DNA of 37,640 bases from a virus. Below, piece after piece: positions 1 to 37,640 of this stretch. The stretch lies in the UHGV virus genome UHGV-1707198, one strand, 5' to 3'. The position numbers and the translations under genes are program-made. Positions within the stretch are counted from its first letter, which is position 1. The number at the start of each line of letters is the position of its first letter. The notes beneath the pieces are model-generated. The model had not been told where the DNA came from, ran no database searches, and saw nothing but the letters and a program-made list of their open reading frames with translations.

Positions 1-97
1 TCTGGCAGCCTGAGTTCACAGATAAAACACTCTCCAGGAAACCCGGGGCGGTTCAGTTCTTGGGTTAGGTACAACTGATAAAGCTGCTCAGAAGGCG

Positions 98-1996
98 TTG
101 GCGCAATATATGCGAAACCAGATGGATTCTGCGACTTATCAGCGTACTTTGCCTGACGGCACTCCGATGATGGACTTCGAAGGTAAGCCGATTATTGGGC
201 CTAAACAACTCAAGACGCAGCTTAATTTGCAGAAAGCATCCAGCGCCAGCTCTCTGGAGAAAATGAGCGATGAAGAGCGTGCCGCAGCCATTGCTGCACT
301 AACTAAAGCTCGTGAACAGGATGCAGCAGCTGCCGAGAAAGCAGCCCAACGATCAGCTAACGCCTCGCAGCGTGCGGCCAAGAAGGAACAGGCAGCGCAA
401 CAGAAACTGGCAGCCGGATACCAGAAGGCTCTGGACAAAGCCGATCAGCTTATGGGGCAAATGGGTGAAAGCTCTAAGGCTACGGTATCGTTTGATCAGT
501 CTCTTCGCGATACAACGAAATCGCTGACAGATTTGGCTAATGCGGTTCCTAACGAGTTCATCACTCAAGAGATGATCGACAAGGCGAAAAAACGTCTTGA
601 AGACCTCAAAAATGCGACACCTGAATATCGCGAGATGTTTAATCGCCGCAATGTTGAGCAGATGATCTCCACTTGGGCACCGGAGGCGGATTCCATTATT
701 AGTGCTGGCTATACGCCGTCTCGCGAAGAGAAAGTTGCTGATTTCGAAGACACCTACAACCGCAATCTCAAAGCGTTGATAGAACTTCGTGATAAGGCGT
801 CTGATCCTAAAGTTGTGGCGCTTTATACAAAGAAAATCAATCAACTGATTGCTGCTGGCAATACCGCGCTTATTAAAGAGACGGGGACTGCGACGCAGAA
901 GTTGGCACTGGAATACGAAAACTTGGCAGAGCAGATCGAAAGCACCTGGACTGATTTGTTTAGTGGCTTAACTGATGTCCTGACTGATTTCGTTATTAAC
1001 GGGAAGATGAGCTTCTCCAGCCTATCTCAGTCCATTTTGAAAGATATCACCAATATGGTCGTGAAGTCGCAAATCACGCTGCCTCTAATGAACATGTTGG
1101 GGATGGGAACCACCGCAGCTGGTAGTTCACAGAGTGGTAATTTGCTGACCGGGGTTGCTTCCGCCGTTGCCAATCAAGGGGTACGAATGGGCAACACTGT
1201 TAACGGCGACAAGTCGGTAGGAGAAGCCACGAAGGAGACGTCCAGTTCGGTAACTGGATTGGGGCAAACAACACAGCAGACCACCAGCGCAATTGGCACT
1301 GCAACAAATGCGATTGGTAGCTGGGTATCAGGGCTATTTGATAGCACTGAAGCCAAAGATGCCGAGACAAAAGCCGTGAAGGACTCCATCTTCTCGATGC
1401 AGAACCTCAGCTCTGTTACCGGCGCGCTGTCTGCCGCGTTTGCAATGCTTGGAGCTAATGCTTCCGGCTCTGGTAATAAGTGGTTGAGTTTTGGAGCAAC
1501 GGTTGCATCTGGTCTTGTTTCAGCTTGGGCTGGCGGTGGTTTCGACAGCGTGACATCAAGCTCTGCTAAAACCGCAACCAGCAGTGTGGCTGACGGAACT
1601 AAAGGCATTCCTGCAATCCCGAAGTTTGCAAATGGAGGAATATTCGGAAAAGACGGCGTGATCCCGCTCCGGGCATACCAGAAAGGCGGTATTGCTAACT
1701 CGCCTCAATTAGCGTTGTTTGGGGAAGGTTCTATGAATGAGGCGTATGTTCCATTGCCTGATGGCCGAACAATCCCTGTAACGCTCAGTACCGATGGTAT
1801 GAGTGGAGGCGGAAATGTTCTTTCTCCTGTATCAATTGAGATCAACGTCCATAGTGACGGTAGCACGACAGAATCCGGCGATACAGAAAGCATATGGAAC
1901 AATGCCGCTCAACGGATGAAAGCAATCGCGCTTGAGACTATCGCTCAAGAGAAACGCCCTGGCGGATCACTCAACCCAAACACTCAACGTAACTAA
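98..1996 (+). CDS. putative tail tape measure protein
   Basis: Sits immediately upstream of M-L-K-I-J homologues, the lambda position of gene H. Ala/Gln/Lys-rich helical N-terminal half, Gly/Ser/Thr-rich C-terminal half. In-frame stops at 11-13 and 23-25 mean the ORF begins inside the window (TTG at 98 or ATG at 110); 632 aa is short for a tape measure, so the call is tentative. Confidence 0.5.
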   Translation: MAQYMRNQMDSATYQRTLPDGTPMMDFEGKPIIGPKQLKTQLNLQKASSASSLEKMSDEERAAAIAALTKAREQDAAAAEKAAQRSANASQRAAKKEQAAQQKLAAGYQKALDKADQLMGQMGESSKATVSFDQSLRDTTKSLTDLANAVPNEFITQEMIDKAKKRLEDLKNATPEYREMFNRRNVEQMISTWAPEADSIISAGYTPSREEKVADFEDTYNRNLKALIELRDKASDPKVVALYTKKINQLIAAGNTALIKETGTATQKLALEYENLAEQIESTWTDLFSGLTDVLTDFVINGKMSFSSLSQSILKDITNMVVKSQITLPLMNMLGMGTTAAGSSQSGNLLTGVASAVANQGVRMGNTVNGDKSVGEATKETSSSVTGLGQTTQQTTSAIGTATNAIGSWVSGLFDSTEAKDAETKAVKDSIFSMQNLSSVTGALSAAFAMLGANASGSGNKWLSFGATVASGLVSAWAGGGFDSVTSSSAKTATSSVADGTKGIPAIPKFANGGIFGKDGVIPLRAYQKGGIANSPQLALFGEGSMNEAYVPLPDGRTIPVTLSTDGMSGGGNVLSPVSIEINVHSDGSTTESGDTESIWNNAAQRMKAIALETIAQEKRPGGSLNPNTQRN

Positions 1997-2038
1997 CTAT
2001 CGACTGCCCCGACCGGGGCAGTCTCACAAGGATGTGAG

Positions 2039-2374
2039 ATGGAAAGACAAACGTTTAATTGGTATCCAGATTACGAATCTGAAAAGAGCGTAAAACCGAA
2101 TGTAACGGTACTTAATTTTGGTGATGACTACGAGCAGCGACAGGCTCAAGGTCTTAATCGTATTAAAGAAGAATGGTCGTTAACCTTTACCAGATCATAC
2201 AACGAAATTAATGCAATCGATGACTTCCTGACTGAGCGATCAGGTGTTGAATCGTTCTATTGGGTTAATCCAAGAGGCAAGCAGATTGTAGTTGTATGTG
2301 ACAGTCATACGGTCAAGCGATATCAGGGGTACTGTGTCTTAACTGCTACATTCAGACAAGTATTTGAGGCTTAA
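2039..2374 (+). CDS. minor tail protein, lambda gpM-like
   Basis: 111 aa, same size and position as lambda M; motif FGDDYEQR...GLN matches the gpM pattern as I recall it; AAGGA ribosome-binding site 6 nt upstream of the ATG. Confidence 0.7.
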   Translation: MERQTFNWYPDYESEKSVKPNVTVLNFGDDYEQRQAQGLNRIKEEWSLTFTRSYNEINAIDDFLTERSGVESFYWVNPRGKQIVVVCDSHTVKRYQGYCVLTATFRQVFEA

Positions 2375-2381
2375 GTATCTG

Positions 2382-2406
2382 GATAAGTAAGTACTAATTT
2401 ACTATC
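2382..2406 (+). promoter_or_regulatory. recurrent intergenic motif, copy upstream of the L-like gene
   Basis: GATAAGTAAGTACTAATTTACTATC, read directly. Confidence 0.4.
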
Positions 2407-2423
2407 ATTGTGGCGCTGACAGG

Positions 2424-3155
2424 ATGTTAGCGCCTACTTATTTCAAGGATGAAACAATGGGAATTAAAGCTGATATTCAGAGCTTATCTCCCTCTGCACT
2501 CATTGAGTTGTTCGTACTGGATATGTCGAACACAACTTCAGGGGGGAAGCTATTCTTCCACGCCGGAACAAACGAACTGATGCAACCGGTCGTCTGGCAA
2601 GGAGTGACATACGAGCCGTGGCCAATCAAAGCATCAGGCTTTGACAAAACTGGCCAGGGAACGTTGCCACGTCCAAAAATTCAGGTATCGAACTTTGCCG
2701 GAACCGTCTCTGCGGAAGTTCAGGCGAACGACGATCTTGTTGGCTGCCGCATTATTCGCAAGATGACGCTGGCTCGCTTCCTCGATGCCGTTAATTTTAA
2801 AGACGGCAACCCAACAGCAGATCCAAACCAACATTTCCCGGATGAAATGTGGTTTATCGAACAGAAAACTCTCGAAACTCATCAGGTTGTCGAGTTTGAA
2901 TTGTCCAGTGTGTTCGATTTGATGGGGGTGCAACTGCCGTATCGTCAGATCATTAAAAACACCTGCCCGTGGAAATACCGAGGGCCAGAATGCGGCTATA
3001 CCGGTCCATATTTCGACAAAAATAACCAGCAGACGTCTATGTCTGGTGCGGATTACTGCACAAAACGTTATGACGCCTGTAATGCGCGTCGGAATTATTT
3101 TGCCGACGGTGTGATCCATTTTGGCGGATTTATTGGAGCTACGCGGTATGGGTAA
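2424..3155 (+). CDS. minor tail protein, lambda gpL-like
   Basis: 243 aa; segment VVWQGVTYEPWPIKASGFDKTGQGTLPRPKIQVSNF and the C-terminal Cys-containing motif (CPWKYRGPECGY) parallel lambda L as recalled. Alternative ATG at 2457 has the better ribosome-binding site. Confidence 0.8.
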   Translation: MLAPTYFKDETMGIKADIQSLSPSALIELFVLDMSNTTSGGKLFFHAGTNELMQPVVWQGVTYEPWPIKASGFDKTGQGTLPRPKIQVSNFAGTVSAEVQANDDLVGCRIIRKMTLARFLDAVNFKDGNPTADPNQHFPDEMWFIEQKTLETHQVVEFELSSVFDLMGVQLPYRQIIKNTCPWKYRGPECGYTGPYFDKNNQQTSMSGADYCTKRYDACNARRNYFADGVIHFGGFIGATRYG

Positions 3156-3945
3156 TAAAGCAATCCCTGAGCTTGGCTCTGACGTTATGCAGCAAATCTA
3201 TCTCTGCGCCATAAATCGCTACCCTAATGAAGCGTGTGGCTTTCTGGTTAGAACTAATGGCGACAAATATCGCTTTATGGAAGCGCGGAATGTTTCGGAG
3301 AACCCGCAGAACACTTTTGTAATGCACGTTGACGACATTATGGCGGCAGAGGATGCGGGTGATGTTATCGCAATCTGGCATTCACATACTGATGAATCAG
3401 CAGAAGCATCTTATGCCGATCGTGCAGGCTGCGAAGCGACGGAAGTTCCGTGGATGATTCTGGCTATTCGCAAGAATGTTGAGGGAGATGCCCCTTTCCA
3501 TTTTAGCGAGATGAATGTGATCACACCTGATGGTTTCGAAATGCCATACCTGGGCAGACCGTATGTATTTGGCGTATTTGATTGCTGGATGTTGTGTCGG
3601 GACTATTTGAAGCGTGAGTTTAACGTCGAACTAAACCCGAACGCACACCTGCATATTCCATCGTGGTACACCGGCGATAACGACATTCTCGATCAGAACT
3701 ACCGAAACGAAGGATTGGTACGGCTTGCGCCCGGAACAGAACCTCAACGTGGGGACGTCTTCTTTATCCAATACGGAAAAATGCCTGACCACTGTGCGGT
3801 TTATATCGGCGATGGAATGATTCTTCATCACCAGATCGACCGCCTTAGTTGTCGTGCTTATTACGGCGGGATGTATCAGAAACATACGACGCATCACTTG
3901 CGTCACAGAGACTTGCTCAAGGGAGATGAGACGTGTCTGAGTTAG
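3148..3945 (+). CDS. tail assembly protein, lambda gpK-like (JAMM/MPN plus NlpC/P60-type domains)
   Basis: Start overlaps the L stop (ATGGGTAATAA). Contains an HSHTD motif consistent with a JAMM metal site and a Cys-containing C-terminal hydrolase-like region; position matches lambda K. Confidence 0.7.
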   Translation: MGNKAIPELGSDVMQQIYLCAINRYPNEACGFLVRTNGDKYRFMEARNVSENPQNTFVMHVDDIMAAEDAGDVIAIWHSHTDESAEASYADRAGCEATEVPWMILAIRKNVEGDAPFHFSEMNVITPDGFEMPYLGRPYVFGVFDCWMLCRDYLKREFNVELNPNAHLHIPSWYTGDNDILDQNYRNEGLVRLAPGTEPQRGDVFFIQYGKMPDHCAVYIGDGMILHHQIDRLSCRAYYGGMYQKHTTHHLRHRDLLKGDETCLS

Positions 3946-4523
3946 TTCATGTGCAGCTTGGCGGCCCTATGGCCAAACATTTTGGCCGCCACTGGCATCT
4001 AAAGGTGCGTAATACAAAACAGGCTCTGGATTTAATTGAGGCCAACAAGCCTGGGTTTAAAGCATGGATGAAGCGCAATATCAAAACCTATGACAGATAC
4101 CACATCCAGATCACCAATAAACAGGGCCACAAGTGGTCTGTGGACGAGAGTGAATATCAGATGATGGGGCAGTCTGACAATATTGCAAAAATCCGCATTA
4201 CCCCTGTTCCGCGAGGAAGTGGTGGATCTGCTTTTGGATGGTTTCAGACGGTTGTTGGAGCAGTATTAATGGTTGCCTCGATATGGGTGCCCGCTCTTGC
4301 GCCTCTCGGTTTGTCACTGATGATGGGCGGTATAGCGCAAATCATATCTCCGCAAGCCACTAACGAAAGTGTGAGGCAGGCGGATAACTCGAACTCTTAT
4401 TACTTTGATGGACCTCAAAACACAACAAACCAGGGGAACCCTGTACAGCTTATCTATGGCGAGGAAATTTTAGTTGGCTCACAGGTCGTGAGTTCTTCTA
4501 TCACCATCGACCAGCTTATGTAA
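3933..4523 (+). CDS. tail assembly protein, lambda gpI-like
   Basis: 196 aa, GTG start overlapping the K stop; hydrophobic Gly-rich C-terminal half; called by position between K and J. Confidence 0.55.
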   Translation: MSELVHVQLGGPMAKHFGRHWHLKVRNTKQALDLIEANKPGFKAWMKRNIKTYDRYHIQITNKQGHKWSVDESEYQMMGQSDNIAKIRITPVPRGSGGSAFGWFQTVVGAVLMVASIWVPALAPLGLSLMMGGIAQIISPQATNESVRQADNSNSYYFDGPQNTTNQGNPVQLIYGEEILVGSQVVSSSITIDQLM

Positions 4524-4540
4524 TCAAGGATTTTTTGGAC

Positions 4541-7500
4541 ATGGAACAGTTCAAGAAGAAAAAATTACCGCTTCTTATTGCCGGTGCTGGTGGCAAGAAA
4601 AGTAAAAGCTCCAGCCGTACCCCGGTTGAAGCTGATGATACTGTCAATTCTCGTGCTATGGCAGCCATCCTCGACCTTCTTGGCGAGGGGGTTATCGGTG
4701 GCCTGGTAAATGGCGCAAAGTCGATCTTCATCGACGATTTACCGATCTTGAATGAAGATGGCTCTTCCAACTTCAGCGGTATTACATGGGATTTTCGTGA
4801 CGGCTCACAAGATCAGACGCCAATGGCTGGTTTTGATTTTGTCGAAACGCCTAAGTCCGTAAATATTCAGCTTAAAAAAACACACGACGTTACGGTTTCA
4901 ATCGATAACGATGAAGCTGATCGCGTTCGTGTCATCATGAAATTCCCCTCTTTACGTAGCGTTGATAAAAGCTCTGGCGATACAAATGGCACTACGGTGA
5001 AGTACAAATTCCAGATCGCCAACGCAGACGCAACATTTTCTGATGTAGTGGCAGAAGGTGAGAAAAGCGTTGATATCACGCTAACGGCAAAGAAAACCGG
5101 CGTGTATTACCGTAGCTATGAGCTGAAACTGCCTAAGCCTGGTCGTGCATACAAGGTTAGGGTGATTCGTCTTACAGATGATAATAGTAGCCAGTACCTC
5201 TACAACGACACATGGGTTGATTCCATCGGTGAGATTGTCGACACGCCAATGAACTACCCTAACTCTGCTCTTGTTGGCTTGAAGGTCAATTCAGAGCAGT
5301 TTGGTAGCACAATGCCTTCCCGTTCGTATTTGGTGCGCGGTATCAAAATCCGAGTACCGTCAAACTACAACGAATACACCAATACTTATGTCGGCGTATG
5401 GGACGGTACTTTTAAGCTGTTGTCTTCTTCAAACCCTGCGTGGATTCTCTACGATTTGCTTACCAATACTCGGTATGGTCTTGGGCAATTTGTGTCGGAA
5501 TCCATGATTGACCTCGGCCAGCTCTACCAGATTGGTCGATATTGTGACGAAGAGGTCGATGATGGCTTTGGGGGTAAAGAGAAACGCTTTGCAATCAATA
5601 CGCAGATCACCAGTCGACAAGACGCATACCGATTAATTCAGGATATTGCCGGTGCATTCCGCGGCATGGTGTTTTGGGCTGGTGGCATGGTTAACATCAT
5701 GCAGGATAGCCCATCAGATCCGGTAATGATGTTTACCAACTCCAACGTCAAAGATGGACTGTTTACCTATAAAGGTTCTGCGCGTAAAGATCGCCCATCC
5801 GTTGCGCTCGTAACCTACAACAACAAGGAGGACGGTTATAAGCAAAACATCGAGTACGTTGAAGATCAGGACGCAATGCGCCGTTATGGTGAGCGTAAAA
5901 CAGAAGTCGTAGCATTTGGATGTACAAGCCGAGGCCAGGCTCACCGAGTTGGTTTGTGGCTTTTGTATACCGCCAGAATGGAGTCGGATGTAATTACATT
6001 TACTGCCGGCTTAGACGCCTCATTTCTGATGCCCGGTGAAACCGTTCTGATTCAGAACAAATATCGTGCAGGTAAACGTAACTCCGGTCGAATTGTGGAG
6101 TTTACCAAAAACAGCATCACTCTCGATGCGCCTGTGTCGTTAGCTAAAAGCGGCAGCTTTATTCGGATATTGAATCAGGAAGGCAAAATCGTTGAACGCG
6201 ATGTTCTTGAAACTGGCGAAAACATAACAAAGGTTACGTTTTCAAAAGCCCTGTCGTCAGCGGAAACGCCTGTTTTGAACGGTGTCTGGACAATTACAGA
6301 ACCAGATCTCGAACCTATGCGCGTTCGCATCGTTAACATCGCGCAGGGGGAAACGCCGGGTAGCTTTGACATCACCGCTGTTGAGAACAATCCGTCTAAA
6401 TATGAGGCAATCGACAATGGTGCAACGCTGATCCCGCAGAATACGACGGTATTGGACCCAACTTACTCCAAGCCATCTAATCTGCAAATCACTGAAGGGA
6501 CTTATCTCTCAAGCCCGGGCAACCTGTCAGTAAAACTGACTGCAACATGGGAAGGAAAATCTCCAGAGTATTGGATCAGTTGGCGACGTTCTGATGAAAA
6601 CAATGTATCGAACTGGCAATCGGCGCGTGTAACCGAAGAGCAATACGAAATCGTTAATGTCGCGGAGAATGGACGCTACGACTTCCAACTGTATGCGGTT
6701 TCATTCAACGGTAAAAAAACAGAGATTATCAGTACCGTTTATCAGGTGTTGGGCACAATGACACCGCCGGATGCCCCAACGTCATTAACGGCCGTTGGAG
6801 ACTATCGTAATGTGATACTGAATTGGGTTAATCCAGATTCGGTAGACCTTGATCACATTAATGTTTACGCATCCCAGACCAACAATCTGGATACGGCGAA
6901 ACTGATCGCAGAGTCTGCAAGCACCACCTTTACACATGCTGGTCTTGGGGATAGCGAAACGTGGTATTACTGGGTTCGAGCATCGAACAAGCGAGGTATG
7001 TTAAGCCCTCCGAACTCAAACTTGGGTACAGAGGCGACAACTCGCGATGTACTGTCGTTCCTGGCTGGCAAAATTACATCTTCCGAGCTTGGTCAGGCTC
7101 TGCTTGAGGACATCAACAGCAAAGCCTCTCAAGAAGCAGTTGACGAGTTAAATGAGCATATCAACCAGAGCGTCGAATCTTTGGAGGGGTCGGTAAACGA
7201 CGTTAAGGAAGATATAGCTGAATTAGATAAGCAGTTCAGCGATAACCTCGCGGGTTTTGAAATAAAATTCAACGAGCGTAGCGATGCTTTGGAGAACGCA
7301 CAAACCGAGCTTAAAGGTGAGGTTTCGGCAACGATCGACAAGGTCAATGAAGCGTTTGAAAAAATTGATGCTACTGATGCTGCAATTGTTGAAATCGAAA
7401 ACACCGTATCTGAACACGATAAAGCTCTCGCTAATACAGTCGAGGCAATAAAGGCTGCAAGAGATGAAGCGGCGGCTCTTATTGCTAAGGAAAGCGAGGC

Positions 7501-9265
7501 TCGTGTTGAAGGCGATGCTGCAAACGCTAAACAACTGGAAGTGTTGCAGTCAACGGTAGAGGAAAGCTCCGCTGCCGTTGAAGAAATGAAAAAGACGGTT
7601 GCAGAGGTCGATCGTGCCAGTGCAGAACTGACTACGAACATTGAGGCGTTAGCCAAAACAAATATTGACCTGGCTCTTCGTCAAGATGAAGACCAGCACA
7701 AGCAGATGGTCAATAACGCGAAGATCGCAACAACACAGAAAACCTTTGCTGATGATATGTCTGCAATGGCCACGAAGGTTGAGGAAATTCGCGTAGAAAT
7801 TGGCGAAGACATTAAGGCCAGTATTCTGGAAGAGTCCACCGCTCGTGCCGATGGCGATGAAGCGTTGGCAAAGCGTGTCACTCAGCTGCAATCTAAGTTT
7901 GAAGGAGATATCAGCGCGGCGATTAGTACAGAGCAGGAGGCTCGCACATCTGCCGATGAAGCTCTGACGACACAGATCACTCAGCTTGAGTCGAAAGTAA
8001 GCAACGATATCGTCGCAGCTATTAAGGAAGAGCAAGAAGCCCGAGCAACGGAAGATTCGGCTCTGGCAAGCCAGATCACCCAACTTCAGGCAAAGGTTGA
8101 TGATGATATTTCTGCTGCAATACGTAGTGAGCAGGAGGCCCGAGCAAGCGGGGACTCTGCGTTAGCCAAACAAATAAACCAGCTTCAGTCAAAGGTTGAC
8201 GGTGATATATCCGCTGCCATCACTCAGGAGCAGGAGGCCAGAGCAAGTGCTGACCAGGCGCTCTCACGAGAAATTAACAGCCTGCGAGCACAAACCGGAA
8301 CTGATATTGCCGCAGCGGTTGCTGTAGAGACAAAGGCAAGGACTGATGCCGATAGTGCATTGTCCACTCAGATTTCGTCTCTTACAGCAAAAGCTAATGA
8401 TCTCGAGGCATCTCTTGCCAGAGAAACAACGGCTCGTGCTGATGGTGATACCGCTTTAACAAAAGAGGTTTCAAGTTTAAAAGCACAGACAGCGAAAGAT
8501 ATTAGTGCGGCCGTTGCAGTTGAAACGCAGGCTCGAACTGATGCTGACTCGGCGTTGTCGTCTCAGATCACCAAGCTGACCTCTCAATACAAAGAGGATA
8601 TTAAAGCGGCTGTAGCAACCGAAACGAAAACGCGTACAGAGCAAGATGCTGCATTGGCGACTCAAATCACAAACTTAGAGTCTCAAACGGCAGCCAACAT
8701 TTCCGCGGCGGTAACAACTGAAACGACAGCGAGAACGCAGGCAGATAATGCTCTGAGTGGGCGAATCGATACTCTGAAAGCAGAGGTGGATGGAAATACC
8801 GCGACAATTCAACAGCAGGCAACAGCTATTGCTGATACCAACAAAAAAGTGTCAACCGCGTGGACGTTGAAAATGGAAACTTCAACGAGCGGAGGGCAGA
8901 AGTATGTTGCTGGTATTGCGCTTGGTATCGACACCACTGGCCTTTCTCAGTTTTTGGTGCAGGCTGACAGGTTTGGTTTGGTCAACTCTGTTAACGGGAA
9001 GATCACCACGCCATTTGTTATCGAAAACAGTATCGCCTATATGAATGGTGCGTATATCAAGGATGGCACAATCACCAATGCAAAAGTAGGCGATCTGCAA
9101 TCTACCAATTTTGTTAGCGGTAGATCTGGATGGCGGTTCGGCAAAAATGGAACGCTTGAGATCAACGGTAATAGCGGGGGTAATGGGCGACTGGTCATAA
9201 ATGGTCAGCGGATTGACGTTTATGACGATAACAACGTCCTACGAGTAAGAATTGGCCTTCTGTAA
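4541..9265 (+). CDS. host specificity / central tail fibre protein, lambda gpJ-like, with extended C-terminal repeat shaft
   Basis: About 1574 aa from the ATG at 4541 (ORF track begins at TTG 4535); AAGGA ribosome-binding site upstream; large N-terminal region typical of J-family tip proteins; follows the I homologue. C-terminal third is tandem repeats. Confidence 0.85.
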   Translation: MEQFKKKKLPLLIAGAGGKKSKSSSRTPVEADDTVNSRAMAAILDLLGEGVIGGLVNGAKSIFIDDLPILNEDGSSNFSGITWDFRDGSQDQTPMAGFDFVETPKSVNIQLKKTHDVTVSIDNDEADRVRVIMKFPSLRSVDKSSGDTNGTTVKYKFQIANADATFSDVVAEGEKSVDITLTAKKTGVYYRSYELKLPKPGRAYKVRVIRLTDDNSSQYLYNDTWVDSIGEIVDTPMNYPNSALVGLKVNSEQFGSTMPSRSYLVRGIKIRVPSNYNEYTNTYVGVWDGTFKLLSSSNPAWILYDLLTNTRYGLGQFVSESMIDLGQLYQIGRYCDEEVDDGFGGKEKRFAINTQITSRQDAYRLIQDIAGAFRGMVFWAGGMVNIMQDSPSDPVMMFTNSNVKDGLFTYKGSARKDRPSVALVTYNNKEDGYKQNIEYVEDQDAMRRYGERKTEVVAFGCTSRGQAHRVGLWLLYTARMESDVITFTAGLDASFLMPGETVLIQNKYRAGKRNSGRIVEFTKNSITLDAPVSLAKSGSFIRILNQEGKIVERDVLETGENITKVTFSKALSSAETPVLNGVWTITEPDLEPMRVRIVNIAQGETPGSFDITAVENNPSKYEAIDNGATLIPQNTTVLDPTYSKPSNLQITEGTYLSSPGNLSVKLTATWEGKSPEYWISWRRSDENNVSNWQSARVTEEQYEIVNVAENGRYDFQLYAVSFNGKKTEIISTVYQVLGTMTPPDAPTSLTAVGDYRNVILNWVNPDSVDLDHINVYASQTNNLDTAKLIAESASTTFTHAGLGDSETWYYWVRASNKRGMLSPPNSNLGTEATTRDVLSFLAGKITSSELGQALLEDINSKASQEAVDELNEHINQSVESLEGSVNDVKEDIAELDKQFSDNLAGFEIKFNERSDALENAQTELKGEVSATIDKVNEAFEKIDATDAAIVEIENTVSEHDKALANTVEAIKAARDEAAALIAKESEARVEGDAANAKQLEVLQSTVEESSAAVEEMKKTVAEVDRASAELTTNIEALAKTNIDLALRQDEDQHKQMVNNAKIATTQKTFADDMSAMATKVEEIRVEIGEDIKASILEESTARADGDEALAKRVTQLQSKFEGDISAAISTEQEARTSADEALTTQITQLESKVSNDIVAAIKEEQEARATEDSALASQITQLQAKVDDDISAAIRSEQEARASGDSALAKQINQLQSKVDGDISAAITQEQEARASADQALSREINSLRAQTGTDIAAAVAVETKARTDADSALSTQISSLTAKANDLEASLARETTARADGDTALTKEVSSLKAQTAKDISAAVAVETQARTDADSALSSQITKLTSQYKEDIKAAVATETKTRTEQDAALATQITNLESQTAANISAAVTTETTARTQADNALSGRIDTLKAEVDGNTATIQQQATAIADTNKKVSTAWTLKMETSTSGGQKYVAGIALGIDTTGLSQFLVQADRFGLVNSVNGKITTPFVIENSIAYMNGAYIKDGTITNAKVGDLQSTNFVSGRSGWRFGKNGTLEINGNSGGNGRLVINGQRIDVYDDNNVLRVRIGLL
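7823..8800 (+). repeat. about ten tandem 99-bp (33-aa) repeats inside the J-like gene
   Basis: Repeating protein unit of the form ISAAIxxEQEARAxxDxALxxQITQLQSKVxxD, read directly from the translation; heptad-like, suggesting a coiled-coil shaft. Confidence 0.75.
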
Positions 9266-9293
9266 TGTAGAAAAAAATATTTATATCGGTAAA

Positions 9294-9315
9294 AATAAGT
9301 AGGTACATACTTAAT
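9294..9315 (+). promoter_or_regulatory. recurrent motif, copy upstream of the tail fibre gene
   Basis: AATAAGTA-ggtaca-TACTTAAT, near-perfect dyad. Confidence 0.45.
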
Positions 9316-9357
9316 GGTGGGCAAGGATAGCCCACCAAATCAAGGAGCATATTCAAC

Positions 9358-12300
9358 ATGTGGTACAGGGAAGGTACTATCACATTTACACAGGGCAGCA
9401 ATACTCTGGTTGGGGCAGGGACAGCCTGGAACGTAACAGCTAATGGTGTGTTGCCGGGGATGATCGTCATTGGCCCCGACAATAAGCTGTATGAGATCAA
9501 GCGCGTAACCAGTGATACGAACATTGTTCTCTCAGAACCCTATACCGGCGAAACTCAGTCTGAAGTTCCGTGCCGAATCATTACGACCTATGAAGGCGAC
9601 TTAACACAGTTTAGCGCGCGCTTTACAGCACTAATGTCGCGTATGTCGGCTGATTCCAAGTCCATGCGCAGTTGGTTGACTGCTCTGGATGAGGTGACAA
9701 TCGAGCGTGAAGACGGTACAGAAGTGACCGTTAAGCCGCTAATGCAGATCGTCAACGAGCACAACGAAAACGTTGAGTGGTATAAAAATAACACTGACGC
9801 GATTGATGCTGCTGGCGACAAAGCTCGTGAGGCGGCGGCCAGTGCTGCCGCAGCAGCAGAAAGCGCCAATACCGCTGGAGAAAAAGCCTCTCAAGCGTCT
9901 CAAAGTGCATCCGCTGCAGAGTCCTCAAAAAGCGCGGCGGCCACCAGTGCCGGTGCCGCGAAAACGTCTGAAACGAATGCTGCAGCGTCACAAAAATCTG
10001 CAGCCACTTCTGCATCCACCGCGACCACGAAGGCGTCAGAAGCTGCCACCTCAGCCCGGGATGCGGCGGCCTCAAAAGAGGCAGCGAAATCATCAGAAAC
10101 GAGCGCAGCCTCGAGCGCCAGTAATGCCGCTTCCTCGGCAACGGCGGCAGGAAATTCCGCGAAGGCGGCAAAAACGTCCGAGACGAACGCCAGGTCTTCT
10201 GAAACGGCAGCGGGACAGAGCGCCTCGGCTGCGGCAGGCTCAAAAACAGCGGCTGCGTCGTCTGCCAGTGCCGCGTCAACAAGTGCCGGGCAGGCCTCAG
10301 CCAGTGCCACCGCCGCCGGAAAATCGGCAGAAAGTGCCGCATCATCTGCTTCAACAGCCACAACGAAGGCTGGCGAAGCCACTGAACAGGCCAGCGCAGC
10401 AGCGAGGTCTGCTTCCGCAGCGAAGACATCCGAAACGAACGCGAAAGCGTCGGAAACCCGTGCAGAATCCTCAAAAACGGCAGCCGCATCGTCCGCCAGT
10501 TCGGCAGCGTCATCGGCATCATCTGCGTCTGCTTCAAAAGATGAGGCGACCAGACAGGCGTCAGCAGCGAAGGGCAGCGCCACGACGGCATCCACGAAAG
10601 CAACAGAGGCGGCAGGCAGTGCGACGGCAGCATCTCAGAGCAAAACTGCTGCTGAATCCGCTGCGACCCGTGCGGAAGCTGCTGCTGATCGTGCTGAAGA
10701 GATTGCCGGTGCAGTTGCGATGGAAGACGCAAGCCTTACAACTAAAGGTGTTGTGAAACTTAGCAGTGCTGTCGACAGCACCAGTGAATCGCTGGCCGCA
10801 ACGCCAAAAGCAGTTAAAGTAGTCAATGACAATGCGAACAGCAGGGTGCCATCTAACCGAAAAATTAACGGGAAAGCACTGACTGCGGATATCACATTAA
10901 CGCCGAAAGATATTGGTACTTTAAATTCAATAACGATGTCTTTCTCTGGCGGGGCCGGGTGGTTCAAACTGGCTACTGTTACAATGCCACAAGCGAGTTC
11001 CATCGTTTACATCGCATTGATTGGTGGCGCTGGTTACAACGTCGGCTCCCCACATCAGGCAGGCATTTCAGAACTGGTTCTACGAGCAGGCAATGGAAAC
11101 CCCAAAGGGATTACAGGTGCTTTGTGGAAGCGTACAGCTGTCGGATTAACGAATTTCGCCTGGATCAACACATCCGGCGATACATATGATATTTACGTTG
11201 AAATTGGCAATTATGCGACGAGTGTAAATATCCATTGGGATTGTACTGCAAATGCGTCAGTTTCTGTTTATACATCGCCAACATATTCAGCGAGTAAGCC
11301 TTCCAGCGTTACCGATGGTGTTGTTTATACGATGTATAGCACACATCAGAAACCGACGCCGTTAGATATTGGAGCACTGCCAACAACCGGAGGAACAGTT
11401 TCAGGTCCGTTGTCTGTTACTGGTGGGATCACCGGAACATTAAATGGTAATGCAAGTACAGCAACGAAATTGCAGACGGCAAGATCTATCGGTGGAGTTG
11501 GTTTCGACGGTTCTGCAAATATCAACCTTCCAGGTGTAAACACTACGGGTAATCAGAACACCACTGGTAATGCTGCAACTGCTACAAAACTTCAGACTGC
11601 AAGAAAAATATCCGGTGTTCCATTTGATGGTTCTACTGATATCACTTTAACCGCTGCGCATGTTGCCGCTTTCGCAAGAAGGGCAACAGGGTCATATGCG
11701 GATGCTGATGGTGGCGTGCCGTGGAATGCTGAATCTGGTGCTTACAATGTAACTAGAACAGGCGACAGTTATATTCTTGCCAACTTTTATACCGGTGTAG
11801 GTAGTTGCCGTACGCTTCAAATTAAAGCTCACTATAAAAATGGTGGTCTGTTCTACCGTTCCTCAAGAGATGGCTATGGTTTTGAAAGTGGTTGGGAGCA
11901 GGTTTACACGACTGGATTTATGCCTCAGCCGGCTGATATAAACGCACCAACCGCTGCCGCTGGATGGTTAAATAGTGGTAACGGAACGGCATTTACGACT
12001 GCTCAATTTATAACTTGGCTAAACAATCAGGGGGCATTTACAAACAAACATTGGATCGCACGGTGCTCATGGACTTACGCCAACAATAATTATATAGACG
12101 ACACTGGTTGCGGTAGGATCGATCTATCTGGTTCCGTGATTGAGGTGTTTAGTAATAAGGCAACAAGCCACTACACTATTCGTGTTACAACGACAACAAC
12201 ATCAGGTCATGGTGGTGTTAATAATGCGGAATTTATTTATGTGTACAATGGGAGTGATTATGCGCCAGGCTGGCGTCGTTCTTATAACACTAGAAACAAA

Positions 12301-13656
12301 CCAACAGCTTCTGATGTAGGAGCATTACCGCTTTCAGGTGGCACATTATCTGGAGGGTTGACGTCTTCTGGTGAGATCGTTTCAAAATATGCAAATGGTT
12401 TCCGCATTGCTTACGGTAACTACGGGTTCTTTATCCGTAATGACGGCGGCAGCACATATTTCATGCTAACAGCATCAGGAGATACGTTAGGTTCATGGAA
12501 CAGTTTGCGACCGATTATAATTAATAATAGCAGCGGTGTTGTGTCTATTGGTAATGGACTAAATGTTACTGGTGGCGTAAATGGTAGCTTGAATGGCAAT
12601 GCTTCAACAGCTACGAAGTTGCAAACAGCGAGAAACATCAATGGTGTTAAGTTTGATGGTTCAGGTGATATCAATATTAATACATTGGTTTCTCGTGGTC
12701 GAGTTACGGCTTTAAGCGGTTCTACTCAAGGTACTGCTGGCATTCAAATGTACGAGGCGTACAACAATAGCTACCCGACCACGTATGGCAACGTATTGCA
12801 CATGAAAGGTGCGAGTGCTGCTGGTGAGGGCGAGTTGCTTATTGGCTGGAGTGGTACGAGCGGTGCACATGCGCCGGTTTTCATTCGCTCCAGAAGAGAT
12901 ACCACTGATGCGGCATGGTCAGCGTGGGCGCAGGTATATACCGCTAAGGATTCAATCCCTGGTGTGAATACAACCGGTAATCAGAATACTACTGGTAATG
13001 CCGCAACAGCCACAAAATTGCAGACAGCAAGGAAAATTGCTGGTGTGGCGTTTGATGGCTCTGCCGATATTACTTTGACTGCGGCTAACCTTAATGCTTA
13101 TACGAAAACAGAGGTAACAAACCTTCTAAGTTCCTATGCAAGCAGATCATCACTGACAGGCTATAGTGGCAACCTGGATATTATTGCTGAAACACTGGTT
13201 GTCAAATCAGGCGGTAGTGGAGGGTTTGCTATATGGGATATTGGCACAACTACTAGCGGTGCCAATATGTACATTGATCCAAACCCAGGTATCAATACAG
13301 TTTGGCGTTCAACATCTTCAAGGCGCTATAAAAAGGATATTGAAACATTACAAGATCGATATGCTGATGAACTTTTGTCATTAAGACCTGTTTGGTATCG
13401 TTCAATTTGTCGAGGTGACCGAAAGGATTGGGGGTATTACGGCCTTATTGCTGAAGAGGTTGGTGAGATTGCCCCGCAATATGTCCATTGGCGTGAACCA
13501 ACAAATAATGATTCTCCAGGAGATATTTCCTCAAATGGTATGGTCGCTGAAGGAGTGATGTATGAGCGTTTGGTTGTACCACTCATTCATCATATTCAGC
13601 AATTGACCAAAAGGGTTGAGGAGCTTGAAACGAAGTTAAATTCACCTAAAGAATAA
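9358..13656 (+). CDS. side tail fibre protein with C-terminal S74-type intramolecular chaperone domain
   Basis: 1432 aa; GGAG ribosome-binding site. Ala/Ser/Thr-rich degenerate repeats (KTSETNA, SASAA) at residues about 160-460, like lambdoid Stf-type fibres as I recall them. Repeated GNASTATKLQTARxIxGVxFDGSxDI fibre motifs. C-terminus (DIETLQDRY...GLIAEEVGEIAPQYVHW) resembles the self-cleaving chaperone of T5 pb1 and endosialidase-type fibres. Confidence 0.8.
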   Translation: MWYREGTITFTQGSNTLVGAGTAWNVTANGVLPGMIVIGPDNKLYEIKRVTSDTNIVLSEPYTGETQSEVPCRIITTYEGDLTQFSARFTALMSRMSADSKSMRSWLTALDEVTIEREDGTEVTVKPLMQIVNEHNENVEWYKNNTDAIDAAGDKAREAAASAAAAAESANTAGEKASQASQSASAAESSKSAAATSAGAAKTSETNAAASQKSAATSASTATTKASEAATSARDAAASKEAAKSSETSAASSASNAASSATAAGNSAKAAKTSETNARSSETAAGQSASAAAGSKTAAASSASAASTSAGQASASATAAGKSAESAASSASTATTKAGEATEQASAAARSASAAKTSETNAKASETRAESSKTAAASSASSAASSASSASASKDEATRQASAAKGSATTASTKATEAAGSATAASQSKTAAESAATRAEAAADRAEEIAGAVAMEDASLTTKGVVKLSSAVDSTSESLAATPKAVKVVNDNANSRVPSNRKINGKALTADITLTPKDIGTLNSITMSFSGGAGWFKLATVTMPQASSIVYIALIGGAGYNVGSPHQAGISELVLRAGNGNPKGITGALWKRTAVGLTNFAWINTSGDTYDIYVEIGNYATSVNIHWDCTANASVSVYTSPTYSASKPSSVTDGVVYTMYSTHQKPTPLDIGALPTTGGTVSGPLSVTGGITGTLNGNASTATKLQTARSIGGVGFDGSANINLPGVNTTGNQNTTGNAATATKLQTARKISGVPFDGSTDITLTAAHVAAFARRATGSYADADGGVPWNAESGAYNVTRTGDSYILANFYTGVGSCRTLQIKAHYKNGGLFYRSSRDGYGFESGWEQVYTTGFMPQPADINAPTAAAGWLNSGNGTAFTTAQFITWLNNQGAFTNKHWIARCSWTYANNNYIDDTGCGRIDLSGSVIEVFSNKATSHYTIRVTTTTTSGHGGVNNAEFIYVYNGSDYAPGWRRSYNTRNKPTASDVGALPLSGGTLSGGLTSSGEIVSKYANGFRIAYGNYGFFIRNDGGSTYFMLTASGDTLGSWNSLRPIIINNSSGVVSIGNGLNVTGGVNGSLNGNASTATKLQTARNINGVKFDGSGDININTLVSRGRVTALSGSTQGTAGIQMYEAYNNSYPTTYGNVLHMKGASAAGEGELLIGWSGTSGAHAPVFIRSRRDTTDAAWSAWAQVYTAKDSIPGVNTTGNQNTTGNAATATKLQTARKIAGVAFDGSADITLTAANLNAYTKTEVTNLLSSYASRSSLTGYSGNLDIIAETLVVKSGGSGGFAIWDIGTTTSGANMYIDPNPGINTVWRSTSSRRYKKDIETLQDRYADELLSLRPVWYRSICRGDRKDWGYYGLIAEEVGEIAPQYVHWREPTNNDSPGDISSNGMVAEGVMYERLVVPLIHHIQQLTKRVEELETKLNSPKE
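11532..11660 (+). repeat. intragenic direct repeat copy A (fibre motif block)
   Basis: About 130 bp at roughly 80% identity to 12961..13090; both encode GVNTTGNQNTTGNAATATKLQTARKI(S/A)GV(P/A)FDGS. Confidence 0.7.
12961..13090 (+). repeat. intragenic direct repeat copy B (fibre motif block)
   Basis: Partner of 11532..11660; a third, shorter related copy lies at about 12590..12690. Confidence 0.7.
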
Positions 13657-13671
13657 ACAACTTCAATCGGG

Positions 13672-13697
13672 GCTGGAACTAAACCAGCCCCTGCTTA
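13672..13697 (+). terminator. putative rho-independent terminator after the tail fibre gene
   Basis: GGGGCTGG-aactaaa-CCAGCCCC hairpin followed by a T/A-rich run. Confidence 0.45.
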
Positions 13698-13716
13698 AAA
13701 GTATAAGGATATATTT

Positions 13717-13971
13717 ATGAGCTATGGTGCACAGGTTTGGTCGCCATCAAGACAGGAGATGGTCGATGCGTTGGCCCCTGTTTATTACCTCGATTATTTT
13801 ACTCCCTCTGGTTCAGGAAGTAGAACATATGAGGTTGAGGCGGGATTGGGAATCGACTATTACATAATGGACGTAACCAATGGAAAATACACAAGTCTTA
13901 CGGTTTCTGGAAATACCATTTCGTGGTCTGGAGCTAGTGGTAATTTAAACATATTGGTTTTTCAAAAATAA
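13717..13971 (+). CDS. hypothetical protein
   Basis: 84-aa ORF; its stop overlaps the next start (TAATG), implying translational coupling. Confidence 0.35.
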   Translation: MSYGAQVWSPSRQEMVDALAPVYYLDYFTPSGSGSRTYEVEAGLGIDYYIMDVTNGKYTSLTVSGNTISWSGASGNLNILVFQK

Positions 13972-14579
13972 TGTACGGAAGCAAGATATATCGATCTGAC
14001 GGGAAGGTCTGGATGTCTCCTTCTTTGTCTCCTATCGTTTTTCAGAGAAAGCAGGTTGTTTCTTTGTCCGGCGGGACAGAGTTTAACACCCAAATATCTC
14101 CAGATCGTTCACCGATGATTTTTGTTGCCTATTCGAAAGCTGTTTCATTAATAGCCAACAGAATAGTGCGTAACAACCAGGTGATTTACAGTTTCGGAGG
14201 TCAGGGTAGCGACTCTAGTGCCACGATATACGTATTTTCGAAAGGTATAGCCAAAAAAGAAACTTGGGGCATGAGTTTTTTCAATGCGCGAGGAGAGGAG
14301 ATCTATAATACGGCAAATATCCCACTTTCATTTACCTTTCTTAATAATACGGAGTGGAACAGTTCTGGAGGGCATGTTTTTGATTACCCGCCAGCGATAA
14401 TCCCAACATATGCAAATGTGTTCGCGGTTCCAGTACCGGGCGGGGCCATGACAATGGTTTATGGATATGCGGCATATGGAAATACTGTTAGCTCTATATT
14501 CGTAAACCAACTTAATGGCGGCCATAGTTTTAGTGTAAATGGCAGAGTACCGGTAATAAATAGAAATCTGTATAACTGA
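13971..14579 (+). CDS. hypothetical protein
   Basis: 202-aa ORF coupled to the upstream small ORF; lower GC than the tail genes; no motif recognised. Confidence 0.4.
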   Translation: MYGSKIYRSDGKVWMSPSLSPIVFQRKQVVSLSGGTEFNTQISPDRSPMIFVAYSKAVSLIANRIVRNNQVIYSFGGQGSDSSATIYVFSKGIAKKETWGMSFFNARGEEIYNTANIPLSFTFLNNTEWNSSGGHVFDYPPAIIPTYANVFAVPVPGGAMTMVYGYAAYGNTVSSIFVNQLNGGHSFSVNGRVPVINRNLYN

Positions 14580-14589
14580 TGAGTAAACG

Positions 14590-14820
14590 ATGAAAAGATT
14601 ATTTCTAACAATAGCTGTTGTTCTCTCTCTTACTGGCTGCCAGAAATTGCCGACACCTATATGTTATGGTGAGGCTATCATTGGTGGACAGGAGACAGTC
14701 ATACCCATATATGCTGTTAAAAAAGTGAACGACTATACCTTATACAAAGCGGGTAGCATCTATAACTGGCGATGGGTTGGAGTAGGTGCTTTCTCATCAG
14801 TCCGTTGCAATGCTGAATGA
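14590..14820 (+). CDS. small lipoprotein (signal peptide plus lipobox LTGC)
   Basis: N-terminus MKRLFLTIAVVLSLTGC has a basic n-region, hydrophobic core and a lipobox cysteine; 76 aa. Confidence 0.55.
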   Translation: MKRLFLTIAVVLSLTGCQKLPTPICYGEAIIGGQETVIPIYAVKKVNDYTLYKAGSIYNWRWVGVGAFSSVRCNAE

Positions 14821-14839
14821 TAGGTAAGCACACACCTAC
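14818..14839 (+). promoter_or_regulatory. recurrent motif, copy upstream of the holin-like gene
   Basis: TGATAGGTAAGCACACACCTAC; shares TGATAGGTAAGCACA with the copy at 26935. Confidence 0.4.
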
Positions 14840-14889
14840 AACAAAAGGGTGAAATGTGATATAAATCCGCCATCCCGATTTGACTTTTC

Positions 14890-15225
14890 ATGGAGGAAAA
14901 TATGTCGAACGAGATGGCGGGCGTTACAACAGAGCAAGTTGAGCGTATTGCCGCGATCGTTGCTCGGGAGGTTGTTGGTAAATTAGGTAAAGAGCTACGT
15001 GAAGAAATTGGCCAAGAGGTCAATGATCAGCTGAAAACCTACTTTGGTGATATGACCCCGGCGCAACATAGTATTCAACACTCCAATCTGGACAAACTCC
15101 TTAACCGGTTAGATTCCATCTCCAGTGGGTTCTTTGGCGGCATTGTTTCTAAAATAACGTCGTTCATTATTACTGCACTGCTTTTGGGGTTAGCCGCGTA
15201 TGGCGTAAAAAATGGACTGCAATAA
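14890..15225 (+). CDS. putative holin-like membrane protein (single C-terminal transmembrane helix)
   Basis: 111 aa with a C-terminal hydrophobic helix (ITSFIITALLLGLAAYGV); called holin only by position directly upstream of the putative endolysin and spanins. Topology is atypical for a holin. Confidence 0.3.
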   Translation: MEENMSNEMAGVTTEQVERIAAIVAREVVGKLGKELREEIGQEVNDQLKTYFGDMTPAQHSIQHSNLDKLLNRLDSISSGFFGGIVSKITSFIITALLLGLAAYGVKNGLQ

Positions 15226-15238
15226 CAGGAGATCAAGG

Positions 15239-15931
15239 ATGAAGACTCCGAGAGGCATTCGTAATAATAACCCCGGTAATCTTGATAAAGGATCACCGTG
15301 GCAAGGTCTGGTTGCGAATCCAGACGAACCGCGCTTTTGCACGTTTAAAGACCCTGTTTGGGGGATTCGTGCGCTGGCGGTGACTCTAATTACCTACCAC
15401 GACAAACGTCGCGCAAAAGACGGCTCAAGTATCGATACCATTCGTGAAGTTATTGAACGTTGGGCACCGCCGAATGAAAACAACACTGACGCCTACATTA
15501 ATGAGGTGTCTAAAGCCGTTGGTGTAACCGCAGACATGATCATCGATCTGCATGATTACGACATCCTTCGACCTTTGGTTGAGGCAATCATTCGCCATGA
15601 GAATGGGCGAGGTCCGCTAAAAACGCTGAACACCTGGTATGCGGCAGAAGTTATTGAGGAAGGTCTGCGTCGAGCTGGCGTCGTTAAGCCGGTGAAAACC
15701 GTGAAGGCTGTTCCTGTAACTAAAGAAACCGCAGGCGCAACTGTTACAGCAGGTATTGGTCTGGCACAGCTGGCCGATGTTATGCCACAGGTTTCCGCTG
15801 CTATGGATAAAGCACAAGGTCATATCTCTAGCGGGGATACAGTACGCATCATCTTCGGTATTGCCACTATTGTTGTGGCAGGATTCATTGCCTGGTCGCA
15901 GGTAAGAAAACACCAGAAAGGGATGGTCTAA
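15239..15931 (+). CDS. putative endolysin / cell-wall hydrolase with C-terminal membrane anchor
   Basis: AGGAG ribosome-binding site before the ATG at 15239. Sits between the holin-like gene and the spanins. GIRNNNPGN motif near the N-terminus, which I associate with a phage cell-wall hydrolase family but cannot verify here; C-terminal hydrophobic helix IIFGIATIVVAGFIAW. Confidence 0.4.
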   Translation: MKTPRGIRNNNPGNLDKGSPWQGLVANPDEPRFCTFKDPVWGIRALAVTLITYHDKRRAKDGSSIDTIREVIERWAPPNENNTDAYINEVSKAVGVTADMIIDLHDYDILRPLVEAIIRHENGRGPLKTLNTWYAAEVIEEGLRRAGVVKPVKTVKAVPVTKETAGATVTAGIGLAQLADVMPQVSAAMDKAQGHISSGDTVRIIFGIATIVVAGFIAWSQVRKHQKGMV

Positions 15932-15932
15932 T

Positions 15933-16184
15933 ATGCTAGGCAGCCTGATGACAAAGCTAAAAGTTGCTTTGATTACGCTGGCTGCCGTTCTTTTCGTTCT
16001 GGTCGGCGCTTACACGATGGGCGGGAATGCGGCGCGACGAGCAATGGAAGAGAAGGCAAAACAGGAAGACAGAAAACGACTTCAAAGCACAGTGGATGTC
16101 AAAAATGAAACGGTTAATGAAGTGCGACAAAAAGATGCCTCTGGTGTTCATCGCGAGCTGTTTGATAAATGGGTGCGTGATTAA
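15933..16184 (+). CDS. putative i-spanin (Rz-like)
   Basis: 83 aa; N-terminal transmembrane helix then a charged helical region; starts 1 nt after the endolysin stop. Confidence 0.5.
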   Translation: MLGSLMTKLKVALITLAAVLFVLVGAYTMGGNAARRAMEEKAKQEDRKRLQSTVDVKNETVNEVRQKDASGVHRELFDKWVRD

Positions 16185-16341
16185 GACGCAGGCTCCAGGC
16201 GTGCTATTCTGCGATGCTGCAAATCCTATCTATGTGAGTAGAGAGGATTTTATGACTGAGGAAACGGAGCGACAGTTGCTTATCCACAATACGATAGGTG
16301 AAAGGCTGTGTGAGTGGGGGGCACCTGAACTGAGTCGATGA
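16105..16341 (+). CDS. putative o-spanin lipoprotein (Rz1-like), overlapping the i-spanin in another frame
   Basis: Alternative-frame ORF overlapping the 3' end of the i-spanin gene and extending past it; signal peptide with lipobox FIASC or LINGC; start codon chosen by eye. Confidence 0.45.
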   Translation: MKRLMKCDKKMPLVFIASCLINGCVIKTQAPGVLFCDAANPIYVSREDFMTEETERQLLIHNTIGERLCEWGAPELSR

Positions 16342-16550
16342 TTGATCTCAGTTTACCTTTTATCCTAAAGATGGCATCTTCACTCATATACACGCCTGTT
16401 CACTCAAGCTCATGTTGAATCATTTAGTAATTTGATGTAGATTTATTAGGCATCCACGTAAGTGGGCACATACAGGCTACGCATTCTCGTAGCCTTCAAC
16501 CCCGAGAGGGGTGCCGCAATGACACTTGTGTTAACGGCTAAGGTGGATAT

Positions 16551-16970
16551 ATGCTAAATTATCATGACAATACGCGTTCTATGCAGACGATCCGCACCAA
16601 TACTGCGGTTATCGACAGCTTTCCTATGCGTATTCACAACAGTGAAGACGCAGTAGAAGTGCGACGTATGTTGTGCCGTGAATCAGCTAACCGCCAGCAC
16701 TTCATCGTCACTTTTAAGAGCGATGTGGCGCGTGCCGAAAAGGTCTCTAATTCTACGTCACTGGTTAAACCGTTGGCCGAGGTTGTCGCTAACGGTAAAC
16801 GAACCTCTTTTGTTTTAGATGTTGCTGAACAATATCCTGACTTGAAGTGTTTAGATCGTGATATTTCTTCACGAATCAAACAAGTTGTAGAGTCTTTTAT
16901 GAAGAAATTCTGTAAAATCGATGATATGGAACCATCAACGGCACAGAATACTTCATGGCACCATCTCTAA
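16551..16970 (+). CDS. hypothetical protein
   Basis: 139-aa ORF with AAGGTGGA ribosome-binding site; overlaps the next gene by 16 nt. Confidence 0.4.
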   Translation: MLNYHDNTRSMQTIRTNTAVIDSFPMRIHNSEDAVEVRRMLCRESANRQHFIVTFKSDVARAEKVSNSTSLVKPLAEVVANGKRTSFVLDVAEQYPDLKCLDRDISSRIKQVVESFMKKFCKIDDMEPSTAQNTSWHHL

Positions 16971-17728
16971 TTGGTCAGGCGAACAGATTAATCCCTGAAA
17001 TAGAAGACTACAGCAAGGTCTTGTCTGAAATGCCGAGAGCGACGAGAATTATCGCTCTCGGTGAGTTCTATTTTATCTCCCGAGGTTTCGATCTAATTCG
17101 ATTTACCGAATACGAGCTTGTTGATTCGGCCTATGAACGCTGTATTGTTGGCGAGTGTCTTGAGTCATGTGATCCTGATTACCAAGAGCAGGAAGTTAAG
17201 CGACTCAAACGTGCTGGTTACACACCTCTTGAGATAGGAGCAGAAATTGAATCCTACAAGTTGCATGTGGGGCAGCCAGTCCAAACAGTCTTCCGCGTGG
17301 CCTACTGCGAGTTTCCAATCAAGGATAAATCTGGAGTAAAAGTCAGCGCCAAGCAGATTAGAGGGGTTTTTACTCATGCTGATTATATGGGATTAGGCAT
17401 CGCAAGTTTTGCTTACCTTTATCTCGTAGATAAGTATCAGTACTTGGTTTGCGATACGTTACAGACGATAAAAGGCGCAACTCTTTGGGCTGTGAGTATG
17501 CGCAAACATGGACTGGTCGAAATTTACGATACGAAGAACGAAAATTTTATAGAGGAATTGGGTGAGGATGCCTGTGGCGTAAGTGGTTTTATTCCGTGGG
17601 ATATCGGTAAGTCTGACGGAGGCCAGATGCGAAGACGTGAAGAGTGGGGGACTAATAAAATCAATCTCACCCCAGGTGCTTGTACTCATATAGTGAACAT
17701 TCTGAGTAAACGATCTATGAATCAATAA
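16955..17728 (+). CDS. hypothetical protein, possibly acetyltransferase-like
   Basis: 257 aa; the HADYMGLGIASFAY segment loosely resembles a GNAT acetyl-CoA-binding motif; weak. Confidence 0.35.
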   Translation: MAPSLIGQANRLIPEIEDYSKVLSEMPRATRIIALGEFYFISRGFDLIRFTEYELVDSAYERCIVGECLESCDPDYQEQEVKRLKRAGYTPLEIGAEIESYKLHVGQPVQTVFRVAYCEFPIKDKSGVKVSAKQIRGVFTHADYMGLGIASFAYLYLVDKYQYLVCDTLQTIKGATLWAVSMRKHGLVEIYDTKNENFIEELGEDACGVSGFIPWDIGKSDGGQMRRREEWGTNKINLTPGACTHIVNILSKRSMNQ

Positions 17729-17755
17729 ACCCGCTACGGCGGGTTTGTTGTTATT
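17727..17755 (+). terminator. rho-independent terminator
   Basis: AAACCCGC-tacg-GCGGGTTT hairpin followed by GTTGTTATT. Confidence 0.55.
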
Positions 17756-17760
17756 AAGCC

Positions 17761-17780
17761 CACCTATGTACCTATCATTA
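17761..17780 (-). promoter_or_regulatory. recurrent motif, inverted orientation
   Basis: Reverse complement reads TAATGATAGGTACATAGGTG; lies just after the terminator at 17727..17755. Confidence 0.3.
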
Positions 17781-17876
17781 AACCTTTACACCGCAGCCGT
17801 AGGCATTTAGGCTATATCACATATAAGAAAACAAGTTGTTTCAGACGATAATTATATACGCAAAGGGAACTCTCCA

Positions 17877-18545
17877 ATGACCAAGATCTTTGTGGTTGGC
17901 GGCACAAAGGGCGGGCCTGGCAAATCCACCGTTGCCCAGCAAATTGCCGTTTGCCTGAAAGTCAAAAAGAAGAAGAAGGTTTATATCACTGATATAGATA
18001 TTCAGCGCACGACAACAAGCTGGTGTGAAGACCGTCGACAGAACGAAGACCTTGAGCTGATTCCTTTTGCATACGTTCAGGATGACATCATTAAGCACCT
18101 AAAATCGCTTCAGGGTAGAGCTGAGTTTGTAGTGGTAGATGCTGGTGGCTTTGACTCCGAAATTCAGCGACAAGCGATGCTGATGGCCGACGTTATCATT
18201 ATCCCGCTTCGTCCTAAGCGTCGTGATTTGAAATCTCTGCGTGACATTGATCCTATTATCGACAATGTTCGTAATGTAAACGATAAAGTGAAGGTCCGCG
18301 CGGTCATGAACCAGTGCCCGGCTTTGCCATCACAAGTGTCTCGCATTCTGGCGGCTAAAGAGATTGTTGAGACGTTTGGCATCGAGTCTGCGCCAGTCAA
18401 TCTATATAACCGCAACGTCTATGATGATGCGGAAGAGTCTGGTCGTTCTATCTTTGAAATGACCGGTAGCGAGCGCGACAAAAAGGCGGAAGCCGAGTTT
18501 GAAGAATTTGTAGATTATCTGTTGAGTCTGGAGGAAGAAGAATAA
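17877..18545 (+). CDS. ParA/ParF-type partition ATPase
   Basis: 222 aa; N-terminal deviant Walker A (VVGGTKGGPGKST); small size typical of type Ib partition ATPases; AAAGGGA ribosome-binding site. Confidence 0.7.
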   Translation: MTKIFVVGGTKGGPGKSTVAQQIAVCLKVKKKKKVYITDIDIQRTTTSWCEDRRQNEDLELIPFAYVQDDIIKHLKSLQGRAEFVVVDAGGFDSEIQRQAMLMADVIIIPLRPKRRDLKSLRDIDPIIDNVRNVNDKVKVRAVMNQCPALPSQVSRILAAKEIVETFGIESAPVNLYNRNVYDDAEESGRSIFEMTGSERDKKAEAEFEEFVDYLLSLEEEE

Positions 18546-18904
18546 TGTCCATGAAAATGGGTGACCTAGCAAAGCGCAAAGAGCCTGATGCACCGGCTAA
18601 GAACACAACTCCTTTGCGCCAACCAGTCAGACCACAGGGACGCCCGACTCGTGGCAAAGAGAAAATTAAAAGCCGCACAATGTCACTGGAAGACGAATAC
18701 TTCGAACTGCTGGAGATGATGAAGTTCATCCCTCGCTTCGAGAAGTTCACTCGTTCTGACGTGATTCGAGCAGCCATTTTCCATCTGGCAGAGAAGTCAC
18801 CGCAGGAAATCGAGGACATCGTGAAGCTTAACGAGGCGATCACAGCTGCCGACGTTACGATGCGTACCGATGAAATTAAACGAGAGTTGATGAAGAAAGG
18901 TTGA
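18545..18904 (+). CDS. putative partition DNA-binding protein (ParG/ParB-like)
   Basis: 119 aa, start overlaps the ParA stop (TAATG); basic N-terminus; function inferred from operon position. Confidence 0.4.
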   Translation: MSMKMGDLAKRKEPDAPAKNTTPLRQPVRPQGRPTRGKEKIKSRTMSLEDEYFELLEMMKFIPRFEKFTRSDVIRAAIFHLAEKSPQEIEDIVKLNEAITAADVTMRTDEIKRELMKKG

Positions 18905-18908
18905 TTAT

Positions 18909-18937
18909 ATTGGGCGTTTGTTACGCCCAATATATGA
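18909..18937. promoter_or_regulatory. perfect 12-bp-arm palindrome (terminator or operator)
   Basis: TATATTGGGCGT-ttgtt-ACGCCCAATATA, read directly; lies between the partition operon and the KAP NTPase gene. Confidence 0.4.
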
Positions 18938-18955
18938 ATTAAAGGATTGATACTA

Positions 18956-20650
18956 ATGGAATCGATAGAATCATTTCTAAAAAATTTTCTAGTTTCAGAT
19001 CATCGGGTTGCCGTCATAAAAGGAGATTGGGGCGTTGGTAAAACTCATTATTGGAATAGTTTTTATACTAAGCATTCTGAAGGATTAGATTTTAATGCAT
19101 ATTCGTATGTTTCTTTGTTTGGGGTTAACTCTATTGGTGATATTAAAAAAACTCTTTATCATTGTGCCACACCAATTAATGAAAAGAAATATAAAGAACT
19201 AATTTTATCTGAAACGGATCGAACTATGATTCGTTATAGAAATGGGTTTTGGGGATGGTTGAAATACAACTCCTTGTCAAAATTTTTAATACATTTCGGA
19301 AAGATCGATTTTTTTGGGTTCAAAACAGATAACCTGCTGTCATCTCTTGAGTATAAATTTGTTAATAATTATTTGGTTTGTATTGATGATGTTGAAAGAA
19401 AAGGTAATTCGCTAGAAGTTAAAGAAATTATGGGGGTAATTGATGAATTAGCAAGAAGAAAAGGTTGCAAAGTTGTTCTAATTTTAAATGAAGATAATTT
19501 ACATGATGAAACTGCAAAAAAACAGTTTTTAGAGTACAGAGAAAAAGTAATTGATGTCGAAATAAAATACGATCCTACGCCTGAGAAGAACTTACGTAAA
19601 GTTTTTTATGAAACTGATTCTGATTTTCTTTTGTTAAAAGTCTTAGCAAATGACTTAGGCATTAAAAATATCCGTATATTAAATAAAATAAAAACATCTC
19701 TGGTTAATCTTAGGAATGAGCTAAGCTTGGCAGAGGATAAGGTTAGAGAAAGCTTTATCAATAGATTGGTTCTGTTTTCAGTGGTTTACTATTCTGGTGT
19801 TCCAGGTGTTGATTATGCCTTGTTTAAAGAATCAATTAAAAACATACATGTATTTGATTACATGTTAGATGATAAAAAGGATGATTCTGTATATTCATTT
19901 ATTAATAGTCTTGATGTTATTTATGAACGAGCGGAAATTGCTTTCGATGATGACATAGATTTTTATCTCAAGAATGGTTATCTTTCTACTGAAAGCAATA
20001 TTCGAGGTATAATAGAAGAAAAAAATAAACAATATAAAGAACACAAGGCTTTATGTGATGTTAACAATGTTTGGGATATTTTTAGTGACTCATTCAAGGA
20101 CAATGAATCTGAGTTTATTTCTAAGATAAAATGTGTAATTAACGACAATCTTTCACACATACCTGTTGCTCACTTCATAGGCTTGATTGATATCTTAAAT
20201 AGATTGGAGATTGATTGTGATAGTTATATAGAGGCATATGCAGATGCCTTTGTTAGCCAAGATGATGCTTATACTGCTTTTCGGAATTTGTATGTAGAGA
20301 TATTTGGTAACGAAAAGTTAGGTCTGCTAATTCAAAAAAAATTGATGGATAAGAAGCCTGAAGAGACTAATTTAGAGAATGTTTTATACAAAATAATTGA
20401 AGGCAAATTTAATCATAGTGACATAGCATATCTTAACAGTTTCTCTGAAGATGATTATTTAAAGTGGATATTATCCCGCAATCAGGATGCTTTGGATTTA
20501 GTGAGAAAGGGGTTGCTCAGATTCAAAAGTATGCAAGAACTAACAGAAGAACAGCAAAAAATCACGAATAAAGCAATAGGTGCATTAACGAAACTGGCCT
20601 CTAGATCAAGTCTTAACAAACTACGTGTGAGCAGATTGCTTAATAATTAA
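18956..20650 (+). CDS. KAP-family-like P-loop NTPase
   Basis: About 565 aa from the ATG at 18956 (AAGGA ribosome-binding site 9 nt upstream). Walker A GDWGVGKT fits the G-x-W-G-x-GKT KAP signature; Walker B-like LVCIDDVER about 110 residues later. Strongly AT-rich and Lys/Asn/Ile-rich, unlike neighbouring genes. Confidence 0.55.
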   Translation: MESIESFLKNFLVSDHRVAVIKGDWGVGKTHYWNSFYTKHSEGLDFNAYSYVSLFGVNSIGDIKKTLYHCATPINEKKYKELILSETDRTMIRYRNGFWGWLKYNSLSKFLIHFGKIDFFGFKTDNLLSSLEYKFVNNYLVCIDDVERKGNSLEVKEIMGVIDELARRKGCKVVLILNEDNLHDETAKKQFLEYREKVIDVEIKYDPTPEKNLRKVFYETDSDFLLLKVLANDLGIKNIRILNKIKTSLVNLRNELSLAEDKVRESFINRLVLFSVVYYSGVPGVDYALFKESIKNIHVFDYMLDDKKDDSVYSFINSLDVIYERAEIAFDDDIDFYLKNGYLSTESNIRGIIEEKNKQYKEHKALCDVNNVWDIFSDSFKDNESEFISKIKCVINDNLSHIPVAHFIGLIDILNRLEIDCDSYIEAYADAFVSQDDAYTAFRNLYVEIFGNEKLGLLIQKKLMDKKPEETNLENVLYKIIEGKFNHSDIAYLNSFSEDDYLKWILSRNQDALDLVRKGLLRFKSMQELTEEQQKITNKAIGALTKLASRSSLNKLRVSRLLNN

Positions 20651-20680
20651 GTATTCATGACCTGTTTCTGTATATATAAA

Positions 20681-20700
20681 TAATAAGTAACTTATTAAAT
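20681..20700 (+). promoter_or_regulatory. recurrent motif, distal copy upstream of gene 20831
   Basis: TAATAAGTAACTTATTAAAT, a partial dyad. Confidence 0.35.
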
Positions 20701-20797
20701 ATACGGAAGCAGGTCTTTCAAAAGATACCCACCAGAACAACTCCCTTCCGTTTCCACTTCCAAAAACTGCCACCAATCGCTATCATCAGCTCATTGC

Positions 20798-20819
20798 GAT
20801 AAGTAAGTAACTACCTACC
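20798..20819 (+). promoter_or_regulatory. recurrent motif, proximal copy upstream of gene 20831
   Basis: GATAAGTA-agtaac-TACCTACC. Confidence 0.4.
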
Positions 20820-20830
20820 AGGTGAGCCAC

Positions 20831-21571
20831 ATGAGCCAAATCTTTTTCGACACCATCGACAACGACCAGTACGACTTCATGACAGAGTGGAATACCGCTG
20901 TTATGGATAAGTGGGTTGCTGAAAACATTGGTTTGTCGCGCTGCAAAGACGAGGCTGAACTCTTCGATACGAAGTGGTTTGATTACCGCGACATGCATCC
21001 TCTTATGGCCACCTGTCTGTTTACGGAGGCATACAAACGTCAGTACTCAAATATCATGCTGACGCACGGTCGTGAACACTTTGAAACAGCTCCGTTCACC
21101 ACCGGGTTAAAACGCCTGCCTTATCAGGAGTTGTCGACTGCCAATAAAACGTCTCTATGGAAAGCACGCCAGTTTGCTGACCGCTATTGCTGCTCATACG
21201 ACTACTTTATCTCCACCGTTCTTTCCGCAGCTGCACGACGGCTGTGGGACAAGCTGCCGCGCCCACAGCATTTATGGCAGCCAGAACTGATTGAGATATT
21301 TGAAGAGAAATTAGCCAGACGCGCAACAACCCGTCTGGATGACTCTCTTGTTAGCTTTAAGCATATGGGAGACATGCAGTTCAACCCGATTCAGGAAAGC
21401 TATTTTGAGTGGATTCTGGAGCGTTTGCGCACCATCCCTCGCAGCAAGCGCATACGCGCAATTTTCTCCGCTATCTGGCTAATGGAAATCGTTCCAGAGC
21501 GCCTTATTTCCGCCCACTTTCCAGAAGAACTGGAAGAAGCACGGCGGTTTATTGATCCCCTATCTAATTAA
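20831..21571 (+). CDS. hypothetical protein (possible replication accessory factor)
   Basis: ATG at 20831 with AGGTGA ribosome-binding site; precedes the helicase gene; no motif recognised. Confidence 0.4.
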   Translation: MSQIFFDTIDNDQYDFMTEWNTAVMDKWVAENIGLSRCKDEAELFDTKWFDYRDMHPLMATCLFTEAYKRQYSNIMLTHGREHFETAPFTTGLKRLPYQELSTANKTSLWKARQFADRYCCSYDYFISTVLSAAARRLWDKLPRPQHLWQPELIEIFEEKLARRATTRLDDSLVSFKHMGDMQFNPIQESYFEWILERLRTIPRSKRIRAIFSAIWLMEIVPERLISAHFPEELEEARRFIDPLSN

Positions 21572-21614
21572 CTAATACTAGAAAACAATTTGTTTAAAAA
21601 ACAAAGGAAAGCAC

Positions 21615-22955
21615 ATGACCGAACTTTGCCATACAGGACGCGGGCTGTCCGAAGAGTTTGATGAAGATTTCCAGAACAGACTGACGGCATATTTTTGTCG
21701 TGATCACGAGTTTCTTACTCGTGCGGGAGATCTGGTTGTGCCTAGCCAATTTGCCAATGCGGCCAATGCCATATTGGTTAATATGGTTTCGGGCTATTAC
21801 CGTATGTACAAGAGCGCGCCCTCTTCATCTGCAATTCTGGATATGCTTAAGCGTGCGAAACGCGATAAGACTATCCGTGAGGAACTATTCGCCGATGTTG
21901 TTGCTGCGTTTAAGCGCATTCTTGCAGAAAAATTGTCCGATACCTCGTACATGGTTGACCAGGTATCAACCTTCGCAAAAAGTGTAGCGTTTGATGATGC
22001 TCTGATTAAGGCTGCTGAACTGAAAGAGAAAGGCGACTTTCAGGGGGCGATGGCAATCATGGCCAAGGTTCAGCAGATTGGATCGAACGAAGCGACCGGA
22101 ATCTATGACTACTACACCTCCGCAAGTGAGCGATTGAAAGCGCGTGAATATGAGGCTTCAGAGGAGTATGTACCAAACAGTATTACAAGTGGACTCCCTC
22201 TTCTCGATAGGTTGCTGTACCAAAAAGGCTGGGCAAAGCGCGAAATGGTGCTCTTCATGGGGTTCGCTAAATCCGGTAAATCGACCGCAATGGGTGAGTT
22301 TTCCATAAACGCAACACTTGCTGGCTACAATGTTCTGTATCTCTCGCTGGAGGTTCACACCACCATTTTATCCGACCGTTTTGATGCAAGATTGTCGGAG
22401 ACAGAAATGTCCAAGCTGGTGGAACGGCGCGATGAGGTTCATCGTAAGTTGGCAGAGTTGGGAGCCACAAAGGGGATTGGTAGTTTGTGGGTGGTTGAGC
22501 GTCCGTCAGGAAGTATGTCACCGGCAGATCTGGACCGTATGCTTAACAGCATGAAAGCCAACGGCATGGTACCTGACATGGTTGTTGTCGACTACGCAGA
22601 TTTGATGCGTGCCAGTTATGACCTTCGTGATGATCGCGCCAACATTCGTAGTATCTACACCGATTTACGTGCTCTTTATGACAAGCATAACGTTGCTGGG
22701 ATCACGGCATCGCAGACAAACCGTGAAGGTGGCGCGTCAGAAGTTGCCACAATGATGCACGCTGCCGACAACATCGAAAAAGTACGTATTGCTGACCTGG
22801 TAATAACGATCAACAAAACCGAAGAAGAAGAAGCGAAAGGAGAGGCTCGTCTCTACTTTGCTGGTTCACGTAACCAGCAGGGAGGGATCAGCATTCGCGT
22901 TAAACAAAACCTCGAACAAATGCGCTTCATTGAGCGAATCTTAGACGTTACCTAA
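21615..22955 (+). CDS. DnaB-like replicative helicase
   Basis: 446 aa; Walker A GFAKSGKST in the C-terminal half and Walker B-like VVVDYADLM, the arrangement of DnaB/RepA-type helicase cores. Confidence 0.55.
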   Translation: MTELCHTGRGLSEEFDEDFQNRLTAYFCRDHEFLTRAGDLVVPSQFANAANAILVNMVSGYYRMYKSAPSSSAILDMLKRAKRDKTIREELFADVVAAFKRILAEKLSDTSYMVDQVSTFAKSVAFDDALIKAAELKEKGDFQGAMAIMAKVQQIGSNEATGIYDYYTSASERLKAREYEASEEYVPNSITSGLPLLDRLLYQKGWAKREMVLFMGFAKSGKSTAMGEFSINATLAGYNVLYLSLEVHTTILSDRFDARLSETEMSKLVERRDEVHRKLAELGATKGIGSLWVVERPSGSMSPADLDRMLNSMKANGMVPDMVVVDYADLMRASYDLRDDRANIRSIYTDLRALYDKHNVAGITASQTNREGGASEVATMMHAADNIEKVRIADLVITINKTEEEEAKGEARLYFAGSRNQQGGISIRVKQNLEQMRFIERILDVT

Positions 22956-22964
22956 AAAATAAGC

Positions 22965-22981
22965 GTGGAGAACACCTCCAC
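22965..22981 (+). terminator. perfect hairpin after the helicase gene
   Basis: GTGGAG-aacac-CTCCAC, extendable to AGCGTGGAG...CTCCACGCT. Confidence 0.35.
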
Positions 22982-23036
22982 GCTTGATTCATTGGTGAAA
23001 CAACTTTTCTTTTGCCAAACCACAAAAGAAAAACAC

Positions 23037-24218
23037 ATGAGCCTTTATGTTATATCAACATTTAGGTTGGTCACAATATTGCCTGTTAAAAGTGGAATTA
23101 TCGTGAGCGAGCTGAAAGAGCTAATTACCGAATTAGATTTTGAACAATGGTTGGATACTGAAGGTATCGTTTATCGACGTGGAGGCGTGAGTACTCGCGG
23201 TCGTGAAGTGAATATCAAGGAGTGTCCGGTATGCGGCAGCTCCAACTGGAAGGTATATTTCAATCTGACCAGTGGCGTCGGCAAATGCTTCGCTGGTGAT
23301 CATCCCGAAGAGATTCAGTTCAATAAGCTGGTCTTCCTCAAGCACTACAGCGGTAAATCACGACGACAGTTCGAGGAATATGTGCAGAACGCTCTTCTTT
23401 CCCAGGGGTGGGCACCAAAGAAAGAAGAGCTAGTGCTTGCAAGCACAGTCGAGTTAGAGGGGCCAGTTGCACTCCCTCGTCATTACGAGCTTCCTATAGA
23501 TGGCCGTCTTCCAGACTATCTGGTTGAACGAAACATATCACCTGAAATGGCAAAGTATTTTGACCTACGATACTGCGTCGAAGGCAAGCACGCTTATGTA
23601 GATCCGTATACAGATCAGGTAAAAGGGCAGATATTCGATATGCGAATACTGATACCGGTTTACGATCTGGATGGGGTAATGAAGACATTTCAGGGACGAG
23701 ACATTACCGGTACAGCAGAACGCCGCTACCTCTTTCCTATGCAGCTTCCAGCTTCAGGTAAGTTTCTCTACAACGGCCATAATGCAGTCGGCAAACAGAC
23801 TGTAGTTGTCTGTGAGGGGGCGTTCGATGTTATGGGGGTTAAACGAGCTATTTTTGACGAAGAAACATTACGTGATTACGTGGAACCAATAGGAACGTTC
23901 GGGATGCATCTATCTGGTAACACCACTCAGGATGCAGAAGATCAGTTAGGCGCGTTCCTGACGCTCAAGGCGCGTGGGTTACGTAATGTGATCATGATGT
24001 GGGATAGTGAAAAGCAAGCTATACGCAACACTATGGCCGCAGCCAGGCGACTGAGCAGTATTGGTCTTAATGTGAAAATTGCATGTTTGGGCGAGGAAGG
24101 ACTCGACCCCGGCGATGCGACCCCGGGGCAGATTATCAAAGCCTACTATTGCGCAAAACCTTACTCACGACAGCTTGAACTCTTAAGCAAGGTGAAAGGC
24201 ATTGCAGCACTAGTTTGA
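23037..24218 (+). CDS. DnaG-like DNA primase
   Basis: Cys/His zinc-finger-like motif CPVCGSSNW...CFAGDH and a TOPRIM-like VVVCEGAFD segment. Start uncertain: the ORF track begins at GTG 22965 inside a hairpin, so ATG 23037 or GTG 23103 is more plausible. Confidence 0.55.
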   Translation: MSLYVISTFRLVTILPVKSGIIVSELKELITELDFEQWLDTEGIVYRRGGVSTRGREVNIKECPVCGSSNWKVYFNLTSGVGKCFAGDHPEEIQFNKLVFLKHYSGKSRRQFEEYVQNALLSQGWAPKKEELVLASTVELEGPVALPRHYELPIDGRLPDYLVERNISPEMAKYFDLRYCVEGKHAYVDPYTDQVKGQIFDMRILIPVYDLDGVMKTFQGRDITGTAERRYLFPMQLPASGKFLYNGHNAVGKQTVVVCEGAFDVMGVKRAIFDEETLRDYVEPIGTFGMHLSGNTTQDAEDQLGAFLTLKARGLRNVIMMWDSEKQAIRNTMAAARRLSSIGLNVKIACLGEEGLDPGDATPGQIIKAYYCAKPYSRQLELLSKVKGIAALV

Positions 24219-25355
24219 ACCAGTATTAGTCACATACACATTGACCGAAAATGATTTAACTTCTGTATTGAAGTTGTCAGTCATTACCGCGAGGTAGGCA
24301 TTCTTGGTATCTCTGAATTGCTTCAGGATGATTTGAACGTTATCGGTGCAAACAAACGAGGTAGCCAGATTGCCTCCTTTCTCTGAAAAATCCTTCAGGA
24401 AGGTGCAGTCAACTTTGCCATCATTAGCGGTGAAGGTAGCATCATCACCCTGCCAGGTAAATGTAGCGTTAACGCCCTTATCAATGGATTTAGCAATAAG
24501 TCGCTGGGTGGCGGATTTTGTTTTGGCTTTGGAAGCCGGCGCTCGATATTTGCCGCTTTCTTTCAGTTCTGCAATGTAATCGCAGCCTCTTTTTTCTCCT
24601 TTATCGCAAGCAGTCTGATAAAGGTCGGCTGCTTTTTTATAGTCCTTTTTTACACCTTCCCCATTCTCATACATAATGCCAAGATTGGTTATGGCGTCGG
24701 CGTTTCCAAGTTCCGCTGCCTTTTTATACCACTTAACTGCTTCTGCATCATTGCGTTTAACGCCTAACCCATCATCGTATAGTATTCCTAATCCTATCAT
24801 AGCTTCTGAACTGCCTTGGTCTGCCGCCTTTTTGTAATAAGTAAAAGCCTTTTTATAATTCTTTTTAACGCCTTTACCATATTGGTAATACGCCCCAAGA
24901 ACTGAAGTTGCTTTAACATACCCGGCATCAGAGGCTAGTTTGAAGTATTTAATGGCGAGTGCATGATCTACTTTACCAAGCATCCCCTTTTGATAAATAG
25001 CACCAAGATTGTTGTAGGCTCTACCTTCACGAGCATCCCCCGCAAGTTTGTAGTACTCAACAGCTTTATTTAGGTCTTTATCTACACCCTCGCCAAATGT
25101 GTACATAACTCCAAGTGCATAATATGCTACTTTATCTCCCTTTTCTGCAGCTAGATCAATCCACTTCTTGGCCTCAACTACATCCTTATCAAAACCATTG
25201 ACACCATCAAAATAATTTGTACCTAACTCACTTTGTGCTGCGGTATCCCCTGCGGTAGCGGCTTCTATCAGCGTTTGTTTATTGTCTGCGTTAACGAATC
25301 CAGAGTTAAAAAGCAAAGTTAATGCCAGCAACGATGAAGATTTTATGTATTTCAT
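24210..25355 (-). CDS. secreted Sel1-like repeat (TPR-like) protein
   Basis: Start taken at MKYIKSS (plus-strand CAT at 25353..25355), giving a Sec-type signal peptide. At least six repeats of the form A..WYKKAAEQG...A...LG.MY..G.GV.KD, characteristic of Sel1-like repeats. Confidence 0.6.
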   Translation of the reverse strand: MKYIKSSSLLALTLLFNSGFVNADNKQTLIEAATAGDTAAQSELGTNYFDGVNGFDKDVVEAKKWIDLAAEKGDKVAYYALGVMYTFGEGVDKDLNKAVEYYKLAGDAREGRAYNNLGAIYQKGMLGKVDHALAIKYFKLASDAGYVKATSVLGAYYQYGKGVKKNYKKAFTYYKKAADQGSSEAMIGLGILYDDGLGVKRNDAEAVKWYKKAAELGNADAITNLGIMYENGEGVKKDYKKAADLYQTACDKGEKRGCDYIAELKESGKYRAPASKAKTKSATQRLIAKSIDKGVNATFTWQGDDATFTANDGKVDCTFLKDFSEKGGNLATSFVCTDNVQIILKQFRDTKNAYLAVMTDNFNTEVKSFSVNVYVTNTGSN

Positions 25356-25587
25356 GTTTTTTTTCTGTTGATATAGGATGAACAGTTTAGACGCGGCAAG
25401 CGTCAAGTGTGCGAAAAAGGGTACTTAAATTTAGTTAATATGTCAGCTTTGTTGATTTAGTTTATGGTCGGTAAAGTTACTGGGAAACTAATAACCATAA
25501 GAAATAGTACGCCATTTAATTATTGTGGCACTGCTCGTGTTTTGATTAACTAATACCTGCGATAAATATAAATAAAGGGAAGCCAAC

Positions 25588-26001
25588 ATGAGCAAAAATA
25601 AGCTGATTTTAACAGGAGCTTTATTGTCTTTGTTTGCTTTAGTGGGGTGTAAGCCTACAGACGAGAAGGCTATTGCTCTGGGCCAACAAGCAATTGCGGA
25701 TGATATGAAAGATCCCACGTCGGTGATGTTTAGGAAAGATAAGTTTGTCAGGACTGATCATGACGATGGGAGTGTGACAGGCTTTGTGTGCGGAGAATTG
25801 AACGCCAAAAATGGCTTTGGTGCATACGTGGGCTATCACTCATATGTTGTTGAACTCGAAATGAAGCCAAAGGGCATGTTTTCGAAAGGGGTGGTATACA
25901 AAATCCTATCGAAGTCGTTGGCACCTAATGATCCTCATGACTTACAGCGTTATAAGCAGGTCTACAGAAAGATGTGCAACAGCGAGGCTGTAGCTCATTA
26001 A
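25588..26001 (+). CDS. lipoprotein
   Basis: 137 aa; signal peptide with lipobox LVGC; AAAGGGA ribosome-binding site. Confidence 0.5.
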   Translation: MSKNKLILTGALLSLFALVGCKPTDEKAIALGQQAIADDMKDPTSVMFRKDKFVRTDHDDGSVTGFVCGELNAKNGFGAYVGYHSYVVELEMKPKGMFSKGVVYKILSKSLAPNDPHDLQRYKQVYRKMCNSEAVAH

Positions 26002-26008
26002 TGGTGAA

Positions 26009-26040
26009 TGCCGGGCAGACTATAAGCCCGGCATCTTCGT
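26009..26040 (+). terminator. rho-independent terminator
   Basis: TGCCGGGC-agactataa-GCCCGGCA followed by TCTTCGT. Confidence 0.45.
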
Positions 26041-26064
26041 ATAGGGAACTATTGCGCCTAAAAT

Positions 26065-26085
26065 GATAAGTAGATACATACTTAG
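26065..26085 (+). promoter_or_regulatory. recurrent motif, copy upstream of gene 26127
   Basis: GATAAGTA-gataca-TACTTAG. Confidence 0.45.
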
Positions 26086-26126
26086 TTTTTTGTAAGAATA
26101 CTTTCATCTGTTAGCTAGGAGTTGGT

Positions 26127-26903
26127 ATGAAAGACGAAATTCAGAAATTGGCCTGTGACATCATTGATAAAACAGGTTTAGAAATCAGCGAGGGCAGTCG
26201 ACTAGACATCATTGGAAAGGCCGTCAATACAGCAATGAATCATATCGCTGCTCGTATGGACGAGATCCCGCTACCAGGGTTGCCTTATCTGAAAGTTGAG
26301 TTACACGTATGGGGCGAACCTTCTTGTGCACGGCGTTCTGCATTAGTTGTTTTTATTAGCAAAGAAAACCCGCTCAGTCTTAAAGTGCAGGTTGGAGCAT
26401 GGCTTGATGGCAGAGTGATCTACACAAATACCGTTTTTTGTCTTTCAAACGACGAAACTATTGAAGCGGCCATTCAAGAAGCAGTTCTAGCAATGCGCAG
26501 CAGCGGTTTGATGAAGAATAACTACGAAGAGTACTTGCGTTCGATAAGTGGTGAAAAGACATTATCTCTGAAAGCAGATTTCGTTACCCCGAAAAATCTG
26601 TTGGAAGTTTTGATTAATAAAGGGGCTAATAGTGCCGTAAATGTAATCAGAGAGAGTGAATACGCGTCTCTTTGGGATATGTGCAAAAGCCAGTTGGATC
26701 TTGTGCATATCGTTGTTGATGCGGGGAAGGCTTGTGATGGCGTAATGGCGGAATTTGCTGGGAAGATGGTCAGGATTGCTAACGAATTACCGATGATTAA
26801 GCAAGAGGCTAAATCATACGCCACCAATCATGTCACAGAGCTTCTTGCCCCTTATCGCTTAGAAAGCGATCAGCGCAAGATGATTAGCTGGGGAAGTTGG
26901 TAA
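26127..26903 (+). CDS. hypothetical protein
   Basis: 258-aa ORF with AGGAG ribosome-binding site; no motif recognised. Confidence 0.45.
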   Translation: MKDEIQKLACDIIDKTGLEISEGSRLDIIGKAVNTAMNHIAARMDEIPLPGLPYLKVELHVWGEPSCARRSALVVFISKENPLSLKVQVGAWLDGRVIYTNTVFCLSNDETIEAAIQEAVLAMRSSGLMKNNYEEYLRSISGEKTLSLKADFVTPKNLLEVLINKGANSAVNVIRESEYASLWDMCKSQLDLVHIVVDAGKACDGVMAEFAGKMVRIANELPMIKQEAKSYATNHVTELLAPYRLESDQRKMISWGSW

Positions 26904-26934
26904 GCTCTCTGTGTGTCGTTTTTTACGCAAGTAA

Positions 26935-26949
26935 TGATAGGTAAGCACA
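26935..26949 (+). promoter_or_regulatory. recurrent motif, copy upstream of gene 26971
   Basis: TGATAGGTAAGCACA. Confidence 0.4.
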
Positions 26950-26970
26950 AGATTATTTCTGGCGGTAATT

Positions 26971-27441
26971 GTGAAAGCTGATTTGTCAAAAATCCCTTCT
27001 ATTTCAGGAAATAACAGTTATTCACTTCGTTGTGAGGAAGTAAAGATAAACGGTGAGTCGGCATATTGCAGCTATTCCGTTTGCCAGCACACCATTCTTG
27101 CCTTCAAAGAAAACCGTCTTCCTCGAACTTCTTTCCAGTCGTGCGCAACCGCTATTAAAGCAGGCAAATGCAAGGCGTTAAAAATGATGGTTGAAGAGAT
27201 TCGTAAAGGAGAATCTCTGTATTTTGAAGATATGACCGCACTCATTAAGGAGGTTGAAGAACGGAATAAACAAGCCAGAACTATAAAACGAAAACGTGAC
27301 GGTGTAACGATTAATAGCATGGTTAAGAAGAGCGCCACATCACAAACAGCGATCACTGACGTGTATGCGGCGTTGCTTGAAGAAACAACAAAAGAAACAC
27401 ATGAGCAAATCGATCAACATATGGAGGCAAAACAACAATGA
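26971..27441 (+). CDS. hypothetical Cys-containing protein
   Basis: 156 aa, GTG start; several Cys in the N-terminal 75 residues (C-x12-C-x4-C ... C-x7-C); stop overlaps the ligase start. Confidence 0.4.
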   Translation: MKADLSKIPSISGNNSYSLRCEEVKINGESAYCSYSVCQHTILAFKENRLPRTSFQSCATAIKAGKCKALKMMVEEIRKGESLYFEDMTALIKEVEERNKQARTIKRKRDGVTINSMVKKSATSQTAITDVYAALLEETTKETHEQIDQHMEAKQQ

Positions 27442-28760
27442 AAAAGTTGATCGCACTTAAGCATAAGCTGGACGAAATGAAAGCTATGGGAACCAATGCA
27501 AAAAAAGAGGCATTGGCCAACATGGATGACTTTGAACAAAGCATGGTTTCATTGATGCTCAACCCTTTCATCCGTTTTGGGGTAAAGAAATACAAAGTGG
27601 CAGAGCCGCTTAGTGAGTCCGTCCCAAGTGACGAAAAAGCCATTGATATACTGAATAAGCTGGCCTCTCGCGAGCTAACGGGGAACGCAGCAATAGCAGC
27701 TGTTGAGTCTATCGTGGCGTCAATGTGCGCCGATGGGCAGGACGTGTTCCGTCGTTTCCTCTTAAAAGACCCGAAAGCAGGTGTTGGGATTAGCCTATGC
27801 AACAAGGTTTTTGAAAATCCCATTCCGAAATTCGAGGTGCAGCTGGCGTCACCGTATAAAGAAAAAGGCGACAAATACCCCTTCAAGCCAAATCCTAAAG
27901 CAAAATGGCCGATGATTGGCAGTCTTAAGCTCGATGGTTTGCGAGTAATTTGCGAGGTTATTGTTGACGAGGAAGAGGTTAACTTCCTTTCTCGTACTGG
28001 TAATCCAATCACGTCTCTCGATCACCTAAAGCCAGCAATGCTCGAATTAGGCAAACTTTCAGGCCACAAACACATCTTCTTCGATGGTGAAGGAACAGCC
28101 GGTTCATTTAACCAGTCCGTATCTGCATTGCGCAAAAAGAACGTGCAGGCAATTGGCGCTATTTATCATGTTTTCGACTTCTTCCTACCGGAATGGCGGG
28201 CACAGGCTAAATCCAAAGAGTATGCAAAGACAGGTATGAAGCTGAAAGAGCGCCTGGCTATGCTGGTGGCGTTGTTTAAAAACGATCGCAGTGAAGGCTA
28301 CGCACAAGACATTCACCTGCATCCGTTCTATATCATCCATAGCCACGAAGATTTCATCGAACGCTTCATGAAACGCCTGGACGATAACGAAGAAGGGGAG
28401 ATGGGCAAAAATCCGAACTCTGTTTACGAGTTTAAACGTACCCGCAGCTGGTGGAAGTTAAAAGACGAAGATTCAGAAGATGGTGAAATTATCGACTTTG
28501 AGCCGGGCGACCCGGACTCTGGTTTTGCCAACACGCTTGGAAAAATTGTTATTCGCCTTGAAAACGGTGTGATTGTTCGTGCGAGCGGCATTAAGCATAA
28601 ATATCTGGACGAGATCTGGAACAACAAAGAGAAGTACCGTGGTCGTATTGTCGAGGTTCATTGTCACGAGAAAACGCCGGATGGCAGCTTACGCCACCCA
28701 CGACTGAAATGGCCGCGTTGCTTACGCGATACAGAAGATCGAATCGGAGATAAAGAATGA
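27438..28760 (+). CDS. ATP-dependent DNA ligase
   Basis: 440 aa; KLDGLR matches nucleotidyltransferase motif I (KxDG); FFDGEGTAG and the C-terminal EVHCHEKTPDGSLRHPRLKW region are consistent with motifs III and VI. Confidence 0.65.
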   Translation: MKKLIALKHKLDEMKAMGTNAKKEALANMDDFEQSMVSLMLNPFIRFGVKKYKVAEPLSESVPSDEKAIDILNKLASRELTGNAAIAAVESIVASMCADGQDVFRRFLLKDPKAGVGISLCNKVFENPIPKFEVQLASPYKEKGDKYPFKPNPKAKWPMIGSLKLDGLRVICEVIVDEEEVNFLSRTGNPITSLDHLKPAMLELGKLSGHKHIFFDGEGTAGSFNQSVSALRKKNVQAIGAIYHVFDFFLPEWRAQAKSKEYAKTGMKLKERLAMLVALFKNDRSEGYAQDIHLHPFYIIHSHEDFIERFMKRLDDNEEGEMGKNPNSVYEFKRTRSWWKLKDEDSEDGEIIDFEPGDPDSGFANTLGKIVIRLENGVIVRASGIKHKYLDEIWNNKEKYRGRIVEVHCHEKTPDGSLRHPRLKWPRCLRDTEDRIGDKE

Positions 28761-28936
28761 TGCTCGGCTGGATGATTGCATTTTTAGCAGTTGGTTTTTT
28801 CATCGGTATTGTGGTGATGTCCAGTTGCATTAATGACTACATTAAAAACGGTGTTATAGAAAGACGAGGTCGCATTTATCGCATTGTAGAAATAACCAAC
28901 ACCGTGAAGGAGATTAAGGATGATCGTATTAAGTAA
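28757..28936 (+). CDS. small membrane protein (59 aa, below the ORF-track cutoff)
   Basis: Found by manual translation: MMLGWMIAFLAVGFFIGIVVMSSCINDYIKNGVIERRGRIYRIVEITNTVKEIKDDRIK. ATG overlaps the ligase stop; one predicted transmembrane helix. Confidence 0.35.
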   Translation: MMLGWMIAFLAVGFFIGIVVMSSCINDYIKNGVIERRGRIYRIVEITNTVKEIKDDRIK

Positions 28937-29135
28937 ACGGGAGAAGGAAACGCTTCATGAAATCAGTAAGTGGCCGGAGTTCCCTGAGTACTGGAAGCCT
29001 AAAACGCGAGCTAAGTTAGAGCGGTTAGGGTTGGTTGCAAACGTTTCTGAAACGAAGTGTTCGGCCAACTACCAGTTAACTGATAAAGGGAAAGTATTGC
29101 TACAGCAATTAGTAGAATCAGGAGTGTTAAAATGA
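28920..29135 (+). CDS. hypothetical protein
   Basis: 71-aa soluble ORF with AAGGAG ribosome-binding site; translationally coupled to its neighbours. Confidence 0.35.
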   Translation: MIVLSKREKETLHEISKWPEFPEYWKPKTRAKLERLGLVANVSETKCSANYQLTDKGKVLLQQLVESGVLK

Positions 29136-29285
29136 TTCCATACATCTCATTAGCTTTTATGGGTGGCTTCCTAATCGGCTTCGGCATCTGTCGTGATTTA
29201 ATTAAGCAGGAACTTAAAACCAAAACACTGTGCATCGGAAAGCGTGTGTATCGGGTAGTTCATGAAACAAAGGTTAGAAAATGAG
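29133..29285 (+). CDS. small membrane protein (50 aa), paralogue of 28757..28936
   Basis: Manual translation MIPYISLAFMGGFLIGFGICRDLIKQELKTKTLCIGKRVYRVVHETKVRK; shares the hydrophobic helix and the R-x-Y-R-[IV]-V-x-E-T motif with the 59-aa ORF. Confidence 0.35.
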
Positions 29286-29571
29286 CAATTTAACTTCTTG
29301 GGACTGGTGGTTGGCCACCTATTTCTTAGCGGCCGGAGTCGCATTCGCCTTTTACGTAGGTCAGTTAGTCGTAAAACTGTTGCTGATTAAATTTGCTAGT
29401 CATAAACGTATCGATGATGGTCTGTGGCGTCTTGGCACCCTGGTGGAAACTCGCTACGGGCAACTTAAGGAGAACGAAACCATTACTATCCAGGCGAAAC
29501 GATTCACTGCCACCATCACAAGAACACCTAGTCGTAGAGTGGCCTTGATCAAAAAAGTCACAACCGAATAA
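29281..29571 (+). CDS. small membrane protein
   Basis: 96 aa; ATG overlaps the upstream stop (ATGA); N-terminal transmembrane helix WWLATYFLAAGVAFAFYVG. Confidence 0.4.
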   Translation: MSNLTSWDWWLATYFLAAGVAFAFYVGQLVVKLLLIKFASHKRIDDGLWRLGTLVETRYGQLKENETITIQAKRFTATITRTPSRRVALIKKVTTE

Positions 29572-29580
29572 AAATACAAT

Positions 29581-29602
29581 GATAAGTATTTACTTACTTA
29601 TC
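29581..29602 (+). promoter_or_regulatory. recurrent motif, dyad copy at the head of the non-coding leader before the tRNAs
   Basis: GATAAGTA-tttact-TACTTATC; the 8-bp arms are exact reverse complements. Confidence 0.5.
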
Positions 29603-30349
29603 TTTTGTGTATAAGATGACTTTGTTTTCGTTGAGACGCGACTGTTTGAACTTAAATACAAGTGCAAACGAAGAAGTCTATCTGGCAGTAGCCTAATAAG
29701 CCAAACACCAGCGAGGTCAGTTTCCAGCCTCGTTACCGAAATGGGACACACTGAGCGAGTGTGATTGCAGAACGCAGGAGGGAACATGAATGTTCCCTCC
29801 GATGAAGTAACAGAATGGGCGGTTGGTATATTTTCAACTCCATATGACTCCCGGATTCTTAGCCACTGACCGCCCATCCTGTTACGTCATTTTGTTCAAT
29901 TATGTCGTTTATACTGGGTTAAAAAGCGGCGACGTAGCCCGGCTGGTATGGTTAGCCAGCACACAACGTTGAGGCCATTACATTTTTATCAATTCTAAGG
30001 TTCTATTCACAGAGATACCGGCGAGCGTTGATATGTAACATGTTGGGCAAACATTCAATCGGAGTAGTGGCCTCAACGTTGTGAAGACGGGATTGTTGTG
30101 TAGGTTTAACCACTGTTGCCATTGGTGCCTGTTTTCACAACAAATGATTCCATACATCACATTGTATAAATTACAAAGTAGGTGCTGTCCTCAGAAACAT
30201 CATCTACTTAAAGATTTTGCCTTCTACTATTGAGCGAAGTCGAAAGCGTCTGGCACTAACGAAAAGTGCAAGTAGCGGTGCGTTTCCTGGCAGAAACTAA
30301 ACCGTCGCGATTGGCACTGTTGAGTAATAAATACTGGCAGTGCTGAATT

Positions 30350-30424
30350 GATGGTGTAGCTCAGCGGTAGAGCAGTTGGCTGTTAACCAACTGGTCGGTG
30401 GTTCGAATCCACCCACCATCGCCA
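30350..30424 (+). tRNA. tRNA-Asn (anticodon GTT)
   Basis: Cloverleaf folded by hand: acceptor GATGGTG/CACCATC, D-arm GCTC/GAGC, anticodon stem GTTGG/CCAAC with loop CTGTTAA, T-arm GGTGG-TTCGAAT-CCACC, encoded CCA. Confidence 0.85.
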
Positions 30425-30429
30425 ATTTA

Positions 30430-30516
30430 GGGGAGTTAGTCCGTAGAGGTAGCGGTGTAGACTGTAAATCTACTGTCATGGCGACTCGGGTGGTTCGACT
30501 CCATCACTCCCCACCA
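30430..30516 (+). tRNA. tRNA-Tyr (anticodon GTA), long variable arm
   Basis: Acceptor GGGGAGT/ACTCCCC, anticodon stem GTAGA/TCTAC with loop CTGTAAA, long variable arm, encoded CCA. Confidence 0.8.
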
Positions 30517-30520
30517 AATT

Positions 30521-30596
30521 GCCGGTTTAGCTCAGTTGGTAGAGCAGTCGTTTTGTAAGCGAATGGCCAGCGGTTCAAGTCCGTTAACCGGCACCA
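30521..30596 (+). tRNA. tRNA-Thr (anticodon TGT), probable
   Basis: Acceptor GCCGGTT/AACCGGC, D-arm GCTC/GAGC, T-arm AGCGG-TTCAAGT-CCGTT, anticodon loop TTTGTAA; the anticodon stem has one G-A mismatch and one G-U pair, so identity is less certain. Confidence 0.65.
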
Positions 30597-30604
30597 ACAC
30601 AACA

Positions 30605-30680
30605 GGTAAGAGCATTGGGCGAATCGGCGATACTGACCCACAAGGCCGTAAATCGATAGAGTCAGACCAGTGCTCTTACC
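30605..30680 (+). ncRNA. 76-nt hairpin element in the tRNA spacer (not a canonical tRNA)
   Basis: 10-bp terminal stem GGTAAGAGCA/TGCTCTTACC enclosing 56 nt; a hand-fold as a tRNA fails (no D-arm or T-arm pairing). Related stems occur at 30681..30739 and 30811..30912. Confidence 0.3.
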
Positions 30681-30916
30681 GTTGTGAGGAAGTGCAGCTC
30701 TTTGAAGCAACCAGAAGATAAGCATCTGGCTTCACAACACAACGATAATATCATTACGGTTAATCGTCGTTCATGTGCACAATGACTGGTCGAAAGGTAG
30801 TGATCTTACCATTGTGATGAATGCACAGGCTGATGTGCCGCAACTACAGTAGTGCGCGCTTTGCGGGGCTTGCTACAACCCTGTGTCGGAGTTCAGCACC
30901 GACCATCACAATAGCT

Positions 30917-31003
30917 GGAGAGTAGGGAGCATGGTGCTCAAGCGGTCTTGAAAACCGTCCCATTGTGCAAACGATGATGGTTCGATTCCATTACTCTCCG
31001 CCA
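30917..31003 (+). tRNA. tRNA-Ser (anticodon TGA), long variable arm
   Basis: Acceptor GGAGAGT/ACTCTCC, anticodon stem-loop GCGGT-CTTGAAA-ACCGT closely resembling E. coli tRNA-Ser(UGA) as recalled, T-loop TTCGATT, encoded CCA. Confidence 0.75.
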
Positions 31004-31157
31004 GACACAGCGTTGAGCGGTTTGGCCTTTTAATCAACTCGATTAAGACTCCGCTAACATAAACCAGACCGCTCAACGCTGTGATAGATAATTACGGCAG
31101 ACGTTCTTAACCATAGCTTGCTAACATCCTAGCAACACTTTTTTCAGCGCAAAATTC

Positions 31158-31180
31158 AAAGGGGCTTCGGCCCCTTTTTT
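31158..31180. terminator. bidirectional rho-independent terminator
   Basis: AAAGGGGC-ttcg-GCCCCTTTTTT, with A-run and T-run on either side; sits between the tRNA cluster and the convergent minus-strand gene. Confidence 0.55.
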
Positions 31181-31195
31181 GTTGAACAGTGCAAT

Positions 31196-32458
31196 TTACT
31201 TTACATAGTCGCCCAGTTTTAATATTTCGCGCTTATATTCTTTAACCATGCTACTGGATTCAGTATAAATTCGATTTAAAAGATTATCGCTATCTTTATT
31301 CTCATTTATCTTAATGAGTGATAATTTAAATTCATAGTCATCAAATGCCACAATCAAATGGTGGCCTGGGATTATATCTTCGTCACTCTTGAAGTATATA
31401 TCTTCAAGTATGTAATCTAGTTGATTAGATTTTCTTTTCTCGATGTAATCTTCAGCCATAGCTATTACATCATTCCTGTCATTTAACCTGTTTTTTTCGG
31501 AAGGCACATCTTCGTAATGTTGCACGATTGAACAACCAATAAGGCGTGGGATGTAAACGTCAAAATGAGTAACTCTATCATTCGCGGTTTTAAGTAGTTC
31601 CTCAAAGTAGTTTCTTACATGTAAAGGCAACTTCTCAAAGTAATCATTAATTATAGGAGAACAAGGAGTTTTATAATTCATAAGAACCGACGGTACGAGC
31701 TTTGGGTCTCGAAACATCCAGTCCCTTTTAACGTCCGATGGAACATAATAACTTTTAATGATATTATCAAAATAATTTATCATTCGAGATTTGAATATTT
31801 TGTTGAATCTAAGGTTTATGAATGCATCCAGATAAGGCATATCTGAATAAGCATCATCAAAAAATATTTCATCATTGAAAAAATCATATTTATTTAATAA
31901 ACAACACAGTTTTCCCGAATTAATATGTTCACAATAATCGATCTTTAATCCAAAGATAGCAATGATCAACTTCATCTGAGGTGGGATTTTGAAAATTAAT
32001 TGTGACACATACGCTCTTTTTTCCTTTAGACATTCCCCATCAATATAAAATGAACTATCCACATACTCAAAAATATTAATAATATGCTTCACATACTGTA
32101 TTACCTCATGCTGTTTTACCAATGGGTAATATAGTCTATGTAACTCATCGCTGTTTAAATTAATTTTGCGTTTATCGATAATTTGTTTTGCAAGAAGACA
32201 TAGCTCATCATGTTGATTTAATAAGGAATCAAACCATTGTTTAAATGCACTCTTTCGCATTTCGAACAATGATTCTGTTGTTAATTGAAGGGCTGAAAAA
32301 GCTGCTTTTGCACTTTTTCTCGCTTCGTAGGCATTCCATGCTGTTGCTATAAAAGCAAATGCTGTAGCCAATGTTCCAACAATTTGACCATTTAAAACAA
32401 CCCAATCCCAAAAAATCACGGTGAGCAGTAGTATAATAATGAAAATTAAAAAAGGCAT
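31196..32458 (-). CDS. AT-rich membrane-anchored protein of unknown function
   Basis: 420 aa; N-terminal two hydrophobic helices (FLIFIIILLLTVIFWDWVV and VGTLATAFAFIATAW), then a large Asn/Lys/Tyr/Phe-rich domain. Opposite strand to nearly everything else; very low GC. Confidence 0.5.
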   Translation of the reverse strand: MPFLIFIIILLLTVIFWDWVVLNGQIVGTLATAFAFIATAWNAYEARKSAKAAFSALQLTTESLFEMRKSAFKQWFDSLLNQHDELCLLAKQIIDKRKINLNSDELHRLYYPLVKQHEVIQYVKHIINIFEYVDSSFYIDGECLKEKRAYVSQLIFKIPPQMKLIIAIFGLKIDYCEHINSGKLCCLLNKYDFFNDEIFFDDAYSDMPYLDAFINLRFNKIFKSRMINYFDNIIKSYYVPSDVKRDWMFRDPKLVPSVLMNYKTPCSPIINDYFEKLPLHVRNYFEELLKTANDRVTHFDVYIPRLIGCSIVQHYEDVPSEKNRLNDRNDVIAMAEDYIEKRKSNQLDYILEDIYFKSDEDIIPGHHLIVAFDDYEFKLSLIKINENKDSDNLLNRIYTESSSMVKEYKREILKLGDYVK

Positions 32459-32567
32459 GTATGTATTTCACTCTACTAACTATAAAATATTAGGGTAATG
32501 TTAACCAAACAATGCCTTAATTAATAGATTGATCGAGGCTTTAATAACTTTATAATGCAGACTGCAA

Positions 32568-32589
32568 AGATAAGTATGCACATACCTAT
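32568..32589 (+). promoter_or_regulatory. recurrent motif, copy upstream of the glutaredoxin-like gene
   Basis: GATAAGTA-tgcaca-TACCTATC, one mismatch from a perfect dyad. Confidence 0.45.
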
Positions 32590-32632
32590 CTTCTTTGTGA
32601 GTAAAGTTGCATATCAATTCTATGAGGTAACA

Positions 32633-32878
32633 ATGACGATCACTATCTACGGACGAGATAACTGCTCATACTGCAAACGTGCGGTCGAGCTAGCGAAGCA
32701 ACTAAAGGGACATGGCTACGGTGATTATGAGTACATCGACATCACCACTGCCGGTATCGACAAGGAAAAACTAAGTGAAATTGTTGGTAAACCGGTAGAG
32801 ACTATCCCCCAGGTGCTGATCGAAGGCCAGCCGATTGGCGGATACACAGAACTGGCTGCATACGTCAGCACCCTCTGA
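32633..32878 (+). CDS. glutaredoxin-like protein (NrdH/Grx-type)
   Basis: About 81 aa from the ATG at 32633 (GAGGT ribosome-binding site); ITIYGRDNCSYCKRA contains a CxxC active-site motif after a beta-strand, and the C-terminal TIPQVLIEGQPIGGY is typical of the glutaredoxin fold. Confidence 0.6.
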   Translation: MTITIYGRDNCSYCKRAVELAKQLKGHGYGDYEYIDITTAGIDKEKLSEIVGKPVETIPQVLIEGQPIGGYTELAAYVSTL

Positions 32879-33088
32879 TTTTAACGGCTCACAGGAGCCG
32901 TTTTTATTCCCACCAAACTCACTCCCATTTCCCTTAAAATTCAAAAAACAACGTCAAAATGATTCCATACCTACTATGTATGGAATCATTGCTGAAAATG
33001 AGTTACTTTTACTCTTGATCCTATAAGAATCTATGCCTAATATACTGTTTACTTATACAGTGCATCGGCGTAACTCGGTGATTGTCAT

Positions 33089-34192
33089 ATGAAAAATAGC
33101 TTTGACAGAGCACGCGCTGCGGAGAACACCTCAAAAGAGGCGATAGAGTATCTCGAAAGAGCATCTCAAATGCAGGCCGTTATGATCTCCCAGGTCAGCA
33201 ATGACATGAGATTCTCGGACGCATTCATGTTATTCACTCGCTTATCTCTGCTGATAACCAGACGTCGGCCAGAGATCGCTGTTCATTGTATTTTGATACA
33301 TGTTTTGCCGCACATTGCCGATGTAAAAGTAAGTGACATTAATAGGTTCATGGTGAACCAACTGGTCAACCCACTAATACTGGATGGCAAAATTGTTATG
33401 GGCCGCCGCGTTTTCTCTCTGATGAAGCAGTTCCTTAGCTGGTGCGCCTTCCAGGGGATGATAGACGTGTCACCGTTAAACGATATGTCACTTAACAAAG
33501 TTGCCGGTGGCGCAAAGCCCACACCTCGCGAGCGGAAGCTGACCGACGCAGAGGTATGGGTGTTCTGGAATATATGGGACTACTTCAATGTGTGTGCTGG
33601 TACAAAATGGGCGGCCAGGCTATGTCTTGTATCCGCAAGACGACCTGACGAAGTACTGCGGGCTAAAAAAAGTGAGTTCAATCTTAAGCGTGGGGTTTGG
33701 AATCAAGGCAAGAGGAACAAATCTGCCCGTGAGCATTCTCTGCCTTTAAGCTCATTAATGCGCACTTGTATTGAAGAGTTGTTCGAATATGGTAAAGACA
33801 GCCAGTGGCTCGTGCCTTCGAATAAAAAAATCGGGAAAGACCTTCCTATGTCTAAAGTGGCAATAGCCCAGGCATTACGTCGTATTCTGGAACGACCAGA
33901 ACTGATGGAGCTTGAGCCATTTACACCCCGAGATTTGCGCCGTACTGCGCGTAGTTACTTCCCAGCATTAGGCATAAGCCAGGAGGTATCACGTAAAATC
34001 ATGAACCACAGTCTTGAGGGGATAGATCGGGTCTACGACCGGCACGATTATATGGACGAGATGCGAGACGCCTTAGAAAGTTTCTCGACGTACATCGCAT
34101 CAATCGTAGAGCAACCGGATTTAGACGAAATTGACCACAAATTTAAGGGAGATCGTCTATCAACAGAGCTTATTCGTGTAAATTTTTCATAG
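33089..34192 (+). CDS. tyrosine recombinase / integrase (P4-like catalytic domain)
   Basis: C-terminal motifs RDLRRTARSY ... IMNHS ... RVYDRHDYMDEMR match the R-H-R-Y catalytic signature and the Y-x-R-x-D-Y-x-[DE]-E-R tail of P4-type integrases. N-terminal region is atypical and the ribosome-binding site is weak. Confidence 0.65.
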   Translation: MKNSFDRARAAENTSKEAIEYLERASQMQAVMISQVSNDMRFSDAFMLFTRLSLLITRRRPEIAVHCILIHVLPHIADVKVSDINRFMVNQLVNPLILDGKIVMGRRVFSLMKQFLSWCAFQGMIDVSPLNDMSLNKVAGGAKPTPRERKLTDAEVWVFWNIWDYFNVCAGTKWAARLCLVSARRPDEVLRAKKSEFNLKRGVWNQGKRNKSAREHSLPLSSLMRTCIEELFEYGKDSQWLVPSNKKIGKDLPMSKVAIAQALRRILERPELMELEPFTPRDLRRTARSYFPALGISQEVSRKIMNHSLEGIDRVYDRHDYMDEMRDALESFSTYIASIVEQPDLDEIDHKFKGDRLSTELIRVNFS

Positions 34193-34573
34193 AGACTTTA
34201 TGGCCTCAACAACCTTTTGTGATGCGCCTTTCTCTTTACCGAATCGCTCGTTATATGCAGCAAGAACCTGTTTTTCGTCCTCGTTAAGAGGAGCAGTGCC
34301 TTCTTTGTATAAAAATGCTGCGAGTTCGGGTTGGCGTTCTTCCAGCACCATCATCATAAGACGACTTGGCTCAATGCCCAGTGCCAGCGCCAGCGGACGA
34401 ACCTTATCGATAGGCAAAGGAATTTTGCCGCTTTTAATTAAAGAAAGGTTGTTGGCGTTTTTATACCCAATTGTTTTGGCTATCTGGGCCTGGCTCATAG
34501 GTGAGGATTCAATCAACCCTGCGATAAAAGCAGCGTAGCGACTTTCTATAAATTCAATCTTGTTATCAGACAT
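34187..34573 (-). CDS. HTH-type transcriptional regulator (XRE-like)
   Basis: 128 aa; helix-turn-helix-like segment SQAQIAKTIGYKNANNLSLIKSG; AAAGG ribosome-binding site on the minus strand; convergent with the integrase gene and divergent from the downstream + strand genes. Confidence 0.55.
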   Translation of the reverse strand: MSDNKIEFIESRYAAFIAGLIESSPMSQAQIAKTIGYKNANNLSLIKSGKIPLPIDKVRPLALALGIEPSRLMMMVLEERQPELAAFLYKEGTAPLNEDEKQVLAAYNERFGKEKGASQKVVEAIKSL

Positions 34574-34824
34574 GGTTACAACCTTTGCGCGTTCAATTCT
34601 CTCTGGTAAGTGCTTACCGATATTACATCAAAGGTTAGGGTTGTAAAGCTATTATCATTTTTTTCGATAGGCACTTAAAAGACCGGTTAAAGGCCATTGC
34701 ACGGAGAAAAATTAGCCCAAAACAGGTAAGAAAATCAACTTGCATATGATATGAATGTATTCAGTATTGATACAAATTTTAGTAGTATTCCTTACCATAG
34801 TATAAGTTAGAATGGATTGATTGA

Positions 34825-35037
34825 ATGAACACCACTATTTCCAGCCTAATCGCTCTTGAGATCGGACACGTACAGAAATTAGCTGATGAGTGTGTAGCTG
34901 ACATCCTCACCGATCTACCGAATGAGCAGATTCAGGTTGGTGTGAATGACACAACTGGCTTTATATTCGAACTTAACAACAAACGCTTCACGCTTCTCAA
35001 TACCGGCTCCTGGTCTTTAGCCGTCAGAATCTGTTAA
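34825..35037 (+). CDS. hypothetical protein
   Basis: 70-aa ORF followed by a CTGCGCGAA...TTCGCGCAG hairpin at about 35050..35085. Confidence 0.3.
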   Translation: MNTTISSLIALEIGHVQKLADECVADILTDLPNEQIQVGVNDTTGFIFELNNKRFTLLNTGSWSLAVRIC

Positions 35038-35135
35038 CCCCTCTTCTCCCTGCGCGAATGGCTTAGTTCCCTGTTCGCGCAGTGCTACATTAAACACACT
35101 AGTAAATAATTTGTTTTCATAACAAAGGATTAGCC

Positions 35136-37244
35136 ATGTCTAAAAAACGTTCCATCAAAGAGGTTCAGGACTTCCGTGACAGTGTAAAACGAGTAGTCGC
35201 TCTCCTTTCAGGTAAAAACATCCCTGTTGCAGAACGAGGGGACGACGCTTATGTACGCTATAACGATGATGGAGAGCCAATTCTCGTAAACATCCCATCA
35301 ATCCCGGATAACGCAACACCGGCATTGATGAATGCTGTGCGCGGATTTCTCGATCATGAGGTTGCTCACATTTTGTTTACCGATATTCGTGTGTCCAACA
35401 AAATGAGAGAAAAAGGACGCGTTCCTTCCTGGTCGCTATGGAATGCCTTAGAAGACGTGTTCATCGAGCGAAAAATGGGTCAGGTCTTTAACGGAACAAG
35501 ACGTAATCTGATGGCAACTCAGCGCCTTATAATCGAAAAAGTCTTTAAACCAAAGGCTTCAGAGGCTATTGCTTATTGTGGCAAAGATCAGCGCGCGCTT
35601 TTTCTAAACTTCTTTCTCTGTCCGGTTGTAAGAGCCTGGGATGGCCAAGCACCGTTCGTAGATTTCATGGATGAATATTGGCCTGTCATTGAGAAACCAA
35701 TTTCATTATTAAAAGAACATGGTATCGATGTGGCCGTGCGTAACATGTCTTGCACCGAGGATTGTGTAAAGGTGGCTGCGACCATAGCTAAGATCCTCAA
35801 AGACACTGAAAGTGAAAGCAAAGGTAAGGAGTCAGCTCCGGGAAAAACTTCCGATCCTTCAGACGCTGACCAGACGGATGCCTCTGGAGAAAACAATGAA
35901 GACAACGAAGATCATGAGACACCCTCAGCGTTAGATAATCACAAATCTATCAAATCAGAATCACACAGTAAGCACAAACATGATAATAACGACAGTGATG
36001 ATTCAGATAATTCTGAATCATCAGAAACAATATTCGATGATACAGAAAATGATAAAGTGGTATCAGATTCTGGTGCTTCTGATAACGCGGCGTCAGAATC
36101 ATTTACCACTGACCACGAAAAAAGAAAATCGACAGAAGACGGCTCTTCAGACATTCCAACTCCGTCAAAAATGAGTCTGGAAGAGGCTTTAGAGGAGTTG
36201 GATAGCATGGAAGATGAAGTCGGAGGCATGACAGAAGATGCGCTATCCGAAACGATTAAAAGCGAGTTAACAGAAAGCTCGAAAAGCGAATACAGGCCAT
36301 ACAATCGCTCATACGACTTCATCGGCTCGATTGATCAGGCAGAAGCCCATATCAAACGGCTTATTAAAACATTCTCCGATATTGATTTAGGTGGATATCC
36401 AATCAGCCGTTATCGCATCGTTCCTGAAGGCAACCAACTCTTCGACAAATATATTGAAAAGCACCTTTCGTCAGGTGTTTCGTCGACGCTGGCAAAAGAC
36501 CTGGAACGTGCAATAGCAAGCAGAAACAGAGTTCAGTTTATACCTGGCCAGCGTCGGGGGCGCATTCATGGTTCAAGTATCTACAGATTAACAATGAATG
36601 ATGATCGCGTGTTTCGTAAAAAAGAAGAATCTAAAGCCGTTAACGCCTGTGTTCAACAAGTGATTGATTTATCGGGTTCAATGAGTGGCGAAACGATAAA
36701 ACTAGCTCTTGCAAGTGCATATACCATCGCCGATGCACTTGATCGAATAAATGTTCCCAACATTATCACCGGCTTCACTACATTTGGCAGTCATATGGCA
36801 GCAGGAGAACTTAAGGCTATCAAATATGAGTTCTCTCGCTTTGAATCTTTAATGCTACCTATCATCAAAAATTGGAATGAAAAAGCAAATTCTCGCGAAG
36901 TTCGCTCACGTATGGGGTGCGTAGGCTACACATTCCCACTTCTTAATAACGTGGATGGTGAAAGCATAGCCAGCCTTGCATCGTTATTTTCCGGTCGCTT
37001 GGAGGACAGGAAGATCATGCTTGTTCTGAGCGATGGCGCGCCGTGGGCTGTTGGGAGAGGTTTTGACGCTCATTTGCGTTCGGTTGCGAAGCAAATTGAA
37101 ACGCAGACTGACATTGATTTGATGGCAATTGGCATCATGACTGACGCACCGGAGAGATTTTACTCAAATCATGCCCTGGTAACGAGCGTTGATAGTCTTG
37201 GTTCATCTGTAGTTACTGAACTATCTCGTATCATTTTGAAGTGA
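35136..37244 (+). CDS. vWA-domain protein, CobT-like
   Basis: 702 aa; C-terminal region has a MIDAS-like DLSGSMSG motif (DxSxS) of von Willebrand factor A domains; long acidic Ser/Asp/Glu-rich low-complexity stretch at residues about 225-350; N-terminal HEVAH (HExxH). This architecture matches CobT-type proteins as I recall them. Confidence 0.5.
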   Translation: MSKKRSIKEVQDFRDSVKRVVALLSGKNIPVAERGDDAYVRYNDDGEPILVNIPSIPDNATPALMNAVRGFLDHEVAHILFTDIRVSNKMREKGRVPSWSLWNALEDVFIERKMGQVFNGTRRNLMATQRLIIEKVFKPKASEAIAYCGKDQRALFLNFFLCPVVRAWDGQAPFVDFMDEYWPVIEKPISLLKEHGIDVAVRNMSCTEDCVKVAATIAKILKDTESESKGKESAPGKTSDPSDADQTDASGENNEDNEDHETPSALDNHKSIKSESHSKHKHDNNDSDDSDNSESSETIFDDTENDKVVSDSGASDNAASESFTTDHEKRKSTEDGSSDIPTPSKMSLEEALEELDSMEDEVGGMTEDALSETIKSELTESSKSEYRPYNRSYDFIGSIDQAEAHIKRLIKTFSDIDLGGYPISRYRIVPEGNQLFDKYIEKHLSSGVSSTLAKDLERAIASRNRVQFIPGQRRGRIHGSSIYRLTMNDDRVFRKKEESKAVNACVQQVIDLSGSMSGETIKLALASAYTIADALDRINVPNIITGFTTFGSHMAAGELKAIKYEFSRFESLMLPIIKNWNEKANSREVRSRMGCVGYTFPLLNNVDGESIASLASLFSGRLEDRKIMLVLSDGAPWAVGRGFDAHLRSVAKQIETQTDIDLMAIGIMTDAPERFYSNHALVTSVDSLGSSVVTELSRIILK

Positions 37245-37260
37245 ATAAAACAGCCTTAAT

Positions 37261-37282
37261 GATAAGTAACCACTTACGATAG
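37261..37282 (+). promoter_or_regulatory. recurrent motif, copy upstream of gene 37340
   Basis: GATAAGTAACCACTTACGATAG. Confidence 0.4.
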
Positions 37283-37339
37283 TTAATGGTATATTTATAT
37301 AAGAAGTTGAACGCTCATTAGAGAACAAAGGAAAAACGC

Positions 37340-37555
37340 ATGACGACTACTGCACTGCAAAATGAAAAAAATCCTTCTGATTACCTTGTTTGCAAGTGGT
37401 GCGGCAAATCATTTCACTATTTTAAGTCCCATGTAGCCAATGGTAATTGCGAGGGCATTCCTGAGTCAGTAAAAGATGCCGATCCTGACACCGTACTGAA
37501 AATGTACACAACGCAGTTTCCAGATGAACCAACGCTATCGAAAAAGGCACTTTGA
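37340..37555 (+). CDS. hypothetical protein (possible small zinc-binding protein)
   Basis: 71 aa with CxxC ... H ... NC spacing (CKWCGKSFHYFKSHVANGNC). Confidence 0.3.
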   Translation: MTTTALQNEKNPSDYLVCKWCGKSFHYFKSHVANGNCEGIPESVKDADPDTVLKMYTTQFPDEPTLSKKAL

Positions 37556-37606
37556 ACCGCCCCGGAAATCCTGGAGACTAAACTCCCTGAGAAAGAGGTA
37601 AACAGG

Positions 37607-37640
37607 ATGACTAAAAATACTCGTTTTTCCCCCGAAGTCC
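37607..37640 (+). CDS. 5' end of a further gene (truncated by the window edge)
   Basis: ATG at 37607 preceded by GAGAAAGAGG ribosome-binding site; only 11 codons visible. Confidence 0.25.
   Translation, partial: MTKNTRFSPEV

Follow-up and report, generated by a model that had tools for sequence, protein, structure and literature searches.

Introduction

Many genes of the viral genome UHGV-1707198 are preceded by copies of the same short dyad motif, which raises the question of what a sequence dispersed in this way does in a phage. The window analysed here, the whole stretch of 37,640 nt, derives from an SSU5-like phage-plasmid and shows about 97% identity to Escherichia phage Cyrano/CMS-2020a. 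Among SSU5-like phage-plasmids, which can carry resistance genes, are pHCM2 of Salmonella Typhi and, in large part, pMT1 of Yersinia pestis. Such elements abound in clinical isolates of E. coli, Klebsiella and Enterobacter, and their capsid gene was found in about 950 plasmid records. To our knowledge, the silence of these plasmids and their lytic switch are essentially unstudied, and in the searchable literature no description was found of the motif, termed E1 in the following, of SSU5-like phage-plasmid promoters or of the regulatory circuit.

Shape and distribution of E1

E1 constitutes an unbroken palindrome of 22-28 bp, (AAT)GATAAGTAAGT|ACTTACTTATC(ATT), of which the window contains 10 full or partial copies and one 14-bp core (Table 1). 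The earlier note on this DNA had described a 22-bp dyad consisting of two 8-nt arms and a 6-nt spacer, GATAAGTA-N6-TACTTATC. This dyad is real, since 6 matches with up to 3 mismatches face 0.15 expected and none of 100 shuffles reached 6; its architecture, on the other hand, has to be corrected, as the palindrome is contiguous and the supposed spacer positions are conserved as well. A position matrix derived from 10 sites recovered all copies previously named, including the one at 17761, which had been taken for an inverted copy and emerges as a right-half site. Positions 26127, 26971, 37340 and 20831, quoted for four of the copies, are those of the downstream start codons, the motifs being located 33-79 bp upstream of them. 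Moreover, the second of two copies proposed before 20831 belongs to another element, a large hairpin at 20659-20715, and the two TGATAGGTAAGCACA copies, formerly suspected to form a promoter-like class, are plain A-to-G variants whose right arms are degenerate. The 14-bp core, which resides in the promoter region of a helix-turn-helix (HTH) gene, is an additional site.

Table 1. E1 sites and the candidate binding protein in the window; strands of E1 sites are those of the matrix matches.
Feature	Position	Strand	Location	Remarks
E1	2382..2403	+	Between tail genes M and L	Left arm and centre good, right arm degenerate; hairpin downstream (2412-2434); likely L start at 2457; conserved in Cyrano, SSU5 and pJN2-26
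E1	9294..9315	+	Between J and the tail-fibre gene	Hairpin 9316-9336 directly after
E1, GATAGG variant	14819..14840	+	Upstream of the holin gene	Conserved extended -10-like TGATATAAA at 14857-14865
E1 half site	17755..17776		Downstream of a terminator, upstream of parA	Right arm TACCTATCATT only
E1	20798..20819	+	Ends 11 nt before ATG 20831	Ribosome-binding site abuts
E1	26065..26086	+	-41 to -20 of a conserved extended -10 promoter, gene 26127	TGTAAGAAT at 26091-26099
E1, GATAGG variant	26936..26957	+	13 nt upstream of GTG 26971	Right arm degenerate
E1, best copy	29581..29602	+	Ahead of the tRNA region	22-mer matched with 2 mismatches; conserved -10-like TATAAGAT at 29610-29617
E1	32569..32590	+	In the glutaredoxin leader (gene start 32633), about +6 to +27 relative to a sigma-70-type promoter	TTGATC 32529-32534, TATAAT 32551-32556 (16-nt spacer)
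14-bp E1 core GGTAAGTGCTTACC	34605..34618		Covers the predicted transcription start of the HTH gene, a candidate repressor gene (- strand)	-10 TAATAT is the complement of 34621-34626; identical core and flank in pJN2-26, half site in pAF-673
E1	37261..37282	+	-41 to -20 of a conserved extended -10 promoter, gene 37340	TGGTATATT at 37287-37295
CI/XRE-like HTH protein, 128 aa	34187..34573	-		Best candidate E1 binder in the window

When up to 7 mismatches to the 22-mer consensus are allowed, the window yields 13 matches, 10 of which lie outside gene models in a sequence that is only about 10% non-coding. The match at 32569 becomes the eleventh non-genic site once the glutaredoxin start is shifted to 32633, and the remaining two, with 7 mismatches each, are at chance level. 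In whole genomes, with up to 6 mismatches, Cyrano and SSU5 hold 21 copies each and pJN2-26 holds 25, compared to about 0.1 in simulated sequence, and more than 90% of them are intergenic. Sites not inside genes make up 31 of 33 in Cyrano and 32 of 34 in SSU5, where non-coding DNA amounts to 12-13% (binomial P about 1e-25), orthologous sites in related genomes being non-independent counts. The comparison with coding and shuffled sequence, on which the earlier note had made its proposal depend, thus reveals an excess of E1 that is intergenic and above shuffled expectation. Likewise, the suggested phage-wide set holds across the family, encompassing about 30 intergenic sites over structural, lysis, replication and nucleotide-metabolism genes, with sites ahead of early-type (replication) and late genes alike.

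The genomes themselves show where the sites lie, how strongly they are enriched, how symmetric and how conserved across the family they are, and where they stand with respect to promoter-like sequences. Conservation is mirror-symmetric, no information being found beyond positions -3 to +25, and a directional -10 signal is absent from both arms; this supports the earlier suggestion of a site for a symmetric protein rather than a sigma-70 promoter.

The two arms of E1 are equally conserved without co-variation: 226 one-sided, pair-breaking changes face 43 compensatory ones, just as expected from shuffles, and A-C mismatches between the arms are commoner than G-U pairs. Equal conservation in the absence of co-variation points to a DNA site for a symmetric protein and not to an RNA hairpin. 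Hence, it is extremely improbable, and already largely refuted, that E1 acts as RNA in polycistronic transcripts, as a hairpin for processing, stabilisation or antitermination or as a translational operator, even though the palindrome occurs in transcribed intergenic regions and often near ribosome-binding sites or GC-rich hairpins. In addition, RNA folds of E1 are weak, their energies vary between -2.7 and -8.3 kcal/mol and some are no better than those of shuffles; Rfam returned no match for E1, and the association of hairpins with the downstream versus the upstream side of E1 was not significant (P = 0.29).

E1 and promoters: a proposed repressor-operator circuit

E1 overlaps sigma-70-type promoters, deduced from sequence and conservation, at variable places; measured against the -10 elements that can be identified, it lies anywhere between about -42 and +27. 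In promoters of the type TTGAAA-17-TATCAT/TATGAT, both spacer and -10 are formed by E1, while in a TTTACA-17-TAGTAT promoter, conserved in 3 genomes, the -10 lies at the E1 centre. At 26065, 37261 and 29581, extended -10 boxes follow E1 at a distance of 5-8 nt. Since an activator needs a fixed geometry, this variable position argues for a repressor operator and not for an activator box or a promoter. Two observations count against an operator: roughly half of the E1 copies are without a recognisable promoter nearby, and several are located directly upstream of terminator-like hairpins or 9-17 nt from a start codon.

With moderate confidence, E1 is proposed to be the operator of a phage-encoded symmetric (dimeric) repressor, present in about 30 intergenic copies among the lytic genes of SSU5-like phage-plasmids; that a protein binds E1, which protein this is and in which direction it regulates are inferred from the features above. 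Where a host-type promoter can be recognised, E1 covers its -35 region, its spacer and -10, its start site or its early transcribed region, and a protein bound there would block binding or escape of RNA polymerase. By this block, the plasmid prophage would silence many small lytic units with one protein, whose gene may be self-regulated via the core site at its own start. The promoter-less copies (TerL/portal, M/L and after the capsid gene) may serve as auxiliary, looping or roadblock sites.

Candidate binding proteins and lysogen transcription

The HTH protein, which had been put forward before as a binder of the motif, is the most likely candidate and remains plausible, with points on both sides. 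It matches Pfam HTH_19 and a PHROG transcriptional regulator family, and its AlphaFold model suggests a weak resemblance to XRE, lambda cI and C-proteins. The E1 core over its own predicted start, expression in the lysogen and near-universal presence in plasmid-state relatives speak in its favour; the gene occurs in 864 plasmid records, with per-genus counts close to those of the capsid gene. On the other hand, Cyrano and the Klebsiella relative pJN2-26 share only 56% identity in this protein, although the motif consensus is unchanged. SSU5, which was presumably isolated as a lytic phage, is alone among the SSU5-like genomes examined in lacking the HTH gene, yet keeps 21 good E1 copies. A rival putative binder is the small winged-helix protein CYRAN_123, encoded outside the window, which is 84-89% conserved and 33% identical in the distant Acinetobacter plasmid pAF-673, and tracks the motif at least as well as the HTH protein. 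Furthermore, the presence of a second dispersed operator-like motif, E3, counts against a simple one-repressor scheme.

In pAF-673, a co-evolved variant of the motif, TATTAGTAAGCGCTTACTAATA, is found in 30 copies at syntenic places. With about 30 mapped operators, a short list of binders and the Acinetobacter variant at hand, the lysis-lysogeny circuit becomes directly testable, and the E1 sequence offers a simple marker for finding and classifying SSU5-like elements.

Published lysogen RNA-seq (table in the supplement of PMC9928086), which covers bulk samples of uninduced or stressed lysogens and is noisy, agrees with the repressor-operator layout. In the LF82 lysogen, expression of the HTH gene was recorded, while CYRAN_56 and CYRAN_60-62, directly after E1-overlapped promoters, are at the detection floor in LB and rise by 5-6 log2 in macrophages, along with the cro-like neighbour of the candidate repressor gene. 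RNA of CYRAN_34, the ortholog of gene 26127, is 2.4-3 log2 above that of the upstream gene. In general, RNA levels go up across some E1 gaps and down across others, terminator hairpins being present also at falling gaps; the one large drop examined, from CYRAN_30 to CYRAN_31, is explained by a strong hairpin and not by E1.

Alternative explanations

An unlikely alternative to the repressor operator is that E1 replaces the -35 element in middle or late promoters of the kind activated by Lpa in phage P1, with an early protein like CYRAN_123 activating about 30 promoters. The gene of CYRAN_123, a MarR/PadR-like winged-helix protein, directly precedes the terminase genes and occupies the position of lpa in P1, and the window is poor in sigma-70-like promoters (14 versus 29.7 expected and 27 versus 40.5). 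E1 and complete E3-type promoters never share one intergenic gap, and RNA rises at some E1 gaps. P1 late promoters, like E1, combine a short palindrome, AAGT(N)ACTT, with an adjacent -10-like hexamer and are devoid of a -35. In the annotated sequence of P1, the -22 box reads AAGT(T/G)ACTT; the E1 centre AAGTACTT is similar to it and is followed by ACT and TATCAT, the outer arm (TATCAT/TATTAT) being -10-like; the centre has 8 bp and no central base, whereas the P1 palindrome has 9 bp. However, both arms are equally -10-like in all four genomes, which deprives E1 of directionality, and the offset from about -42 to +27, which includes the start of the candidate repressor gene, is at odds with the geometry of an activator. 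Several copies run at once into terminators or abut a ribosome-binding site, and sites precede early-type (replication) as well as late genes. Compared with P1 late promoters, E1 is much longer, fully symmetric and non-directional, and it occupies repressor-type positions. No Lpa homologue emerged from tblastn (best E = 0.98), the PHROG Lpa family was matched by P1 Lpa only, and BLASTP detected no similarity between Lpa and CYRAN_123 (E = 8.7). The large hairpin element E2 carries AAGTNACTT in its loop.

Unlikely, too, is a two-state switch in which E1 is read by two phage proteins, the set of site and proteins having co-evolved from Enterobacteria to Acinetobacter. In the plasmid state, the CI-like HTH protein would occupy about 30 sites, the promoter-less ones serving as roadblocks or looping anchors, and keep the 100-kb genome silent; during lytic growth, the winged-helix protein encoded just before the terminase or the pair of ParB-like proteins would take over the same palindromes and thereby time middle and late expression.

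The two ParB-like proteins also figure in the improbable explanation that E1 is their architectural or partition site, comparable to KorB OB of RK2 or the dispersed centromeres of phage N15, with a role in silencing, DNA organisation or packaging and not as a classical operator. KorB OB sites are palindromic operators around the plasmid, lie at heterogeneous distances from promoters and include a copy at the regulator's operon, all of which is E1-like: E1 is a palindrome in many dispersed copies, one of them immediately preceding the parB-like operon in enterobacterial and Acinetobacter lineages alike, and the ParB-like proteins are conserved across all E1-bearing lineages. In contrast to KorB, however, only an N-terminal ParB/Srx domain was detected in them (ParB_N / TIGR00180, below cut-off), without a clear HTH, and their genes, CYRAN_119 and CYRAN_120, remain at background in all LB lysogen samples, so that they cannot silence in the plasmid state. 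Strong intergenic bias and overlap with promoter elements rather suggest transcription control.

It is very improbable that E1 is non-regulatory, either a short conserved linker that helps mosaic modules recombine or a small selfish repeat. In favour of such a role, E1 is often the very point where homology among relatives starts, the cargo upstream of it being unrelated (as in the holin and 26127 regions), and an insertion specific to the window has the 32569 copy at its edge; such boundary effects may be a by-product of any conserved 22-mer. Against it, E1 occupies syntenic places in lineages with capsid proteins of only 59% identity, its sequence having co-evolved, and neither symmetric base-by-base conservation nor promoter overlap is expected of a linker.

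Relation to known dispersed operators

As a repressor operator, E1 would belong among the dispersed operators of prophages. In P1, likewise a plasmid prophage, lytic genes are organised in many units, each guarded by one operator sequence of the C1 repressor, and according to the P1 annotation these operators vary in position relative to promoters and include one at the repressor's own gene. E1 shares these traits, with many dispersed copies and a variable, repressor-type promoter overlap that extends to the candidate repressor gene. The sequences are unrelated, C1 operators being asymmetric 17-mers (ATTGCTCTAATAAATTT) in contrast to the palindrome of 22-28 bp, and tblastn of P1 C1 against four genomes yielded nothing better than E = 5.7. 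Unlike in P1, the role of repressor would fall to a small XRE/CI-like HTH protein, and the sites, about 30, are more numerous.

The stoperators of cluster A mycobacteriophages, temperate phages in which they are bound by gp71 (L5), number about 24-30 and lie in short intergenic regions of early and late operons, some of them promoter-less; they are asymmetric 13-bp sequences in a single orientation relative to transcription. In number and placement E1 is alike, its roughly 30 sites being spread over short intergenic stretches among early and late genes, while it differs from stoperators by being symmetric and free of an oriented flank signal.

Genomic context

Sequence comparison identifies the window as part of an SSU5-like phage-plasmid. 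Identity is about 97% with both Escherichia phage CMS-2020a and Cyrano, which E. coli LF82 carries as a plasmid prophage, and falls to about 80% with Salmonella phage SSU5 and about 74% with Klebsiella phage pJN2-26. Its content comprises tail genes, a tail fibre, lysis, parA and replication genes, a tRNA cluster, glutaredoxin and an integrase/repressor region. The complete genomes of Cyrano (genes denoted CYRAN_n), SSU5 and pJN2-26 were compared, together with the Acinetobacter plasmid pAF-673 (capsid protein identity 59%). Parts of the tRNA cluster match that of P1/P7/D6-type phages at 82-90% identity, and the tRNA region is transcribed in the LF82 lysogen. Regarding gene starts, tail gene L probably begins at ATG 2457 rather than 2424 (RBS AAGGA, kept in relatives).

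A conserved dispersed palindrome

An earlier note had described a dyad with two 8-bp arms and a 6-bp spacer in at least ten intergenic regions of the window. The pattern is real, with 6 matches in the window against 0.15 expected, and a position matrix built from 10 window copies recovered every claimed site. The supposed spacer did not survive, as its positions are conserved too and the consensus of this element, here termed E1, is one unbroken, contiguous palindrome, (AAT)GATAAGTAAGT directly followed by ACTTACTTATC(ATT). Likewise, the alleged second copy before gene 20831 turned out to be part of the hairpin of another repeated element, E2. Information in E1 is mirror-symmetric and does not extend beyond positions -3 to +25. 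With up to 6 mismatches to the 22-mer allowed, 6 copies are present in the window, 21 each in Cyrano and SSU5 and 25 in pJN2-26, while simulated sequence yields 0.1-0.15. The claimed intergenic excess extends to the whole Cyrano and SSU5 genomes, where 31 of 33 and 32 of 34 copies, respectively, lie outside genes at up to 7 mismatches (P ~1e-25), although only 12-13% of this DNA is non-coding. In an exact-pattern scan of viral contigs, core matches occurred only on contigs of SSU5-like size, the likeness being one of size alone. No published description of E1 was found in the searchable literature. E1 is a real element that is conserved across the family.

In Cyrano, SSU5 and pJN2-26, E1 persists in orthologous intergenic regions, including those preceded by unrelated sequence. 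Alignments of related phage-plasmids often show homology setting in exactly at E1, with unrelated cargo upstream (window 14760-14820 and 26000-26065), and E1 copies thus coincide with mosaic boundaries. The corresponding palindrome of pAF-673, TATTAGTAAGCGCTTACTAATA, differs from E1 and is clearly homologous to it, with 8 of 11 half-site positions identical. It occurs in 30 copies, 25 of them intergenic, and is syntenic with E1 at several places, namely the TerL/portal junction, both sides of the capsid gene and the divergent helicase/parB-like region. Since the motif differs from one phage lineage to another, a host factor is an unlikely binder; the sites of Fur, LexA, CRP and other host factors are not known to resemble E1 in spacing or sequence. 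The comparison suggests a phage-encoded binder whose specificity changed together with its site. In a third lineage, represented by the Pectobacterium plasmid Drgb1, a partial look revealed no SSU5-type motif and a few GTAYGTAT-ACAA-ATACATAC dyads. Moreover, pAF-673 carries, between a MoxR-like ATPase gene and dnaE, a gene annotated as a sigma-70 family sigma factor (L051:43891-44556, - strand; record 93891-94556), which had no NCBIfam match at E <= 0.01; as it lacks a BLAST-detectable counterpart in SSU5-like genomes, it is not needed for E1.

DNA site or RNA element

A palindrome of this kind could also act as an RNA hairpin, terminator or processing site, and GC-rich hairpins do follow about a quarter of the E1 copies within 0-10 nt (window 2412-2434 and 9316-9336; Cyrano 9039-9053, 5470-5492 and 67894-67915). 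Some of these are clear intrinsic terminators (past the capsid gene and ahead of nrdA), and the one ahead of the tail-tube gene differs in sequence between genomes with its pairing kept. A fixed module of dyad and subsequent hairpin was nevertheless rejected, the difference between downstream and upstream sides not being significant (P = 0.29). For E1 itself an RNA role was rejected, because its arms do not co-vary: among 62 sites, 226 departures from the consensus are one-sided and pair-breaking versus 43 compensatory ones, the number expected from shuffling the arms. Nor is there a G-U preference, A-C mismatches (23) exceeding G-U pairs (10) at the variable pair 5/18. Folded as RNA, the copies are weak and uneven (-2.7 to -8.3 kcal/mol), and Rfam matched only tRNAs and not E1. 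Taken together, the one-sided changes, the weak folds and the missing Rfam match point to a symmetric protein that reads both arms of duplex DNA, of which the pattern of changes bears the apparent signature.

Position on promoters

Where promoter-like elements are recognisable (table), E1 adopts variable positions over them.

Coordinates and promoter relations of E1 and of the other features
Feature	Position	Relation or remark
TTGAAA-17-TATCAT/TATGAT, conserved	inside portal gene 3' end; upstream of CYRAN_56	spacer and -10 formed by E1
TTTACA-17-TAGTAT, conserved in three genomes	upstream of CYRAN_60; Cyrano 59376-59422 (L002:9376-9422)	E1 centre is the -10
Extended -10 box TGTAAGAAT	26091-26099	5-8 nt past E1; E1 over about -41 to -20
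Extended -10 box TGGTATATT	37287-37295	5-8 nt past E1; E1 over about -41 to -20
Extended -10 box TATAAGAT	29610-29617	5-8 nt past E1; E1 over about -41 to -20
TGATATAAA	14857-14865	farther from E1 than the extended -10 boxes above, by about one helical turn on the downstream side
TTGATC-16-TATAAT	32529-32556	E1 copy 32569 at about +6 to +27
14-bp E1 core GGTAAGTGCTTACC	34605-34618	directly past predicted -10 (TAATAT), over predicted transcription start of the HTH gene
Four-tRNA cluster (Asn, Tyr, Thr, Ser)	30350-31003	
E2, conserved hairpin	window 20659-20715; Cyrano near 31160, 78090, 108345; also SSU5, pJN2-26	
E3, dispersed palindrome GAAAACAAnTTGTTT	17827-17841, 21581-21595, 35102-35118	

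One possibility is that the right arm of E1 serves as a directional -10 box. Both arms, however, score alike for -10-likeness in gene orientation, which rules this out, so that E1 on its own does not make a directional promoter. Extended -10 boxes at the 5-8 nt spacing are found 10 times downstream and twice in the mirrored position (92 sites, orthologous ones not being independent). The E1 core at the start of the HTH gene is kept in pJN2-26 and present as a half site in pAF-673. An activator requires a fixed geometry and cannot act when placed over the start site or at +6 to +27; the variable placement therefore has the look of a repressor operator rather than of an activator site. On balance and with moderate confidence, the most likely role of E1 is that of a repressor operator in many copies, with a putative phage-encoded binder.

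Upstream of CYRAN_60, the predicted transcription start lies a few nt before the annotated ATG, so that the mRNA would have no leader, or hardly any, unless the annotated start codon is misplaced. The glutaredoxin gene probably starts at 32633 rather than 32555 (RBS GAGGTAA), so that the E1 copy at 32569 falls in its leader. Overall, the window has fewer sigma-70-like -35/-10 pairs than shuffled sequence (14 vs 29.7 expected in 1-20000; 27 vs 40.5 in 18000-37640).

Among known systems, E1 comes closest to the dispersed C1 operators of phage P1 and to mycobacteriophage L5 stoperators, and its centre resembles the P1 late-promoter box. On the other hand, E1 lacks defining sequence or protein features of P1 C1 operators, L5 stoperators and P1 late promoters, and no homologue of the P1 repressor C1 or of the late-promoter activator Lpa was found. 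By analogy, E1 would work like dispersed C1 operators or stoperators without belonging to either family.

Expression in the lysogen

Per-gene RNA levels of Cyrano in LF82 come from a supplementary table (PMC9928086). Background levels in LB are seen for the lytic genes, for the ParB-like genes and for CYRAN_123, which encodes the winged-helix protein; the HTH gene CYRAN_45 reaches about 10x background (PMC9928086). CYRAN_56 and CYRAN_60-62, directly 3' of E1-overlapped promoters, show floor-level RNA in LB and an increase of 5-6 log2 after 6 h in macrophages, when CYRAN_46, the cro-like neighbour of the repressor, rises by 6.4 log2 (PMC9928086). CYRAN_34, which follows a weaker E1 copy and an extended -10 box, is 2.4-3 log2 above the gene upstream in all samples (PMC9928086). 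RNA drops across other E1 gaps, and terminator hairpins are present there. These bulk and noisy data fit a partial derepression of E1-guarded promoters.

Candidate binders

The leading candidate binder of E1 is the protein encoded at 34187-34573 (- strand), which contains an XRE/CI-like HTH domain; its gene is present in 864 plasmid records, spread over genera much like the capsid gene, and its predicted recognition helix shares N-x-N-x-x-S among Cyrano, pJN2-26 and pAF-673. Against it stands an identity of only 56% in pJN2-26, where E1 is unchanged. SSU5 is the only genome without this gene among the SSU5-like genomes examined: at ~42525-42761 (L004), compared with window 33089-35037, it has no integrase, HTH repressor or cro-like gene, all of which nearly all plasmid-state relatives carry at that locus. 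This loss may explain the lytic behaviour of SSU5, which was isolated as a lytic phage; repressor loss would fit such an isolate, and its retained E1 copies would then be no evidence against the HTH protein. The rival candidate, CYRAN_123 (88 aa), is encoded directly before the terminase genes, outside the window, and shows 84-89% conservation within the enterobacterial relatives and 33% identity in pAF-673. It is predicted to form a MarR/PadR-like winged helix (pLDDT 82; Foldseek TM 0.7-0.78 to MepR and MarR), and a homologue search yielded only close relatives, all without annotation. An FljA-like repressor, CYRAN_37 and a Cra-like protein are unlikely binders, being missing from pAF-673, which has the variant motif; their distribution instead matches that of a third repeated element, E3. 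The RHH protein CYRAN_117 is also unlikely, since its inferred DNA-facing beta-strand residues vary among genomes with the same motif.

Two further repeated elements

E2 spans ~57 nt (GACCTGYTTCTGTATAT...ATATACGGAAGCAGGTC; -26.6 kcal/mol, z = -6.5) with a AAGTNACTT palindrome in its loop, and each genome has three copies, located where gene blocks end, namely past the parA operon, past the dam gene and ahead of the terminase genes. RNA decreases 64-fold across it, from CYRAN_30 to CYRAN_31, in the LF82 lysogen; a roadblock reading of this drop was rejected because the hairpin is located there. E2 is probably a strong terminator or insulator.

E3 is present in 17-20 copies per SSU5-like genome, mostly ~8-24 nt past an extended -10 promoter (TGnGATAAT, then ACACCAACAAGA) and directly before the RBS. 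pAF-673 has neither E3 nor the FljA-like 'repressor of phase-1 flagellin' protein (Pfam E = 1e-80); FljA is a repressor that binds mRNA leaders. The genome thus has at least two dispersed operator-like regulons, and E3 and E1 never share an intergenic gap.

Follow-up and report, generated by a model that had tools for sequence, protein, structure and literature searches.

The energy source that non-contractile tails draw upon to breach the cell envelope is a live question. In the F7 pyocin, a coiled coil homologous to the one considered here turns into a β-prism and opens the tip (He et al. 2026); it should be noted that this fold switch rests on one preprint and concerns a bacteriocin rather than a phage, the single system in which the coiled-coil-to-prism conversion has so far been shown. 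In the related F2 pyocin, the side fibers dock on the shaft of the central fiber (PMC13455828), and in phage lambda residues 841–861 of J change from helix to β-structure upon binding of LamB (PMC11101478). This type of shaft is already known and widespread, and the array described below is a member of the described family.

The window, by which we mean the whole stretch of 37,640 nucleotides analyzed here (UHGV virus genome UHGV-1707198), is an SSU5-like E. coli phage-plasmid. The genes of its tail module follow the order TMP, L, K, I, J; TMP, L, and K are backed by Pfam, with Tape_meas_lam_C, Phage_tail_L, and JAB plus NlpC/P60 in the upstream ORFs, and I is taken from the annotation of Cyrano, a 95%-identical phage that was used as the annotation reference. 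This position, in line with the series tape measure, M, L, K, I, J, is as would be expected for TipJ. The gene and its principal parts are as follows.

4535..9265, plus strand: J-like tip attachment or central tail fiber gene encoding 1576 aa (ORF list, Pfam, and PDB matches)
4535..7111, plus strand: hub region with FNIII domains at aa 1 to ~859, also conserved in lambda J (aligned with 8iyk_J, 9l9p_S, and 25vf_A)
7112..7807, plus strand: predicted non-repetitive acidic helical shaft (aa 860–1091, net charge −29, without proline; single-sequence AlphaFold2, charge and Gly/Pro map)
7808..8794, plus strand: ten 33-aa units in tandem (aa 1092–1420), a helical shaft and putative fold-switching segment (periodicity, invariants, hydrophobic period, switch motif, AlphaFold2, unit HMM)
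8795..9265, plus strand: distal β domain (aa 1421–1576; Phage_Tail_Tip; Pfam, PDB sequence matches, AlphaFold2, Foldseek)

The annotated start in relatives is the ATG at 4541, which is probably the true start of the J-like gene. Pfam places FNIII-A_GpJ at aa 103–237, Phage-tail_3 at aa 359–522, and fn3 at aa 746–825, and aa 16–867 have PDB matches to lambda J, T1 gp33, and the F2 pyocin fiber; residues 3–837 of lambda J (8iyk_J) align with aa 22–862 (E = 2.4e-127). The presence of FNIII-A_GpJ, Phage-tail_3, and FNIII domains alignable to lambda J points to a TipJ-type hub. The score against the NCBIfam model lambda_TipJ is 531 bits, short of its cut-off of 1950. In PhiR41_1 the gene is 89% identical at the nucleotide level, only up to gene nucleotide 2654. 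Two antisense ORFs (7129..7656 and 7649..8083, minus strand) lie over the array and are probably by-products of composition.

An earlier note on this DNA had reported about ten tandem 33-aa repeats at 7823..8800, a span that is correct to within 15 nt. Nine of the units, which are arranged head-to-tail, are 33 aa in length and unit 6 is 32 aa. Self-identity of the protein is 0.49 at an offset of 33, far above the 0.20 that 1000 residue shuffles reached at most, whatever the offset, and self-identity of the DNA at an offset of 99 is 0.53, where 300 codon shuffles gave no more than 0.36. The repeat is obvious at the protein level but only statistical at the DNA level: mean pairwise identity among the ten units is 48% for amino acids and 52% for nucleotides, and the longest identical stretch in register between units is 12 bases at most. 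Because the unit copies are too diverged, Tandem Repeats Finder reports no array with a 99-nt period in the gene even at a minimum score of 30, and the offset-identity statistics were used in its place. Thus the periodicity stands for both protein and DNA, although the description of tandem repeats at the nucleotide level was overstated.

The unit consensus is DISAAIxxExxARxxADxALxxQIxxLxxKVxx, and the window's units share invariant A4, E9, R13, D17, A19, L20, and L27. The hydrophobic core positions (I2, I6, L20, I24, L27, and V/T31) have a mean spacing of 3.65 residues, positions 4, 12, 14, 19, 21, and 29 are always occupied by small residues, and the small and charged positions are kept in 169 distinct units from relatives. 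The acidic residues E9 and D17 lie on either side of R13, each four residues away, and by analogy with the F7 pyocin the invariant E9-R13-D17 ladder would form buried i/i+4 salt bridges. A strict 3 × 11 hendecad design is not claimed, since the spacing is 3.65 in the window but the period of the unit in the wider family ranges from 31 to 39 residues, with 32 the commonest; therefore no single helical register is conserved. The array units of the window's protein match no Pfam or NCBIfam model. An HMM of the unit, searched against the whole PDB, matched only T1 gp33 (E = 1.2e-7), residues 1033–1062 of the F2 pyocin fiber (E = 1.2e-4), and DEV gp56, and the resemblance is therefore not a generic coiled-coil one.

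AlphaFold2, applied to the monomer with an 80-sequence alignment, predicts a single helix at aa 1225–1406 with a pLDDT of >95 over most of its length, followed by strands at aa 1410–1418, 1421–1433, and 1439–1450. Over the array the prediction, for the monomer only, gave the helical form and no β form, a result that cannot speak to a fold switch. The model thus has a long helix directly before a region that appears to start with β-prism strands, and the trimeric coiled-coil state of the shaft is suggested by the solved homologues. The separate distal domain proposed in the earlier note is borne out by these strands and by Phage_Tail_Tip (PF09327) at aa 1424–1558 (E = 1.5e-41). It has PDB sequence matches to 8iyk_J, 8xcj_Z, 9wca_J, 7z4b_EA, and 9ze4_N and Foldseek matches to the SU10 fiber 7z4b_EA and to the open state of lambda J (8xcj/8xci), and it is homologous to residues 839–971 of lambda J, which are the end of the helical bundle and the central straight fiber. 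The alignment ends at lambda residue 971, and the protein ends 18 aa past Phage_Tail_Tip with no receptor-binding domain of the PF12421 type (lambda J ~980–1132), which is present in some relatives. The distal domain is no substitute for the lambda receptor-binding domain; the lambda-type C-terminal domain is simply missing.

Array and distal domain together (aa 1269–1548) align with residues 909–1193 of the F2 pyocin fiber 25vf_A (domain E = 3.7e-23), and the C-terminal ~400 residues are homologous in sequence to the F-type pyocin central fiber, F2 standing in for F7, which was not among the PDB matches. The earlier picture of a shaft carrying a distal domain holds for the architecture, a predicted helix, homologous to the trimeric coiled-coil shafts solved in F-type pyocins, and then a β domain, but published work on such shafts favors a mechanical or fold-switching role over passive display (PMC12874032). 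We consider it probable, though well short of certain, that the array is the shaft of a metastable, fold-switching central fiber like that of the F7 pyocin. Within the array there are 27 occurrences of the SxSxxMxxLxS motif described by He et al., as compared with a shuffle mean of 5.6, and none of 2000 shuffles reached 27, but the residue classes of the motif reflect how we read the percentages that the preprint gives, and Ala-rich amphipathic repeats could partly match for other reasons. The motif lies at fixed places in all ten units, in reverse orientation at position 4 of the unit and in forward orientation at position 19, with Asp or Glu at the M position paired with Arg four residues away. 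A gradient of β-propensity toward the distal end is weak and was not used as evidence. The array is twice the length of the 163-residue switching segment of F7, and given this difference only part of it might switch.

The shaft contains two further features.

7466..7564, plus strand: isolated degenerate unit (aa 978–1010; unit HMM match)
7481..7845, plus strand: shaft island conserved across genera (megablast against plasmids and phages)

Single-sequence AlphaFold2 predicts, with low confidence, helices at aa 851–989 and 995–1134, and proline is absent from aa 856–1425. The sole predicted helix break in this low-confidence model, at aa 990–994 (RVEGD), coincides with a dip in pLDDT and falls inside the degenerate unit; it is a candidate for a side-fiber docking kink, by comparison with the kink that the F2 pyocin shaft has at G955 (PMC13455828). 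The island has ~79–82% nucleotide identity with plasmids of Salmonella, Yersinia, Enterobacter, and Citrobacter, in which the flanking sequences do not align. The switch motif is not enriched in the upstream shaft (aa 860–1091), where there are 6 matches, a number reached by 119 of 2000 shuffles.

Comparison of unit number among relatives, based on IMG/VR loci and a representative library, gave 3 to 11 units, with up to 31 in the wider family, and the unit type is found in ~2000 representative database proteins; a search for homologous proteins yielded mostly short C-terminal fragments and served as the AlphaFold2 alignment rather than for the census. E. coli elements have 10 or 9 units, Y. 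pestis pMT1 has 6, and Salmonella SSU5 has 5, as do plasmids of Enterobacter and Citrobacter; the number changes in frame, as the earlier note had anticipated. All three observed one-unit differences map to one part of the array.

8006..8302, plus strand: units 3–5, the neighbors most alike (66% and 60% nucleotide identity; identity matrix, deletion junctions, unit 4/5 hybrid)

Two of these are independent losses of exactly 99 nt, with different junctions, in near-identical (97%) E. coli plasmids, one (L004) sharing CAAAGGTTGA and the other (L005) sharing GAC at the junction; PhiR41_1 has a unit 4/5 hybrid. Units keep positional counterparts across phages, orthologues being 42–82% identical (mostly 64–82%) as compared with ~48% for paralogues, and turnover is therefore slow; no homogenization of units was seen among relatives. 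Some E. coli plasmids, and the single Klebsiella phage-plasmid that was read, have in place of the array other modules that might bind glycans.

Downstream of the J-like gene lies the side fiber.

9358..13656, plus strand: side tail fiber of 1432 aa (Pfam Gp34_trimer and Peptidase_S74)
9358..9687, plus strand: conserved N-terminal region of the side fiber, a putative anchor, ~110 aa (conserved in array-bearing relatives whose fiber start was read)

The N terminus of the side fiber may dock on the J shaft; its match to the F2 pyocin side fiber 25ve_A is marginal (E = 7e-4 with the single sequence and 2.8e-3 with a profile). The length of the fiber ranges from 787 to 1647 aa in relatives and does not track unit number, since elements with 10 units have fibers of 852 to 1647 aa.

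A different account of the array is that it is a stable trimeric coiled coil that does not refold and simply sets the length of fiber needed for the distal domain to reach the outer membrane. The confident, uninterrupted helix predicted by AlphaFold2 fits such a spacer, variation in length by whole units would be expected of a modular one, and T1 gp33 has been described simply as a long α/β-helical fiber (PMC11945409). However, neither the six constant small non-core positions nor the charged ladder, both kept throughout the units from relatives, is needed by a static coiled coil; enrichment for the published switch motif is seen in the array and not in the upstream shaft; the solved homologue switches, and even lambda converts a short helical bundle. 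We regard a static spacer as possible but doubtful. The difference between the 5–6 units of SSU5 and Y. pestis pMT1 and the 9–10 of the E. coli elements, together with the restriction of SSU5 to rough Salmonella and the replacement of the array in the Klebsiella phage-plasmid and in some E. coli plasmids, suggests an extension of the fold-switching reading in which unit number would set the stroke length or energy store of the spring and be tuned to the depth of the host surface layer, each unit adding a fixed reach as coiled coil and a fixed contraction as β-prism. This extension is speculative and, in our estimation, unlikely to be correct; if it were, the plasmids that are near-isogenic but have 9 or 10 units would amount to naturally occurring mutants of such a spring.

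The earlier note had instead viewed the array as a hotspot at which frequent slippage between DNA repeats alters unit number and hence the hosts that can be infected. Unit number does differ between relatives from different hosts, and the two 99-nt deletions arose independently, but the low identity between units with no long stretch in register, the missing Tandem Repeats Finder array, and the retention of positional counterparts are at odds with frequent slippage. Among 57 full-length E. coli matches sampled, only 2 have a changed number; full-length matches in E. coli plasmids number at least 165. The array is also without receptor-binding features, the distal domain is 89–100% identical among relatives with 3 to 10 units, and side fibers are exchanged independently of unit number; LPS-core binding by SSU5 is ascribed to the tail fiber protein gp22 (Kim 2014, as cited in PMC12312913). 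Among the relatives compared, no tie of copy number to host range was found, so this part of the claim is unsupported and we judge the hotspot very improbable. Still more improbable is a docking rack, in which each unit binds a side fiber or accessory protein and unit number equals the number of appendages. Side fibers of F-type pyocins do dock on the shaft, via an OB domain and a stem helix, and the N terminus of the window's side fiber weakly resembles the pyocin anchor, but both pyocin structures show a single docking site at the shaft kink rather than periodic ones, and here the one break predicted in the helix precedes the array.

In the favored reading of a fold-switching shaft, three J chains would form the tail-tip hub and continue as a proline-free helical shaft of ~560 residues. 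The first 230 of these are the acidic, non-repetitive part and the last 330 the array, and the shaft ends in the Phage_Tail_Tip β domain. The shaft would be a metastable spring like the homologous F7 pyocin fiber, and contact of the fibers with the cell would allow the first β strands of the distal domain to seed conversion of the coiled coil to a trimeric β-prism. Host recognition would probably be mainly by the exchangeable side fiber, which may dock on the upstream shaft. The array evolves slowly, by occasional loss or gain of a single unit between the most similar neighbors. The J-like protein is an unexceptional member of a family that was described only recently, and it is not a novelty in receptor binding. 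Its interest is that the phage-plasmid family offers inducible E. coli phages with clean, countable shaft units, in which the natural variants of 3–11 units and the near-isogenic 9/10-unit pairs make the relationship of shaft length to contraction and infectivity directly testable. Annotation should also be amended, in that the variable-length part of “host specificity protein J” genes is a mechanical shaft as opposed to a receptor-binding surface.

Among known systems, lambda gpJ (PDB 8iyk, 8xcg–8xck) has the hub and FNIII domains in common with the window's protein, its residues 839–971 align with the distal domain, and part of the helical bundle between its FNIII domains and β fiber turns to β-structure on receptor binding. 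As the earlier note had stated, however, the array is unlike lambda J, whose bundle comprises only residues 809–861 (PMC11101478) and has no repeats; conversely, the C-terminal LamB-binding domain of lambda is missing from the window's protein. The DEV gp56 short fiber (9ze4_N) and the SU10 tail tip fiber (7z4b_EA) have the same unit type and C-terminal domain but are hub-less podovirus proteins with few units; in DEV, gp56 serves as a structural adaptor, recruiting the receptor-binding proteins and exerting control over the tail plug. T1 gp33 (PDB 9l9p_S) has the same architecture and 33-aa unit type (e.g. DIQASLTDIREVIATETEALSREIDQLKAQIGD), and a homologous distal domain comes after the units (E = 5.6e-21 for the stretch), but there are only about three or four units, and the C-terminal residues 821–1172 are not resolved in the structure. 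For T1-like phages, separate small receptor-binding proteins encoded next to the J-like gene have been proposed (as cited in PMC12892993).

The F-type pyocin central fibers (F7 CFP; F2 PyoF10, PDB 25vf/25vj; PA0641) share with the window's protein a lambda-type hub, two FNIII domains, and a long helical shaft, trimeric in the pyocin, that leads into a β-prism/Phage_Tail_Tip region without the lambda receptor-binding domain. They align with it across the distal domain and the final units, have the same E-x-x-x-R salt-bridge and small-residue pattern, and, as here, are encoded in the same gene cluster as a side fiber, the N termini of the side fibers being weakly similar. The pyocin shaft has ~163–180 residues with degenerate units, whereas the window has ten clean units and 230 non-repetitive residues; the fiber gene is followed in the pyocin by the small tip proteins PyoF11 and PyoF12 and in the window by the 1432-aa fiber; and the F-type pyocin is a bacteriocin, whereas the window is an infectious phage-plasmid.

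The J-like gene of the window, a tail-tip attachment or central tail fibre gene, carries ten tandem units of about 33 residues (consensus DISAAIxxExxARxxADxALxxQIxxLxxKVxx) between an upstream shaft (aa 860-1091) and a distal domain (aa 1421-1576), with residues counted from nucleotide 4535. The relevant features are as follows.

4535..9265 (+), J-like ORF of the ORF list, 1576 aa
aa 978-1010 (+), isolated degenerate unit, standing apart on the N-terminal side of the array
7808..8794, aa 1092-1420 (+), array of ten head-to-tail units, recognized by E-x-x-A-R anchors
aa 1424-1558 (+), Phage_Tail_Tip (PF09327), by Pfam
9358..13656 (+), side fibre, 1432 aa, the gene after J; Gp34_trimer and Peptidase_S74 by Pfam

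It should be noted that the mechanical start of the ORF is TTG 4535, and that relatives annotate ATG 4541, six bases in (MEQFKKKK..., window 4535-4543). Nine units have 33 residues and unit 6 has 32. The self-identity of the array is 0.49 at offset 33 in the protein, where no offset in any of 1000 shuffles exceeded 0.20, and 0.53 at offset 99 in the DNA, versus a maximum of 0.36 in codon shuffles; the tandem repeat proposed in the earlier note is therefore real and far beyond chance. The array is a repeat at the protein level: units share on average 48% of residues and 52% of nucleotides, no more than 12 nt in a row are identical between units in register, and Tandem Repeats Finder reported no 99-nt array in the window.

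Upstream of J lie genes for a lambda-type tape measure, L, K (JAB + NlpC/P60), and I. Of the Pfam families, FNIII-A_GpJ, Phage-tail_3, and fn3 match within the first 830 residues of J and none matches over aa 860-1420, and no NCBIfam model was found for the array. The gene is 95% identical to those of Escherichia phages Cyrano and CMS-2020a, and toward its 3' end (7000..9265) it matches several ∼110-kb E. coli plasmids at 100% identity, identities that mark the window as an SSU5-like phage-plasmid; all 212 matches in complete E. coli genomes are on plasmids. In one E. coli plasmid (H23, NZ_CP029421.1 24710-28226) the IS3-family element ISEc52 lies in the J 3' part and leaves the gene in two pieces, a “phage tail protein” and a “DUF1983 domain-containing protein,” a sign that this phage-plasmid may be defective.

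The number of units varies among relatives.

Tandem units in J-like arrays
Window and Cyrano: 10
PhiR41_1: 9
Y. pestis pMT1: 6
SSU5: 5
Enterobacter and Citrobacter plasmids: 5

IMG/VR relatives whose distal domains are 62-100% identical to that of the window have 3 to 11 units. Relative to the window, two E. coli plasmids of ∼97% identity are each shorter by exactly 99 nt, with different junctions: in one, units 3 and 4 recombined within a CAAAGGTTGA that both have at their ends, and in the other, units 4 and 5 recombined at a GAC present inside both; PhiR41_1 has a unit 4/5 hybrid. In-frame change of unit number, as the earlier note expected, therefore does occur and is borne out by natural variants. 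Units 3-5, where neighbours resemble each other most (66 and 60% nucleotide identity), are the site of all three events. The change is slow: of 57 full-length E. coli matches sampled, only 2 have a different unit number, and units keep positional counterparts between phages, orthologous units being 42-82% identical (mostly 64-82%) versus ∼48% for paralogous ones.

The further step to host-range variation does not follow, as no link between unit number and receptor choice was found among the relatives compared, and the distal domain is nearly unchanged in those with 3 to 10 units. The side fibre is swapped freely among relatives (787 to 1647 aa) with its N-terminal anchor kept, and LPS-core binding by SSU5 has been attributed to the fibre protein gp22 (as cited in PMC12312913). 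The side-fibre N terminus weakly resembles the part of the F2 pyocin side fibre that anchors it to the shaft (E = 7e-4 with a single sequence, 2.8e-3 with a profile), and relatives that have no array carry a fibre N terminus of a different type. Docking of the side fibre on the upstream shaft is plausible, if unproven. In the side fibre (9358-13656) itself, the conserved anchor MWYREGT... is accompanied by a Gp34_trimer domain and, at the C terminus, an S74 chaperone domain; a long stretch of low complexity at about aa 140-470, rich in Ala and Ser, produces spurious long ORFs in other frames and on the opposite strand (9752..10732, 9773..10756, and 9900..10595).

Some relatives (loci L058-L070; proteins P0009 and P0025) have the last ∼32 residues of the distal domain replaced by a ∼170-residue domain with PF12421, which we take to be of the lambda J C-terminal type; this makes the J tip modular, with the short form in the window. 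Giant J variants that keep the hub occur in E. coli plasmid NZ_CP062852 (L008:481-11469, minus strand, 3662 aa) and Klebsiella phage vB_KpnS_p4727 (L087). In these, about eight modules stand in place of the array. Each consists of a short coiled-coil segment and a ∼150-residue beta domain that starts NxSFExGxxGW; the modules may bind carbohydrate, and Pfam gives only a weak ILEI-like match. The E. coli variant retains the same distal domain as the window, and the Klebsiella locus stops before the C terminus.

There is no proline in J from aa 856 to 1425, and the upstream shaft and array segments are both acidic. In an AlphaFold2 monomer model (80-sequence alignment), aa 1225-1406 form one unbroken helix, mostly at pLDDT >95, and long beta strands follow from aa 1410. 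A low-confidence model of aa 826-1135, built from the single sequence, shows helix throughout apart from a break at aa 990-994. This break (RVEGD, window 7502-7516), the sole one predicted in the 560-residue shaft, lies within the isolated upstream unit and is reminiscent of the kink at G955 to which side fibres dock in the F2 pyocin. An island at 7481-7845, covering non-repetitive shaft and the first unit, retains 79-82% DNA identity in Salmonella, Yersinia, Enterobacter, and Citrobacter plasmids in which its flanks no longer align, and may be a protein-protein interface, e.g. a side-fibre dock. The array has its maximum hydrophobic moment at a period of 3.65 residues, equivalent to nine core positions per 33 residues, with no peak at the heptad value of 3.5. 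Among 169 distinct units from the window and relatives, Glu9 and Arg13 are invariant, Asp17 is 95% conserved, positions 2, 6, 20, 24, and 27 are hydrophobic, and positions 4, 12, 14, 19, 21, and 29 hold small residues in at least 99%.

In a PDB search, alignments to the J hub were obtained with the F2 pyocin fibre, T1 gp33, and lambda J. For the array and distal domain together, the alignments are with residues 909-1193 of the F2 pyocin fibre (domain E = 3.7e-23) and with T1 gp33, itself a carrier of the same 33-residue units, whereas lambda J (839-971) aligns to the distal domain alone. The contrast with lambda drawn in the earlier note is thus half right, because the lambda receptor-binding domain is missing here but the distal domain is shared. 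Searched against the whole PDB, a ten-unit profile matched T1 gp33, the F2 pyocin fibre (1033-1062), and DEV gp56 and no other chain; the resemblance is therefore specific, unlike that of a generic coiled coil. The J model, searched with Foldseek, matched the SU10 tail tip fibre and the lambda central fibre in its open state. Among 1.84 billion representative proteins, 2032 matched the profile at E ≤ 0.001, with 4 to 31 matched stretches per protein in the best 150, so that ten units are unremarkable and the module is common, though without a Pfam or NCBIfam match. Fourteen of the best 150 were read and include J-like and hub-less proteins with unit periods of 31 to 39. By our own count these top-scoring proteins (P0105-P0136) have arrays of 9 to 25 units, where the search table gives up to 31 matched stretches, and some interleave units with short RVFxQxxxP...GDLWxDxxxxNxxYxWxGxxW modules.

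The extended shaft envisaged in the earlier note agrees with these results, and a helical shaft of the central fibre, homologous to those of the pyocin and T1, is well supported. F-type pyocins were solved in three 2026 papers. Their central fibre is a trimeric coiled coil with side fibres docked at a kink (PMC13455828; bioRxiv 2026.02.24.707460); conversion of the fibre opens the tip and ejects the tape measure protein, mutations that block the resulting prism abolish killing, a pattern SxSxxMxxLxS is reported whose acidic M residues pair with Arg four positions away, and the same switch is predicted for 21 of 24 siphophage fibres (PMC12874032). Lambda has a miniature version, in which residues 841-861 of a short helical bundle turn into beta strands on LamB binding (PMC11101478). 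With residue classes derived from the percentages in the preprint PMC12874032, the pattern has 27 matches in the 329-residue array, versus a shuffle mean of 5.6 and with none of 2000 shuffles reaching 27; every one of the ten units has it in reverse at position 4 and forward at position 19, six also have it forward at position 12, and the acidic Glu9 and Asp17 flank Arg13 by four residues on each side. The non-repetitive upstream shaft is not enriched (6 matches, no different from shuffles). A static rod would leave the constraint to small residues outside the helical core hard to explain. The most likely mechanism, an inference less firm than the homologous shaft, is that the shaft would act as a metastable fold-switching spring; the monomer model gave helix for the array. 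The array is a regular and fairly long member of a widespread shaft module, the mechanism of which was described in 2026, and it is of value chiefly because natural variants of different length allow that mechanism to be tested.

Follow-up and report, generated by a model that had tools for sequence, protein, structure and literature searches.

The fiber gene analyzed here very probably encodes the homotrimeric side tail fiber of a siphovirus phage-plasmid of the SSU5/pHCM2 type, shaped by the exchange of linker-bounded modules and ending in an S74 chaperone predicted to remove itself. The gene lies in the window, that is, the whole 37,640-nt stretch of viral DNA that was analyzed (UHGV virus genome UHGV-1707198), and its features are listed in Table 1.

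Table 1 Features of the fiber gene, with positions in the window
Feature	Position	Strand	Basis or remark
Shine-Dalgarno-like AAGGAG	9342..9347	+	10 nt 5′ of ATG; read in sequence
Side (lateral) tail fiber gene	9358..13656	+	ATG start, 1432 aa plus stop
N-terminal anchor domain, aa 1-150	9358..9807	+	Specific to SSU5 phage-plasmid lineage
Ala-core coiled-coil shaft, 42 heptads, aa 155-448	9820..10701	+	Heptad register, periodicity, AF2, stf homology
One Phage_fiber_2 repeat, aa 459-499, DASLxxKGVVKLSS...ATPKAVK	10732..10854	+	Pfam PF03406, 68 bits
First globular module, aa ~500-685	10855..11412	+	Common to lambdoid Stf proteins
Linker copy 1, GNASTATKLQTARSIGGVGFDGSANI	11445..11522	+	
Linker copy 2, GNAATATKLQTARKISGVPFDGSTDI	11565..11642	+	Junction with Cyrano/pAVS0223-B-type alleles
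Module homologous to Mu S′ 324-421 / gp37_C, aa 771-868	11668..11961	+	PDB 8ju3 alignment
Module homologous to Mu S′ 201-326, aa 860-986	11935..12315	+	PDB 8ju3, i-Evalue 7.9e-35
T4 gp34 C-terminal trimerization-type domain	12223..12597	+	Pfam PF21446, E=1.8e-29
Linker copy 3	12594..12671	+	Junction with allele L006; left edge of P1-like module
P1 Sv′ / P7 S-like module, aa 1100-1253	12655..13116	+	tblastn, ~76% protein identity
Linker copy 4	12993..13070	+	Right edge of P1-like module, left edge of tip cassette
Distal tip of predicted mature fiber, aa 1248-1319	13099..13314	+	Presumed receptor-binding end
S74 intramolecular chaperone, aa 1320-1432	13315..13653	+	Pfam, dyad, profile, fold match
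Predicted nucleophile S1320 codon	13315-13317	+	
K1325 codon	13330-13332	+	

Gene and genomic setting

The ORF strongly matched PHROG tail-fiber families, and its coordinates, strand, ATG start and length were as the sequence-only reading had given them. Some RefSeq records place the start of the fiber at M129; the AAGGAG 10 nt before the first ATG favors the long start at 9358. Genes 97–99.8% identical were found in 48 complete E. coli genomes, where they are annotated as "phage tail fiber protein." All replicons carrying them among the matches listed were of approximately 110 kb, up to 156 kb; those examined were SSU5-like plasmids, the ~110-kb E. coli elements being related to SSU5 and Cyrano. 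The gene order in the tail operon was tape measure, L, C40 peptidase, tail assembly protein, TipJ, fiber, cor, and lysis genes. Three fiber alleles that differed by 113–127 nt (~3% divergence) were all intact, with no indel or stop codon, and pN/pS among them was 0.16–0.19. Judged by sequence comparison, the gene is functional and under purifying selection. A Pfam scan of the two ORFs 3′ of the fiber gave zero matches, and PHROG placed them in the "outer membrane" and "membrane associated moron" families. No recognizable separate chaperone or adhesin gene follows the window allele.

Modules of the fiber

The proposal that the gene is a mosaic tail fiber was supported. All three modules named in the sequence-only reading (the Ala/Ser-rich region, the repeated motif, and the C-terminal chaperone) are real, but three was an undercount, as nine or more segments could be told apart by their affinities. 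Parts absent from that reading were the T4 gp34-type domain, the Mu S/S′ modules, and the P1 Sv′-like module, together with the Phage_fiber_2 repeat, the lineage-specific anchor, and the strict order of the Ala/Ser heptads.

Only SSU5-like elements had an anchor with 77–100% identity, and identity to those of other siphoviruses did not exceed 33%; all six SSU5-family alleles examined carried it. A Pfam scan of the anchor gave no significant match and no lambda StfN-type domain.

The Ala/Ser/Thr-rich region previously placed at about 9830..10730 was found again as the shaft. Ala, Ser, and Thr made up 70–78% of aa 151–450, and the S-A-x-x-A-x-x heptads ran without a break, with Ala in column 5 in 100% of the rows and Ser in column 1 in 79%. 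Autocorrelation of Ala peaked at lags of 7, 21, 28, and 35, and the dominant FFT period was 3.49. AF2 modeled the shaft as a single continuous helix (mean pLDDT of 80). The shaft DNA shared ~89% identity with K-12 Rac prophage stfR, a clear likeness to a known fiber, and thus the Ala/Ser region corresponds to the proximal coiled coil of lambdoid Stf. A match to the fiber gene was present in 4142 of 5426 complete E. coli genomes, mostly through this region. In Ur-lambda gpStf, the equivalent residues 102–393 are reported to form a trimeric proximal coiled coil (PMC12617516).

The PF03406 match of the Phage_fiber_2 repeat was visible only when the segment was scanned by itself; the repeat aligned with Mu S residues 105–156. 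For the first globular module, phrog_21552 matched aa 455–767, DNA homology with lambdoid stf reached query nt 2270–2528, and no sequence relatives were found in PDB; alleles L005 and L006 carried a diverged second copy of it. The gp37_C score of the module at aa 771–868 was 27.2 bits (cut-off, 22.5). The gp34-type domain extended over aa 956–1055 in Pfam and over aa 990–1080 in the PDB alignment (4uxe, 5nxf, 5yvq). The left limit of the P1-like module (aa 1100) was set by the query used, and its matches in P1 Sv′ and P7 S were invertible-segment fiber parts. The fiber gene itself yielded no inverted repeats and hence no sign of an invertible segment.

Linker copies and module junctions

The motif GNAxTATKLQTAR, previously counted as "at least three" copies, which was correct but too low, occurred four times (aa 697, 737, 1080, and 1213; nt 11446, 11566, 12595, and 12994). 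The direct repeat pair described as ~130 bp was recovered at 11530–11657 and 12958–13085 (128 nt, 79% identity); a third, less similar copy (60%) lay at 12559. Between linker copies 2 and 4, identity was 89% at the protein level and 77% at the DNA level; just 19 of 40 identical residues had the same codon, synonymous sites being scrambled. The longest exact DNA match shared by copies within the gene was 11–12 nt, equal to that of codon-shuffled controls, which is the chance level. The copies are, to judge from their codons, conserved as protein only.

The fiber gene matched allele L004 (Cyrano/pAVS0223-B-type) at 100% identity as far as about query nt 2240, and identity was lost directly after KLQTAR. 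Allele L006 (CMS-2020a SCU-107) was collinear at 95.8% identity, ending at query nt 3272. The H143 match ran from query nt 3238 to 3674, which is from motif 3 to motif 4, and its end fell on the penultimate base of the KLQTAR codons. Homology with T1-like and lambdoid tip proteins began at aa 1248–1251. Because sister-allele homology stops directly after KLQTAR, the modules appear to be bounded by the linker. The suggestion that internal repeats could mediate domain shuffling was upheld in part: sister-allele homology stopped at or inside motif copies, and module order was permuted in relatives, but the absence of exact matches longer than 12 nt, together with the scrambled synonymous sites, makes the copies poor substrates for intragenic homologous recombination.

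Two compatible explanations of the clustered junctions were weighed. The chances are about even that the motif is a structural joint between knob domains, such that only linker-joined chimeras fold and survive, by whatever mechanism they recombined. Conservation of the motif in protein with scrambled codons, the permuted but always linker-flanked modules of Mu S′ and allele L005, and a pN/pS of 0.03–0.14 over motif-containing segments argue for such a joint, although no solved structure contains the motif. It is also possible, and is proposed tentatively, that the motif DNA itself was the substrate of homology-driven crossover, including intragenic crossover between copies. The stops of collinear identity with L004 and L006 directly after KLQTAR and the exact motif 3-to-motif 4 span of H143 would fit this, as would the 7 of 22 distinct homology end-points that fell in repeats covering 11.6% of the gene (P ~ 0.01). 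The window allele and L004 shared 100% identity over more than 100 nt running into the motif-2 junction; thus, homology of crossover length exists between alleles. Within the gene, however, copies share only 11–12 consecutive identical bases and are kept by selection on the protein, which makes them poor for RecA-type exchange. Moreover, BLAST alignments run through conserved cores, which biases end-points toward motif edges, and recurrent junctions at nt 525–545, 1460–1478, and 2528 lay away from the motif.

Distal tip and S74 chaperone

The S74 match expected from the sequence-only reading was obtained (PF13884 at aa 1320–1376, 27 bits vs. a cut-off of 22; 31 bits on the fragment alone). These Pfam scores are modest. 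S1320, S1321, and K1325 were invariant in 151 of 151 family sequences, and the preceding R-S-T was invariant or nearly so. The profile of the C-terminal family matched the T5-like fiber 8hqz (E = 1e-8); a pairwise search of the C-terminal 333 residues against PDB chains detected no sequence similarity. The chaperone was modeled with a pLDDT of 84–97, and its best Foldseek matches were 7dc3, 3gud, and 3gw6 (the MyRF, GA-1, and endoNF chaperones), with intramolecular chaperones only at the top of the list. On sequence and model, the C-terminus is a true S74 intramolecular chaperone and passes every in silico test that can be run. Cleavage is predicted between T1319 and S1320. The scissile and catalytic residues of T5 pb1 are T1263, S1264, and K1269 (PMC4690869), and the dyad of endoNF is S911/K916 (PMC8326128); the T-S-x-x-x-x-K geometry of the window allele matches that of both. 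Because confidence in the modeled tip was low (pLDDT ~60), counterparts of the stalk residues completing the active site of T5 and endoNF are not identifiable here. By analogy with T5 pb1, the tip is presumed to be the receptor-binding end (PMC4690869).

Alternative explanations of the C-terminus and of the overlapping ORFs

The Pfam score of just 27 bits could reflect a degenerate S74 remnant that is left uncleaved on the mature fiber. This is improbable, as the catalytic Ser and Lys are invariant across the 151 family members and the preceding R-S-T nearly so, the three alleles differ in the chaperone by 0 synonymous and 1–2 non-synonymous changes, the fold resembles that of active chaperones, and the uncleaved form of the T5 fiber is unable to bind its receptor (PMC4690869). 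We regard it as very improbable that a fiber gene and a separate small tip/S74 gene were accidentally fused into the long ORF, whether as a pseudogene or an assembly artifact. A homologous tip and S74 unit does form a separate gene of 225–234 aa in KarlJaspers and PhiR49_1, but 48 complete genomes, which come from various hosts and countries, carry the 4299-nt ORF uninterrupted, and the frame is kept in three ~3% diverged alleles with a pN/pS of ~0.17. Homology with the small proteins begins at their residue 43–50, and thus their N-terminal ~45 residues were replaced rather than read through.

Among the five other frames, three had stop-free runs of 337, 327, and 244 codons over the shaft, whereas the remaining two reached only 60 and 111 codons. 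Long spurious ORFs are therefore present as claimed, but their extension to all other frames was overstated. At codon position 2 of the Ala/Ser region, C made up 67% of the bases and T 0%; this composition depletes the alternative frames of stop codons and generates such ORFs. Their length (231–327 aa) is the one point for a real overlapping gene (9773..10756 on the + strand, or 9752..10732 or 9900..10595 on the − strand), the likelihood of which we consider negligible. The ORFs coincide exactly with the stop-depleted region, their translations are of low complexity (Arg/Pro/Gln-rich or Ala/Asp/Phe-rich), promoter-like signals for them did not exceed chance, and the fiber frame alone is annotated in the thousands of stf genes with this region.

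Comparison with known fibers

Like T5 pb1 (8hqz), the window allele is a long siphovirus side fiber that ends in an S74 chaperone, has the same arrangement of residues (Thr1319-Ser1320 and Lys1325 vs. Thr1263-Ser1264 and Lys1269), and lacks a separate adhesin or Tfa gene. Its tip, in contrast, is short, with ~70 aa past the final linker copy, and bears no relation to the pb1 "bullet" domain, and the remainder of the fiber comes from other lineages. The shaft and the next ~350 residues are homologous to lambda Stf and Rac StfR (85–95% DNA identity, starting at nt 525–545), whereas the window allele has the SSU5-type anchor in place of their N-terminal collar domain and the S74 tip in place of a gp37-like tip with a separate Tfa chaperone.

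The SSU5 gp021, Cyrano, CMS-2020a, and pYLMB53a alleles share locus, anchor, and shaft with the window allele, and most have the Gp34_trimer domain. A different S74 subtype (42 bits) forms the end of the SSU5, L005, L006, and L007 fibers, and a Gp38-type adhesin gene comes next. In Cyrano and L004, scanning the full-length fiber with Pfam revealed no S74, and neither a chaperone nor an adhesin ORF was present between the fiber and holin genes. The window allele differs from these in having a T1-like tip/S74 cassette without an adhesin. Modules in common with Mu S/S′ and P1/P7 S are Mu Sc 105–156, Mu S′ 201–326 and 324–421, and P1 Sv′ (~76% in protein), the order of the two Mu S′ modules being opposite to that in Mu. 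Unlike the window allele, the Mu and P1/P7 fibers belong to contractile-tailed phages with separate U/Tfa chaperones. The small S74 proteins of KarlJaspers (bas06_0035; Drexlerviridae) and the lambdoid PhiR49_1 were 50–56% identical over aa 1248–1431. In those phages, tip and chaperone are encoded as a stand-alone gene that supplies an N-terminus of its own (~45 residues) and lies 3′ of the main fiber gene and a ~92-aa ORF, whereas in the window allele the unit is fused in frame after linker copy 4.

Proposed assembly and function

The fiber most likely works as a homotrimer; the structure predictions are of monomers, so trimer geometry is outside their reach. The anchor would dock it onto the tail tip beside TipJ, followed by the shaft, ~43 nm long if α-helical, the Phage_fiber_2 repeat, and the globular modules common to lambdoid Stf, Mu S′, T4 gp34, and P1 Sv′, spaced by the four copies of the linker GNAxTATKLQTARxIxGVxFDGS. 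The last 113 residues would trimerize through their C-terminal helix and template the folding of the tip (aa ~1248–1319). S1320, activated by K1325, would then attack the T1319-S1320 bond, and release of the chaperone would expose the putative receptor-binding end, as in T5 pb1. A self-cleaving tip of this kind would explain the absence of a Gp38 adhesin or Tfa gene after the window allele, which probably arose through the exchange of linker-bounded modules between unrelated phages.

The gene is a clear case of known tail-fiber mosaicism, already annotated and no new kind of system, with modules recognizably in common with lambda, Mu/P1, T4, and T1-like phages. The fused tip and chaperone might behave unlike the separate ~230-aa protein of T1-like and lambdoid phages.

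Fiber gene and host element

The 1432-residue ORF proposed at 9358..13656 (+ strand) was confirmed as a real gene that begins with ATG, and the full-length gene was 97–99.8% identical in 48 complete E. coli genomes. Among the matches listed, every replicon carrying the fiber gene was approximately 110 kb long (156 kb at most); the ones examined were plasmids. The nearest phage records were Cyrano, CMS-2020a, and SSU5. The gene stands in a tail operon of the standard siphovirus kind, which runs from tape measure and minor tail proteins through C40 peptidase, tail assembly protein, and TipJ to the fiber, followed by two small membrane-protein genes, cor, and lysis genes. The source of the window is an SSU5/pHCM2-type E. 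coli phage-plasmid. SSU5-like phage-plasmids occur commonly in both E. coli and Salmonella, and resistance genes can be carried by them (PMC9600943).

The gene is already present in RefSeq and is rightly annotated there, as "phage tail fiber protein" or "tail fiber domain-containing protein". In NZ_CP104116.1, NZ_CP035843.1, and NZ_CP031136.1 (loci L001, L010, and L011), the fiber CDS begins at M129 (3915 nt); NZ_CP101923.1 carries the long start, with the full 4299 nt annotated. We rejected the M129 start: the DNA is identical, the 384 nt located 5′ of M129 are conserved, keep the frame, and follow a Shine–Dalgarno sequence (SD), the first 128 residues are kept in SSU5 and Cyrano, and another RefSeq record has the long start. 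Several RefSeq records probably have the start codon mis-annotated. A promoter and terminator scan of 9100–14000 showed nothing above shuffled expectation in or beside the fiber gene.

Three alleles on other plasmids, which share most differences and hence are not independent, differed at 113–127 positions and had neither indels nor stops (pN/pS 0.16–0.19). Synonymous divergence among close alleles was 0 in the chaperone and 0.15–0.18 in the gp34 and P1-like segments, which points to a further, fine-scale patchwork even between close alleles.

Segments of the fiber

The exchange of tail-fiber segments in modular fashion among unrelated phages is a long-known phenomenon. The sequence-only reading had interpreted the gene as a mosaic tail fiber of three fused modules; the mosaic was borne out, but three was an undercount, and we distinguished at least nine (about nine) segments of differing affinity.

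Features of the fiber and of neighboring genes (aa, residues of the protein named; other positions, nucleotides of the window)
Feature	Position	Strand	Affinity or annotation
TipJ, 1576 aa	4535..9265	+	fn3 at aa 746–825; Phage_Tail_Tip at aa 1424–1558
AAGGAG (SD)	10 nt upstream of ATG at 9358	+	From sequence
Fiber, anchor	aa 1–150		SSU5-like elements only, at 77–100% identity; elsewhere at most 33%
Fiber, lambdoid Stf coiled coil	aa 155–448		
Fiber, Phage_fiber_2 repeat	aa 459–499		Common to Mu S
Fiber, knob	aa ~500–685		Common to lambdoid Stf proteins
Fiber, Mu S′ residues 324–421	aa 771–868		Also Pfam gp37_C
Fiber, Mu S′ residues 201–326	aa 860–986		Order reversed relative to Mu
Fiber, T4 gp34 C-terminal trimerization-type domain	aa 956–1080		
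Fiber, P1 Sv′ / P7 S	aa 1100–1253		~76% identical
Fiber, tip and chaperone	aa 1248–1432		44–56% identical to T1-like and some lambdoid phages
84-aa ORF	13717..13971	+	phrog_557 "outer membrane protein"; no Pfam family
202-aa ORF	13971..14579	+	phrog_425 "membrane associated", moron category; no Pfam family
KAP-family P-loop NTPase, 567 aa	18947..20650	+	PADLOC candidate defense family PDC-S49, E = 1.3e-21
397-aa protein, five Sel1 repeats	24210..25406	−	Pfam E = 1.4e-53; strand opposite to neighbors
419-aa protein	31196..32458	−	phrog_18168 (unknown function); no Pfam family; faint PtuB-like match

The anchor had no significant Pfam match, and PDB sequence searches with the first knob (aa 501–700) and with the stretch spanning linker copy 3 and the sequence up to the tip (aa 1080–1251) returned nothing. 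Gp34_trimer (PF21446) matched aa 956–1055 (E = 1.8e-29; PDB matches 4uxe and 5nxf); this domain is all that the fiber has in common with T4 gp34, of which it is not an orthologue. Compared with lambdoid Stf/StfR, the fiber has the proximal Ala/Ser-rich coiled coil but lacks the StfN collar domain, with which Stf docks on the lambda tail tip (stf DNA homology starts only at nt 525–545 of the gene), and its tip is an S74 cassette instead of a gp37-like distal tip with a separate Tfa. In the Mu/P1 fibers S and S′, the variable C-terminal part is carried on an invertible segment between inverted repeats; nothing points to such a segment here, as a search within the fiber gene for inverted repeats of at least 20 nt found none, and the common modules stand in permuted order.

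A phage-fiber-repeat family had been expected among the HMM matches. PF03406 (Phage_fiber_2, a 42-residue repeat) was indeed matched, once and with 68 bits, but its element, DASLxxKGVVKLSS...ATPKAVK, is distinct from the GNAxTATKLQTAR block. The full-length hmmscan returned only two Pfam families, Phage_fiber_2 and gp37_C not being among them, and both surfaced in a piecewise scan; the neighboring 300-residue biased region apparently suppressed these matches. Full-length Pfam scans can thus mask a domain of 68 bits beside compositionally biased sequence.

Ala/Ser shaft

The region formerly described as a degenerate Ala/Ser/Thr-rich repeat was as rich in these residues as stated (70–78% across aa 151–450) but more ordered. 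When aa 155–448 were written in rows of seven, they formed 42 unbroken heptads S-A-x-x-A-x-x, with Ala in the fifth column of all rows, Ser in the first column of 79%, and Ala in the second column of 69%. Ala autocorrelation was maximal at lags 7, 21, 28, and 35, and the top Fourier period was 3.49 residues. AlphaFold2 (single sequence) modeled one continuous helix (323 of 330 residues, mean pLDDT 80); if alpha-helical, the shaft would be ~43 nm long (294 residues × 0.15 nm). Its DNA shared ~89% identity with K-12 Rac prophage stfR, and 4142 of 5426 complete E. coli genomes had a match to the fiber gene, mostly to the shaft block. In the 2025 Ur-lambda structure (PMC12617516), the side fiber has its proximal coiled coil, a trimer, at the equivalent gpStf residues 102–393. 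Given the heptads, the helix prediction, the stfR DNA identity, and this published coiled coil, the Ala/Ser region is a standard lambdoid Stf shaft.

The shaft repeat is a protein-level heptad and not a DNA array: Tandem Repeats Finder reported no tandem DNA array for the Ala/Ser stretch, and in the whole gene just three 20–23-nt fragments, two of which lie in this stretch. Codon position 2 of the shaft was 67% C and 0% T. Long open reading had been claimed for all other frames; three of the five did contain runs of 337, 327, and 244 stop-free codons, but the other two reached only 60 and 111. These open frames result from codon composition, and overlapping genes in them were rejected on that basis.

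Linker copies and module junctions

The GNAxTATKLQTAR block (the linker), of which at least three copies had been counted, was found in four, at aa 697, 737, 1080, and 1213. Two subtypes were distinguished, with L-x-VTGG-x-x-G-x-LN preceding copies 1 and 3 and PGVNTTGNQNTT preceding copies 2 and 4. The direct repeat pair reported earlier was also recovered, as 128 nt at 11530 and 12958 with 79% identity. Copies 2 and 4 were 89% identical in protein and 77% identical in DNA, with the same codon at 19 of 40 identical residues, and the longest exact run between any copies (11–12 nt) was at the level of codon-shuffled controls. A recent duplication of the 128-nt repeat was rejected, its synonymous sites being scrambled. 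Judged from these comparisons, the copies are ancient and have been maintained by selection at the protein level. The linker matched no Pfam family, a PDB sequence search with copies 1–2 (aa 680–775) gave chance matches only (E > 0.1), and a literature search on "KLQTAR" returned one paper, which was irrelevant.

Against alleles of the pAVS0223-B/Cyrano type, collinear identity was 100% through "...GNAATATKLQT" of copy 2 and then collapsed immediately; against CMS-2020a (SCU-107), collinear identity of 95.8% stopped at nt 3272 of the gene, right after the KLQTAR of copy 3. A P1-like plasmid matched precisely the interval that opens with copy 3 and closes with the copy 4 KLQTAR (nt 3238–3674), and homology to free-standing tip proteins began just past copy 4. 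In the same-locus allele L005, the module that here follows copy 3 sits upstream of the gp34-type module. Seven of the 22 distinct internal homology end-points fell in the repeats, which represent 11.6% of the gene (binomial P ≈ 0.01), and three were at most 6 nt from a core boundary (P ≈ 0.015), the end-points being not independent and BLAST extending alignments through conserved cores. Recurrent junctions away from the motif were located at nt 525–545, 1460–1478, and 2528.

In our reading of these alignments, the linker delimits exchangeable modules. The module borders may lie there either because crossovers take place in the linker DNA itself or because chimeras joined elsewhere fail to fold. 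The earlier suggestion that the repeats mediate shuffling stood in part: sister alleles show the linker bounding exchanged modules, but crossover between the internal copies of one gene is unlikely because the copies lack the DNA identity for it.

C-terminal chaperone

The proposed C-terminal S74 intramolecular chaperone was supported by a Pfam match above the cut-off, an invariant dyad, and a fold match. PF13884 matched aa 1320–1376, scoring 27 bits on the whole protein and 31.1 bits on the fragment alone (cut-off 22), and each of 26 diverse relatives passed the cut-off individually (26/26). The domain comprises the last residues of the fiber (aa 1320–1432); in relatives, the match stopped short of the C-terminus by a median of 4 residues. 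An exhaustive search with aa 1248–1432 yielded 4636 related cluster representatives, and S1320, S1321, and K1325 were invariant in 151 of 151 aligned relatives. The spacing of S1320/K1325 equals that of the proven Ser/Lys dyads of endoNF (S911/K916) and MyRF (S587/K592) (PMC8326128) and that of the T5 pb1 dyad S1264/K1269, where the scissile bond is T1263-S1264 (PMC4690869). In S74 proteins, the active site also needs stalk residues of the neighboring chain to be complete (Arg1250/Asp1239 in T5; Arg897 in endoNF). In the fiber, N1303, R1317, S1318, and T1319 were nearly invariant among the 151 relatives, and the stalk was modeled at pLDDT ~60 in a monomer model.

A phmmer search of the PDB with the last 333 residues found nothing even at E ≤ 10, so the T5-like L-shaped fiber 8hqz was reached only through the family profile; the profile of 26 diverse relatives matched it with E = 1e-8, TSGIEYK being aligned with TSSxRYK. 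The AlphaFold2 monomer model of the chaperone had pLDDT 84–97 and a long terminal helix (model residues 126–152, pLDDT > 90), the element that builds the trimeric coiled coil in this chaperone family. The sole Foldseek matches with E < 1 were MyRF ICA 7dc3 (E = 2.7e-4, probability 1.00), GA-1 3gud, and endoNF 3gw6, with moderate TM-scores for the monomer model (0.4–0.55). Cleavage is predicted between T1319 and S1320 and would result in a 1319-residue fiber and a 113-residue chaperone. In T5, the cleaved form alone binds the receptor (PMC4690869), and by analogy cleavage may unmask receptor binding in this fiber.

Neighboring genes

Between its fn3 and Phage_Tail_Tip domains, TipJ contains about ten tandem 33-residue repeats, EQEARxxADxALxxQIxxLxxKVxxDISAAI (residues ~1099–1420, ~nt 7829–8794), with identity maxima at lags 33, 66, and 99 and a hydrophobic period of ~3.64. 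These repeats look like a hendecad-type coiled coil that would extend the central fiber.

In pEc2-51408 and SSU5, the 84-aa ORF, the 202-aa ORF, and the exclusion lipoprotein gene cor form a cassette 3′ of the fiber. The window has both ORFs; at the corresponding place, pEc2-51408 and SSU5 have cor annotated as the next gene. Alleles of Cyrano, pAVS0223-B, pYLMB53a, and CMS-2020a lack the cassette, and a holin gene follows the fiber in them.

The KAP-family gene is a low-GC island (GC ~0.30 vs. ~0.46 in the surroundings). Because pEc2-51408 carries other genes at the equivalent position (DUF2971 and hypothetical genes), this region looks like a variable accessory or defense slot. The gene of the 419-aa protein is a second low-GC island (GC 0.32–0.36).

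Distal designs in the SSU5-like family

Host range is set by tail fibers, and the SSU5-like family showed at least three distal designs on one anchor. SSU5, pYLMB53a, and two CMS-2020a records end in a different S74 subtype (42 bits), and the next gene encodes a Gp38-type adhesin. For Cyrano and pAVS0223-B, a full-length Pfam scan showed no S74, and there is no chaperone or adhesin ORF between their fiber and holin genes. The window allele carries a T1-like tip/S74 cassette without the adhesin. Both KarlJaspers (Drexlerviridae) and PhiR49_1, a lambdoid phage, have this cassette as a separate gene of 225–234 aa with its own ~45-residue N-terminus, located downstream of the main lateral fiber gene and an ORF of ~92 aa, whereas in the window fiber an in-frame join behind linker copy 4 replaces that N-terminus.

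Everything found in the fiber belongs to known families, and none of the findings alters the current understanding of tail fibers. Three points are modestly new: the shaft keeps a strict register of 42 heptads, junctions were placed to the base just behind KLQTAR, and the tip/S74 cassette has fused and free forms. The sites just after the linker KLQTAR are likely to be safe splice points for fiber engineering, with modest practical value. We also put forward, tentatively and with rather low expectation, a joint proposal: that tip plus S74 (aa ~1248–1432) is a portable, self-folding receptor-binding cassette, used either as a small gene by itself, as T1-like and some lambdoid phages have it, or spliced in frame behind a linker, as in the window, and that the linker, with crossovers just after KLQTAR, serves fibers of siphoviruses and myoviruses alike as a general splice point. 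If this were true, the motif would be a rule-based grafting site with which to re-target phages and phage-plasmids. The allele itself is a clear example of the gain of a new distal specificity, in which the anchor is the element's own and lambda-, Mu/P1-, T4-, and T1-like phages supplied the shaft, the knobs, and a tip that brings its own chaperone.

Follow-up and report, generated by a model that had tools for sequence, protein, structure and literature searches.

Cassettes containing the lipoprotein Cor have been known since the genome papers on phages phi80, N15 and T1. In these three phages a small gene, a big gene and cor come after the gene for the central tail-tip protein J, and Salmonella phage SSU5 carries a triad orthologous to the one described here. 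In BASEL phages, the alleles of a locus beside gpJ track the terminal receptor (Maffei et al., PMC8594841), and a preprint (10.64898/2026.04.02.716166) likewise reports alleles beside gpJ that track FhuA, BtuB, LptD and YncD; both studies regard the products of the locus as receptor-binding proteins (RBPs) and their cognate exclusion lipoproteins. For the RBP of phage Oekolampad (Bas18), whose gene also lies beside gpJ, receptor binding was shown by cryo-EM and resistance mutants (bioRxiv 10.1101/2025.07.07.663478). Modelling with AlphaFold-Multimer by Matusiak et al. (PMC12309495) puts small Ig-like and ‘hand-like’ proteins on the J tip, and the KanT1 paper (PMC13164509), which found no fold match for the two proteins, proposes that in T1-like phages they assist exclusion. 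For the Cor of KanT1, a relative of T1, a predicted periplasmic interface with FhuA is reported at ipTM > 0.8. SSU5, so far as it is cited in PMC12312913, is reported to use the LPS core via its gp22 adhesin.

The stretch of DNA analysed here (37,640 nucleotides in its entirety, referred to as the window) comes from an SSU5-like phage-plasmid of E. coli. The region is 99.7% identical to the E. coli plasmid pECOH89 and is likewise matched by dozens of similar non-mobilisable plasmids of about 110 kb; a ParA gene comes after the lysis genes, in the order found in SSU5. Downstream of the tail genes lie three small genes that probably constitute a host-recognition and receptor-masking cassette of the T1/N15/phi80 gp22-gp23-cor type. 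The features of this neighbourhood are as follows.

4535..9265, plus strand: J-like central tail-tip protein, 1576 aa (lambda_TipJ, E 5.5e-159)
9358..13656, plus strand: lateral tail fibre, 1432 aa (Pfam Gp34_trimer 1.8e-29, Peptidase_S74 5.5e-6)
13669..13691, plus strand: G+C-rich hairpin, GGGGCTGG / CCAGCCCC, with a 7-nt loop (-17.8 kcal/mol, z -4.0 against shuffles)
13717..13971, plus strand: 84-aa gene (phrog_557, N15 gp22 / T1 gp32 family)
13971..14579, plus strand: 202-aa gene (phrog_425, N15 gp23 / T1 gp31 family)
14590..14820, plus strand: cor, 76-aa lipoprotein gene (NF047972, phrog_1119)
14890..16341, plus strand: lysis cassette (PHROG matches), made up of the next four features
14890-15225, plus strand: holin-like gene (phrog_5093, function unnamed; SSU5 and Cyrano homologues annotated holin)
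15212-15931, plus strand: endolysin (phrog_873; SSU5 and Cyrano homologues annotated endolysin)
15933-16184, plus strand: Rz (PHROG spanin; SSU5 and Cyrano homologues annotated Rz)
Embedded in 16027-16341, plus strand: Rz1 (PHROG spanin; the spanin matches of the cassette are phrog_1026 and phrog_1275)

A preliminary description of this DNA had noted three small genes between the tail fibre and the lysis genes, the first two of them coupled, and both observations stand: the coordinates are exact, all three genes are on the plus strand, the 84-aa and 202-aa genes overlap by 1 nt (TAATG), and cor starts 10 nt past the stop of the 202-aa gene. Its remark that the stretch is lower in G+C also holds, although the gap is modest, at about 6 points below the flanks (0.42 for the triad, compared with 0.475 for J, 0.488 for the fibre, 0.483 for the lysis genes and 0.448 for the window). 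As judged from sequence, these are real genes and not chance open reading frames, since the family matches are strong (PHROG E values of 1e-24, 5e-49 and 2e-30) and the block is kept in 126 plasmids. No paralogue of the 84-aa, 202-aa or cor gene was found elsewhere in the window.

The upstream hairpin, with an 8-bp G+C stem and no U-run, lies between the stop codon of the fibre gene and the 84-aa gene; it may serve to attenuate transcription or to make the RNA more stable, and in T1 the corresponding sites around gp32/gp31 carry annotated terminators. Directly 3′ of cor, the hairpin in the window is not significant (z -1.2 against shuffles), whereas SSU5 has a perfect inverted repeat at this place. 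A consensus promoter/terminator scan, which returned fewer sites than shuffled sequence, gave no promoter of its own for cor; the 10-nt gap that separates cor from the preceding gene is too short to hold one, in contrast to N15 and phi80, where the corresponding gap of about 110 nt is long enough.

The third product had been described as a lipoprotein whose similarity to Llp or Cor was not established, with a profile comparison against both suggested as a check. That it is a lipoprotein is borne out: a hydrophobic N-terminus forms a lipoprotein signal peptide (residues 1-16) followed by the lipobox L-T-G-C17, with lipidated Cys17 and Gln at +2 (MKRLFLTIAVVLSLTG-C17-QK), and Pfam LPAM_1 matches with E 0.0065 and 17.3 bits, under its curated cut-off of 20. 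Its relation to Cor has in the meantime become clear. The protein scores 80.7 bits with the NCBIfam equivalog NF047972 (lamb_exclu_cor, phage exclusion lipoprotein Cor), which has a curated cut-off of 31 bits and gives 134.5 for N15 Cor and 55.8 for T1 Cor, while the lipoprotein of the BtuB phage FritzSarasin (Bas04) fails at 18 bits; the match with phrog_1119 (Cor superinfection exclusion protein) has an E value of 2.2e-30. Identity is 59% to SSU5_025, its orthologue, which is annotated Cor-like in GenBank, 58% to Cor of the Stx phage phi367, 42% to N15 and phi80 Cor and 28% to T1 Cor, and C17, C25, G33, F68 and C73 are invariant in the alignment of all of these. By the measure of these sequence comparisons, the 76-aa lipoprotein is a member of the Cor superinfection-exclusion family. 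In lipoprotein sorting by the Lol rule, the residue at +2 governs the destination and Asp at this position avoids the outer membrane; since +2 is Gln in this Cor, the outer membrane is the expected location. Cys25 and Cys73 presumably form a disulphide in the mature domain of about 60 aa.

The comparison with T5 Llp turned out marginal. The Cor-family profile matches Llp (8a60_B) with E 0.0097 over residues 1-42, mostly signal peptide and the first Cys, in agreement with the identity of about 20% given by van den Berg et al. (PMC9586334); in the PDB this was the only match of the family profile, and the single-sequence search gave none. Although PLSDB tables list nothing at the cor position in E. 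coli plasmids, current RefSeq already gives the name cor to the same ORF in plasmids that are nearly identical at the DNA level (98-99.6%).

The other two proteins are found in families of their own. The 84-aa protein matches phrog_557 (E 1.3e-24, residues 1-78) and the 202-aa protein matches phrog_425 (E 5.5e-49, residues 1-201), and these two families, which occur beside J in virulent as well as temperate phages, contain N15 gp22/gp23, phi80 gp22/gp23 and T1 gp32/gp31, which align with the pair over their full length. Neither protein has a signal peptide, a lipobox, or a transmembrane or hydrophobic segment, neither matches Pfam or NCBIfam, and PDB sequence searches with the single proteins and with family profiles returned no homologue. 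The PHROG labels ‘outer membrane protein’ (phrog_557) and ‘membrane associated protein’ (phrog_425) are misnomers; even the proven Oekolampad RBP is listed as ‘membrane protein’ in PHROGs (phrog_1265), so such labels mean little. The 84-aa protein is modelled as a six-stranded beta-sandwich (pLDDT 85.5) and the 202-aa protein as an all-beta structure of moderate confidence (pLDDT 69, pTM 0.70), and the predicted fold of the latter matches the experimentally shown Oekolampad RBP (PDB 9rpt chain C). CYRAN_89, a homologue of the 202-aa protein, matches both phrog_425 (2e-70) and the Oekolampad RBP family phrog_1265 (1.9e-6). The 202-aa protein itself has no phrog_1265 match, PDB profile searches and hhalign of family alignments between it and the Oekolampad RBP were not significant, and CYRAN_89 was negative against that RBP by BLASTP. 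With no significant sequence comparison, it is the fold match and a single PHROG cross-hit that link the 202-aa protein to Oekolampad.

The small and big proteins have in common an N-terminal motif, [W/Y]G-x3-[I/V/W/Y]-x2-4-G...P, which is repeated in the big protein at residues 99-111, and the Oekolampad RBP starts with a similar string. Because the first 20 or so residues of the 202-aa model are of low confidence and the first 25 residues of the Oekolampad RBP are unresolved in its complex (bioRxiv 10.1101/2025.07.07.663478), we infer that the N-terminus serves the pair proteins as a docking segment. The presumed docking site is the PF09327 Phage_Tail_Tip domain of J (residues 1424-1558 by Pfam), and the C-terminal 200 or so residues of J are homologous to those of the N15, T1, phi80 and Bas04 (FritzSarasin) J proteins, all from pair-bearing phages. 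Over its last 800 residues, J is 99.5% identical to Cyrano J, whereas the pairs of the two elements are only about 26-34% identical, which speaks against simple co-variation of J and the pair; with the same J tip and differing pairs, docking would need a short conserved N-terminal segment. The 84-aa and 202-aa proteins are likely to be tail-tip receptor-binding proteins, with the 84-aa protein probably a soluble small subunit or adaptor of the receptor-binding module. The literature searched contained no report that gp22/gp23-type proteins are associated with the virion.

The distribution of the three genes bears on how tightly they belong together. The triad is present in 126 plasmids, 73 from Escherichia at an identity of at least 95% and 53, from Enterobacter, Citrobacter, Salmonella and Kluyvera, with the SSU5-type allele at about 68%; a protein search with Cor found homologues in 72-73 Escherichia plasmids. 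Among 5,426 complete E. coli genomes, 68 carry the triad, always on plasmids. Cyrano lacks the triad between its fibre and holin genes, and the block in which it differs consists of the last 170 or so residues of the fibre together with the triad. Its own pair, CYRAN_88/89, is another allele (26-34% identical), situated about 55 kb away among early genes and without a lipoprotein, as an insertion of about 1 kb relative to pECOH89, which is empty there. A tblastn search with CYRAN_89 returned 245 plasmids, about 122 with the Cyrano allele and about 123 with the triad allele, in nearly all of them at one place per record; each element therefore carries either the Cyrano pair or the triad pair, and Cor accompanies the triad allele only. 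In Stx phages, most have the pair and few have Cor, Cor-like proteins occur in T5-like phages that lack the pair (PMC13164509), and a Klebsiella relative has neither pair nor Cor and instead encodes a 4046-aa fibre/J protein. Because either can occur alone in plasmids, Stx phages or T5-like phages, the pair and Cor are separable, and the pair behaves as an exchangeable, one-per-genome component.

Gene structure, family membership, the presence or absence of export signals, predicted fold and distribution were analysed directly; for function, we infer the following course of events. The 84-aa and 202-aa soluble proteins would presumably be produced alongside the tail genes, and the 202-aa protein, perhaps aided by the 84-aa protein acting as adaptor, would bind an outer-membrane protein as terminal receptor and so trigger DNA ejection. 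By analogy with characterised Cor proteins and T5 Llp, Cor would bind the periplasmic face of the same receptor and render it unusable. A carrier or infected cell would thus exclude phages that use this receptor, and progeny would be spared loss on cell debris.

Two other readings of the pair have to be weighed against this one. In the first, which PMC13164509 takes for T1-like phages, the 84-aa and 202-aa proteins would be envelope-associated helpers that form an exclusion system jointly with Cor; all three genes point the same way and follow one another closely, the first two sharing 1 nt and cor beginning 10 nt further on, and the same cassette stands beside Cor in the FhuA phages T1, N15 and phi80. 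However, neither a lipobox nor a transmembrane segment nor a signal peptide is present in the pair proteins, about 120 plasmids and most Stx phages have homologous pairs but no Cor, T5-like phages have Cor-like lipoproteins without the pair (PMC13164509), and the predicted fold of the 202-aa protein matches that of a demonstrated RBP. No experimental basis was found for the membrane annotations, a kind of label that the proven Oekolampad RBP carries as well. It is the fold match and the distribution data that lead us to prefer receptor binding to a helper role, and joint exclusion seems improbable. The preliminary description had suggested an exclusion locus of three genes; this proved apt for the lipoprotein, which is Cor, and probably does not extend to the 84-aa and 202-aa genes, given their lack of export signals and the pairs without Cor. 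The second reading makes the two proteins assembly chaperones or distal adhesins of the upstream lateral fibre and not partners of J, a view that draws on the position of the pair directly behind the fibre gene and not behind J, and on the exchange block relative to Cyrano, which joins the C-terminal 170 or so residues of the fibre with the triad. Against it, the fibre has an intramolecular chaperone of its own in its C-terminal Peptidase_S74 domain, the orthologous triad of SSU5 stands behind a different fibre and a separate adhesin, the pair comes after J and not after a side fibre in T1, N15 and phi80, and Cyrano-type plasmids have it about 55 kb from the tail genes; we consider this reading very improbable.

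If the pair is a tail-tip receptor-binding module, as we favour, its receptor is most likely one of the TonB-dependent transporters. FhuA would be the best guess, with a chance somewhat short of even, because the lipoprotein passes the Cor equivalog model; this assignment is drawn solely from Cor, since the identity of the pair to its FhuA-type counterparts in N15, T1 and phi80 is no more than 23-28%. It is also quite possible, if short of likely, that the cassette works as proposed but that the receptor bound and masked is some outer-membrane protein other than FhuA, for instance another transporter of the TonB-dependent kind. The FhuA-associated RBP family of the Drexlerviridae and their relatives is quoted at more than 30% identity over nearly the full length (10.64898/2026.04.02.716166), and the pair falls outside it, since the 202-aa protein is 23% identical to N15 gp23 over 144 aa and 21% to phi80 gp23 and has only a local match with T1 gp31. 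The nearest characterised relative of the pair is found in the BtuB phage FritzSarasin (Bas04) at 28.6%, slightly closer than N15, distant Cor-like lipoproteins serve BtuB phages, and the closest Cor outside SSU5 (58%) belongs to Stx phages whose pair is of the Cyrano/Stx type. The reported use of the LPS core by SSU5 also weighs against FhuA. On the other hand, the Cor of the window is well over the equivalog cut-off and above the FhuA-directed Cor of T1, the BtuB-type lipoprotein fails NF047972, and, as far as the literature cited in PMC9586334 and PMC13164509 goes, the Cor proteins whose target has been tested all act on FhuA. A more far-reaching view, which we regard as rather unlikely, is that the pair is a split, two-chain form of a single-chain Oekolampad-type RBP that combines a new, non-FhuA specificity with a canonical Cor. 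The pair would then be a free-standing, exchangeable host-range unit that can lie far from the tail genes, present either as this allele with Cor beside the fibre or as a Cyrano/Stx-type allele without Cor about 55 kb away, and never as both.

The cassette is an ordinary one, already known and already annotated, and its value as a discovery is small given that RefSeq already names the ORF cor. Its use lies rather in annotation, since the ‘hypothetical’ or ‘membrane’ proteins encoded upstream of cor in about 70 E. coli phage-plasmids, and likewise in SSU5, make better sense as tail-tip RBPs. From the proposed function one would predict that strains with such a plasmid, which make up about 1% of complete E. 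coli genomes, may be resistant to phages dependent on the receptor in question, perhaps FhuA, and that host range within this family of phage-plasmids may be exchanged in small blocks.

Among known systems, T5 offers the same principle in pb5 and Llp, where next to the RBP gene lies that of a lipoprotein by which FhuA is inactivated from its periplasmic face (PMC9586334), although pb5 is not among the fold or sequence matches of the pair and Llp is only marginally similar to Cor. In Oekolampad, the RBP gene adjoins a small exclusion lipoprotein gene as the pair here adjoins cor; its RBP is a single 321-aa chain that binds LptD, in contrast to the two chains of 84 and 202 aa, and its lipoprotein (Rtp45-type) belongs to another family, phrog_4281. 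The closest counterpart is the orthologous triad SSU5_023-025, which keeps the gene order and likewise lies between tail fibre genes and holin gene, with protein identities of 69%, 75% and 59% and a DNA identity of only about 68%; in SSU5 the fibre is a different one, and a gp38-like adhesin encoded separately (SSU5_022) precedes the triad. N15 gp22/gp23, T1 gp32/gp31 and phi80 gp22/gp23 share with the window full-length homology of the pair, a coupled small-then-big order, cor after it and a PF09327 J tip. Their pairs are longer (100 and 225 aa, compared with 84 and 202 aa), only 23-28% identical to the pair of the window and placed directly after gpJ, whereas here the 4.3-kb gene of the 1432-aa lateral fibre stands between J and the triad; cor is downstream of the pair on the same strand in N15 and phi80, and convergent on the opposite strand in T1. 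With the Cor proteins of phi80, N15, HK022, mEp167 and T1, the lipoprotein of the window shares a size of about 76 aa, the lipobox, two cysteines and a place at the end of a gp22-gp23 pair. What distinguishes it from these other Cor phages is that it is paired with a divergent upstream allele and carried on a phage-plasmid of about 110 kb.

In a comparison of the two loci, the window differs from the phage-plasmid Cyrano over ~13140-14819 (~6140-6648 in the Cyrano locus extract L002), and the differing block takes in the C-terminal ~170 amino acids of the lateral tail fibre, S74 chaperone included, together with the entire triad, that is, the genes for the 84-aa and 202-aa proteins (the small/big pair) and for the exclusion lipoprotein Cor. 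Homology restarts exactly at the stop codon of cor, and thus the fibre tip and the triad appear to have been exchanged together as a single host-range block.

In Cyrano-type plasmids the pair is present as a different allele, CYRAN_88/89 (3717-4615 in Cyrano extract L006), which forms a ~1-kb insertion amid early genes, with a 189-aa ORF on one side, a DUF4942 gene on the other and no lipoprotein of any sort. The corresponding site in pECOH89-type plasmids is no more than a 142-bp gap (~22060-22202 in pECOH89 extract L007), and the two pair arrangements were mutually exclusive among ~245 plasmids.

The 202-aa counterpart in Salmonella phage SSU5, SSU5_024 (NC_018843 26610-27218; 6255-6863 in SSU5 extract L001), looks too short as annotated in RefSeq, which places its start at 26652; the homologous start lies 14 codons upstream, at 26610, and produces a 1-nt overlap with SSU5_023, as in the window. 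In one plasmid that is otherwise identical, NZ_CP145681.1, an IS2 interrupts the gene for the 202-aa protein at about window position 14205; such a natural knockout could show whether infectivity depends on this gene.

In the J protein (window 4535-9265), Ala/Glu/Ser/Thr-rich repeats span several hundred residues (~1000 to ~1370) and separate the lambda-J-like body from the tip domain. The N-terminal part of the fibre (window 9358-13656) is a long Ala/Ser-rich, low-complexity stretch that produces a 63% G+C peak at window 10001-10500.

Two low-GC islands each hold a further ORF, the second with a recombinase gene next to it:

18947-20650, + strand, 567-aa ORF, KAP-family P-loop NTPase (Pfam, 1.4e-5)
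31196-32458, - strand, 420-aa ORF in the second low-GC island (~32%)
33089-34192, + strand, tyrosine integrase/recombinase gene adjoining the 420-aa ORF

The 567-aa ORF, in a 30% G+C island just past ParA, matches the candidate defence system PDC-S49 in PADLOC (1.3e-21) and probably serves the phage-plasmid as an anti-phage moron; the sole PADLOC match of the 420-aa ORF is faint and PtuB-like (9e-4).

Side-fibre adhesins may be further travelling partners of Cor: SSU5 encodes a gp38-like "tail fiber adhesin" (L001 5421-5957) that is 50% identical to one in Stx phage phi367 (L005 6428-7213), in which Cor comes directly after the adhesin, unaccompanied by the pair. Small lipoproteins of the BtuB phage FritzSarasin (L003 4451-4720) and the LptD phage Oekolampad (L010 21622-21843) match the Cor profile phrog_1119 faintly (1.1e-7 and 6.5e-4, respectively). 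The lipobox is common to both of them and Cor, and the two Cor cysteines recur in the FritzSarasin protein, hinting that Cor and the BtuB-type and LptD-type proteins belong to a single, very diverged superfamily of lipoproteins that mask receptors.

Follow-up and report, generated by a model that had tools for sequence, protein, structure and literature searches.

A mobile two-gene cassette encoding a predicted GNAT-fold protein and a small basic partner in a polymorphic slot between the lysis and partition modules of SSU5-like phage-plasmids

Results

The stretch of DNA analyzed here (the window; 37,640 nucleotides of the viral genome UHGV-1707198) is an SSU5-like phage-plasmid, and it carries two plus-strand genes, here called A and B, between its lysis and partition modules. 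Gene A (positions 16551 to 16970) starts with ATG and encodes a small basic protein of 139 amino acids, the partner protein of the pair, which belongs to PHROG 2594; gene B (16955 to 17728), also with an ATG start, encodes a 257-amino-acid protein of PHROG 3307 with a predicted, divergent GNAT fold and an acidic N-terminal domain. The two genes share 16 nt (16955 to 16970, plus strand), in which the end of A (..WHHL, stop) overlaps the start of B (MAPSL..). An earlier note on this DNA, made from its letters alone, had described two reading frames of these lengths overlapping by 16 nt and had placed them between the spanin genes and a strong terminator. Both descriptions hold, the former to the nucleotide; Rz/Rz1 lie upstream, and a hairpin (17723 to 17750) stands at the end of B.

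According to the annotations of SSU5, Cyrano, and pECOH89, homologues of holin, endolysin, Rz, and Rz1 lie 5′ of the cassette and ParA (17877 to 18545) lies downstream of it, and Pfam matched CbiA/ParA on a 222-amino-acid protein at the ParA position. The order of genes is thus tail fiber, holin, endolysin, Rz/Rz1, A, B, ParA, a small protein at the ParB position, and replication genes; SSU5, PhiR41_1, and Klebsiella p4727 have this same gene order. Over the cassette and its flanks, pECOH89 (NC_023916.1) and ~18 other ~110-kb Escherichia coli plasmids match the window at 99.9% identity. A foreign origin is not marked out by base composition, the GC content being 0.42 to 0.46 in the cassette and 0.47 to 0.50 in the flanks.

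The 16-nt overlap was retained in 7 of the 10 tabulated pairs, the other three having gaps of 0, 15, and 22 nt, and at P0033-type loci the gap is about 10 nt by stop-to-stop ORF coordinates (13 in the overlap table). Because no Shine-Dalgarno sequence was found 5′ of B, the arrangement fits translational coupling of B to A. The deposited start of the SSU5 copy, SSU5_032, is at 29641, and the conserved MAPSL start lies 48 nt upstream, overlapping SSU5_031 by 16 nt. Since this upstream start matches all relatives, the annotated one is probably too far downstream, and we place the SSU5 copy of B at 29593 to 30342 (5001 to 5750 of locus L002). The start called in locus L015, which gives a B protein of 231 amino acids versus 247 in L016, is likewise probably too far downstream.

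By comparative alignment of the regions upstream of A, we found a sigma-70-like promoter candidate (16415 to 16443, plus strand) with TTGAAT as the −35 element (16415 to 16420), a 17-nt spacer, and TAGATT as the −10 element (16438 to 16443). This 29-mer is unique; it scores 8/12 against the consensus, which is under the threshold of our consensus scan, and that scan returned no site in positions 15900 to 18100. The pattern TTGnnn-17-TAGATT precedes A in 24 of 41 distinct upstream regions, representing about eight sequence variants, with a spacer of 18 nt instead of 17 in one case. The promoter-like site is carried by SSU5-like elements, a Citrobacter prophage, a Pectobacterium integrative element, and a degraded copy in Sodalis, as well as by Rouxiella, Buttiauxella, and Kluyvera sichuanensis contigs.

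The promoter candidate is followed on the plus strand by a leader (5′ untranslated region) of ~100 nt (16450 to 16550), the conserved core of which (~16473 to 16550) includes the Shine-Dalgarno sequence of A (AAGGTGG, 16540 to 16546). The leader is kept in seven elements of differing context, even with A and B ~30% identical, and in the main clade the promoter-like site and 80 nt of conserved leader travel with the A/B pair. The leader of UHGV-1707198 has a predicted folding energy of −41.3 kcal/mol (z = −3.1). RNAalifold paired the Shine-Dalgarno sequence and the start codon; those pairs are invariant, and one hairpin pair shows a compensatory change. Because there is almost no covariation, we regard a predicted structure that would sequester the Shine-Dalgarno sequence and the start codon as only a lead. 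Rfam gave no match over positions 15800 to 18200. Palindromes just 3′ of the −10 element, considered as allele-specific operators, were set aside because pMTY13926_NA1 joins a leader of the UHGV-1707198 type to a very different A/B allele.

On its right, the swapped unit described below ends in an intrinsic terminator (17723 to 17758, plus strand), in which the hairpin at 17723 to 17750 (a 12-bp stem and a 4-nt loop, then GUUGUUAUU) is joined to a U-rich tail. The hairpin has a predicted folding energy of −19.7 kcal/mol (z = −4.96), and none of 200 shuffled sequences folded as well; a simple terminator scan of positions 15900 to 18100 did not list it. Past the terminator, at 17769 to 17779, lies an exact minus-strand copy of AATGATAGGTA, which the earlier note had correctly recognized as an inverted copy of a recurrent motif. 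This motif belongs to the backbone and is not part of the cassette: the copy marks the right edge of the hotspot, at the exact point where backbone homology returns, and exact minus-strand copies also lie 3′ of B in SSU5, PhiR41_1, pECOH89, L015, and L016. With at most one mismatch, the window holds seven copies (14816, 17769 [minus strand], 26062, 26933, 29578, 36856 [minus strand], and 37258) versus 0.61 expected. Several copies lie 40 to 75 nt 5′ of gene starts, and repeat families D3 and D5 are made up of longer copies related to it; AATGATAGGTA may be an element-specific promoter or operator.

Comparison of related elements gave good support for the view that positions 16415 to 17758 form one autonomous accessory cassette in a polymorphic slot that separates the lysis module from the partition module. 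The holin, endolysin, ParA, ParB-position protein, and DnaB are 82 to 100% identical between SSU5-like elements, whereas A is 31 to 61% and B 30 to 36% identical. In the comparison with pMTY13926_NA1, DNA identity is 97% up to position 16558, at the start codon of A, and returns at 17770, past the terminator. DNA similarity to SSU5, L016, L026, and the P1-like locus L020 (79 to 85%) ends each time at 16784 to 16786. Exchange breakpoints therefore lie at the A start codon and past the terminator or inside A at codon 78. The latter position implies that a conserved N-terminal module of A (codons 1 to 78; 16551 to 16786, plus strand), which is common to other alleles and to solitary A genes of P1-like elements, is shared and that the rest of A is swapped together with B as a block. 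Consistent with this, residues 1 to 90 of A are 76 to 84% identical in the five closest pairs, and residues 91 to 139 are only 28 to 55% identical, in step with B. Blocks are thus exchanged at this hotspot.

Plasmid matches to B were either at least 99% identical (18 records) or less than 60% identical (356 records), with no intermediate alleles, and among complete E. coli genomes the UHGV-1707198 allele was present on plasmids in 20 of 5,426, nearly all at least 99% identical. In PLSDB, ~630 plasmids have the conserved segment that precedes parA, and in at least about 260 of them an A/B pair occupies the main variable slot, beside the partition genes. The main alternative occupant in E. coli is a TacA/TacT pair, a Pfam-confirmed TacA1 antitoxin with a GNAT toxin on the opposite strand, found in Cyrano/pLF82, CMS-2020a, and ~143 PLSDB plasmids; an HhH-domain protein takes the slot in KPC53 and ~94 plasmids, and a 185-amino-acid protein of unknown function does so in pJN2-26. 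The distribution across relatives, which the earlier note had proposed to examine, is thus variable, with replacement by unrelated genes, and contradicts universal conservation as a core gene. The same note had remarked that lambdoid phages commonly carry morons at such a position. As with morons, closely related genomes differ in the presence, absence, or replacement of the pair. The terminator hairpin is strong; the promoter-like site, although conserved in 24 of 41 distinct upstream regions, agrees with the consensus at 8 of 12 positions.

A second variable slot lies just after the par genes. In the window it holds a gene for a 567-amino-acid KAP-family P-loop NTPase (18947 to 20650; Pfam KAP_NTPase, E = 1.4e-5; PADLOC candidate PDC-S49, E = 1.3e-21), and in other elements it holds a DUF2971 protein (pECOH89), a minus-strand gene (PhiR41_1), or three small genes (SSU5). 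The GC content of the NTPase gene is 0.28 to 0.31 versus ~0.47 in its neighbors, and it is probably a recently acquired defense-type gene. The gene directly after parA (18545 to 18904; CYRAN_29 in Cyrano, and 4276 to 4635 of locus L022) is annotated as a putative RelE/ParE toxin in Cyrano. It occupies the ParB position, has no Pfam match, and is 91 to 100% identical across the four SSU5-like elements compared; the toxin label looks unsupported. Elsewhere in the window, a 25-nt inverted repeat near the ends (31 to 55 and 37553 to 37577; TCTCCAGGAAACCCGGGGCGGTTCA and TGAACCGCCCCGGAAATCCTGGAGA) is 88% complementary. Two 20-nt inverted repeats (29962 to 30083 and 31006 to 31083), each 95% complementary and with arms 82 and 38 nt apart, respectively, have the common core CA[AG]CGTTGAG and may be hairpins or binding sites near a regulatory or replication region. 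Diverged internal repeats of 78 to 128 nt (11445 to 13085) inside the 1,432-amino-acid tail fiber ORF (9358 to 13656) are probably repeated fiber domains.

The B protein falls within PHROG 3307 (E = 1.6e-54), a family annotated as being of unknown function. Relatives of B are few, forming 40 clusters at 50% identity in a set of 1.84 billion representatives. Structure-based comparison, a check proposed in the earlier note, led from B to neighbors in the GNAT superfamily and from A to part of a GNAT or HAT1. A highly divergent GNAT fold of mixed α/β type is a well-supported prediction for B, whose best structural neighbors are of the NatD, HAT1, and RimJ/RimL type (protein N-terminal and histone acetyltransferases) and not specifically toxins. 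Sequence methods returned less. NCBIfam and PADLOC (PADLOC-DB v2, E ≤ 1) had no match for B, Pfam gave nothing but noise for B and 34 family members at E ≤ 5, a PDB profile search with B found no GNAT, with chance matches only from PDB profile searches, and hhalign of B with TacT gave a probability of 0.5%. The earlier note had named confident homology to lysis, structural, or partition proteins as evidence against an accessory pair, and the Pfam, NCBIfam, and PDB sequence searches returned no such homology. Our literature search found nothing on the A or B proteins. The PHROG records list both families without a functional annotation and make no mention of the pairing, the fold, or the hotspot context.

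GNAT motif A, Q/R-x-x-G-x-G/A at the β4-α3 junction, binds the pyrophosphate of acetyl-CoA. In the model of B, the segment YMGLGIASF (17384 to 17410, plus strand; residues 144 to 152), which had been singled out in the earlier note as loosely GNAT-like, lies at this position, the junction of a strand (129 to 140) and a helix (149 to 161). The motif A glycines are present in the UHGV-1707198 allele (Y-M-G-L-G-I-A) and in several clades (QSAGLA and RGAGLA) and are missing in other clades (EYEQAKITR and similar), amounting to about a third of the family. The attribution to GNATs thus stands as regards the fold, but the motif does not extend to the whole family, and because the glycines are not conserved, acetyl-CoA binding may not be general in it. 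What is invariant in 48 B-family members is a different set of residues, Q134, Y154, D167, Q170, W178, and W215, and a signature peculiar to the family is [CS]-D-x-x-Q-[TS]-x-x-G-x-x-x-W, the first part of which ([CS]-D-x-x-Q) is C-D-T-L-Q here (17450 to 17464, plus strand; residues 166 to 170), right after a predicted strand (163 to 165). We rejected C166 as a candidate catalytic nucleophile, since several members have Ser in its place. The N terminus, M-x-P-x-L...Y-x-K-x-L, is predicted to be disordered and is conserved even without the gene overlap. The overall pI of B is about 5, and that of its N-terminal domain is 4.2 to 5.1.

The A protein belongs to PHROG 2594 (E = 1.3e-35), likewise annotated as being of unknown function. 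Proteins of the A family are basic, β-rich, and 108 to 140 amino acids long, and their N-terminal domain has a pI of 9 to 10. Pfam, NCBIfam, PADLOC (PADLOC-DB v2, E ≤ 1), and PDB sequence searches gave no match for A. It has no recognizable RHH, HTH, or AbrB DNA-binding domain, and no RHH was present in its structure model; hhalign gave a probability of 0.3% for the A family against Cyrano TacA and no significant match between A and B.

Co-occurrence was determined by running hidden Markov models of the A and B families on all fetched loci (IMG/VR, phage, plasmid, and chromosomal). At loci found through B, A was immediately upstream on the same strand in 19 IMG/VR loci and in all other loci. 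Conversely, 12 of the 18 IMG/VR loci found through A had B, and the other 6, which are P1-like, had A alone; in four of these six, two copies of A diverge around the hot gene. The solitary A genes of the P1-like phages D6 and RCS47 also belong to PHROG 2594. Solitary PHROG 2594 genes, with B absent, lie at 4342 to 5354 of loci L019 and L021, in L061 to L066, and at 3992 to 4342 of L006, and at some P1-like loci one A diverges from hot and the other follows directly after hot, ahead of humD and phd-doc. For a solitary P1-like A protein (P0021), the only matches in the phage collection were A-family genes of SSU5, p4727, PhiR12, and PhiR41_1; no deposited P1-like phage was matched.

The cassette is mobile between phage-plasmids, prophages, and an integrative element. 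A-then-B pairs adjoin an integrase in the Citrobacter prophage, a relaxase and an integrase in the Pectobacterium integrative element, and int in lambdoid PhiR12 phages, and they also occur on ~110-kb Acinetobacter plasmids. In three separate lineages, B is interrupted and A is intact: profile positions 1 to 67 and 64 to 237 of B are on separate ORFs in PhiR12 phages, a stop follows B residue 118 in Kluyvera contigs, and a frameshift follows residue 123 in locus L071. Both genes are degraded in Sodalis. A 66-amino-acid ORF of PhiR12, considered as a third gene, proved to be the N terminus of the broken B gene.

Discussion

The earlier note had suggested a toxin-antitoxin or modification-type accessory pair. 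The accessory nature of the locus is borne out by its replacement in the slot; as to function, we tentatively favor, at somewhat less than even confidence, a toxin-antitoxin-like pair in which B would be the controlled effector and A its partner. This reading takes as its starting points the anatomy of the locus, the modeled fold, the mobility and block swapping of the cassette, the asymmetry of co-occurrence, and the slot in common with TacA/TacT. We favor it because a small gene followed by a larger, coupled one is typical of such systems, because the effector fold matches that of known GNAT toxins, because a real GNAT toxin-antitoxin pair occupies the same Rz1-parA slot, because B is never alone whereas A is tolerated alone and B is the gene that breaks, and because the variable part of A is inherited with B. 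The complementary charges of the N-terminal domains (pI 9 to 10 in A versus 4.2 to 5.1 in B) and the accessory positions next to integrases or a relaxase and on Acinetobacter plasmids are also in its favor. From such features we infer physical binding of A to B, catalysis, toxicity, neutralization, and, indeed, any biological role.

Under the toxin-antitoxin-like reading, B would be a harmful or tightly controlled effector, probably one that transfers an acyl group to a cellular target in the manner of tRNA-acetylating GNAT toxins or N-terminal acetyltransferases. A, made first and in excess, would use its variable C-terminal part to bind and restrain its cognate B, which would be freed when the plasmid is lost or when expression is shut off during infection. 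The divergent alleles on near-identical backbones would then be orthogonal specificity types, kept by competition between related, incompatible phage-plasmids. Several observations count against this reading. No sequence method ties B to GNAT toxins or A to any antitoxin, A is without a recognizable DNA-binding domain of the antitoxin type, the motif A glycines are not conserved, and an acidic protein such as B would be unusual as a tRNA-binding toxin. Moreover, some of the favorable evidence can be read in other ways: a B protein that simply cannot work without A would be expected to give the same asymmetry (B never alone, A sometimes alone), the B pseudogenes could reflect neutral decay or, in single assemblies, sequencing errors, and a hotspot in common with a toxin-antitoxin pair indicates a common niche and not a common function, since HhH and other cargo are found there too.

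All of the comparative evidence also fits a nontoxic enzyme of two subunits or a noncatalytic, GNAT-like binding pair. The first of these, possible but in our estimate on the unlikely side, would make A and B an obligate two-subunit acyltransferase, harmless to its own cell, that modifies a host, phage, or plasmid component for superinfection exclusion, antiphage defense, or counterdefense, with the fast-evolving N-terminal domain of B as its target recognition region; AcrVA5, a GNAT anti-CRISPR protein, and the Rim/Nat N-terminal acetyltransferases would be its counterparts. That the best structural neighbors of B are enzymes of the NatD, HAT1, and RimJ/RimL type, that A also resembles part of a GNAT or HAT1, as in tandem-GNAT enzymes, that B is never found without A, and that the pair occupies accessory positions adjoining integrases all agree with such an enzyme, and alleles that diverge so extremely on conserved backbones are consistent with an arms race. 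Yet no PADLOC defense model (PADLOC-DB v2) was matched, the glycines of motif A are not conserved, we can name no target, and A is kept without B at the solitary-A and broken-B loci, which would be odd for a mere subunit. We think it improbable that B is instead a noncatalytic GNAT-like binder that, with A, sequesters or regulates a host or mobile-element protein without acyl transfer, as in ornithine decarboxylase antizyme or the regulatory GNAT domain of ICL2. The six polar or aromatic residues Q134, Y154, D167, Q170, W178, and W215 are invariant across 48 very divergent members, and, judging from sequence position, they would fall on those strands and helices that make up the GNAT active-site cleft, a pattern suggestive of a conserved site for a ligand or for catalysis.

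A reversal of roles, with the small basic A as the toxin and B as an enzymatic antitoxin, would recall type VII systems and the toxin-first HigBA. A is basic and has a highly conserved N-terminal module, as expected for action on a conserved cellular target, and B is acidic and variable, but A occurs alone in P1-like phage-plasmids, sometimes in two copies, and is intact where B is broken. Because A alone is tolerated, we consider this reversal very unlikely. A core function in the lysis or partition machinery is hardly credible at all: its one point of departure is the position between Rz/Rz1 and parA, and it is excluded by the distribution of the pair. Many SSU5-like elements have the same lysis and par genes but unrelated genes in place of the pair, and the pair also occurs in an integrative element and in integrated prophages, where those modules are missing.

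Clinical Enterobacterales commonly harbor SSU5-like phage-plasmids (pECOH89, pHCM2, pLF82, and relatives), which carry resistance genes, and it is poorly understood how these elements are maintained in a lineage and which one wins when two meet. Should the toxin-antitoxin-like reading be true, the cassette would join a GNAT-fold effector to a partner of a new type, in many alleles that are swapped as blocks. As a toxin-antitoxin or exclusion module whose partners are allele specific, it would widen the range of partners of GNAT toxins by a new type and would offer a simple, testable case in which block-swapped specificity alleles drive competition between phage-plasmids. As a nontoxic modifying enzyme, it would have a target that marks a new site of conflict between phage and host or between plasmids. 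A more specific proposal, which we hold to be doubtful, is that the pair founds a new toxin-antitoxin family, with a GNAT-fold toxin unrecognizable by sequence and a basic, GNAT-like, non-RHH antitoxin, that its orthogonal block-swapped alleles decide the competition between near-identical phage-plasmids, and that the solitary A proteins of P1-like elements act as anti-addiction factors.

Among known systems, the type II GNAT-RHH modules (TacAT, KacAT, and AtaRT) are likewise bicistronic, with the small gene first, tightly coupled, and carried on mobile elements. Their toxins, however, are of ~175 amino acids, whereas B has 257 and an extra acidic N-terminal domain. Pfam recognizes Cyrano TacT above its cutoffs, whereas B has no Pfam match, is without sequence similarity to the Acetyltransf families, and is not recognizable as a GNAT of the Acetyltransf_1, Acetyltransf_7, or Acetyltransf_10 type. 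Their antitoxin is a DUF1778/TacA RHH protein, and A, with no Pfam match and no RHH in its model, is not such a protein. In the slot itself, the TacAT pair is on the opposite strand, whereas A and B are on the plus strand. NatD/Naa40, HAT1, and RimI/J/L, for their part, have only 7 to 12% sequence identity to B, and they differ from the B family in that motif A is not conserved across the latter, which has its own signature and a conserved, disordered M-A-P-x-L N terminus. With phage morons, the cassette has in common a conserved promoter-like site and a terminator of its own, insertion between conserved modules, and presence, absence, or replacement between near-identical genomes. It differs from them in consisting of two genes with many divergent alleles at one fixed slot, as opposed to a sporadic insertion.

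Follow-up and report, generated by a model that had tools for sequence, protein, structure and literature searches.

The stretch of DNA analyzed here (the window; 37,640 nt, or 37.6 kb, of UHGV virus genome UHGV-1707198) extends from tail genes to a CobT-like gene. In addition to the partition and recombinase loci discussed below, it carries the following genes:

98-16184, tape-measure, minor tail, J-like, tail-fibre, endolysin and spanin genes
21615-22955, plus strand, DnaB-like helicase gene
22965-24218, plus strand, DnaG-like primase gene
27438..28760, plus strand, ATP-dependent DNA ligase gene
30350..31003, plus strand, tRNA cluster (Asn, Tyr, Thr, Ser)
32633-32878, GrxA glutaredoxin gene

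Phage structural and lysis genes (tail, endolysin, spanin) share a single replicon with a parA gene and its partner, and every gene named in an earlier sequence-only reading (those for ParA, its partner, the recombinase, the helix-turn-helix [HTH] regulator, the tRNAs, helicase, primase, ligase and glutaredoxin) lies where that reading had put it. The window is 95-100% identical in nucleotide sequence to ~110-kb circular E. coli plasmids of the SSU5/pHCM2/pECOH89/phage Cyrano group; over most of positions 17000-35000, phages Cyrano and CMS-2020a and the ~110-kb E. coli plasmids, which are circular and non-mobilizable, share 95-99% identity with it, and SSU5 shares 80%. Gene order is syntenic with that of Cyrano, SSU5 and pJN2-26, such that similarity to SSU5/pHCM2/pECOH89-type elements, the mark of the SSU5 supergroup, is found in both sequence and gene arrangement. 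Because phage sequence occupies both ends of the window, the window holds no host junction and circular closure cannot be read from it; near-identical relatives are circular plasmids. Among 5,426 complete E. coli genomes, all 265 places occupied by the par locus and all 254 occupied by the integrase gene (int) are on plasmids, and none is chromosomal.

Published surveys find SSU5-type elements exclusively as extrachromosomal replicons (PMC9600943), and Cyrano, maintained at 5.5 copies per cell, responds to ciprofloxacin with a 39-fold induction (PMC9928086). Based on these similarities, we are almost certain that the window is part of an SSU5/pHCM2/pECOH89/Cyrano-type phage-plasmid of E. coli. 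Such an element is a temperate siphovirus that persists in its prophage state as a circular plasmid of ~110 kb and low copy number. The proposal of a large phage-plasmid kept extrachromosomally is thus borne out by group membership and by the plasmid-only distribution of par and int. Since the window matches a published group and its par and int genes occur only on plasmids in those E. coli genomes, the combination of partition genes and an integrase gene was already known; their co-occurrence is the normal published make-up of very common phage-plasmids of E. coli, Klebsiella and Salmonella.

The probable partition locus and its upstream block

The partition genes, the non-coding block that precedes them and the dispersed copies of one of its palindromes are as follows:

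17784..17843, no strand assigned, 60-bp block upstream of parA, candidate par promoter, operator and/or centromere, containing the palindromes TATAT-CAC-ATATA (17813-17825) and AAACAA-G-TTGTTT (17829-17841)
17877..18545, plus strand, ParA, likely a type Ib (ParF-like) partition ATPase, 222 aa, lacking an N-terminal HTH
18545..18904, plus strand, ParA partner, 119 aa, presumed centromere-binding and ATPase-stimulating protein
21583..21595, no strand assigned, second copy of AAACAA-N-TTGTTT, 32 nt ahead of the start codon of the DnaB-like gene
35104..35116, no strand assigned, third, imperfect copy of AAACAA-N-TTGTTT, 32 nt ahead of the start codon of the CobT-like gene

The closest solved relative of ParA is ParF of plasmid TP228 (4dzz, 1e-10). 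The deviant Walker A motif, K11-GGPG-K16-S, fits the pattern KGGxxK[ST] of ATPases of ~200-230 aa with no N-terminal DNA-binding domain, and the protein matches MipZ, AAA_31 and CbiA in Pfam and the PHROG 'ParA-like partition protein' (4e-51). Its match to NCBIfam ParA_partition (2e-33, 115.7 bits) falls under the cut-off of 180, which makes it a relative and not an equivalog. The partner gene begins within the parA stop (TAATG), and both genes are under purifying selection (dN/dS of 0.04-0.05 for parA and 0.04 for the partner gene).

The partner matches phrog_5111 and no Pfam family, and its family occurs only in SSU5-like elements (25 clusters; 18 of 1.84e9 representatives). It is built of an invariant N-terminal MGDLAKR, a basic linker and a ribbon-helix-helix (RHH)-like segment, SRTMS-EDE...TRSDVIRAAI. 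Weak, sub-threshold matches (family members to RHH_1 at E values of 0.005 and 0.11; the window partner to aCcr1 at 2e-4) suggest that it may be an RHH protein. Its AF2 model has low confidence (pLDDT 63) and shows two extra C-terminal helices; a Foldseek search with this low-confidence model returned no fold match.

The block upstream of parA is more conserved than coding DNA. Across 71 unique relatives, each 20-nt bin has 17 columns that never vary, versus ~8-15 of 20 in neighbouring coding sequence, and the block is nearly unchanged in SSU5 and pJN2-26 despite gene identities of 76-80%. The sequence-only reading had pointed to 17760..17876 and 18905..18955 as places to look for partition-site repeats; no repeat array was found near the par locus, where the upstream block is conserved and a downstream hairpin (18906-18934) is not kept in relatives. 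The second copy of the palindrome keeps its position in Cyrano, pJN2-26 and pTW10722_119, and the third is perfect in SSU5, pJN2-26, Citrobacter, Kluyvera and pMT1.

Could the ATPase serve some purpose other than partition? It might govern the placement of a host structure or block it, in the manner of MipZ and MinD, or act in phage development, with the segregation locus lying outside the window. MipZ is the best Pfam match, and some RefSeq records give the gene the name 'division plane positioning ATPase MipZ'; the closest solved homologue, on the other hand, is a plasmid partition ATPase. The score below the ParA_partition cut-off and the failure to find a centromere repeat array would also fit such a role, but the layout is typical of a type Ib operon: the gene for a small basic partner overlaps parA, and the control region ahead of it is highly conserved. 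Cyrano has a second MinD-like gene elsewhere, CYRAN_99 (PMC9928086), and virulent SSU5 keeps parA though its repressor is lost; against this, essentially all E. coli members of the group carry the locus, and all of them are plasmids. We regard a role outside partition as improbable. Based on the ParF similarity, the Walker A motif, the operon structure, purifying selection and the above-coding conservation of the upstream block, it is likely that the par locus is a partition system. In the mechanism that we propose, type Ib segregation would be carried out by the ParF-like ATPase and its small, probably RHH partner, which would bind the block at 17784-17843 and perhaps also the same palindrome before the helicase and cobT-like operons. 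That the partner binds AAACAA-N-TTGTTT is a guess by analogy.

The recombinase gene and its control region

Beyond the tRNA cluster lie the recombinase gene and a convergent regulatory gene, each with a promoter of its own:

33015..33062, plus strand, putative int promoter, TTGATC-17-TAATAT, with 8 of 12 consensus matches and a score under the promoter-scan threshold
33043-33062, LexA-type box TACTGT-N8-ACAGTG overlapping the int promoter, with the core CTGT-N8-ACAG at 33045-33060
33089..34192, plus strand, tyrosine recombinase ('integrase'), 367 aa, lacking an arm-binding domain
34187..34573, minus strand, HTH regulator, convergent with int with a 6-nt overlap
34604..34647, minus strand, promoter of the HTH gene, TTTACA-16-TAATAT, with the palindrome GGTAAGTGCTTACC (34604-34617) at the start site

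The recombinase matches PF00589 (40.6 bits versus a gathering cut-off of 27.1) and the PHROG 'integrase' (5e-47). Had the gene decayed into a pseudogene, the phage-plasmid interpretation would have been weakened, as the sequence-only reading recognized; instead, there are no internal stops in this reading frame or in nine orthologues, the catalytic residues R185, K211, R284, H307 and Y316 are conserved, and a dN/dS of 0.04-0.06 indicates strong purifying selection. Throughout the recombinase clade, arginine (R281) stands in place of the first histidine of the catalytic R-K-H-R-H/W-Y set.

The atypical N terminus noted from the sequence is real. The N-terminal arm-type DNA-binding domain, PF13356 (DUF4102), is absent from the window recombinase and from every homologue of at least 43% identity and is found in homologues of 24-34% identity. 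The AF2 model (pLDDT 83.8) has a helical N terminus, and its best fold match is residues 75-356 of lambda Int, that is, lambda Int without its arm domain. We infer from these comparisons that the enzyme arose within the P4/CP4-57 integrase lineage by loss of the arm-binding domain. The description 'P4-like' therefore holds for its lineage, but the N-terminal arm-binding domain that defines such enzymes is gone. Virulent phage SSU5 lacks the segment corresponding to 30426-35037 of the window (int plus repressor), and no int homologue occurs elsewhere in the SSU5 genome, which implies that int is dispensable for lytic growth.

The HTH gene matches a PHROG transcriptional regulator (1e-11) and is the probable lysogeny repressor. 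Its Cyrano homologue, CYRAN_45, carries a putative-repressor annotation and shows expression in the lysogen (PMC9928086), and the gene is missing from virulent SSU5. Its promoter and palindrome are kept in four relatives; the motif is unlike the arms of the candidate Int site described below.

Is the recombinase under SOS control? The CTGT-N8-ACAG core occurs once in the window, where 0.65 occurrences are expected by chance and at least one was seen in 49 of 100 shuffles. A CTG-N10-CAG motif with variable centres lies 27-29 nt ahead of the int ATG in nine of nine relatives (the clade of at least 82% identity), and the box is absent from the more distant relatives. We posit that a weak sigma-70 promoter, overlapped by the LexA box, drives int; given this overlap, the level of int would be expected to rise during the SOS response.

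A candidate recombination site and its possible uses

Four features bear on where the recombinase might act:

29132..29146, plus strand, exact arm copy, ATGATTCCATACATC, coinciding with the start of a 50-aa open reading frame
30144..30158, plus strand, exact arm copy, intergenic, ahead of the tRNA cluster
31181-32939, variable cargo slot
32958..32990, no strand assigned, candidate lox-like recombination site, AATGATTCCATAC-CTACTAT-GTATGGAATCATT, a 12-7-12 palindrome (12/13-7-12/13)

The palindrome lies ~100 bp upstream of int and occurs only once in the window, where chance predicts 0 occurrences. As in Cre/loxP-like systems, inverted elements flank an asymmetric spacer within the range of 6-8 bp near the recombinase gene. 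Comparison of 12 elements from 7 genera shows no change in the arms but a variable 7-bp spacer, with the site always 46-100 nt ahead of the int start. Beside recombinase homologues of 43-47% identity, both arms change symmetrically to ATGACTCCAGAC/GTCTGGAGTCAT; this co-variation with the recombinase clade is seen in Providencia, Xenorhabdus and a 507-kb Pantoea replicon with no phage genes. The spacer is found in both orientations relative to int, which fits a site whose polarity counts solely relative to a second copy. Among the E. coli genomes, 252 contain the site and an equal number contain int; no copy of the site is chromosomal.

The two exact arm copies at 29132 and 30144 do not fit a simple lox-like model. 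The first does not vary among five relatives, even at synonymous positions. If the Cre/loxP-like reading is true, these copies might be accessory binding sites.

One possible role for the enzyme would be that of a true integrase supporting an alternative, chromosomally integrated lysogeny, with ParA serving the episomal phase only. Descent from P4/CP4-57-type integrases is in keeping with such a role, as are the setting of int in a lysogeny-type module (a repressor-like HTH gene adjoining, tRNA genes near) and the fact that some contigs with close int homologues exceed 200 kb. However, none of the int or par copies in the E. coli genomes is chromosomal, nor does the candidate site have a chromosomal copy; published surveys likewise report extrachromosomal elements only. 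Moreover, the recombinase lacks the arm-binding domain, which is what gives integrases their directionality, and no excisionase-like gene was recognized beside int. An alternative integrative lifestyle, one of two roles that had been suggested for the gene, finds no support here, and we judge it very improbable.

The other suggested role, multimer resolution, fits what is seen: an enzyme with no arm domain and no recognized excisionase, beside a lox-like site with no chromosomal copy. We found no description in the searchable literature of the role of the recombinase of SSU5-type phage-plasmids. With P1 Cre on loxP as the model, we posit that the 12-7-12 palindrome upstream of int is the target of the arm-less tyrosine recombinase. 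In a plasmid dimer, two copies of the site would recombine to yield monomers, and the restoration of monomers would allow partition to work; in an infecting genome, two copies within the terminal redundancy would recombine to circularize the DNA. We lean, by a narrow measure, toward the view that the recombinase is a resolvase or circularizing enzyme acting on 32958-32990.

Does the palindrome instead serve regulation or cargo capture? It could be an operator through which a recombinase-fold protein or some other factor regulates the int/repressor module, or it could take part in integron-like capture of cargo or another rearrangement. The site does lie just upstream of the int promoter, and the recombinase-fold repressors YopR and SroF are among the fold matches (E of ~5e-3), but the catalytic residues, including the tyrosine nucleophile, are kept under strong purifying selection that a repressor would not need, and crossover sites typically show such a 12-7-12 arrangement around a free spacer. 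For cargo capture, the variable slot stops 18 bp from the site (in three comparisons), and putative SOS control, together with an arm-less enzyme and an adjoining site, recalls integron integrases. Nonetheless, the left edge of the slot is the tRNA operon terminator, with no site-like motif, and the right edge is outside the spacer, so that site-specific cassette insertion has left no visible trace. Together, we consider these possibilities doubtful. Taken as a whole, a phage-plasmid with type Ib partition and a site-acting recombinase is the explanation that we favor, with reasonable though not high confidence.

Phage-plasmids, according to recent reviews, typically lack integrases; the large SSU5-type group nonetheless retains a conserved, selected recombinase. 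We speculate more broadly that an SOS-controlled Cre/loxP-like system has evolved from a P4-type integrase for dimer resolution or circularization, that it has at least two arm specificities (ATGATTCCATAC and ATGACTCCAGAC) and that it is also found on non-phage megaplasmids, a proposal that we hold to be evenly poised between right and wrong. Together with the LexA-type box, the candidate site and the way it co-varies with the enzyme make up a testable model of how these carriers of resistance genes would escape multimer-driven loss, and an enzyme and site that proved active would offer one or two new lox-like recombination specificities.

Comparison with known systems

Members of the SSU5 supergroup (SSU5, pHCM2, pECOH89, pLF82/Cyrano, pKpn and pMT1) are ~110-kb circular plasmids with 80-100% nucleotide identity to the window and a common order of tail genes, par, replication genes, tRNAs, int, repressor and cobT. 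Only cargo differs: the window has a KAP NTPase gene after par, a 420-aa orphan before int, a tRNA-Tyr gene and different genes upstream of parA. SSU5 itself, unlike the window, has neither int nor the repressor.

A functional parallel may be P1 Cre/loxP, likewise an arm-less tyrosine recombinase of a plasmid prophage with a single nearby site composed of two inverted 12-13-bp elements and a short asymmetric spacer; the roles proposed here, dimer resolution and circularization, are those of Cre. There is no sequence homology to Cre, only a shared fold (Foldseek E of 0.02-0.15, ~11% identity); the loxP spacer is 8 bp as opposed to 7 bp, and the window enzyme comes from the P4/CP4-57 lineage and has a LexA-type box. 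P4/CP4-57 integrases are its closest sequence relatives outside the clade, sharing the PF22022 core-binding and PF00589 catalytic domains and the DLRRT and VYDRHDY motifs. In contrast to them, the window recombinase lacks PF13356 and has arginine in place of the first histidine, and its element has no tRNA-derived att site and no chromosomal copy in E. coli. Integron IntI/attI is similar in its arm-less recombinase, LexA-controlled promoter and site upstream beside variable cargo but differs in that no attC-like sites or cassette boundaries occur at the window site.

For the partition locus, the nearest model is ParF/ParG/parH of TP228, which also has a small Walker-type ATPase without an HTH, a control region upstream of the ATPase gene and, directly downstream, a small partner with a flexible basic N terminus and a probable RHH fold. 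The window partner has no detectable similarity to ParG, is longer (119 aa) and has two extra C-terminal helices, and no counterpart of the parH tetramer-box array was found in the window. Finally, omega of pSM19035 and KorB of RK2 are partition-site binders that regulate several operons via dispersed copies of a motif, and the AAACAA-N-TTGTTT palindrome before parA, dnaB and cobT in the window may, by analogy, reflect a similar arrangement.

Identity and gene content of the element

Over positions 17000 to 35000, the DNA is 96-97.5% identical to phages Cyrano (the phage form of pLF82) and CMS-2020a and 80% identical to Salmonella phage SSU5; Cyrano and SSU5, like Klebsiella phage pJN2-26, share its gene order. 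Matches to the region also occur in 1,390 plasmid records, led at 95-99% identity by ~110-kb E. coli plasmids that are circular and non-mobilizable, pECOH89 and pTW10722_119 among them. The element belongs to the SSU5 supergroup, a set of phage-plasmids that Pfeifer et al. described (PMC7969092), and is itself already known. Cells carry Cyrano at ~5.5 copies each; it forms virions, and ciprofloxacin induces it 39-fold (PMC9928086). Both ends of the window are phage DNA, with no host junction inside it. The sequence-only reading (i.e., an analysis made without database searches) had taken this DNA for a phage-plasmid, and correctly so: the partition (par) genes lie beside phage genes, and the relatives are ~110-kb circular plasmids. 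ORF listing and family searches also confirmed all of the parts it had named, namely, a ParA-type ATPase with a small partner, a tyrosine recombinase with a convergent HTH gene, tRNAs, ligase, helicase, primase, and glutaredoxin.

Features of the window
First 16 kb: tape-measure, minor tail, J-like, tail-fibre, endolysin, and spanin proteins
17877-18545: ParA-type ATPase, 222 aa (Pfam MipZ/AAA_31/CbiA; PHROG "ParA-like partition protein," 4e-51)
18545-18904: partner gene, 119 aa; its own ATG overlaps the parA stop codon
After the par genes: KAP-family NTPase, DnaB-like helicase, primase, ATP-dependent ligase
30350-31003: tRNA-Asn, Tyr, Thr, and Ser (ARAGORN)
32633-32878: GrxA glutaredoxin
33089-34192: tyrosine recombinase (int), 367 aa (PF00589, 40.6 bits; cut-off, 27.1)
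34187-34573, minus strand: HTH gene, convergent with int; then a CobT-like gene

Several stretches differ from their counterparts in relatives or have features of their own. Two ORFs 5' of parA (139 and 257 aa; 16551-17728) have no family matches, and Cyrano has a KacT/KacA toxin-antitoxin pair there; homology to most relatives starts only at ~17770. Directly 3' of the par operon, relatives have other genes in place of the low-GC (30-36%) KAP-family P-loop NTPase (18947-20650), which hits PDC-S49, a candidate defence family in PADLOC, at 1e-21. A Sel1-repeat protein with a signal-peptide-like N terminus (24210-25406, minus strand; E value, 1.5e-53) lies between the primase and ligase genes and is labeled a tetratricopeptide repeat protein in related plasmids. 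A variable cargo slot (31181-32939), with the same boundaries against three relatives, is occupied here by the glutaredoxin gene and, on the minus strand at 31196-32458, a 420-aa orphan gene of 34% GC. Finally, the non-coding DNA around the tRNA cluster contains four inverted repeats of 14-22 bp (29802-29890, 29962-30083, 30605-30680, and 31006-31083), two of which share CACA(A/G)CGTTGAG. An Rfam scan of the window returned tRNAs only and no match for these repeats, which could be structured RNAs or processing signals.

Partition genes and a candidate partition site

The ATPase has a deviant Walker A motif (K11-GGPG-K16-S) and is without an N-terminal DNA-binding domain. Of proteins with a solved structure, TP228 ParF and 5u1g (a 214-aa chain with the deposited name ParA) come closest to the ATPase, each at 1.2e-10; against NCBIfam ParA_partition, the ATPase scores 2e-33 and 115.7 bits, under the cut-off of 180. 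What, then, is the partner? Its family, which forms 25 clusters, has members in SSU5-like elements only; a profile run against 1.84 billion representatives recovered 18 of them and no remote relative with an annotation. Nothing significant came from Pfam, from Foldseek, or from the PDB, whether searched by sequence or by profile. In the family alignment, the N-terminal MGDLAKR never varies; a variable linker leads into a basic stretch that is again invariant, and a segment, SRTMS-EDE...TRSDVIRAAI, resembles a ribbon-helix-helix in sequence. Exactly in the SRTMS...RAAI segment, two family members match Pfam RHH_1 (E values, 0.005 and 0.11), and the window's partner protein matches the RHH family aCcr1 at 2e-4; its AlphaFold model (pLDDT 63) has no fold match. 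These similarities hint weakly at a ribbon-helix-helix fold. The label "RelE/ParE toxin," which Cyrano's annotation gives to the partner gene, found no support in our searches. Both par genes are under strong purifying selection (dN/dS, 0.04-0.05).

Where might the partition site lie? Repeats had been anticipated near 17760-17876 and 18905-18955, and our search there gave only short repeats at chance level and no array. A perfect 12-bp hairpin at 18906-18934 was rejected as the partition site because it is not conserved in Cyrano, SSU5, or pJN2-26. The non-coding block at 17784-17843 is nearly invariant (17 of the 20 columns in each bin do not vary over 71 unique sequences, versus ~8-15 of 20 in adjoining coding DNA) and holds a TTTACA hexamer and two short palindromes; it is likely the control region and a candidate centromere. 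One of its palindromes, AAACAA-N-TTGTTT, occurs at 17829-17841, 21583-21595, and 35104-35116, i.e., 32-48 nt 5' of the parA, dnaB-like, and cobT-like start codons (exactly 32 nt for the latter two genes), and these positions are kept in relatives. Allowing up to 2 mismatches, the window has 9 matches versus 1.85 expected. This palindrome may be a shared operator.

Control of int and the HTH gene and a natural deletion in SSU5

A weak promoter, TTGATC-17-TAATAT (33015-33043; 8 of 12 matches), lies between a 33-bp palindrome, discussed below as a candidate recombination site, and the int start codon and is overlapped by TACTGT-N8-ACAGTG (33043-33062). The LexA-type pattern occurs once in the window, near the chance expectation of 0.65. 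In 9 of 9 relatives in the clade of at least 82% identity, CTG-N10-CAG is found 27-29 nt 5' of the ATG with a varying center; it is absent in more distant relatives. From these motifs, we infer that int could be under LexA control. The HTH gene has its own promoter (34604-34647, minus strand; TTTACA-16-TAATAT) with a 14-bp palindrome, GGTAAGTGCTTACC, at the start site that is kept in four relatives, and a related half-match lies at ~34666-34679. Both are probably repressor operators.

Phage SSU5, described as virulent (PMC5427195), lacks the counterpart of 30426-35037, a 4.6-kb stretch holding tRNA-Tyr/Thr/Ser, the cargo, the palindrome, int, the HTH gene, and a 70-aa ORF, and no int homologue is found anywhere in its genome. 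Because virulent SSU5 is without both int and the HTH gene, the two are dispensable for lytic growth. Cyrano's annotation has the HTH gene as a putative repressor, and the deletion fits a lysogeny repressor; the loss of this stretch probably explains the lytic behavior of SSU5.

The recombinase and its candidate site

In an alignment of homologues from 87% down to 24% identity, R185, K211, R284, H307, and the nucleophile Y316 of the recombinase are conserved, and the first catalytic histidine is replaced by arginine (R281) throughout its clade. Given a dN/dS of 0.04-0.06 and no internal stops in nine orthologues, int is not a pseudogene, a possibility that the sequence-only reading had raised. 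The AlphaFold model (pLDDT 83.8) has a helical N terminus and superposes best on lambda Int residues 75-356, followed by Tn1549 Int, Xer, IntI, and Cre. The earlier label of P4-like integrase holds for descent, which is from the P4/CP4-57 lineage, and fails for architecture: the arm-binding domain PF13356, present in relatives of 24-34% identity, is absent in all homologues of at least 43% identity. Since this defining domain is absent, the recombinase stands outside the arm-binding P4-like integrases.

About 100 nt 5' of int, at 32958-32990, lies AATGATTCCATAC-CTACTAT-GTATGGAATCATT, a palindrome of two 12-nt arms around a 7-bp spacer that is unique in the window. Across 12 elements (from Escherichia, Citrobacter, Klebsiella, Kluyvera, Chimaeribacter, Buttiauxella, and Yersinia pestis pMT1), the arms are invariant, the spacer differs, and the site always lies 46-100 nt 5' of the int start codon; the spacer is found in either orientation among site-carrying elements. 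Beside homologues of 43-47% identity (from phage-plasmids of Providencia and Xenorhabdus and from a Pantoea vagans replicon of 507 kb), the arms read ATGACTCCAGAC and GTCTGGAGTCAT, with two positions changed symmetrically in both arms and the 7-bp spacing unchanged. In the Pantoea vagans replicon (CP028350.1; 507,680 bp), the 46%-identical homologue (5953-7140) has TonB-receptor genes on either side, no phage genes in the vicinity, and the co-varied palindrome 19 nt upstream, which suggests that enzyme and site form a pair with a general role in plasmids.

As read from these alignments, 32958-32990 is laid out like the crossover sites of simple tyrosine recombinases, loxP among them. The palindrome might instead be an operator; that it serves the adjoining HTH repressor is unlikely, given that the HTH gene's own conserved promoter has a different palindrome. 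Integron-like cassette capture at the site is not supported: the cargo slot ends on the left at the terminator of the tRNA operon and on the right 18 bp short of the palindrome, and neither edge carries a site-like motif. Two more exact arm copies, as ATGATTCCATACATC, are found in the orientation of the left arm, one at 29132-29146 (the start codon and four codons of a 50-aa ORF) and one at 30144-30158 (intergenic, before the tRNAs). Both are kept in Cyrano, Citrobacter, pJN2-26, and pTW10722_119; in SSU5, the first is intact and the second has one mismatch.

Does the recombinase integrate the element, or does it act on the plasmid? Among 5,426 complete E. coli genomes, par occurs at 265 places in 264 genomes and int at 254 places in 252 genomes, in every case on a plasmid and never on a chromosome, in agreement with the published statement that phage-plasmids of these types exist only outside the chromosome (PMC9600943). 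The palindrome is likewise found in 252 E. coli genomes, the number carrying int, and as a chromosomal attB it is absent from all 5,426 chromosomes, a shorter core identity being below detection. Of the two roles that the sequence-only reading offered for the integrase, an alternative integrative lifestyle does not fit this evidence; multimer resolution does, with a lox-like site beside int and no chromosomal copies. We found no description of the recombinase's function or site in the searchable literature, which omits some possibly relevant studies. The predicted role that fits the evidence is multimer resolution or circularization in the manner of P1 Cre/loxP. In this model, the recombinase, which has no sequence kinship with Cre, would work in a Cre-like manner while descending from the P4/CP4-57 lineage.

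What the first reader, a model, noticed from the sequence alone, without database searches (positions are those of the whole stretch)
18956..20650. AT-rich KAP-type P-loop NTPase inserted between partition and replication genes: candidate defence or abortive-infection gene
The gene has a Walker A of the form G-x-W-G-x-GKT (GDWGVGKT), which is the signature I know for the KAP NTPase family, and a Walker B-like hhhhDD. Its codon composition (Lys/Asn/Ile/Phe-rich, very low GC) contrasts with its neighbours, suggesting recent acquisition. It is bounded by a perfect palindrome at 18909..18937 upstream and the recurrent-motif intergenic region downstream. Accessory P-loop NTPases in mobile elements often act in exclusion of competing phages.
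Basis: partly seen in the sequence, partly recalled or inferred. Interest (0 to 1): 0.65.

Follow-up and report, generated by a model that had tools for sequence, protein, structure and literature searches.

The report
Swappable KAP NTPase cargo gene, phage-plasmid
This is a real, intact accessory gene for a soluble KAP-family ATPase fused to a helical-repeat domain, sitting in a swappable cargo slot of an SSU5-like phage-plasmid; other copies of the element carry known or candidate anti-phage genes there, so it is a credible but untested single-gene defence candidate rather than a new kind of system.

Summary
ORF 18956-20650 (+) encodes 564 aa with Walker A GDWGVGKT and Walker B LVCIDDVER. 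It passes the Pfam KAP_NTPase cutoff (24.9 vs 20 bits). Its GC is 0.31 against 0.47-0.49 in the flanks.

The window is an SSU5-like E. coli phage-plasmid. The gene fills a precise slot between the stop codon of the small gene after parA and a conserved hairpin ahead of the replication genes. One Salmonella relative has this slot empty (27 nt). Other relatives fill it with a PD-T4-3-like GIY-YIG protein, DUF2971 proteins (PADLOC PDC-S31) or unknown genes. Only 28 of 264 complete E. coli genomes with this backbone carry the KAP gene.

KAP homologues at 40-44% amino-acid identity occupy the same slot in Klebsiella and Salmonella elements. More distant ones are solitary low-GC genes in an ICE and in chromosomal islets.

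The protein has an AAA+/STAND-like NTPase domain, no transmembrane helices, a C-terminal alpha-solenoid and no recognisable effector fold. PADLOC finds only partial similarity to candidate PDC-S49 and no hit to Tmn. PifA shares only the motifs.

Most likely it is a single-protein anti-phage or anti-mobile-element sensor and NTPase switch. The function is untested. I rate it a new member of a known kind, of moderate interest.

The parts
17877..18545 (+). ParA-type partition ATPase, conserved backbone on the left side
   Evidence: ORF. The equivalent gene in relatives carries Pfam CbiA/ParA/MipZ hits. It is 99-100% nt identical in E. coli relatives whatever cargo they carry.
18545..18904 (+). 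119-aa gene after parA (presumed ParB-like partner; PHROG 5111). Its stop codon is the left edge of the cargo slot.
   Evidence: It is 95-98% nt identical in E. coli relatives. Similarity between cargo types ends right after its stop codon. The ParB role is inferred from position only; there is no Pfam hit.
18906..18934 (+). Cassette-specific hairpin: 12-bp perfect stem, 5-nt loop, terminator-like but without a clear T-run
   Evidence: dG -18 kcal/mol, z -4. Eight occupied loci (six distinct hairpin sequences) have a hairpin at this position, -16 to -24 kcal/mol. The empty site and SSU5 have none. The simple terminator scan did not call it.
18942..18946 (+). Shine-Dalgarno-like AAGGA, 9 nt before the ATG
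   Evidence: Read from the sequence. No convincing sigma-70 promoter lies between the hairpin and the ATG.
18956..20650 (+). KAP-family P-loop NTPase gene, 564 aa, GC 0.31
   Evidence: (PHROG 4740 full length, E 4.9e-165).
19022..19045 (+). Walker A GDWGVGKT (aa 23-30)
   Evidence: Sequence. Invariant in 38 homologues.
19238..19333 (+). Hydrophilic, low-confidence insert (aa 95-126) between Walker A and Walker B
   Evidence: pLDDT below 50. This is one of the more variable blocks of the family alignment. Highest 19-residue Kyte-Doolittle hydropathy in the whole protein is 1.35. Papers place a two-helix transmembrane insert inside the P-loop domain of Tmn; that this insert is the equivalent site is my inference.
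19373..19399 (+). Walker B LVCIDDVER (aa 140-148)
   Evidence: Sequence. D144, D145, E147 and R148 are invariant.
19721..20647 (+). C-terminal all-alpha solenoid domain (about aa 256-564), the fast-diverging half
20659..20715 (+). Conserved backbone hairpin followed by CTTTC; right edge of the cargo slot and likely terminator
   Evidence: dG -26.6, z -6.3. Present in every allele examined, and 27 nt after the stop codon in the empty site.
20822..21571 (+). 249-aa backbone gene (PHROG 2500, function unknown) ahead of the helicase
21615..22955 (+). DnaB-like replicative helicase, start of the replication module
   Evidence: DnaB_C/AAA_25 Pfam hits in relatives. Annotation.

Best explanation
The gene is exchangeable cargo in a dedicated slot of an SSU5-like phage-plasmid. 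The slot lies between the partition operon and the replication module and is bracketed by two hairpins.

Its product is a soluble, stand-alone KAP-family NTPase. It has an AAA+/STAND-like nucleotide switch joined to a C-terminal alpha-solenoid.

Most likely it acts as a single-protein immune sensor that protects the lysogen, and so the element itself, against other phages or mobile elements. The proposed mechanism has three steps:

1. The variable solenoid recognises an invader component.
2. Recognition releases the NTPase into an active, probably oligomeric, ATP-hydrolysing state.
3. That state halts the infection, either abortively or by blocking replication.

Low-level expression in the plasmid state probably comes from read-through of the hairpin after the partition operon.

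Shown here: family membership, domain architecture, absence of transmembrane helices and of any enzymatic effector fold, accessory status, slot boundaries, the empty site, the defence-type neighbours in the slot, and purifying selection. Inferred: the defence function, the sensor role of the solenoid, oligomerisation, the outcome for the cell, and the route of transcription.
For: **Family and motifs:** Pfam KAP_NTPase above its cutoff. Walker A and B are invariant in 38 homologues.

**Family size:** 1658 clusters at 50% identity with E below 1e-30. Of the 150 best listed, most are 530-610 aa and match the profile end to end; about ten are shorter, N-terminally truncated proteins.

**Defence databases:** best PADLOC hit is the candidate PDC-S49, E 1.3e-21. 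In several family members the match extends to profile position about 400-420 of 624.

**Accessory cargo:**
- Flanks are 95-100% identical in E. coli relatives that hold other genes.
- The site is empty in pSAN1-1735.
- 28 of 264 backbone-positive complete E. coli genomes carry the gene.
- The family occurs in 116 plasmids; the backbone flanks occur in 734.

**Company in the slot:** a PD-T4-3-like GIY-YIG protein (E 1.6e-23) and DUF2971/PDC-S31 proteins (E 1e-33 to 1e-41).

**Stand-alone and mobile:** homologues sit inside an ICE conjugation module, next to IS66, near an integrase, or as solitary islets. There is no conserved partner gene, and GC is 27-35% whatever the host.

**Selection:** dN/dS is 0.23 overall between the two E. 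coli alleles. The C-terminal third is much more divergent, with dN/dS up to 0.46. dS is 0.56 against 0.04-0.22 in the flanks, which indicates allele exchange rather than divergence in place.

**Literature:**
- KAP NTPases fused to unknown C-terminal regions protect E. faecalis and need both Walker B and the C-terminal region (PMC13552941).
- PifA of plasmid F is described as a KAP member without transmembrane helices that aborts T7 infection (PMC13001434).
Against: - No experiment bears on this protein or on its close family.
- The PADLOC match is to an unvalidated candidate and is only partial: 66-101 bits, with the last third of the profile unmatched.
- No effector domain is recognisable, so how infection would be stopped is open.
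- The chromosomal contexts sampled are not obvious defence islands.
- Some plasmid copies appear frameshifted, so the gene is dispensable (hits H122 and H138).
- No dedicated promoter was found.
- A DefenseFinder survey of SSU5-group elements does not list a KAP system.
Confidence: 0.55

Rival explanations
1. The protein works in competition between mobile elements rather than against lytic phages. It would exclude or destabilise incoming related phage-plasmids, plasmids or ICEs by sensing one of their proteins.
For: It sits between the partition and replication modules of a plasmid-like element. A homologue is embedded inside the conjugation gene cluster of an ICE. Others are on Legionella and Rhizobium plasmids. 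Alleles differ between elements that otherwise share nearly identical backbones.
Against: There is no specific evidence for a plasmid target. The characterised KAP-type proteins act on phages. Many homologues are in chromosomal islets with no mobile element nearby.
Confidence: 0.15
2. The protein is an accessory factor for maintenance of the phage-plasmid itself, such as partition, replication control or an addiction function. Its position next to parA would then reflect a shared task.
Confidence: 0.08
3. The protein is a counter-defence factor. Its solenoid would bind and neutralise a host immune protein, helping the element to establish in new hosts.
For: Phage-plasmids carry anti-defence genes. 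Helical-repeat domains are common protein binders.
Against: Strictly conserved ATPase motifs and a 564-aa size are unusual for known inhibitors (my general knowledge, not tested here). The nearest database relatives are defence candidates. The other occupants of the slot are defence-type genes.
Confidence: 0.07
4. The gene is hitch-hiking or decaying cargo with no current benefit to the element or host.
For: Apparently frameshifted copies exist. The gene is absent from most relatives.
Against: The reading frame is intact and about 99% conserved across many E. coli and Shigella sonnei contigs; cluster P0003 alone is on 928 contigs. dN/dS is 0.23, and catalytic motifs are invariant over deep divergence. 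The full-length architecture is conserved across 1658 clusters.
Confidence: 0.1

Closest known systems
PADLOC candidate system PDC-S49 (single-gene phage defence candidate, unvalidated)
   Same: It is the best and only defence-database hit family. The P-loop domain aligns, and in several family members the match extends into the helical region to profile position about 400-420 of 624. The length is similar, about 560-630 aa, and both are single-gene.
   Different: Scores are modest, 66-101 bits, and the C-terminal third of the profile is never matched. This is a sister family rather than a core member. I found no paper that names PDC-S49.
PifA of plasmid F (KAP family, excludes phage T7)
   Same: It is carried on a plasmid-type element, is described as lacking transmembrane helices, has the same GxWGxGKT Walker A and hhhhDDLxR Walker B, and has a large helical C-terminal part.
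   Different: There is no detectable similarity beyond the motifs: BLASTP E 0.08, and hhalign probability 43% over 71 columns. PifA is 741 aa and sits downstream of its repressor gene pifC; no such partner exists here.
KAP P-loop NTPase proteins fused to unknown C-terminal regions (EF_KAP and three metagenomic proteins; PLoS Biol 2026, PMC13552941)
   Same: The architecture is a KAP NTPase followed by roughly 300 aa with no known domain. They are single genes on mobile DNA. Defence there needs both Walker B and the C-terminal region.
   Different: EF_KAP is modelled with two transmembrane helices; this protein has none. I did not compare the sequences because they were not available to me. Those proteins come from Firmicutes and gut metagenomes.
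Tmn (Gao et al. [quoted passage not shown]
   Same: It is a single-protein NTPase defence with helical sensor arms. Recognition of a phage protein raises ATP turnover.
   Different: Tmn has two transmembrane helices inside the P-loop domain and forms a membrane decamer. This protein is predicted soluble and gave no PADLOC hit other than PDC-S49 at E up to 1.
STAND/Avs-type NTPase sensors
   Same: The layout is an NTPase switch plus a helical-repeat sensor. Weak fold matches include Avs4, Apaf-1, CED-4 and NLR resistosomes. There is a weak nSTAND3 hit at E 0.01.
   Different: The nSTAND3 hit is below the Pfam cutoff, 16 against 27.2 bits. There is no N-terminal effector domain, and the protein is far shorter than Avs proteins (Avs4 chains of about 1,530-1,540 residues).

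Membership tests
KAP family P-loop NTPase (Pfam PF07693) | Profile match above the curated gathering score | tested here: met
   24.9 bits against a cutoff of 20, E 1.5e-5, aa 12-254 on profile positions 12-278 of 293. Nearly all listed homologues carry a precomputed PF07693 hit.
KAP family P-loop NTPase (Pfam PF07693) | Walker A of the form GxWGxGKT and Walker B hhhhDD followed by an acidic/Arg pair | tested here: met
   GDWGVGKT at aa 23-30 and LVCIDDVER at aa 140-148, invariant across 38 homologues. F-plasmid PifA has GAWGSGKT and VVMDDLDR.
KAP family P-loop NTPase (Pfam PF07693) | Transmembrane helices associated with the NTPase domain (present in many members; PifA is reported to lack them) | tested here: not met
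   The highest 19-residue Kyte-Doolittle hydropathy is 1.35, and 0.78-1.60 across the 38 homologues, against the usual threshold of about 1.6. The insert at aa 95-126 is hydrophilic and low-confidence. This is not disqualifying, since PifA is described as a KAP member without transmembrane helices.
KAP family P-loop NTPase (Pfam PF07693) | Helical (alpha-superhelical) region accompanying the NTPase domain | tested here: met
PADLOC PDC-S49 | Full-length, high-scoring match to the PDC-S49 profiles | tested here: not met
   75 bits over aa 3-223 only, profile positions 8-214 of 624. Ten other family members score 66-101 bits and reach at most about position 420. It is a relative, not a member.
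Tmn / YobI-family transmembrane NTPase | Two transmembrane helices inside the P-loop domain and a match to the Tmn profile | tested here: not met
   No PADLOC hit other than PDC-S49 at E up to 1. No transmembrane segment.
PifA-like exclusion protein | Sequence homology to F-plasmid PifA beyond the NTPase motifs, and linkage to pifC | tested here: not met
   BLASTP E 0.08. hhalign probability 43.5% over 71 columns around Walker B. No pifC-like neighbour.
STAND NTPase | Match to a STAND NTPase profile above its cutoff, and a three-part effector-NTPase-sensor layout | tested here: not met
   nSTAND3 scores 16 bits against a cutoff of 27.2. No effector domain was found. Fold similarity to NLR and Avs proteins is generic to AAA+ domains.
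Anti-phage defence system (functional class) | Reduces phage plating or protects the culture when expressed, dependent on catalytic residues | not testable with these tools
   The evidence is indirect only: slot companions PD-T4-3-like and PDC-S31, the PDC-S49 relative, and literature on other KAP proteins.

The most novel reading that the evidence does not exclude
The gene may represent a large uncharacterised family (about 1,650 clusters at 50% identity) of soluble, effector-less KAP-solenoid immune proteins. In these the NTPase itself, once released by target recognition through the fast-evolving solenoid, would be the effector, for example by ATP depletion or by trapping an invader or host factor in an oligomer. 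SSU5-like phage-plasmids would then maintain a hairpin-insulated defence slot between their partition and replication modules, in which such sensors are swapped by homologous recombination.
Probability: 0.2. Interest if true: 0.65.

Novelty: new member of a known kind. Interest (0 to 1): 0.42.

Why it matters
SSU5-like phage-plasmids are common in clinical E. coli, Shigella sonnei, Salmonella Typhi and Klebsiella. What they carry in their variable slots may affect which phages, including therapeutic ones, can grow on their hosts.

KAP NTPases have only recently been shown experimentally to defend bacteria, and how they act is unknown. The mechanism of PifA is also unresolved. This soluble, single-gene family offers useful material for addressing that:

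- two natural E. coli alleles that differ mainly in the C-terminal domain;
- a natural empty site as a reference;
- a confident structure model.

This makes it a workable system for asking how a KAP NTPase senses and stops an invader. It would extend a known theme rather than open a new one.

Tried and rejected
- **NCBIfam scan:** no family.
- **PDB sequence search with the family profile:** nothing at E up to 1.
- **Comparison with F-plasmid PifA:** motifs only.
- **Promoter and terminator scan:** no credible dedicated promoter. The consensus scan missed both hairpins because neither is followed by the T-run it requires.
- **Rfam on 18400-21000:** only sub-threshold chance hits.
- **The "recurrent motif" downstream:** the hairpin arm and the TAAGTAAC core do not recur elsewhere in the window beyond chance.
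- **Literature:** no paper names PDC-S49. None that I found describes this slot as a hotspot.
- **Low GC as proof of recent acquisition:** rejected, because low GC is a family-wide trait.
- **The palindrome as an insertion scar or att site:** rejected, because each cassette type has a different hairpin at the same place and there are no flanking direct repeats.
Full report
**1. What is there**

The window is part of an SSU5-like phage-plasmid. Region 17800-22000 is 98.9% identical to Escherichia phage CMS-2020a (CP054387) and 99.8% identical to E. coli plasmid pG749_2. It shares its flanks with phages Cyrano, PhiR41_1 and SSU5.

The local gene order is tail genes, lysis genes, two small ORFs, parA (17877-18545), a 119-aa gene (18545-18904), the finding (18956-20650), a 249-aa gene (20822-21571), a DnaB-like helicase (21615-22955) and a primase.

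The ORF is intact at 564 aa. An AAGGA sits 9 nt before the ATG. RefSeq calls the product a "P-loop NTPase fold protein".

**2.

- Walker A GDWGVGKT (aa 23-30) and Walker B LVCIDDVER (aa 140-148) are present. They are invariant in an alignment of 38 homologues down to 27% identity.
- Pfam KAP_NTPase is matched above its gathering score: 24.9 against 20 bits, aa 12-254.
- GC is 0.306 against 0.47-0.49 for the four neighbouring genes.
- The upstream palindrome exists but lies at 18906-18934, three bases left of the stated coordinates. It folds at -18 kcal/mol, z -4.
- The downstream spacer holds a 57-nt hairpin at 20659-20715, -26.6 kcal/mol, z -6.3.

**3. It is exchangeable cargo in a defined slot**

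I compared each segment with nine related loci.

- In E. coli relatives, parA, the 119-aa gene, the 249-aa gene and the helicase are 95-100% identical.
- Similarity stops exactly at the stop codon of the 119-aa gene and resumes at about 20657, at the foot of the conserved hairpin.

Occupants of the slot in relatives:

| Element | Occupant of the slot |
|---|---|
| pECOH89, Cyrano, SSU5 | DUF2971 protein |
| PhiR41_1 | 255-aa reverse-strand gene |
| pTLYA-2 | 250-aa plus 140-aa pair |
| pERB3f3, NZ_CP024271 plasmid | 352-357-aa reverse-strand gene |
| NZ_CP020118 plasmid | second KAP allele, 76% aa identity |
| Salmonella Anatum pSAN1-1735 | empty |

In the empty site, the stop codon is followed by 27 nt and then the conserved hairpin. 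The hairpin is therefore probably the ancestral terminator of the partition operon, and all cargo lies upstream of it.

Eight of the occupied loci examined (six distinct hairpin sequences) begin with a strong hairpin of -16 to -24 kcal/mol within a few bases of the stop codon. SSU5 and the empty site do not.

No recombinase, direct repeats or att-like sites flank the slot. Exchange by homologous recombination in the conserved flanks is the simplest reading; this is an inference.

**4. Frequency**

- Among 5,426 complete E. coli genomes, 264 carry the partition backbone and 28 carry the KAP gene. Of these, 21 are at 98% nt identity or higher and 7 at about 84%. All copies are on plasmids, most of about 110 kb (101-161 kb), and none is chromosomal.
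- In PLSDB, 734 plasmids share the flanks and 116 carry a member of the family: Klebsiella 74, Escherichia 21, Salmonella 2, with distant members in Legionella and rhizobia.
- The near-identical protein is abundant in Shigella sonnei; one 99% variant is found on 928 contigs.
- A few copies look frameshifted.

**5. The same family recurs in the same slot**

Klebsiella phage-plasmids carry a 572-aa homologue at 40% identity. Salmonella ones carry a 567-aa homologue at 44% identity. Both sit exactly between the gene after parA and the gene before the helicase. The flanks there are 77-89% nt identical to the window.

Between the two E. coli alleles:

- dS is 0.56 for the KAP gene against 0.04-0.22 for the flanking genes.
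- dS varies tenfold along the gene, from 0.13 to 1.67.
- The N-terminal 240 residues are 87-97% identical, while residues 361-564 are only 53-61% identical.
- dN/dS is 0.11-0.15 in the N-terminal part and rises to 0.38-0.46 in residues 421-540; it is 0.23 overall.

The alleles are therefore older than the backbones they sit in, are exchanged between them, and are under purifying selection. The C-terminal domain changes fastest.

**6. The wider family**

A profile search of 1.84 billion representative proteins gave 1,658 clusters at E below 1e-30. Of the 150 best listed, most are 530-610 aa and match the profile end to end; about ten are shorter, N-terminally truncated proteins.

Contexts sampled:

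- inside the conjugation gene cluster of a Salmonella salamae ICE;
- a solitary gene between housekeeping genes in Pragia, Vreelandella, Ectopseudomonas and a metagenomic scaffold;
- next to IS66 in Oleispira;
- near an integrase in another metagenome.

There is no conserved neighbouring gene. GC is 27-35% in every case, including 31% inside a 59-60% GC ICE. Low GC is a trait of the family, not a date stamp.

KAP-type homologues also occur in Burkholderia, Bacillus SPbeta-like and Campylobacter prophages. PHROG 4740 matches the protein end to end and is labelled function unknown.

**7. Structure**

- AlphaFold2 with the family alignment gave pLDDT 84.1 and pTM 0.65.
- Residues 1 to about 255 form a five-stranded P-loop core with a helical lid.
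- A low-confidence hydrophilic insert lies at residues 95-126.
- The rest of the protein is all-helical.
- The C-terminal domain modelled alone (pLDDT 90.9) matches only HEAT/ARM-like and designed solenoids, Z no higher than 7.9. No nuclease, protease, TIR, pore or other effector fold was found.
- No 19-residue window reaches transmembrane hydropathy; the maximum is 1.35.
- No sequence relative has a solved structure.

**8. Relation to known systems**

- **PADLOC:** the only hit is the candidate PDC-S49, at 75 bits and over the N-terminal domain only. Ten other family members score 66-101 bits and reach profile position about 400-420 of 624. The family is related to PDC-S49 but is not part of it. 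No Tmn, Avs or other model was hit.
- **PifA:** F-plasmid PifA is a plasmid-borne KAP protein reported to lack transmembrane helices and to abort T7 infection. It shares only the Walker motifs with this protein.
- **Validated KAP proteins:** a 2026 study showed that four KAP NTPases fused to unknown C-terminal regions protect Enterococcus faecalis. Walker B and the C-terminal region were both required. That paper states KAP NTPases had not previously been followed up as defences.
- **Tmn:** now assigned to the YobI family. It senses T2 RIIB through helical arms and raises ATP turnover.
- **Slot companions:** the PhiR41_1 gene matches PD-T4-3 (E 1.6e-23; Pfam GIY-YIG). The DUF2971 genes match candidate PDC-S31 end to end.
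- **Independent survey:** a DefenseFinder survey reports PD-T4-3 among SSU5-group elements of E. coli and Shigella but no KAP system.

**9. Most likely function**

The evidence points to a stand-alone, horizontally circulating sensor-switch protein. It has a conserved NTPase, a fast-evolving helical-repeat domain and no partner gene, and it sits where related elements carry defence-type genes.

I therefore favour a single-protein anti-phage or anti-mobile-element defence, with confidence of about 0.55 for the function. In this model the solenoid detects an invader component and releases the NTPase into an active, probably oligomeric state.

What then stops the infection is unknown. ATP consumption or sequestration of a target are the options that fit a protein with no effector domain.

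Transcription by read-through from the partition operon would give low expression in the plasmid (lysogenic) state. This is inferred from the 51-nt spacer, the hairpin and the lack of a promoter.

The rivals remain open at lower probability: inter-element exclusion, a maintenance role, counter-defence, or neutral cargo.

**10. Verdict**

The finding is a well-supported but untested defence candidate. It is a new member of a known kind, namely KAP NTPase defence proteins and prophage or plasmid defence hotspots. The slot anatomy, the empty site and the two-allele system are useful details. None of it would greatly surprise a specialist.

Noticed in passing
window 31196-32458 (- strand): A second low-GC island (GC 0.32-0.36 over about 31000-32500) holds a 420-aa ORF. 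It has no Pfam hit, a full-length match to PHROG 18168 (function unknown) and a weak PADLOC hit to the PtuB (Septu) profile, E 9e-4. It may be another accessory or defence-type cargo gene.
   Followed up: partly
window 16551-17728 (+), upstream of parA: The two ORFs before parA (139 aa and 257 aa; PHROGs 2594 and 3307, unknown) have no nucleotide match in most relatives. Cyrano carries a KacT toxin-antitoxin pair on the opposite strand at that position. There seems to be a second variable slot between the lysis genes and parA.
   Followed up: partly
window 20659-20715; L022 1229-1287: The long hairpin is conserved in every SSU5-like relative examined, and its arms tolerate T/C differences. In the empty-slot plasmid it lies 27 nt after the stop codon of the gene downstream of parA. 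It could be the partition-operon terminator, a regulatory site for the replication genes, or both.
   Followed up: partly
window 20683-20697 and 20799-20813: An ATAAGTAAC-type motif lies in the hairpin loop and recurs just upstream of the 249-aa gene (80% match). It was not found elsewhere in the window.
   Followed up: partly
window 10001-10500: This stretch has GC 0.626 and AT skew 0.39, inside the 1432-aa tail-protein ORF (9358-13656). Long overlapping ORFs occur in other frames and on the other strand (9752-10756), which suggests a compositionally biased or repetitive segment.
   Followed up: no
window 24210-25406 (- strand): A 398-aa protein with six Sel1 repeats (Pfam E 1.5e-53; PHROG 8741) is encoded on the opposite strand, right after the primase gene.
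   Followed up: no
window 27438-28760 and 33089-34192: An ATP-dependent DNA ligase domain protein (440 aa) and a tyrosine integrase or recombinase (367 aa) are encoded in the plasmid-like half of the element.
   Followed up: no
plasmids NZ_CP053233.1 (H122), CP109700.1 (H138), CP133154.1 (H151): In these records the KAP reading frame is matched in 3-4 separate pieces or only partially, so some copies appear to be frameshifted or truncated pseudogenes.
   Followed up: no
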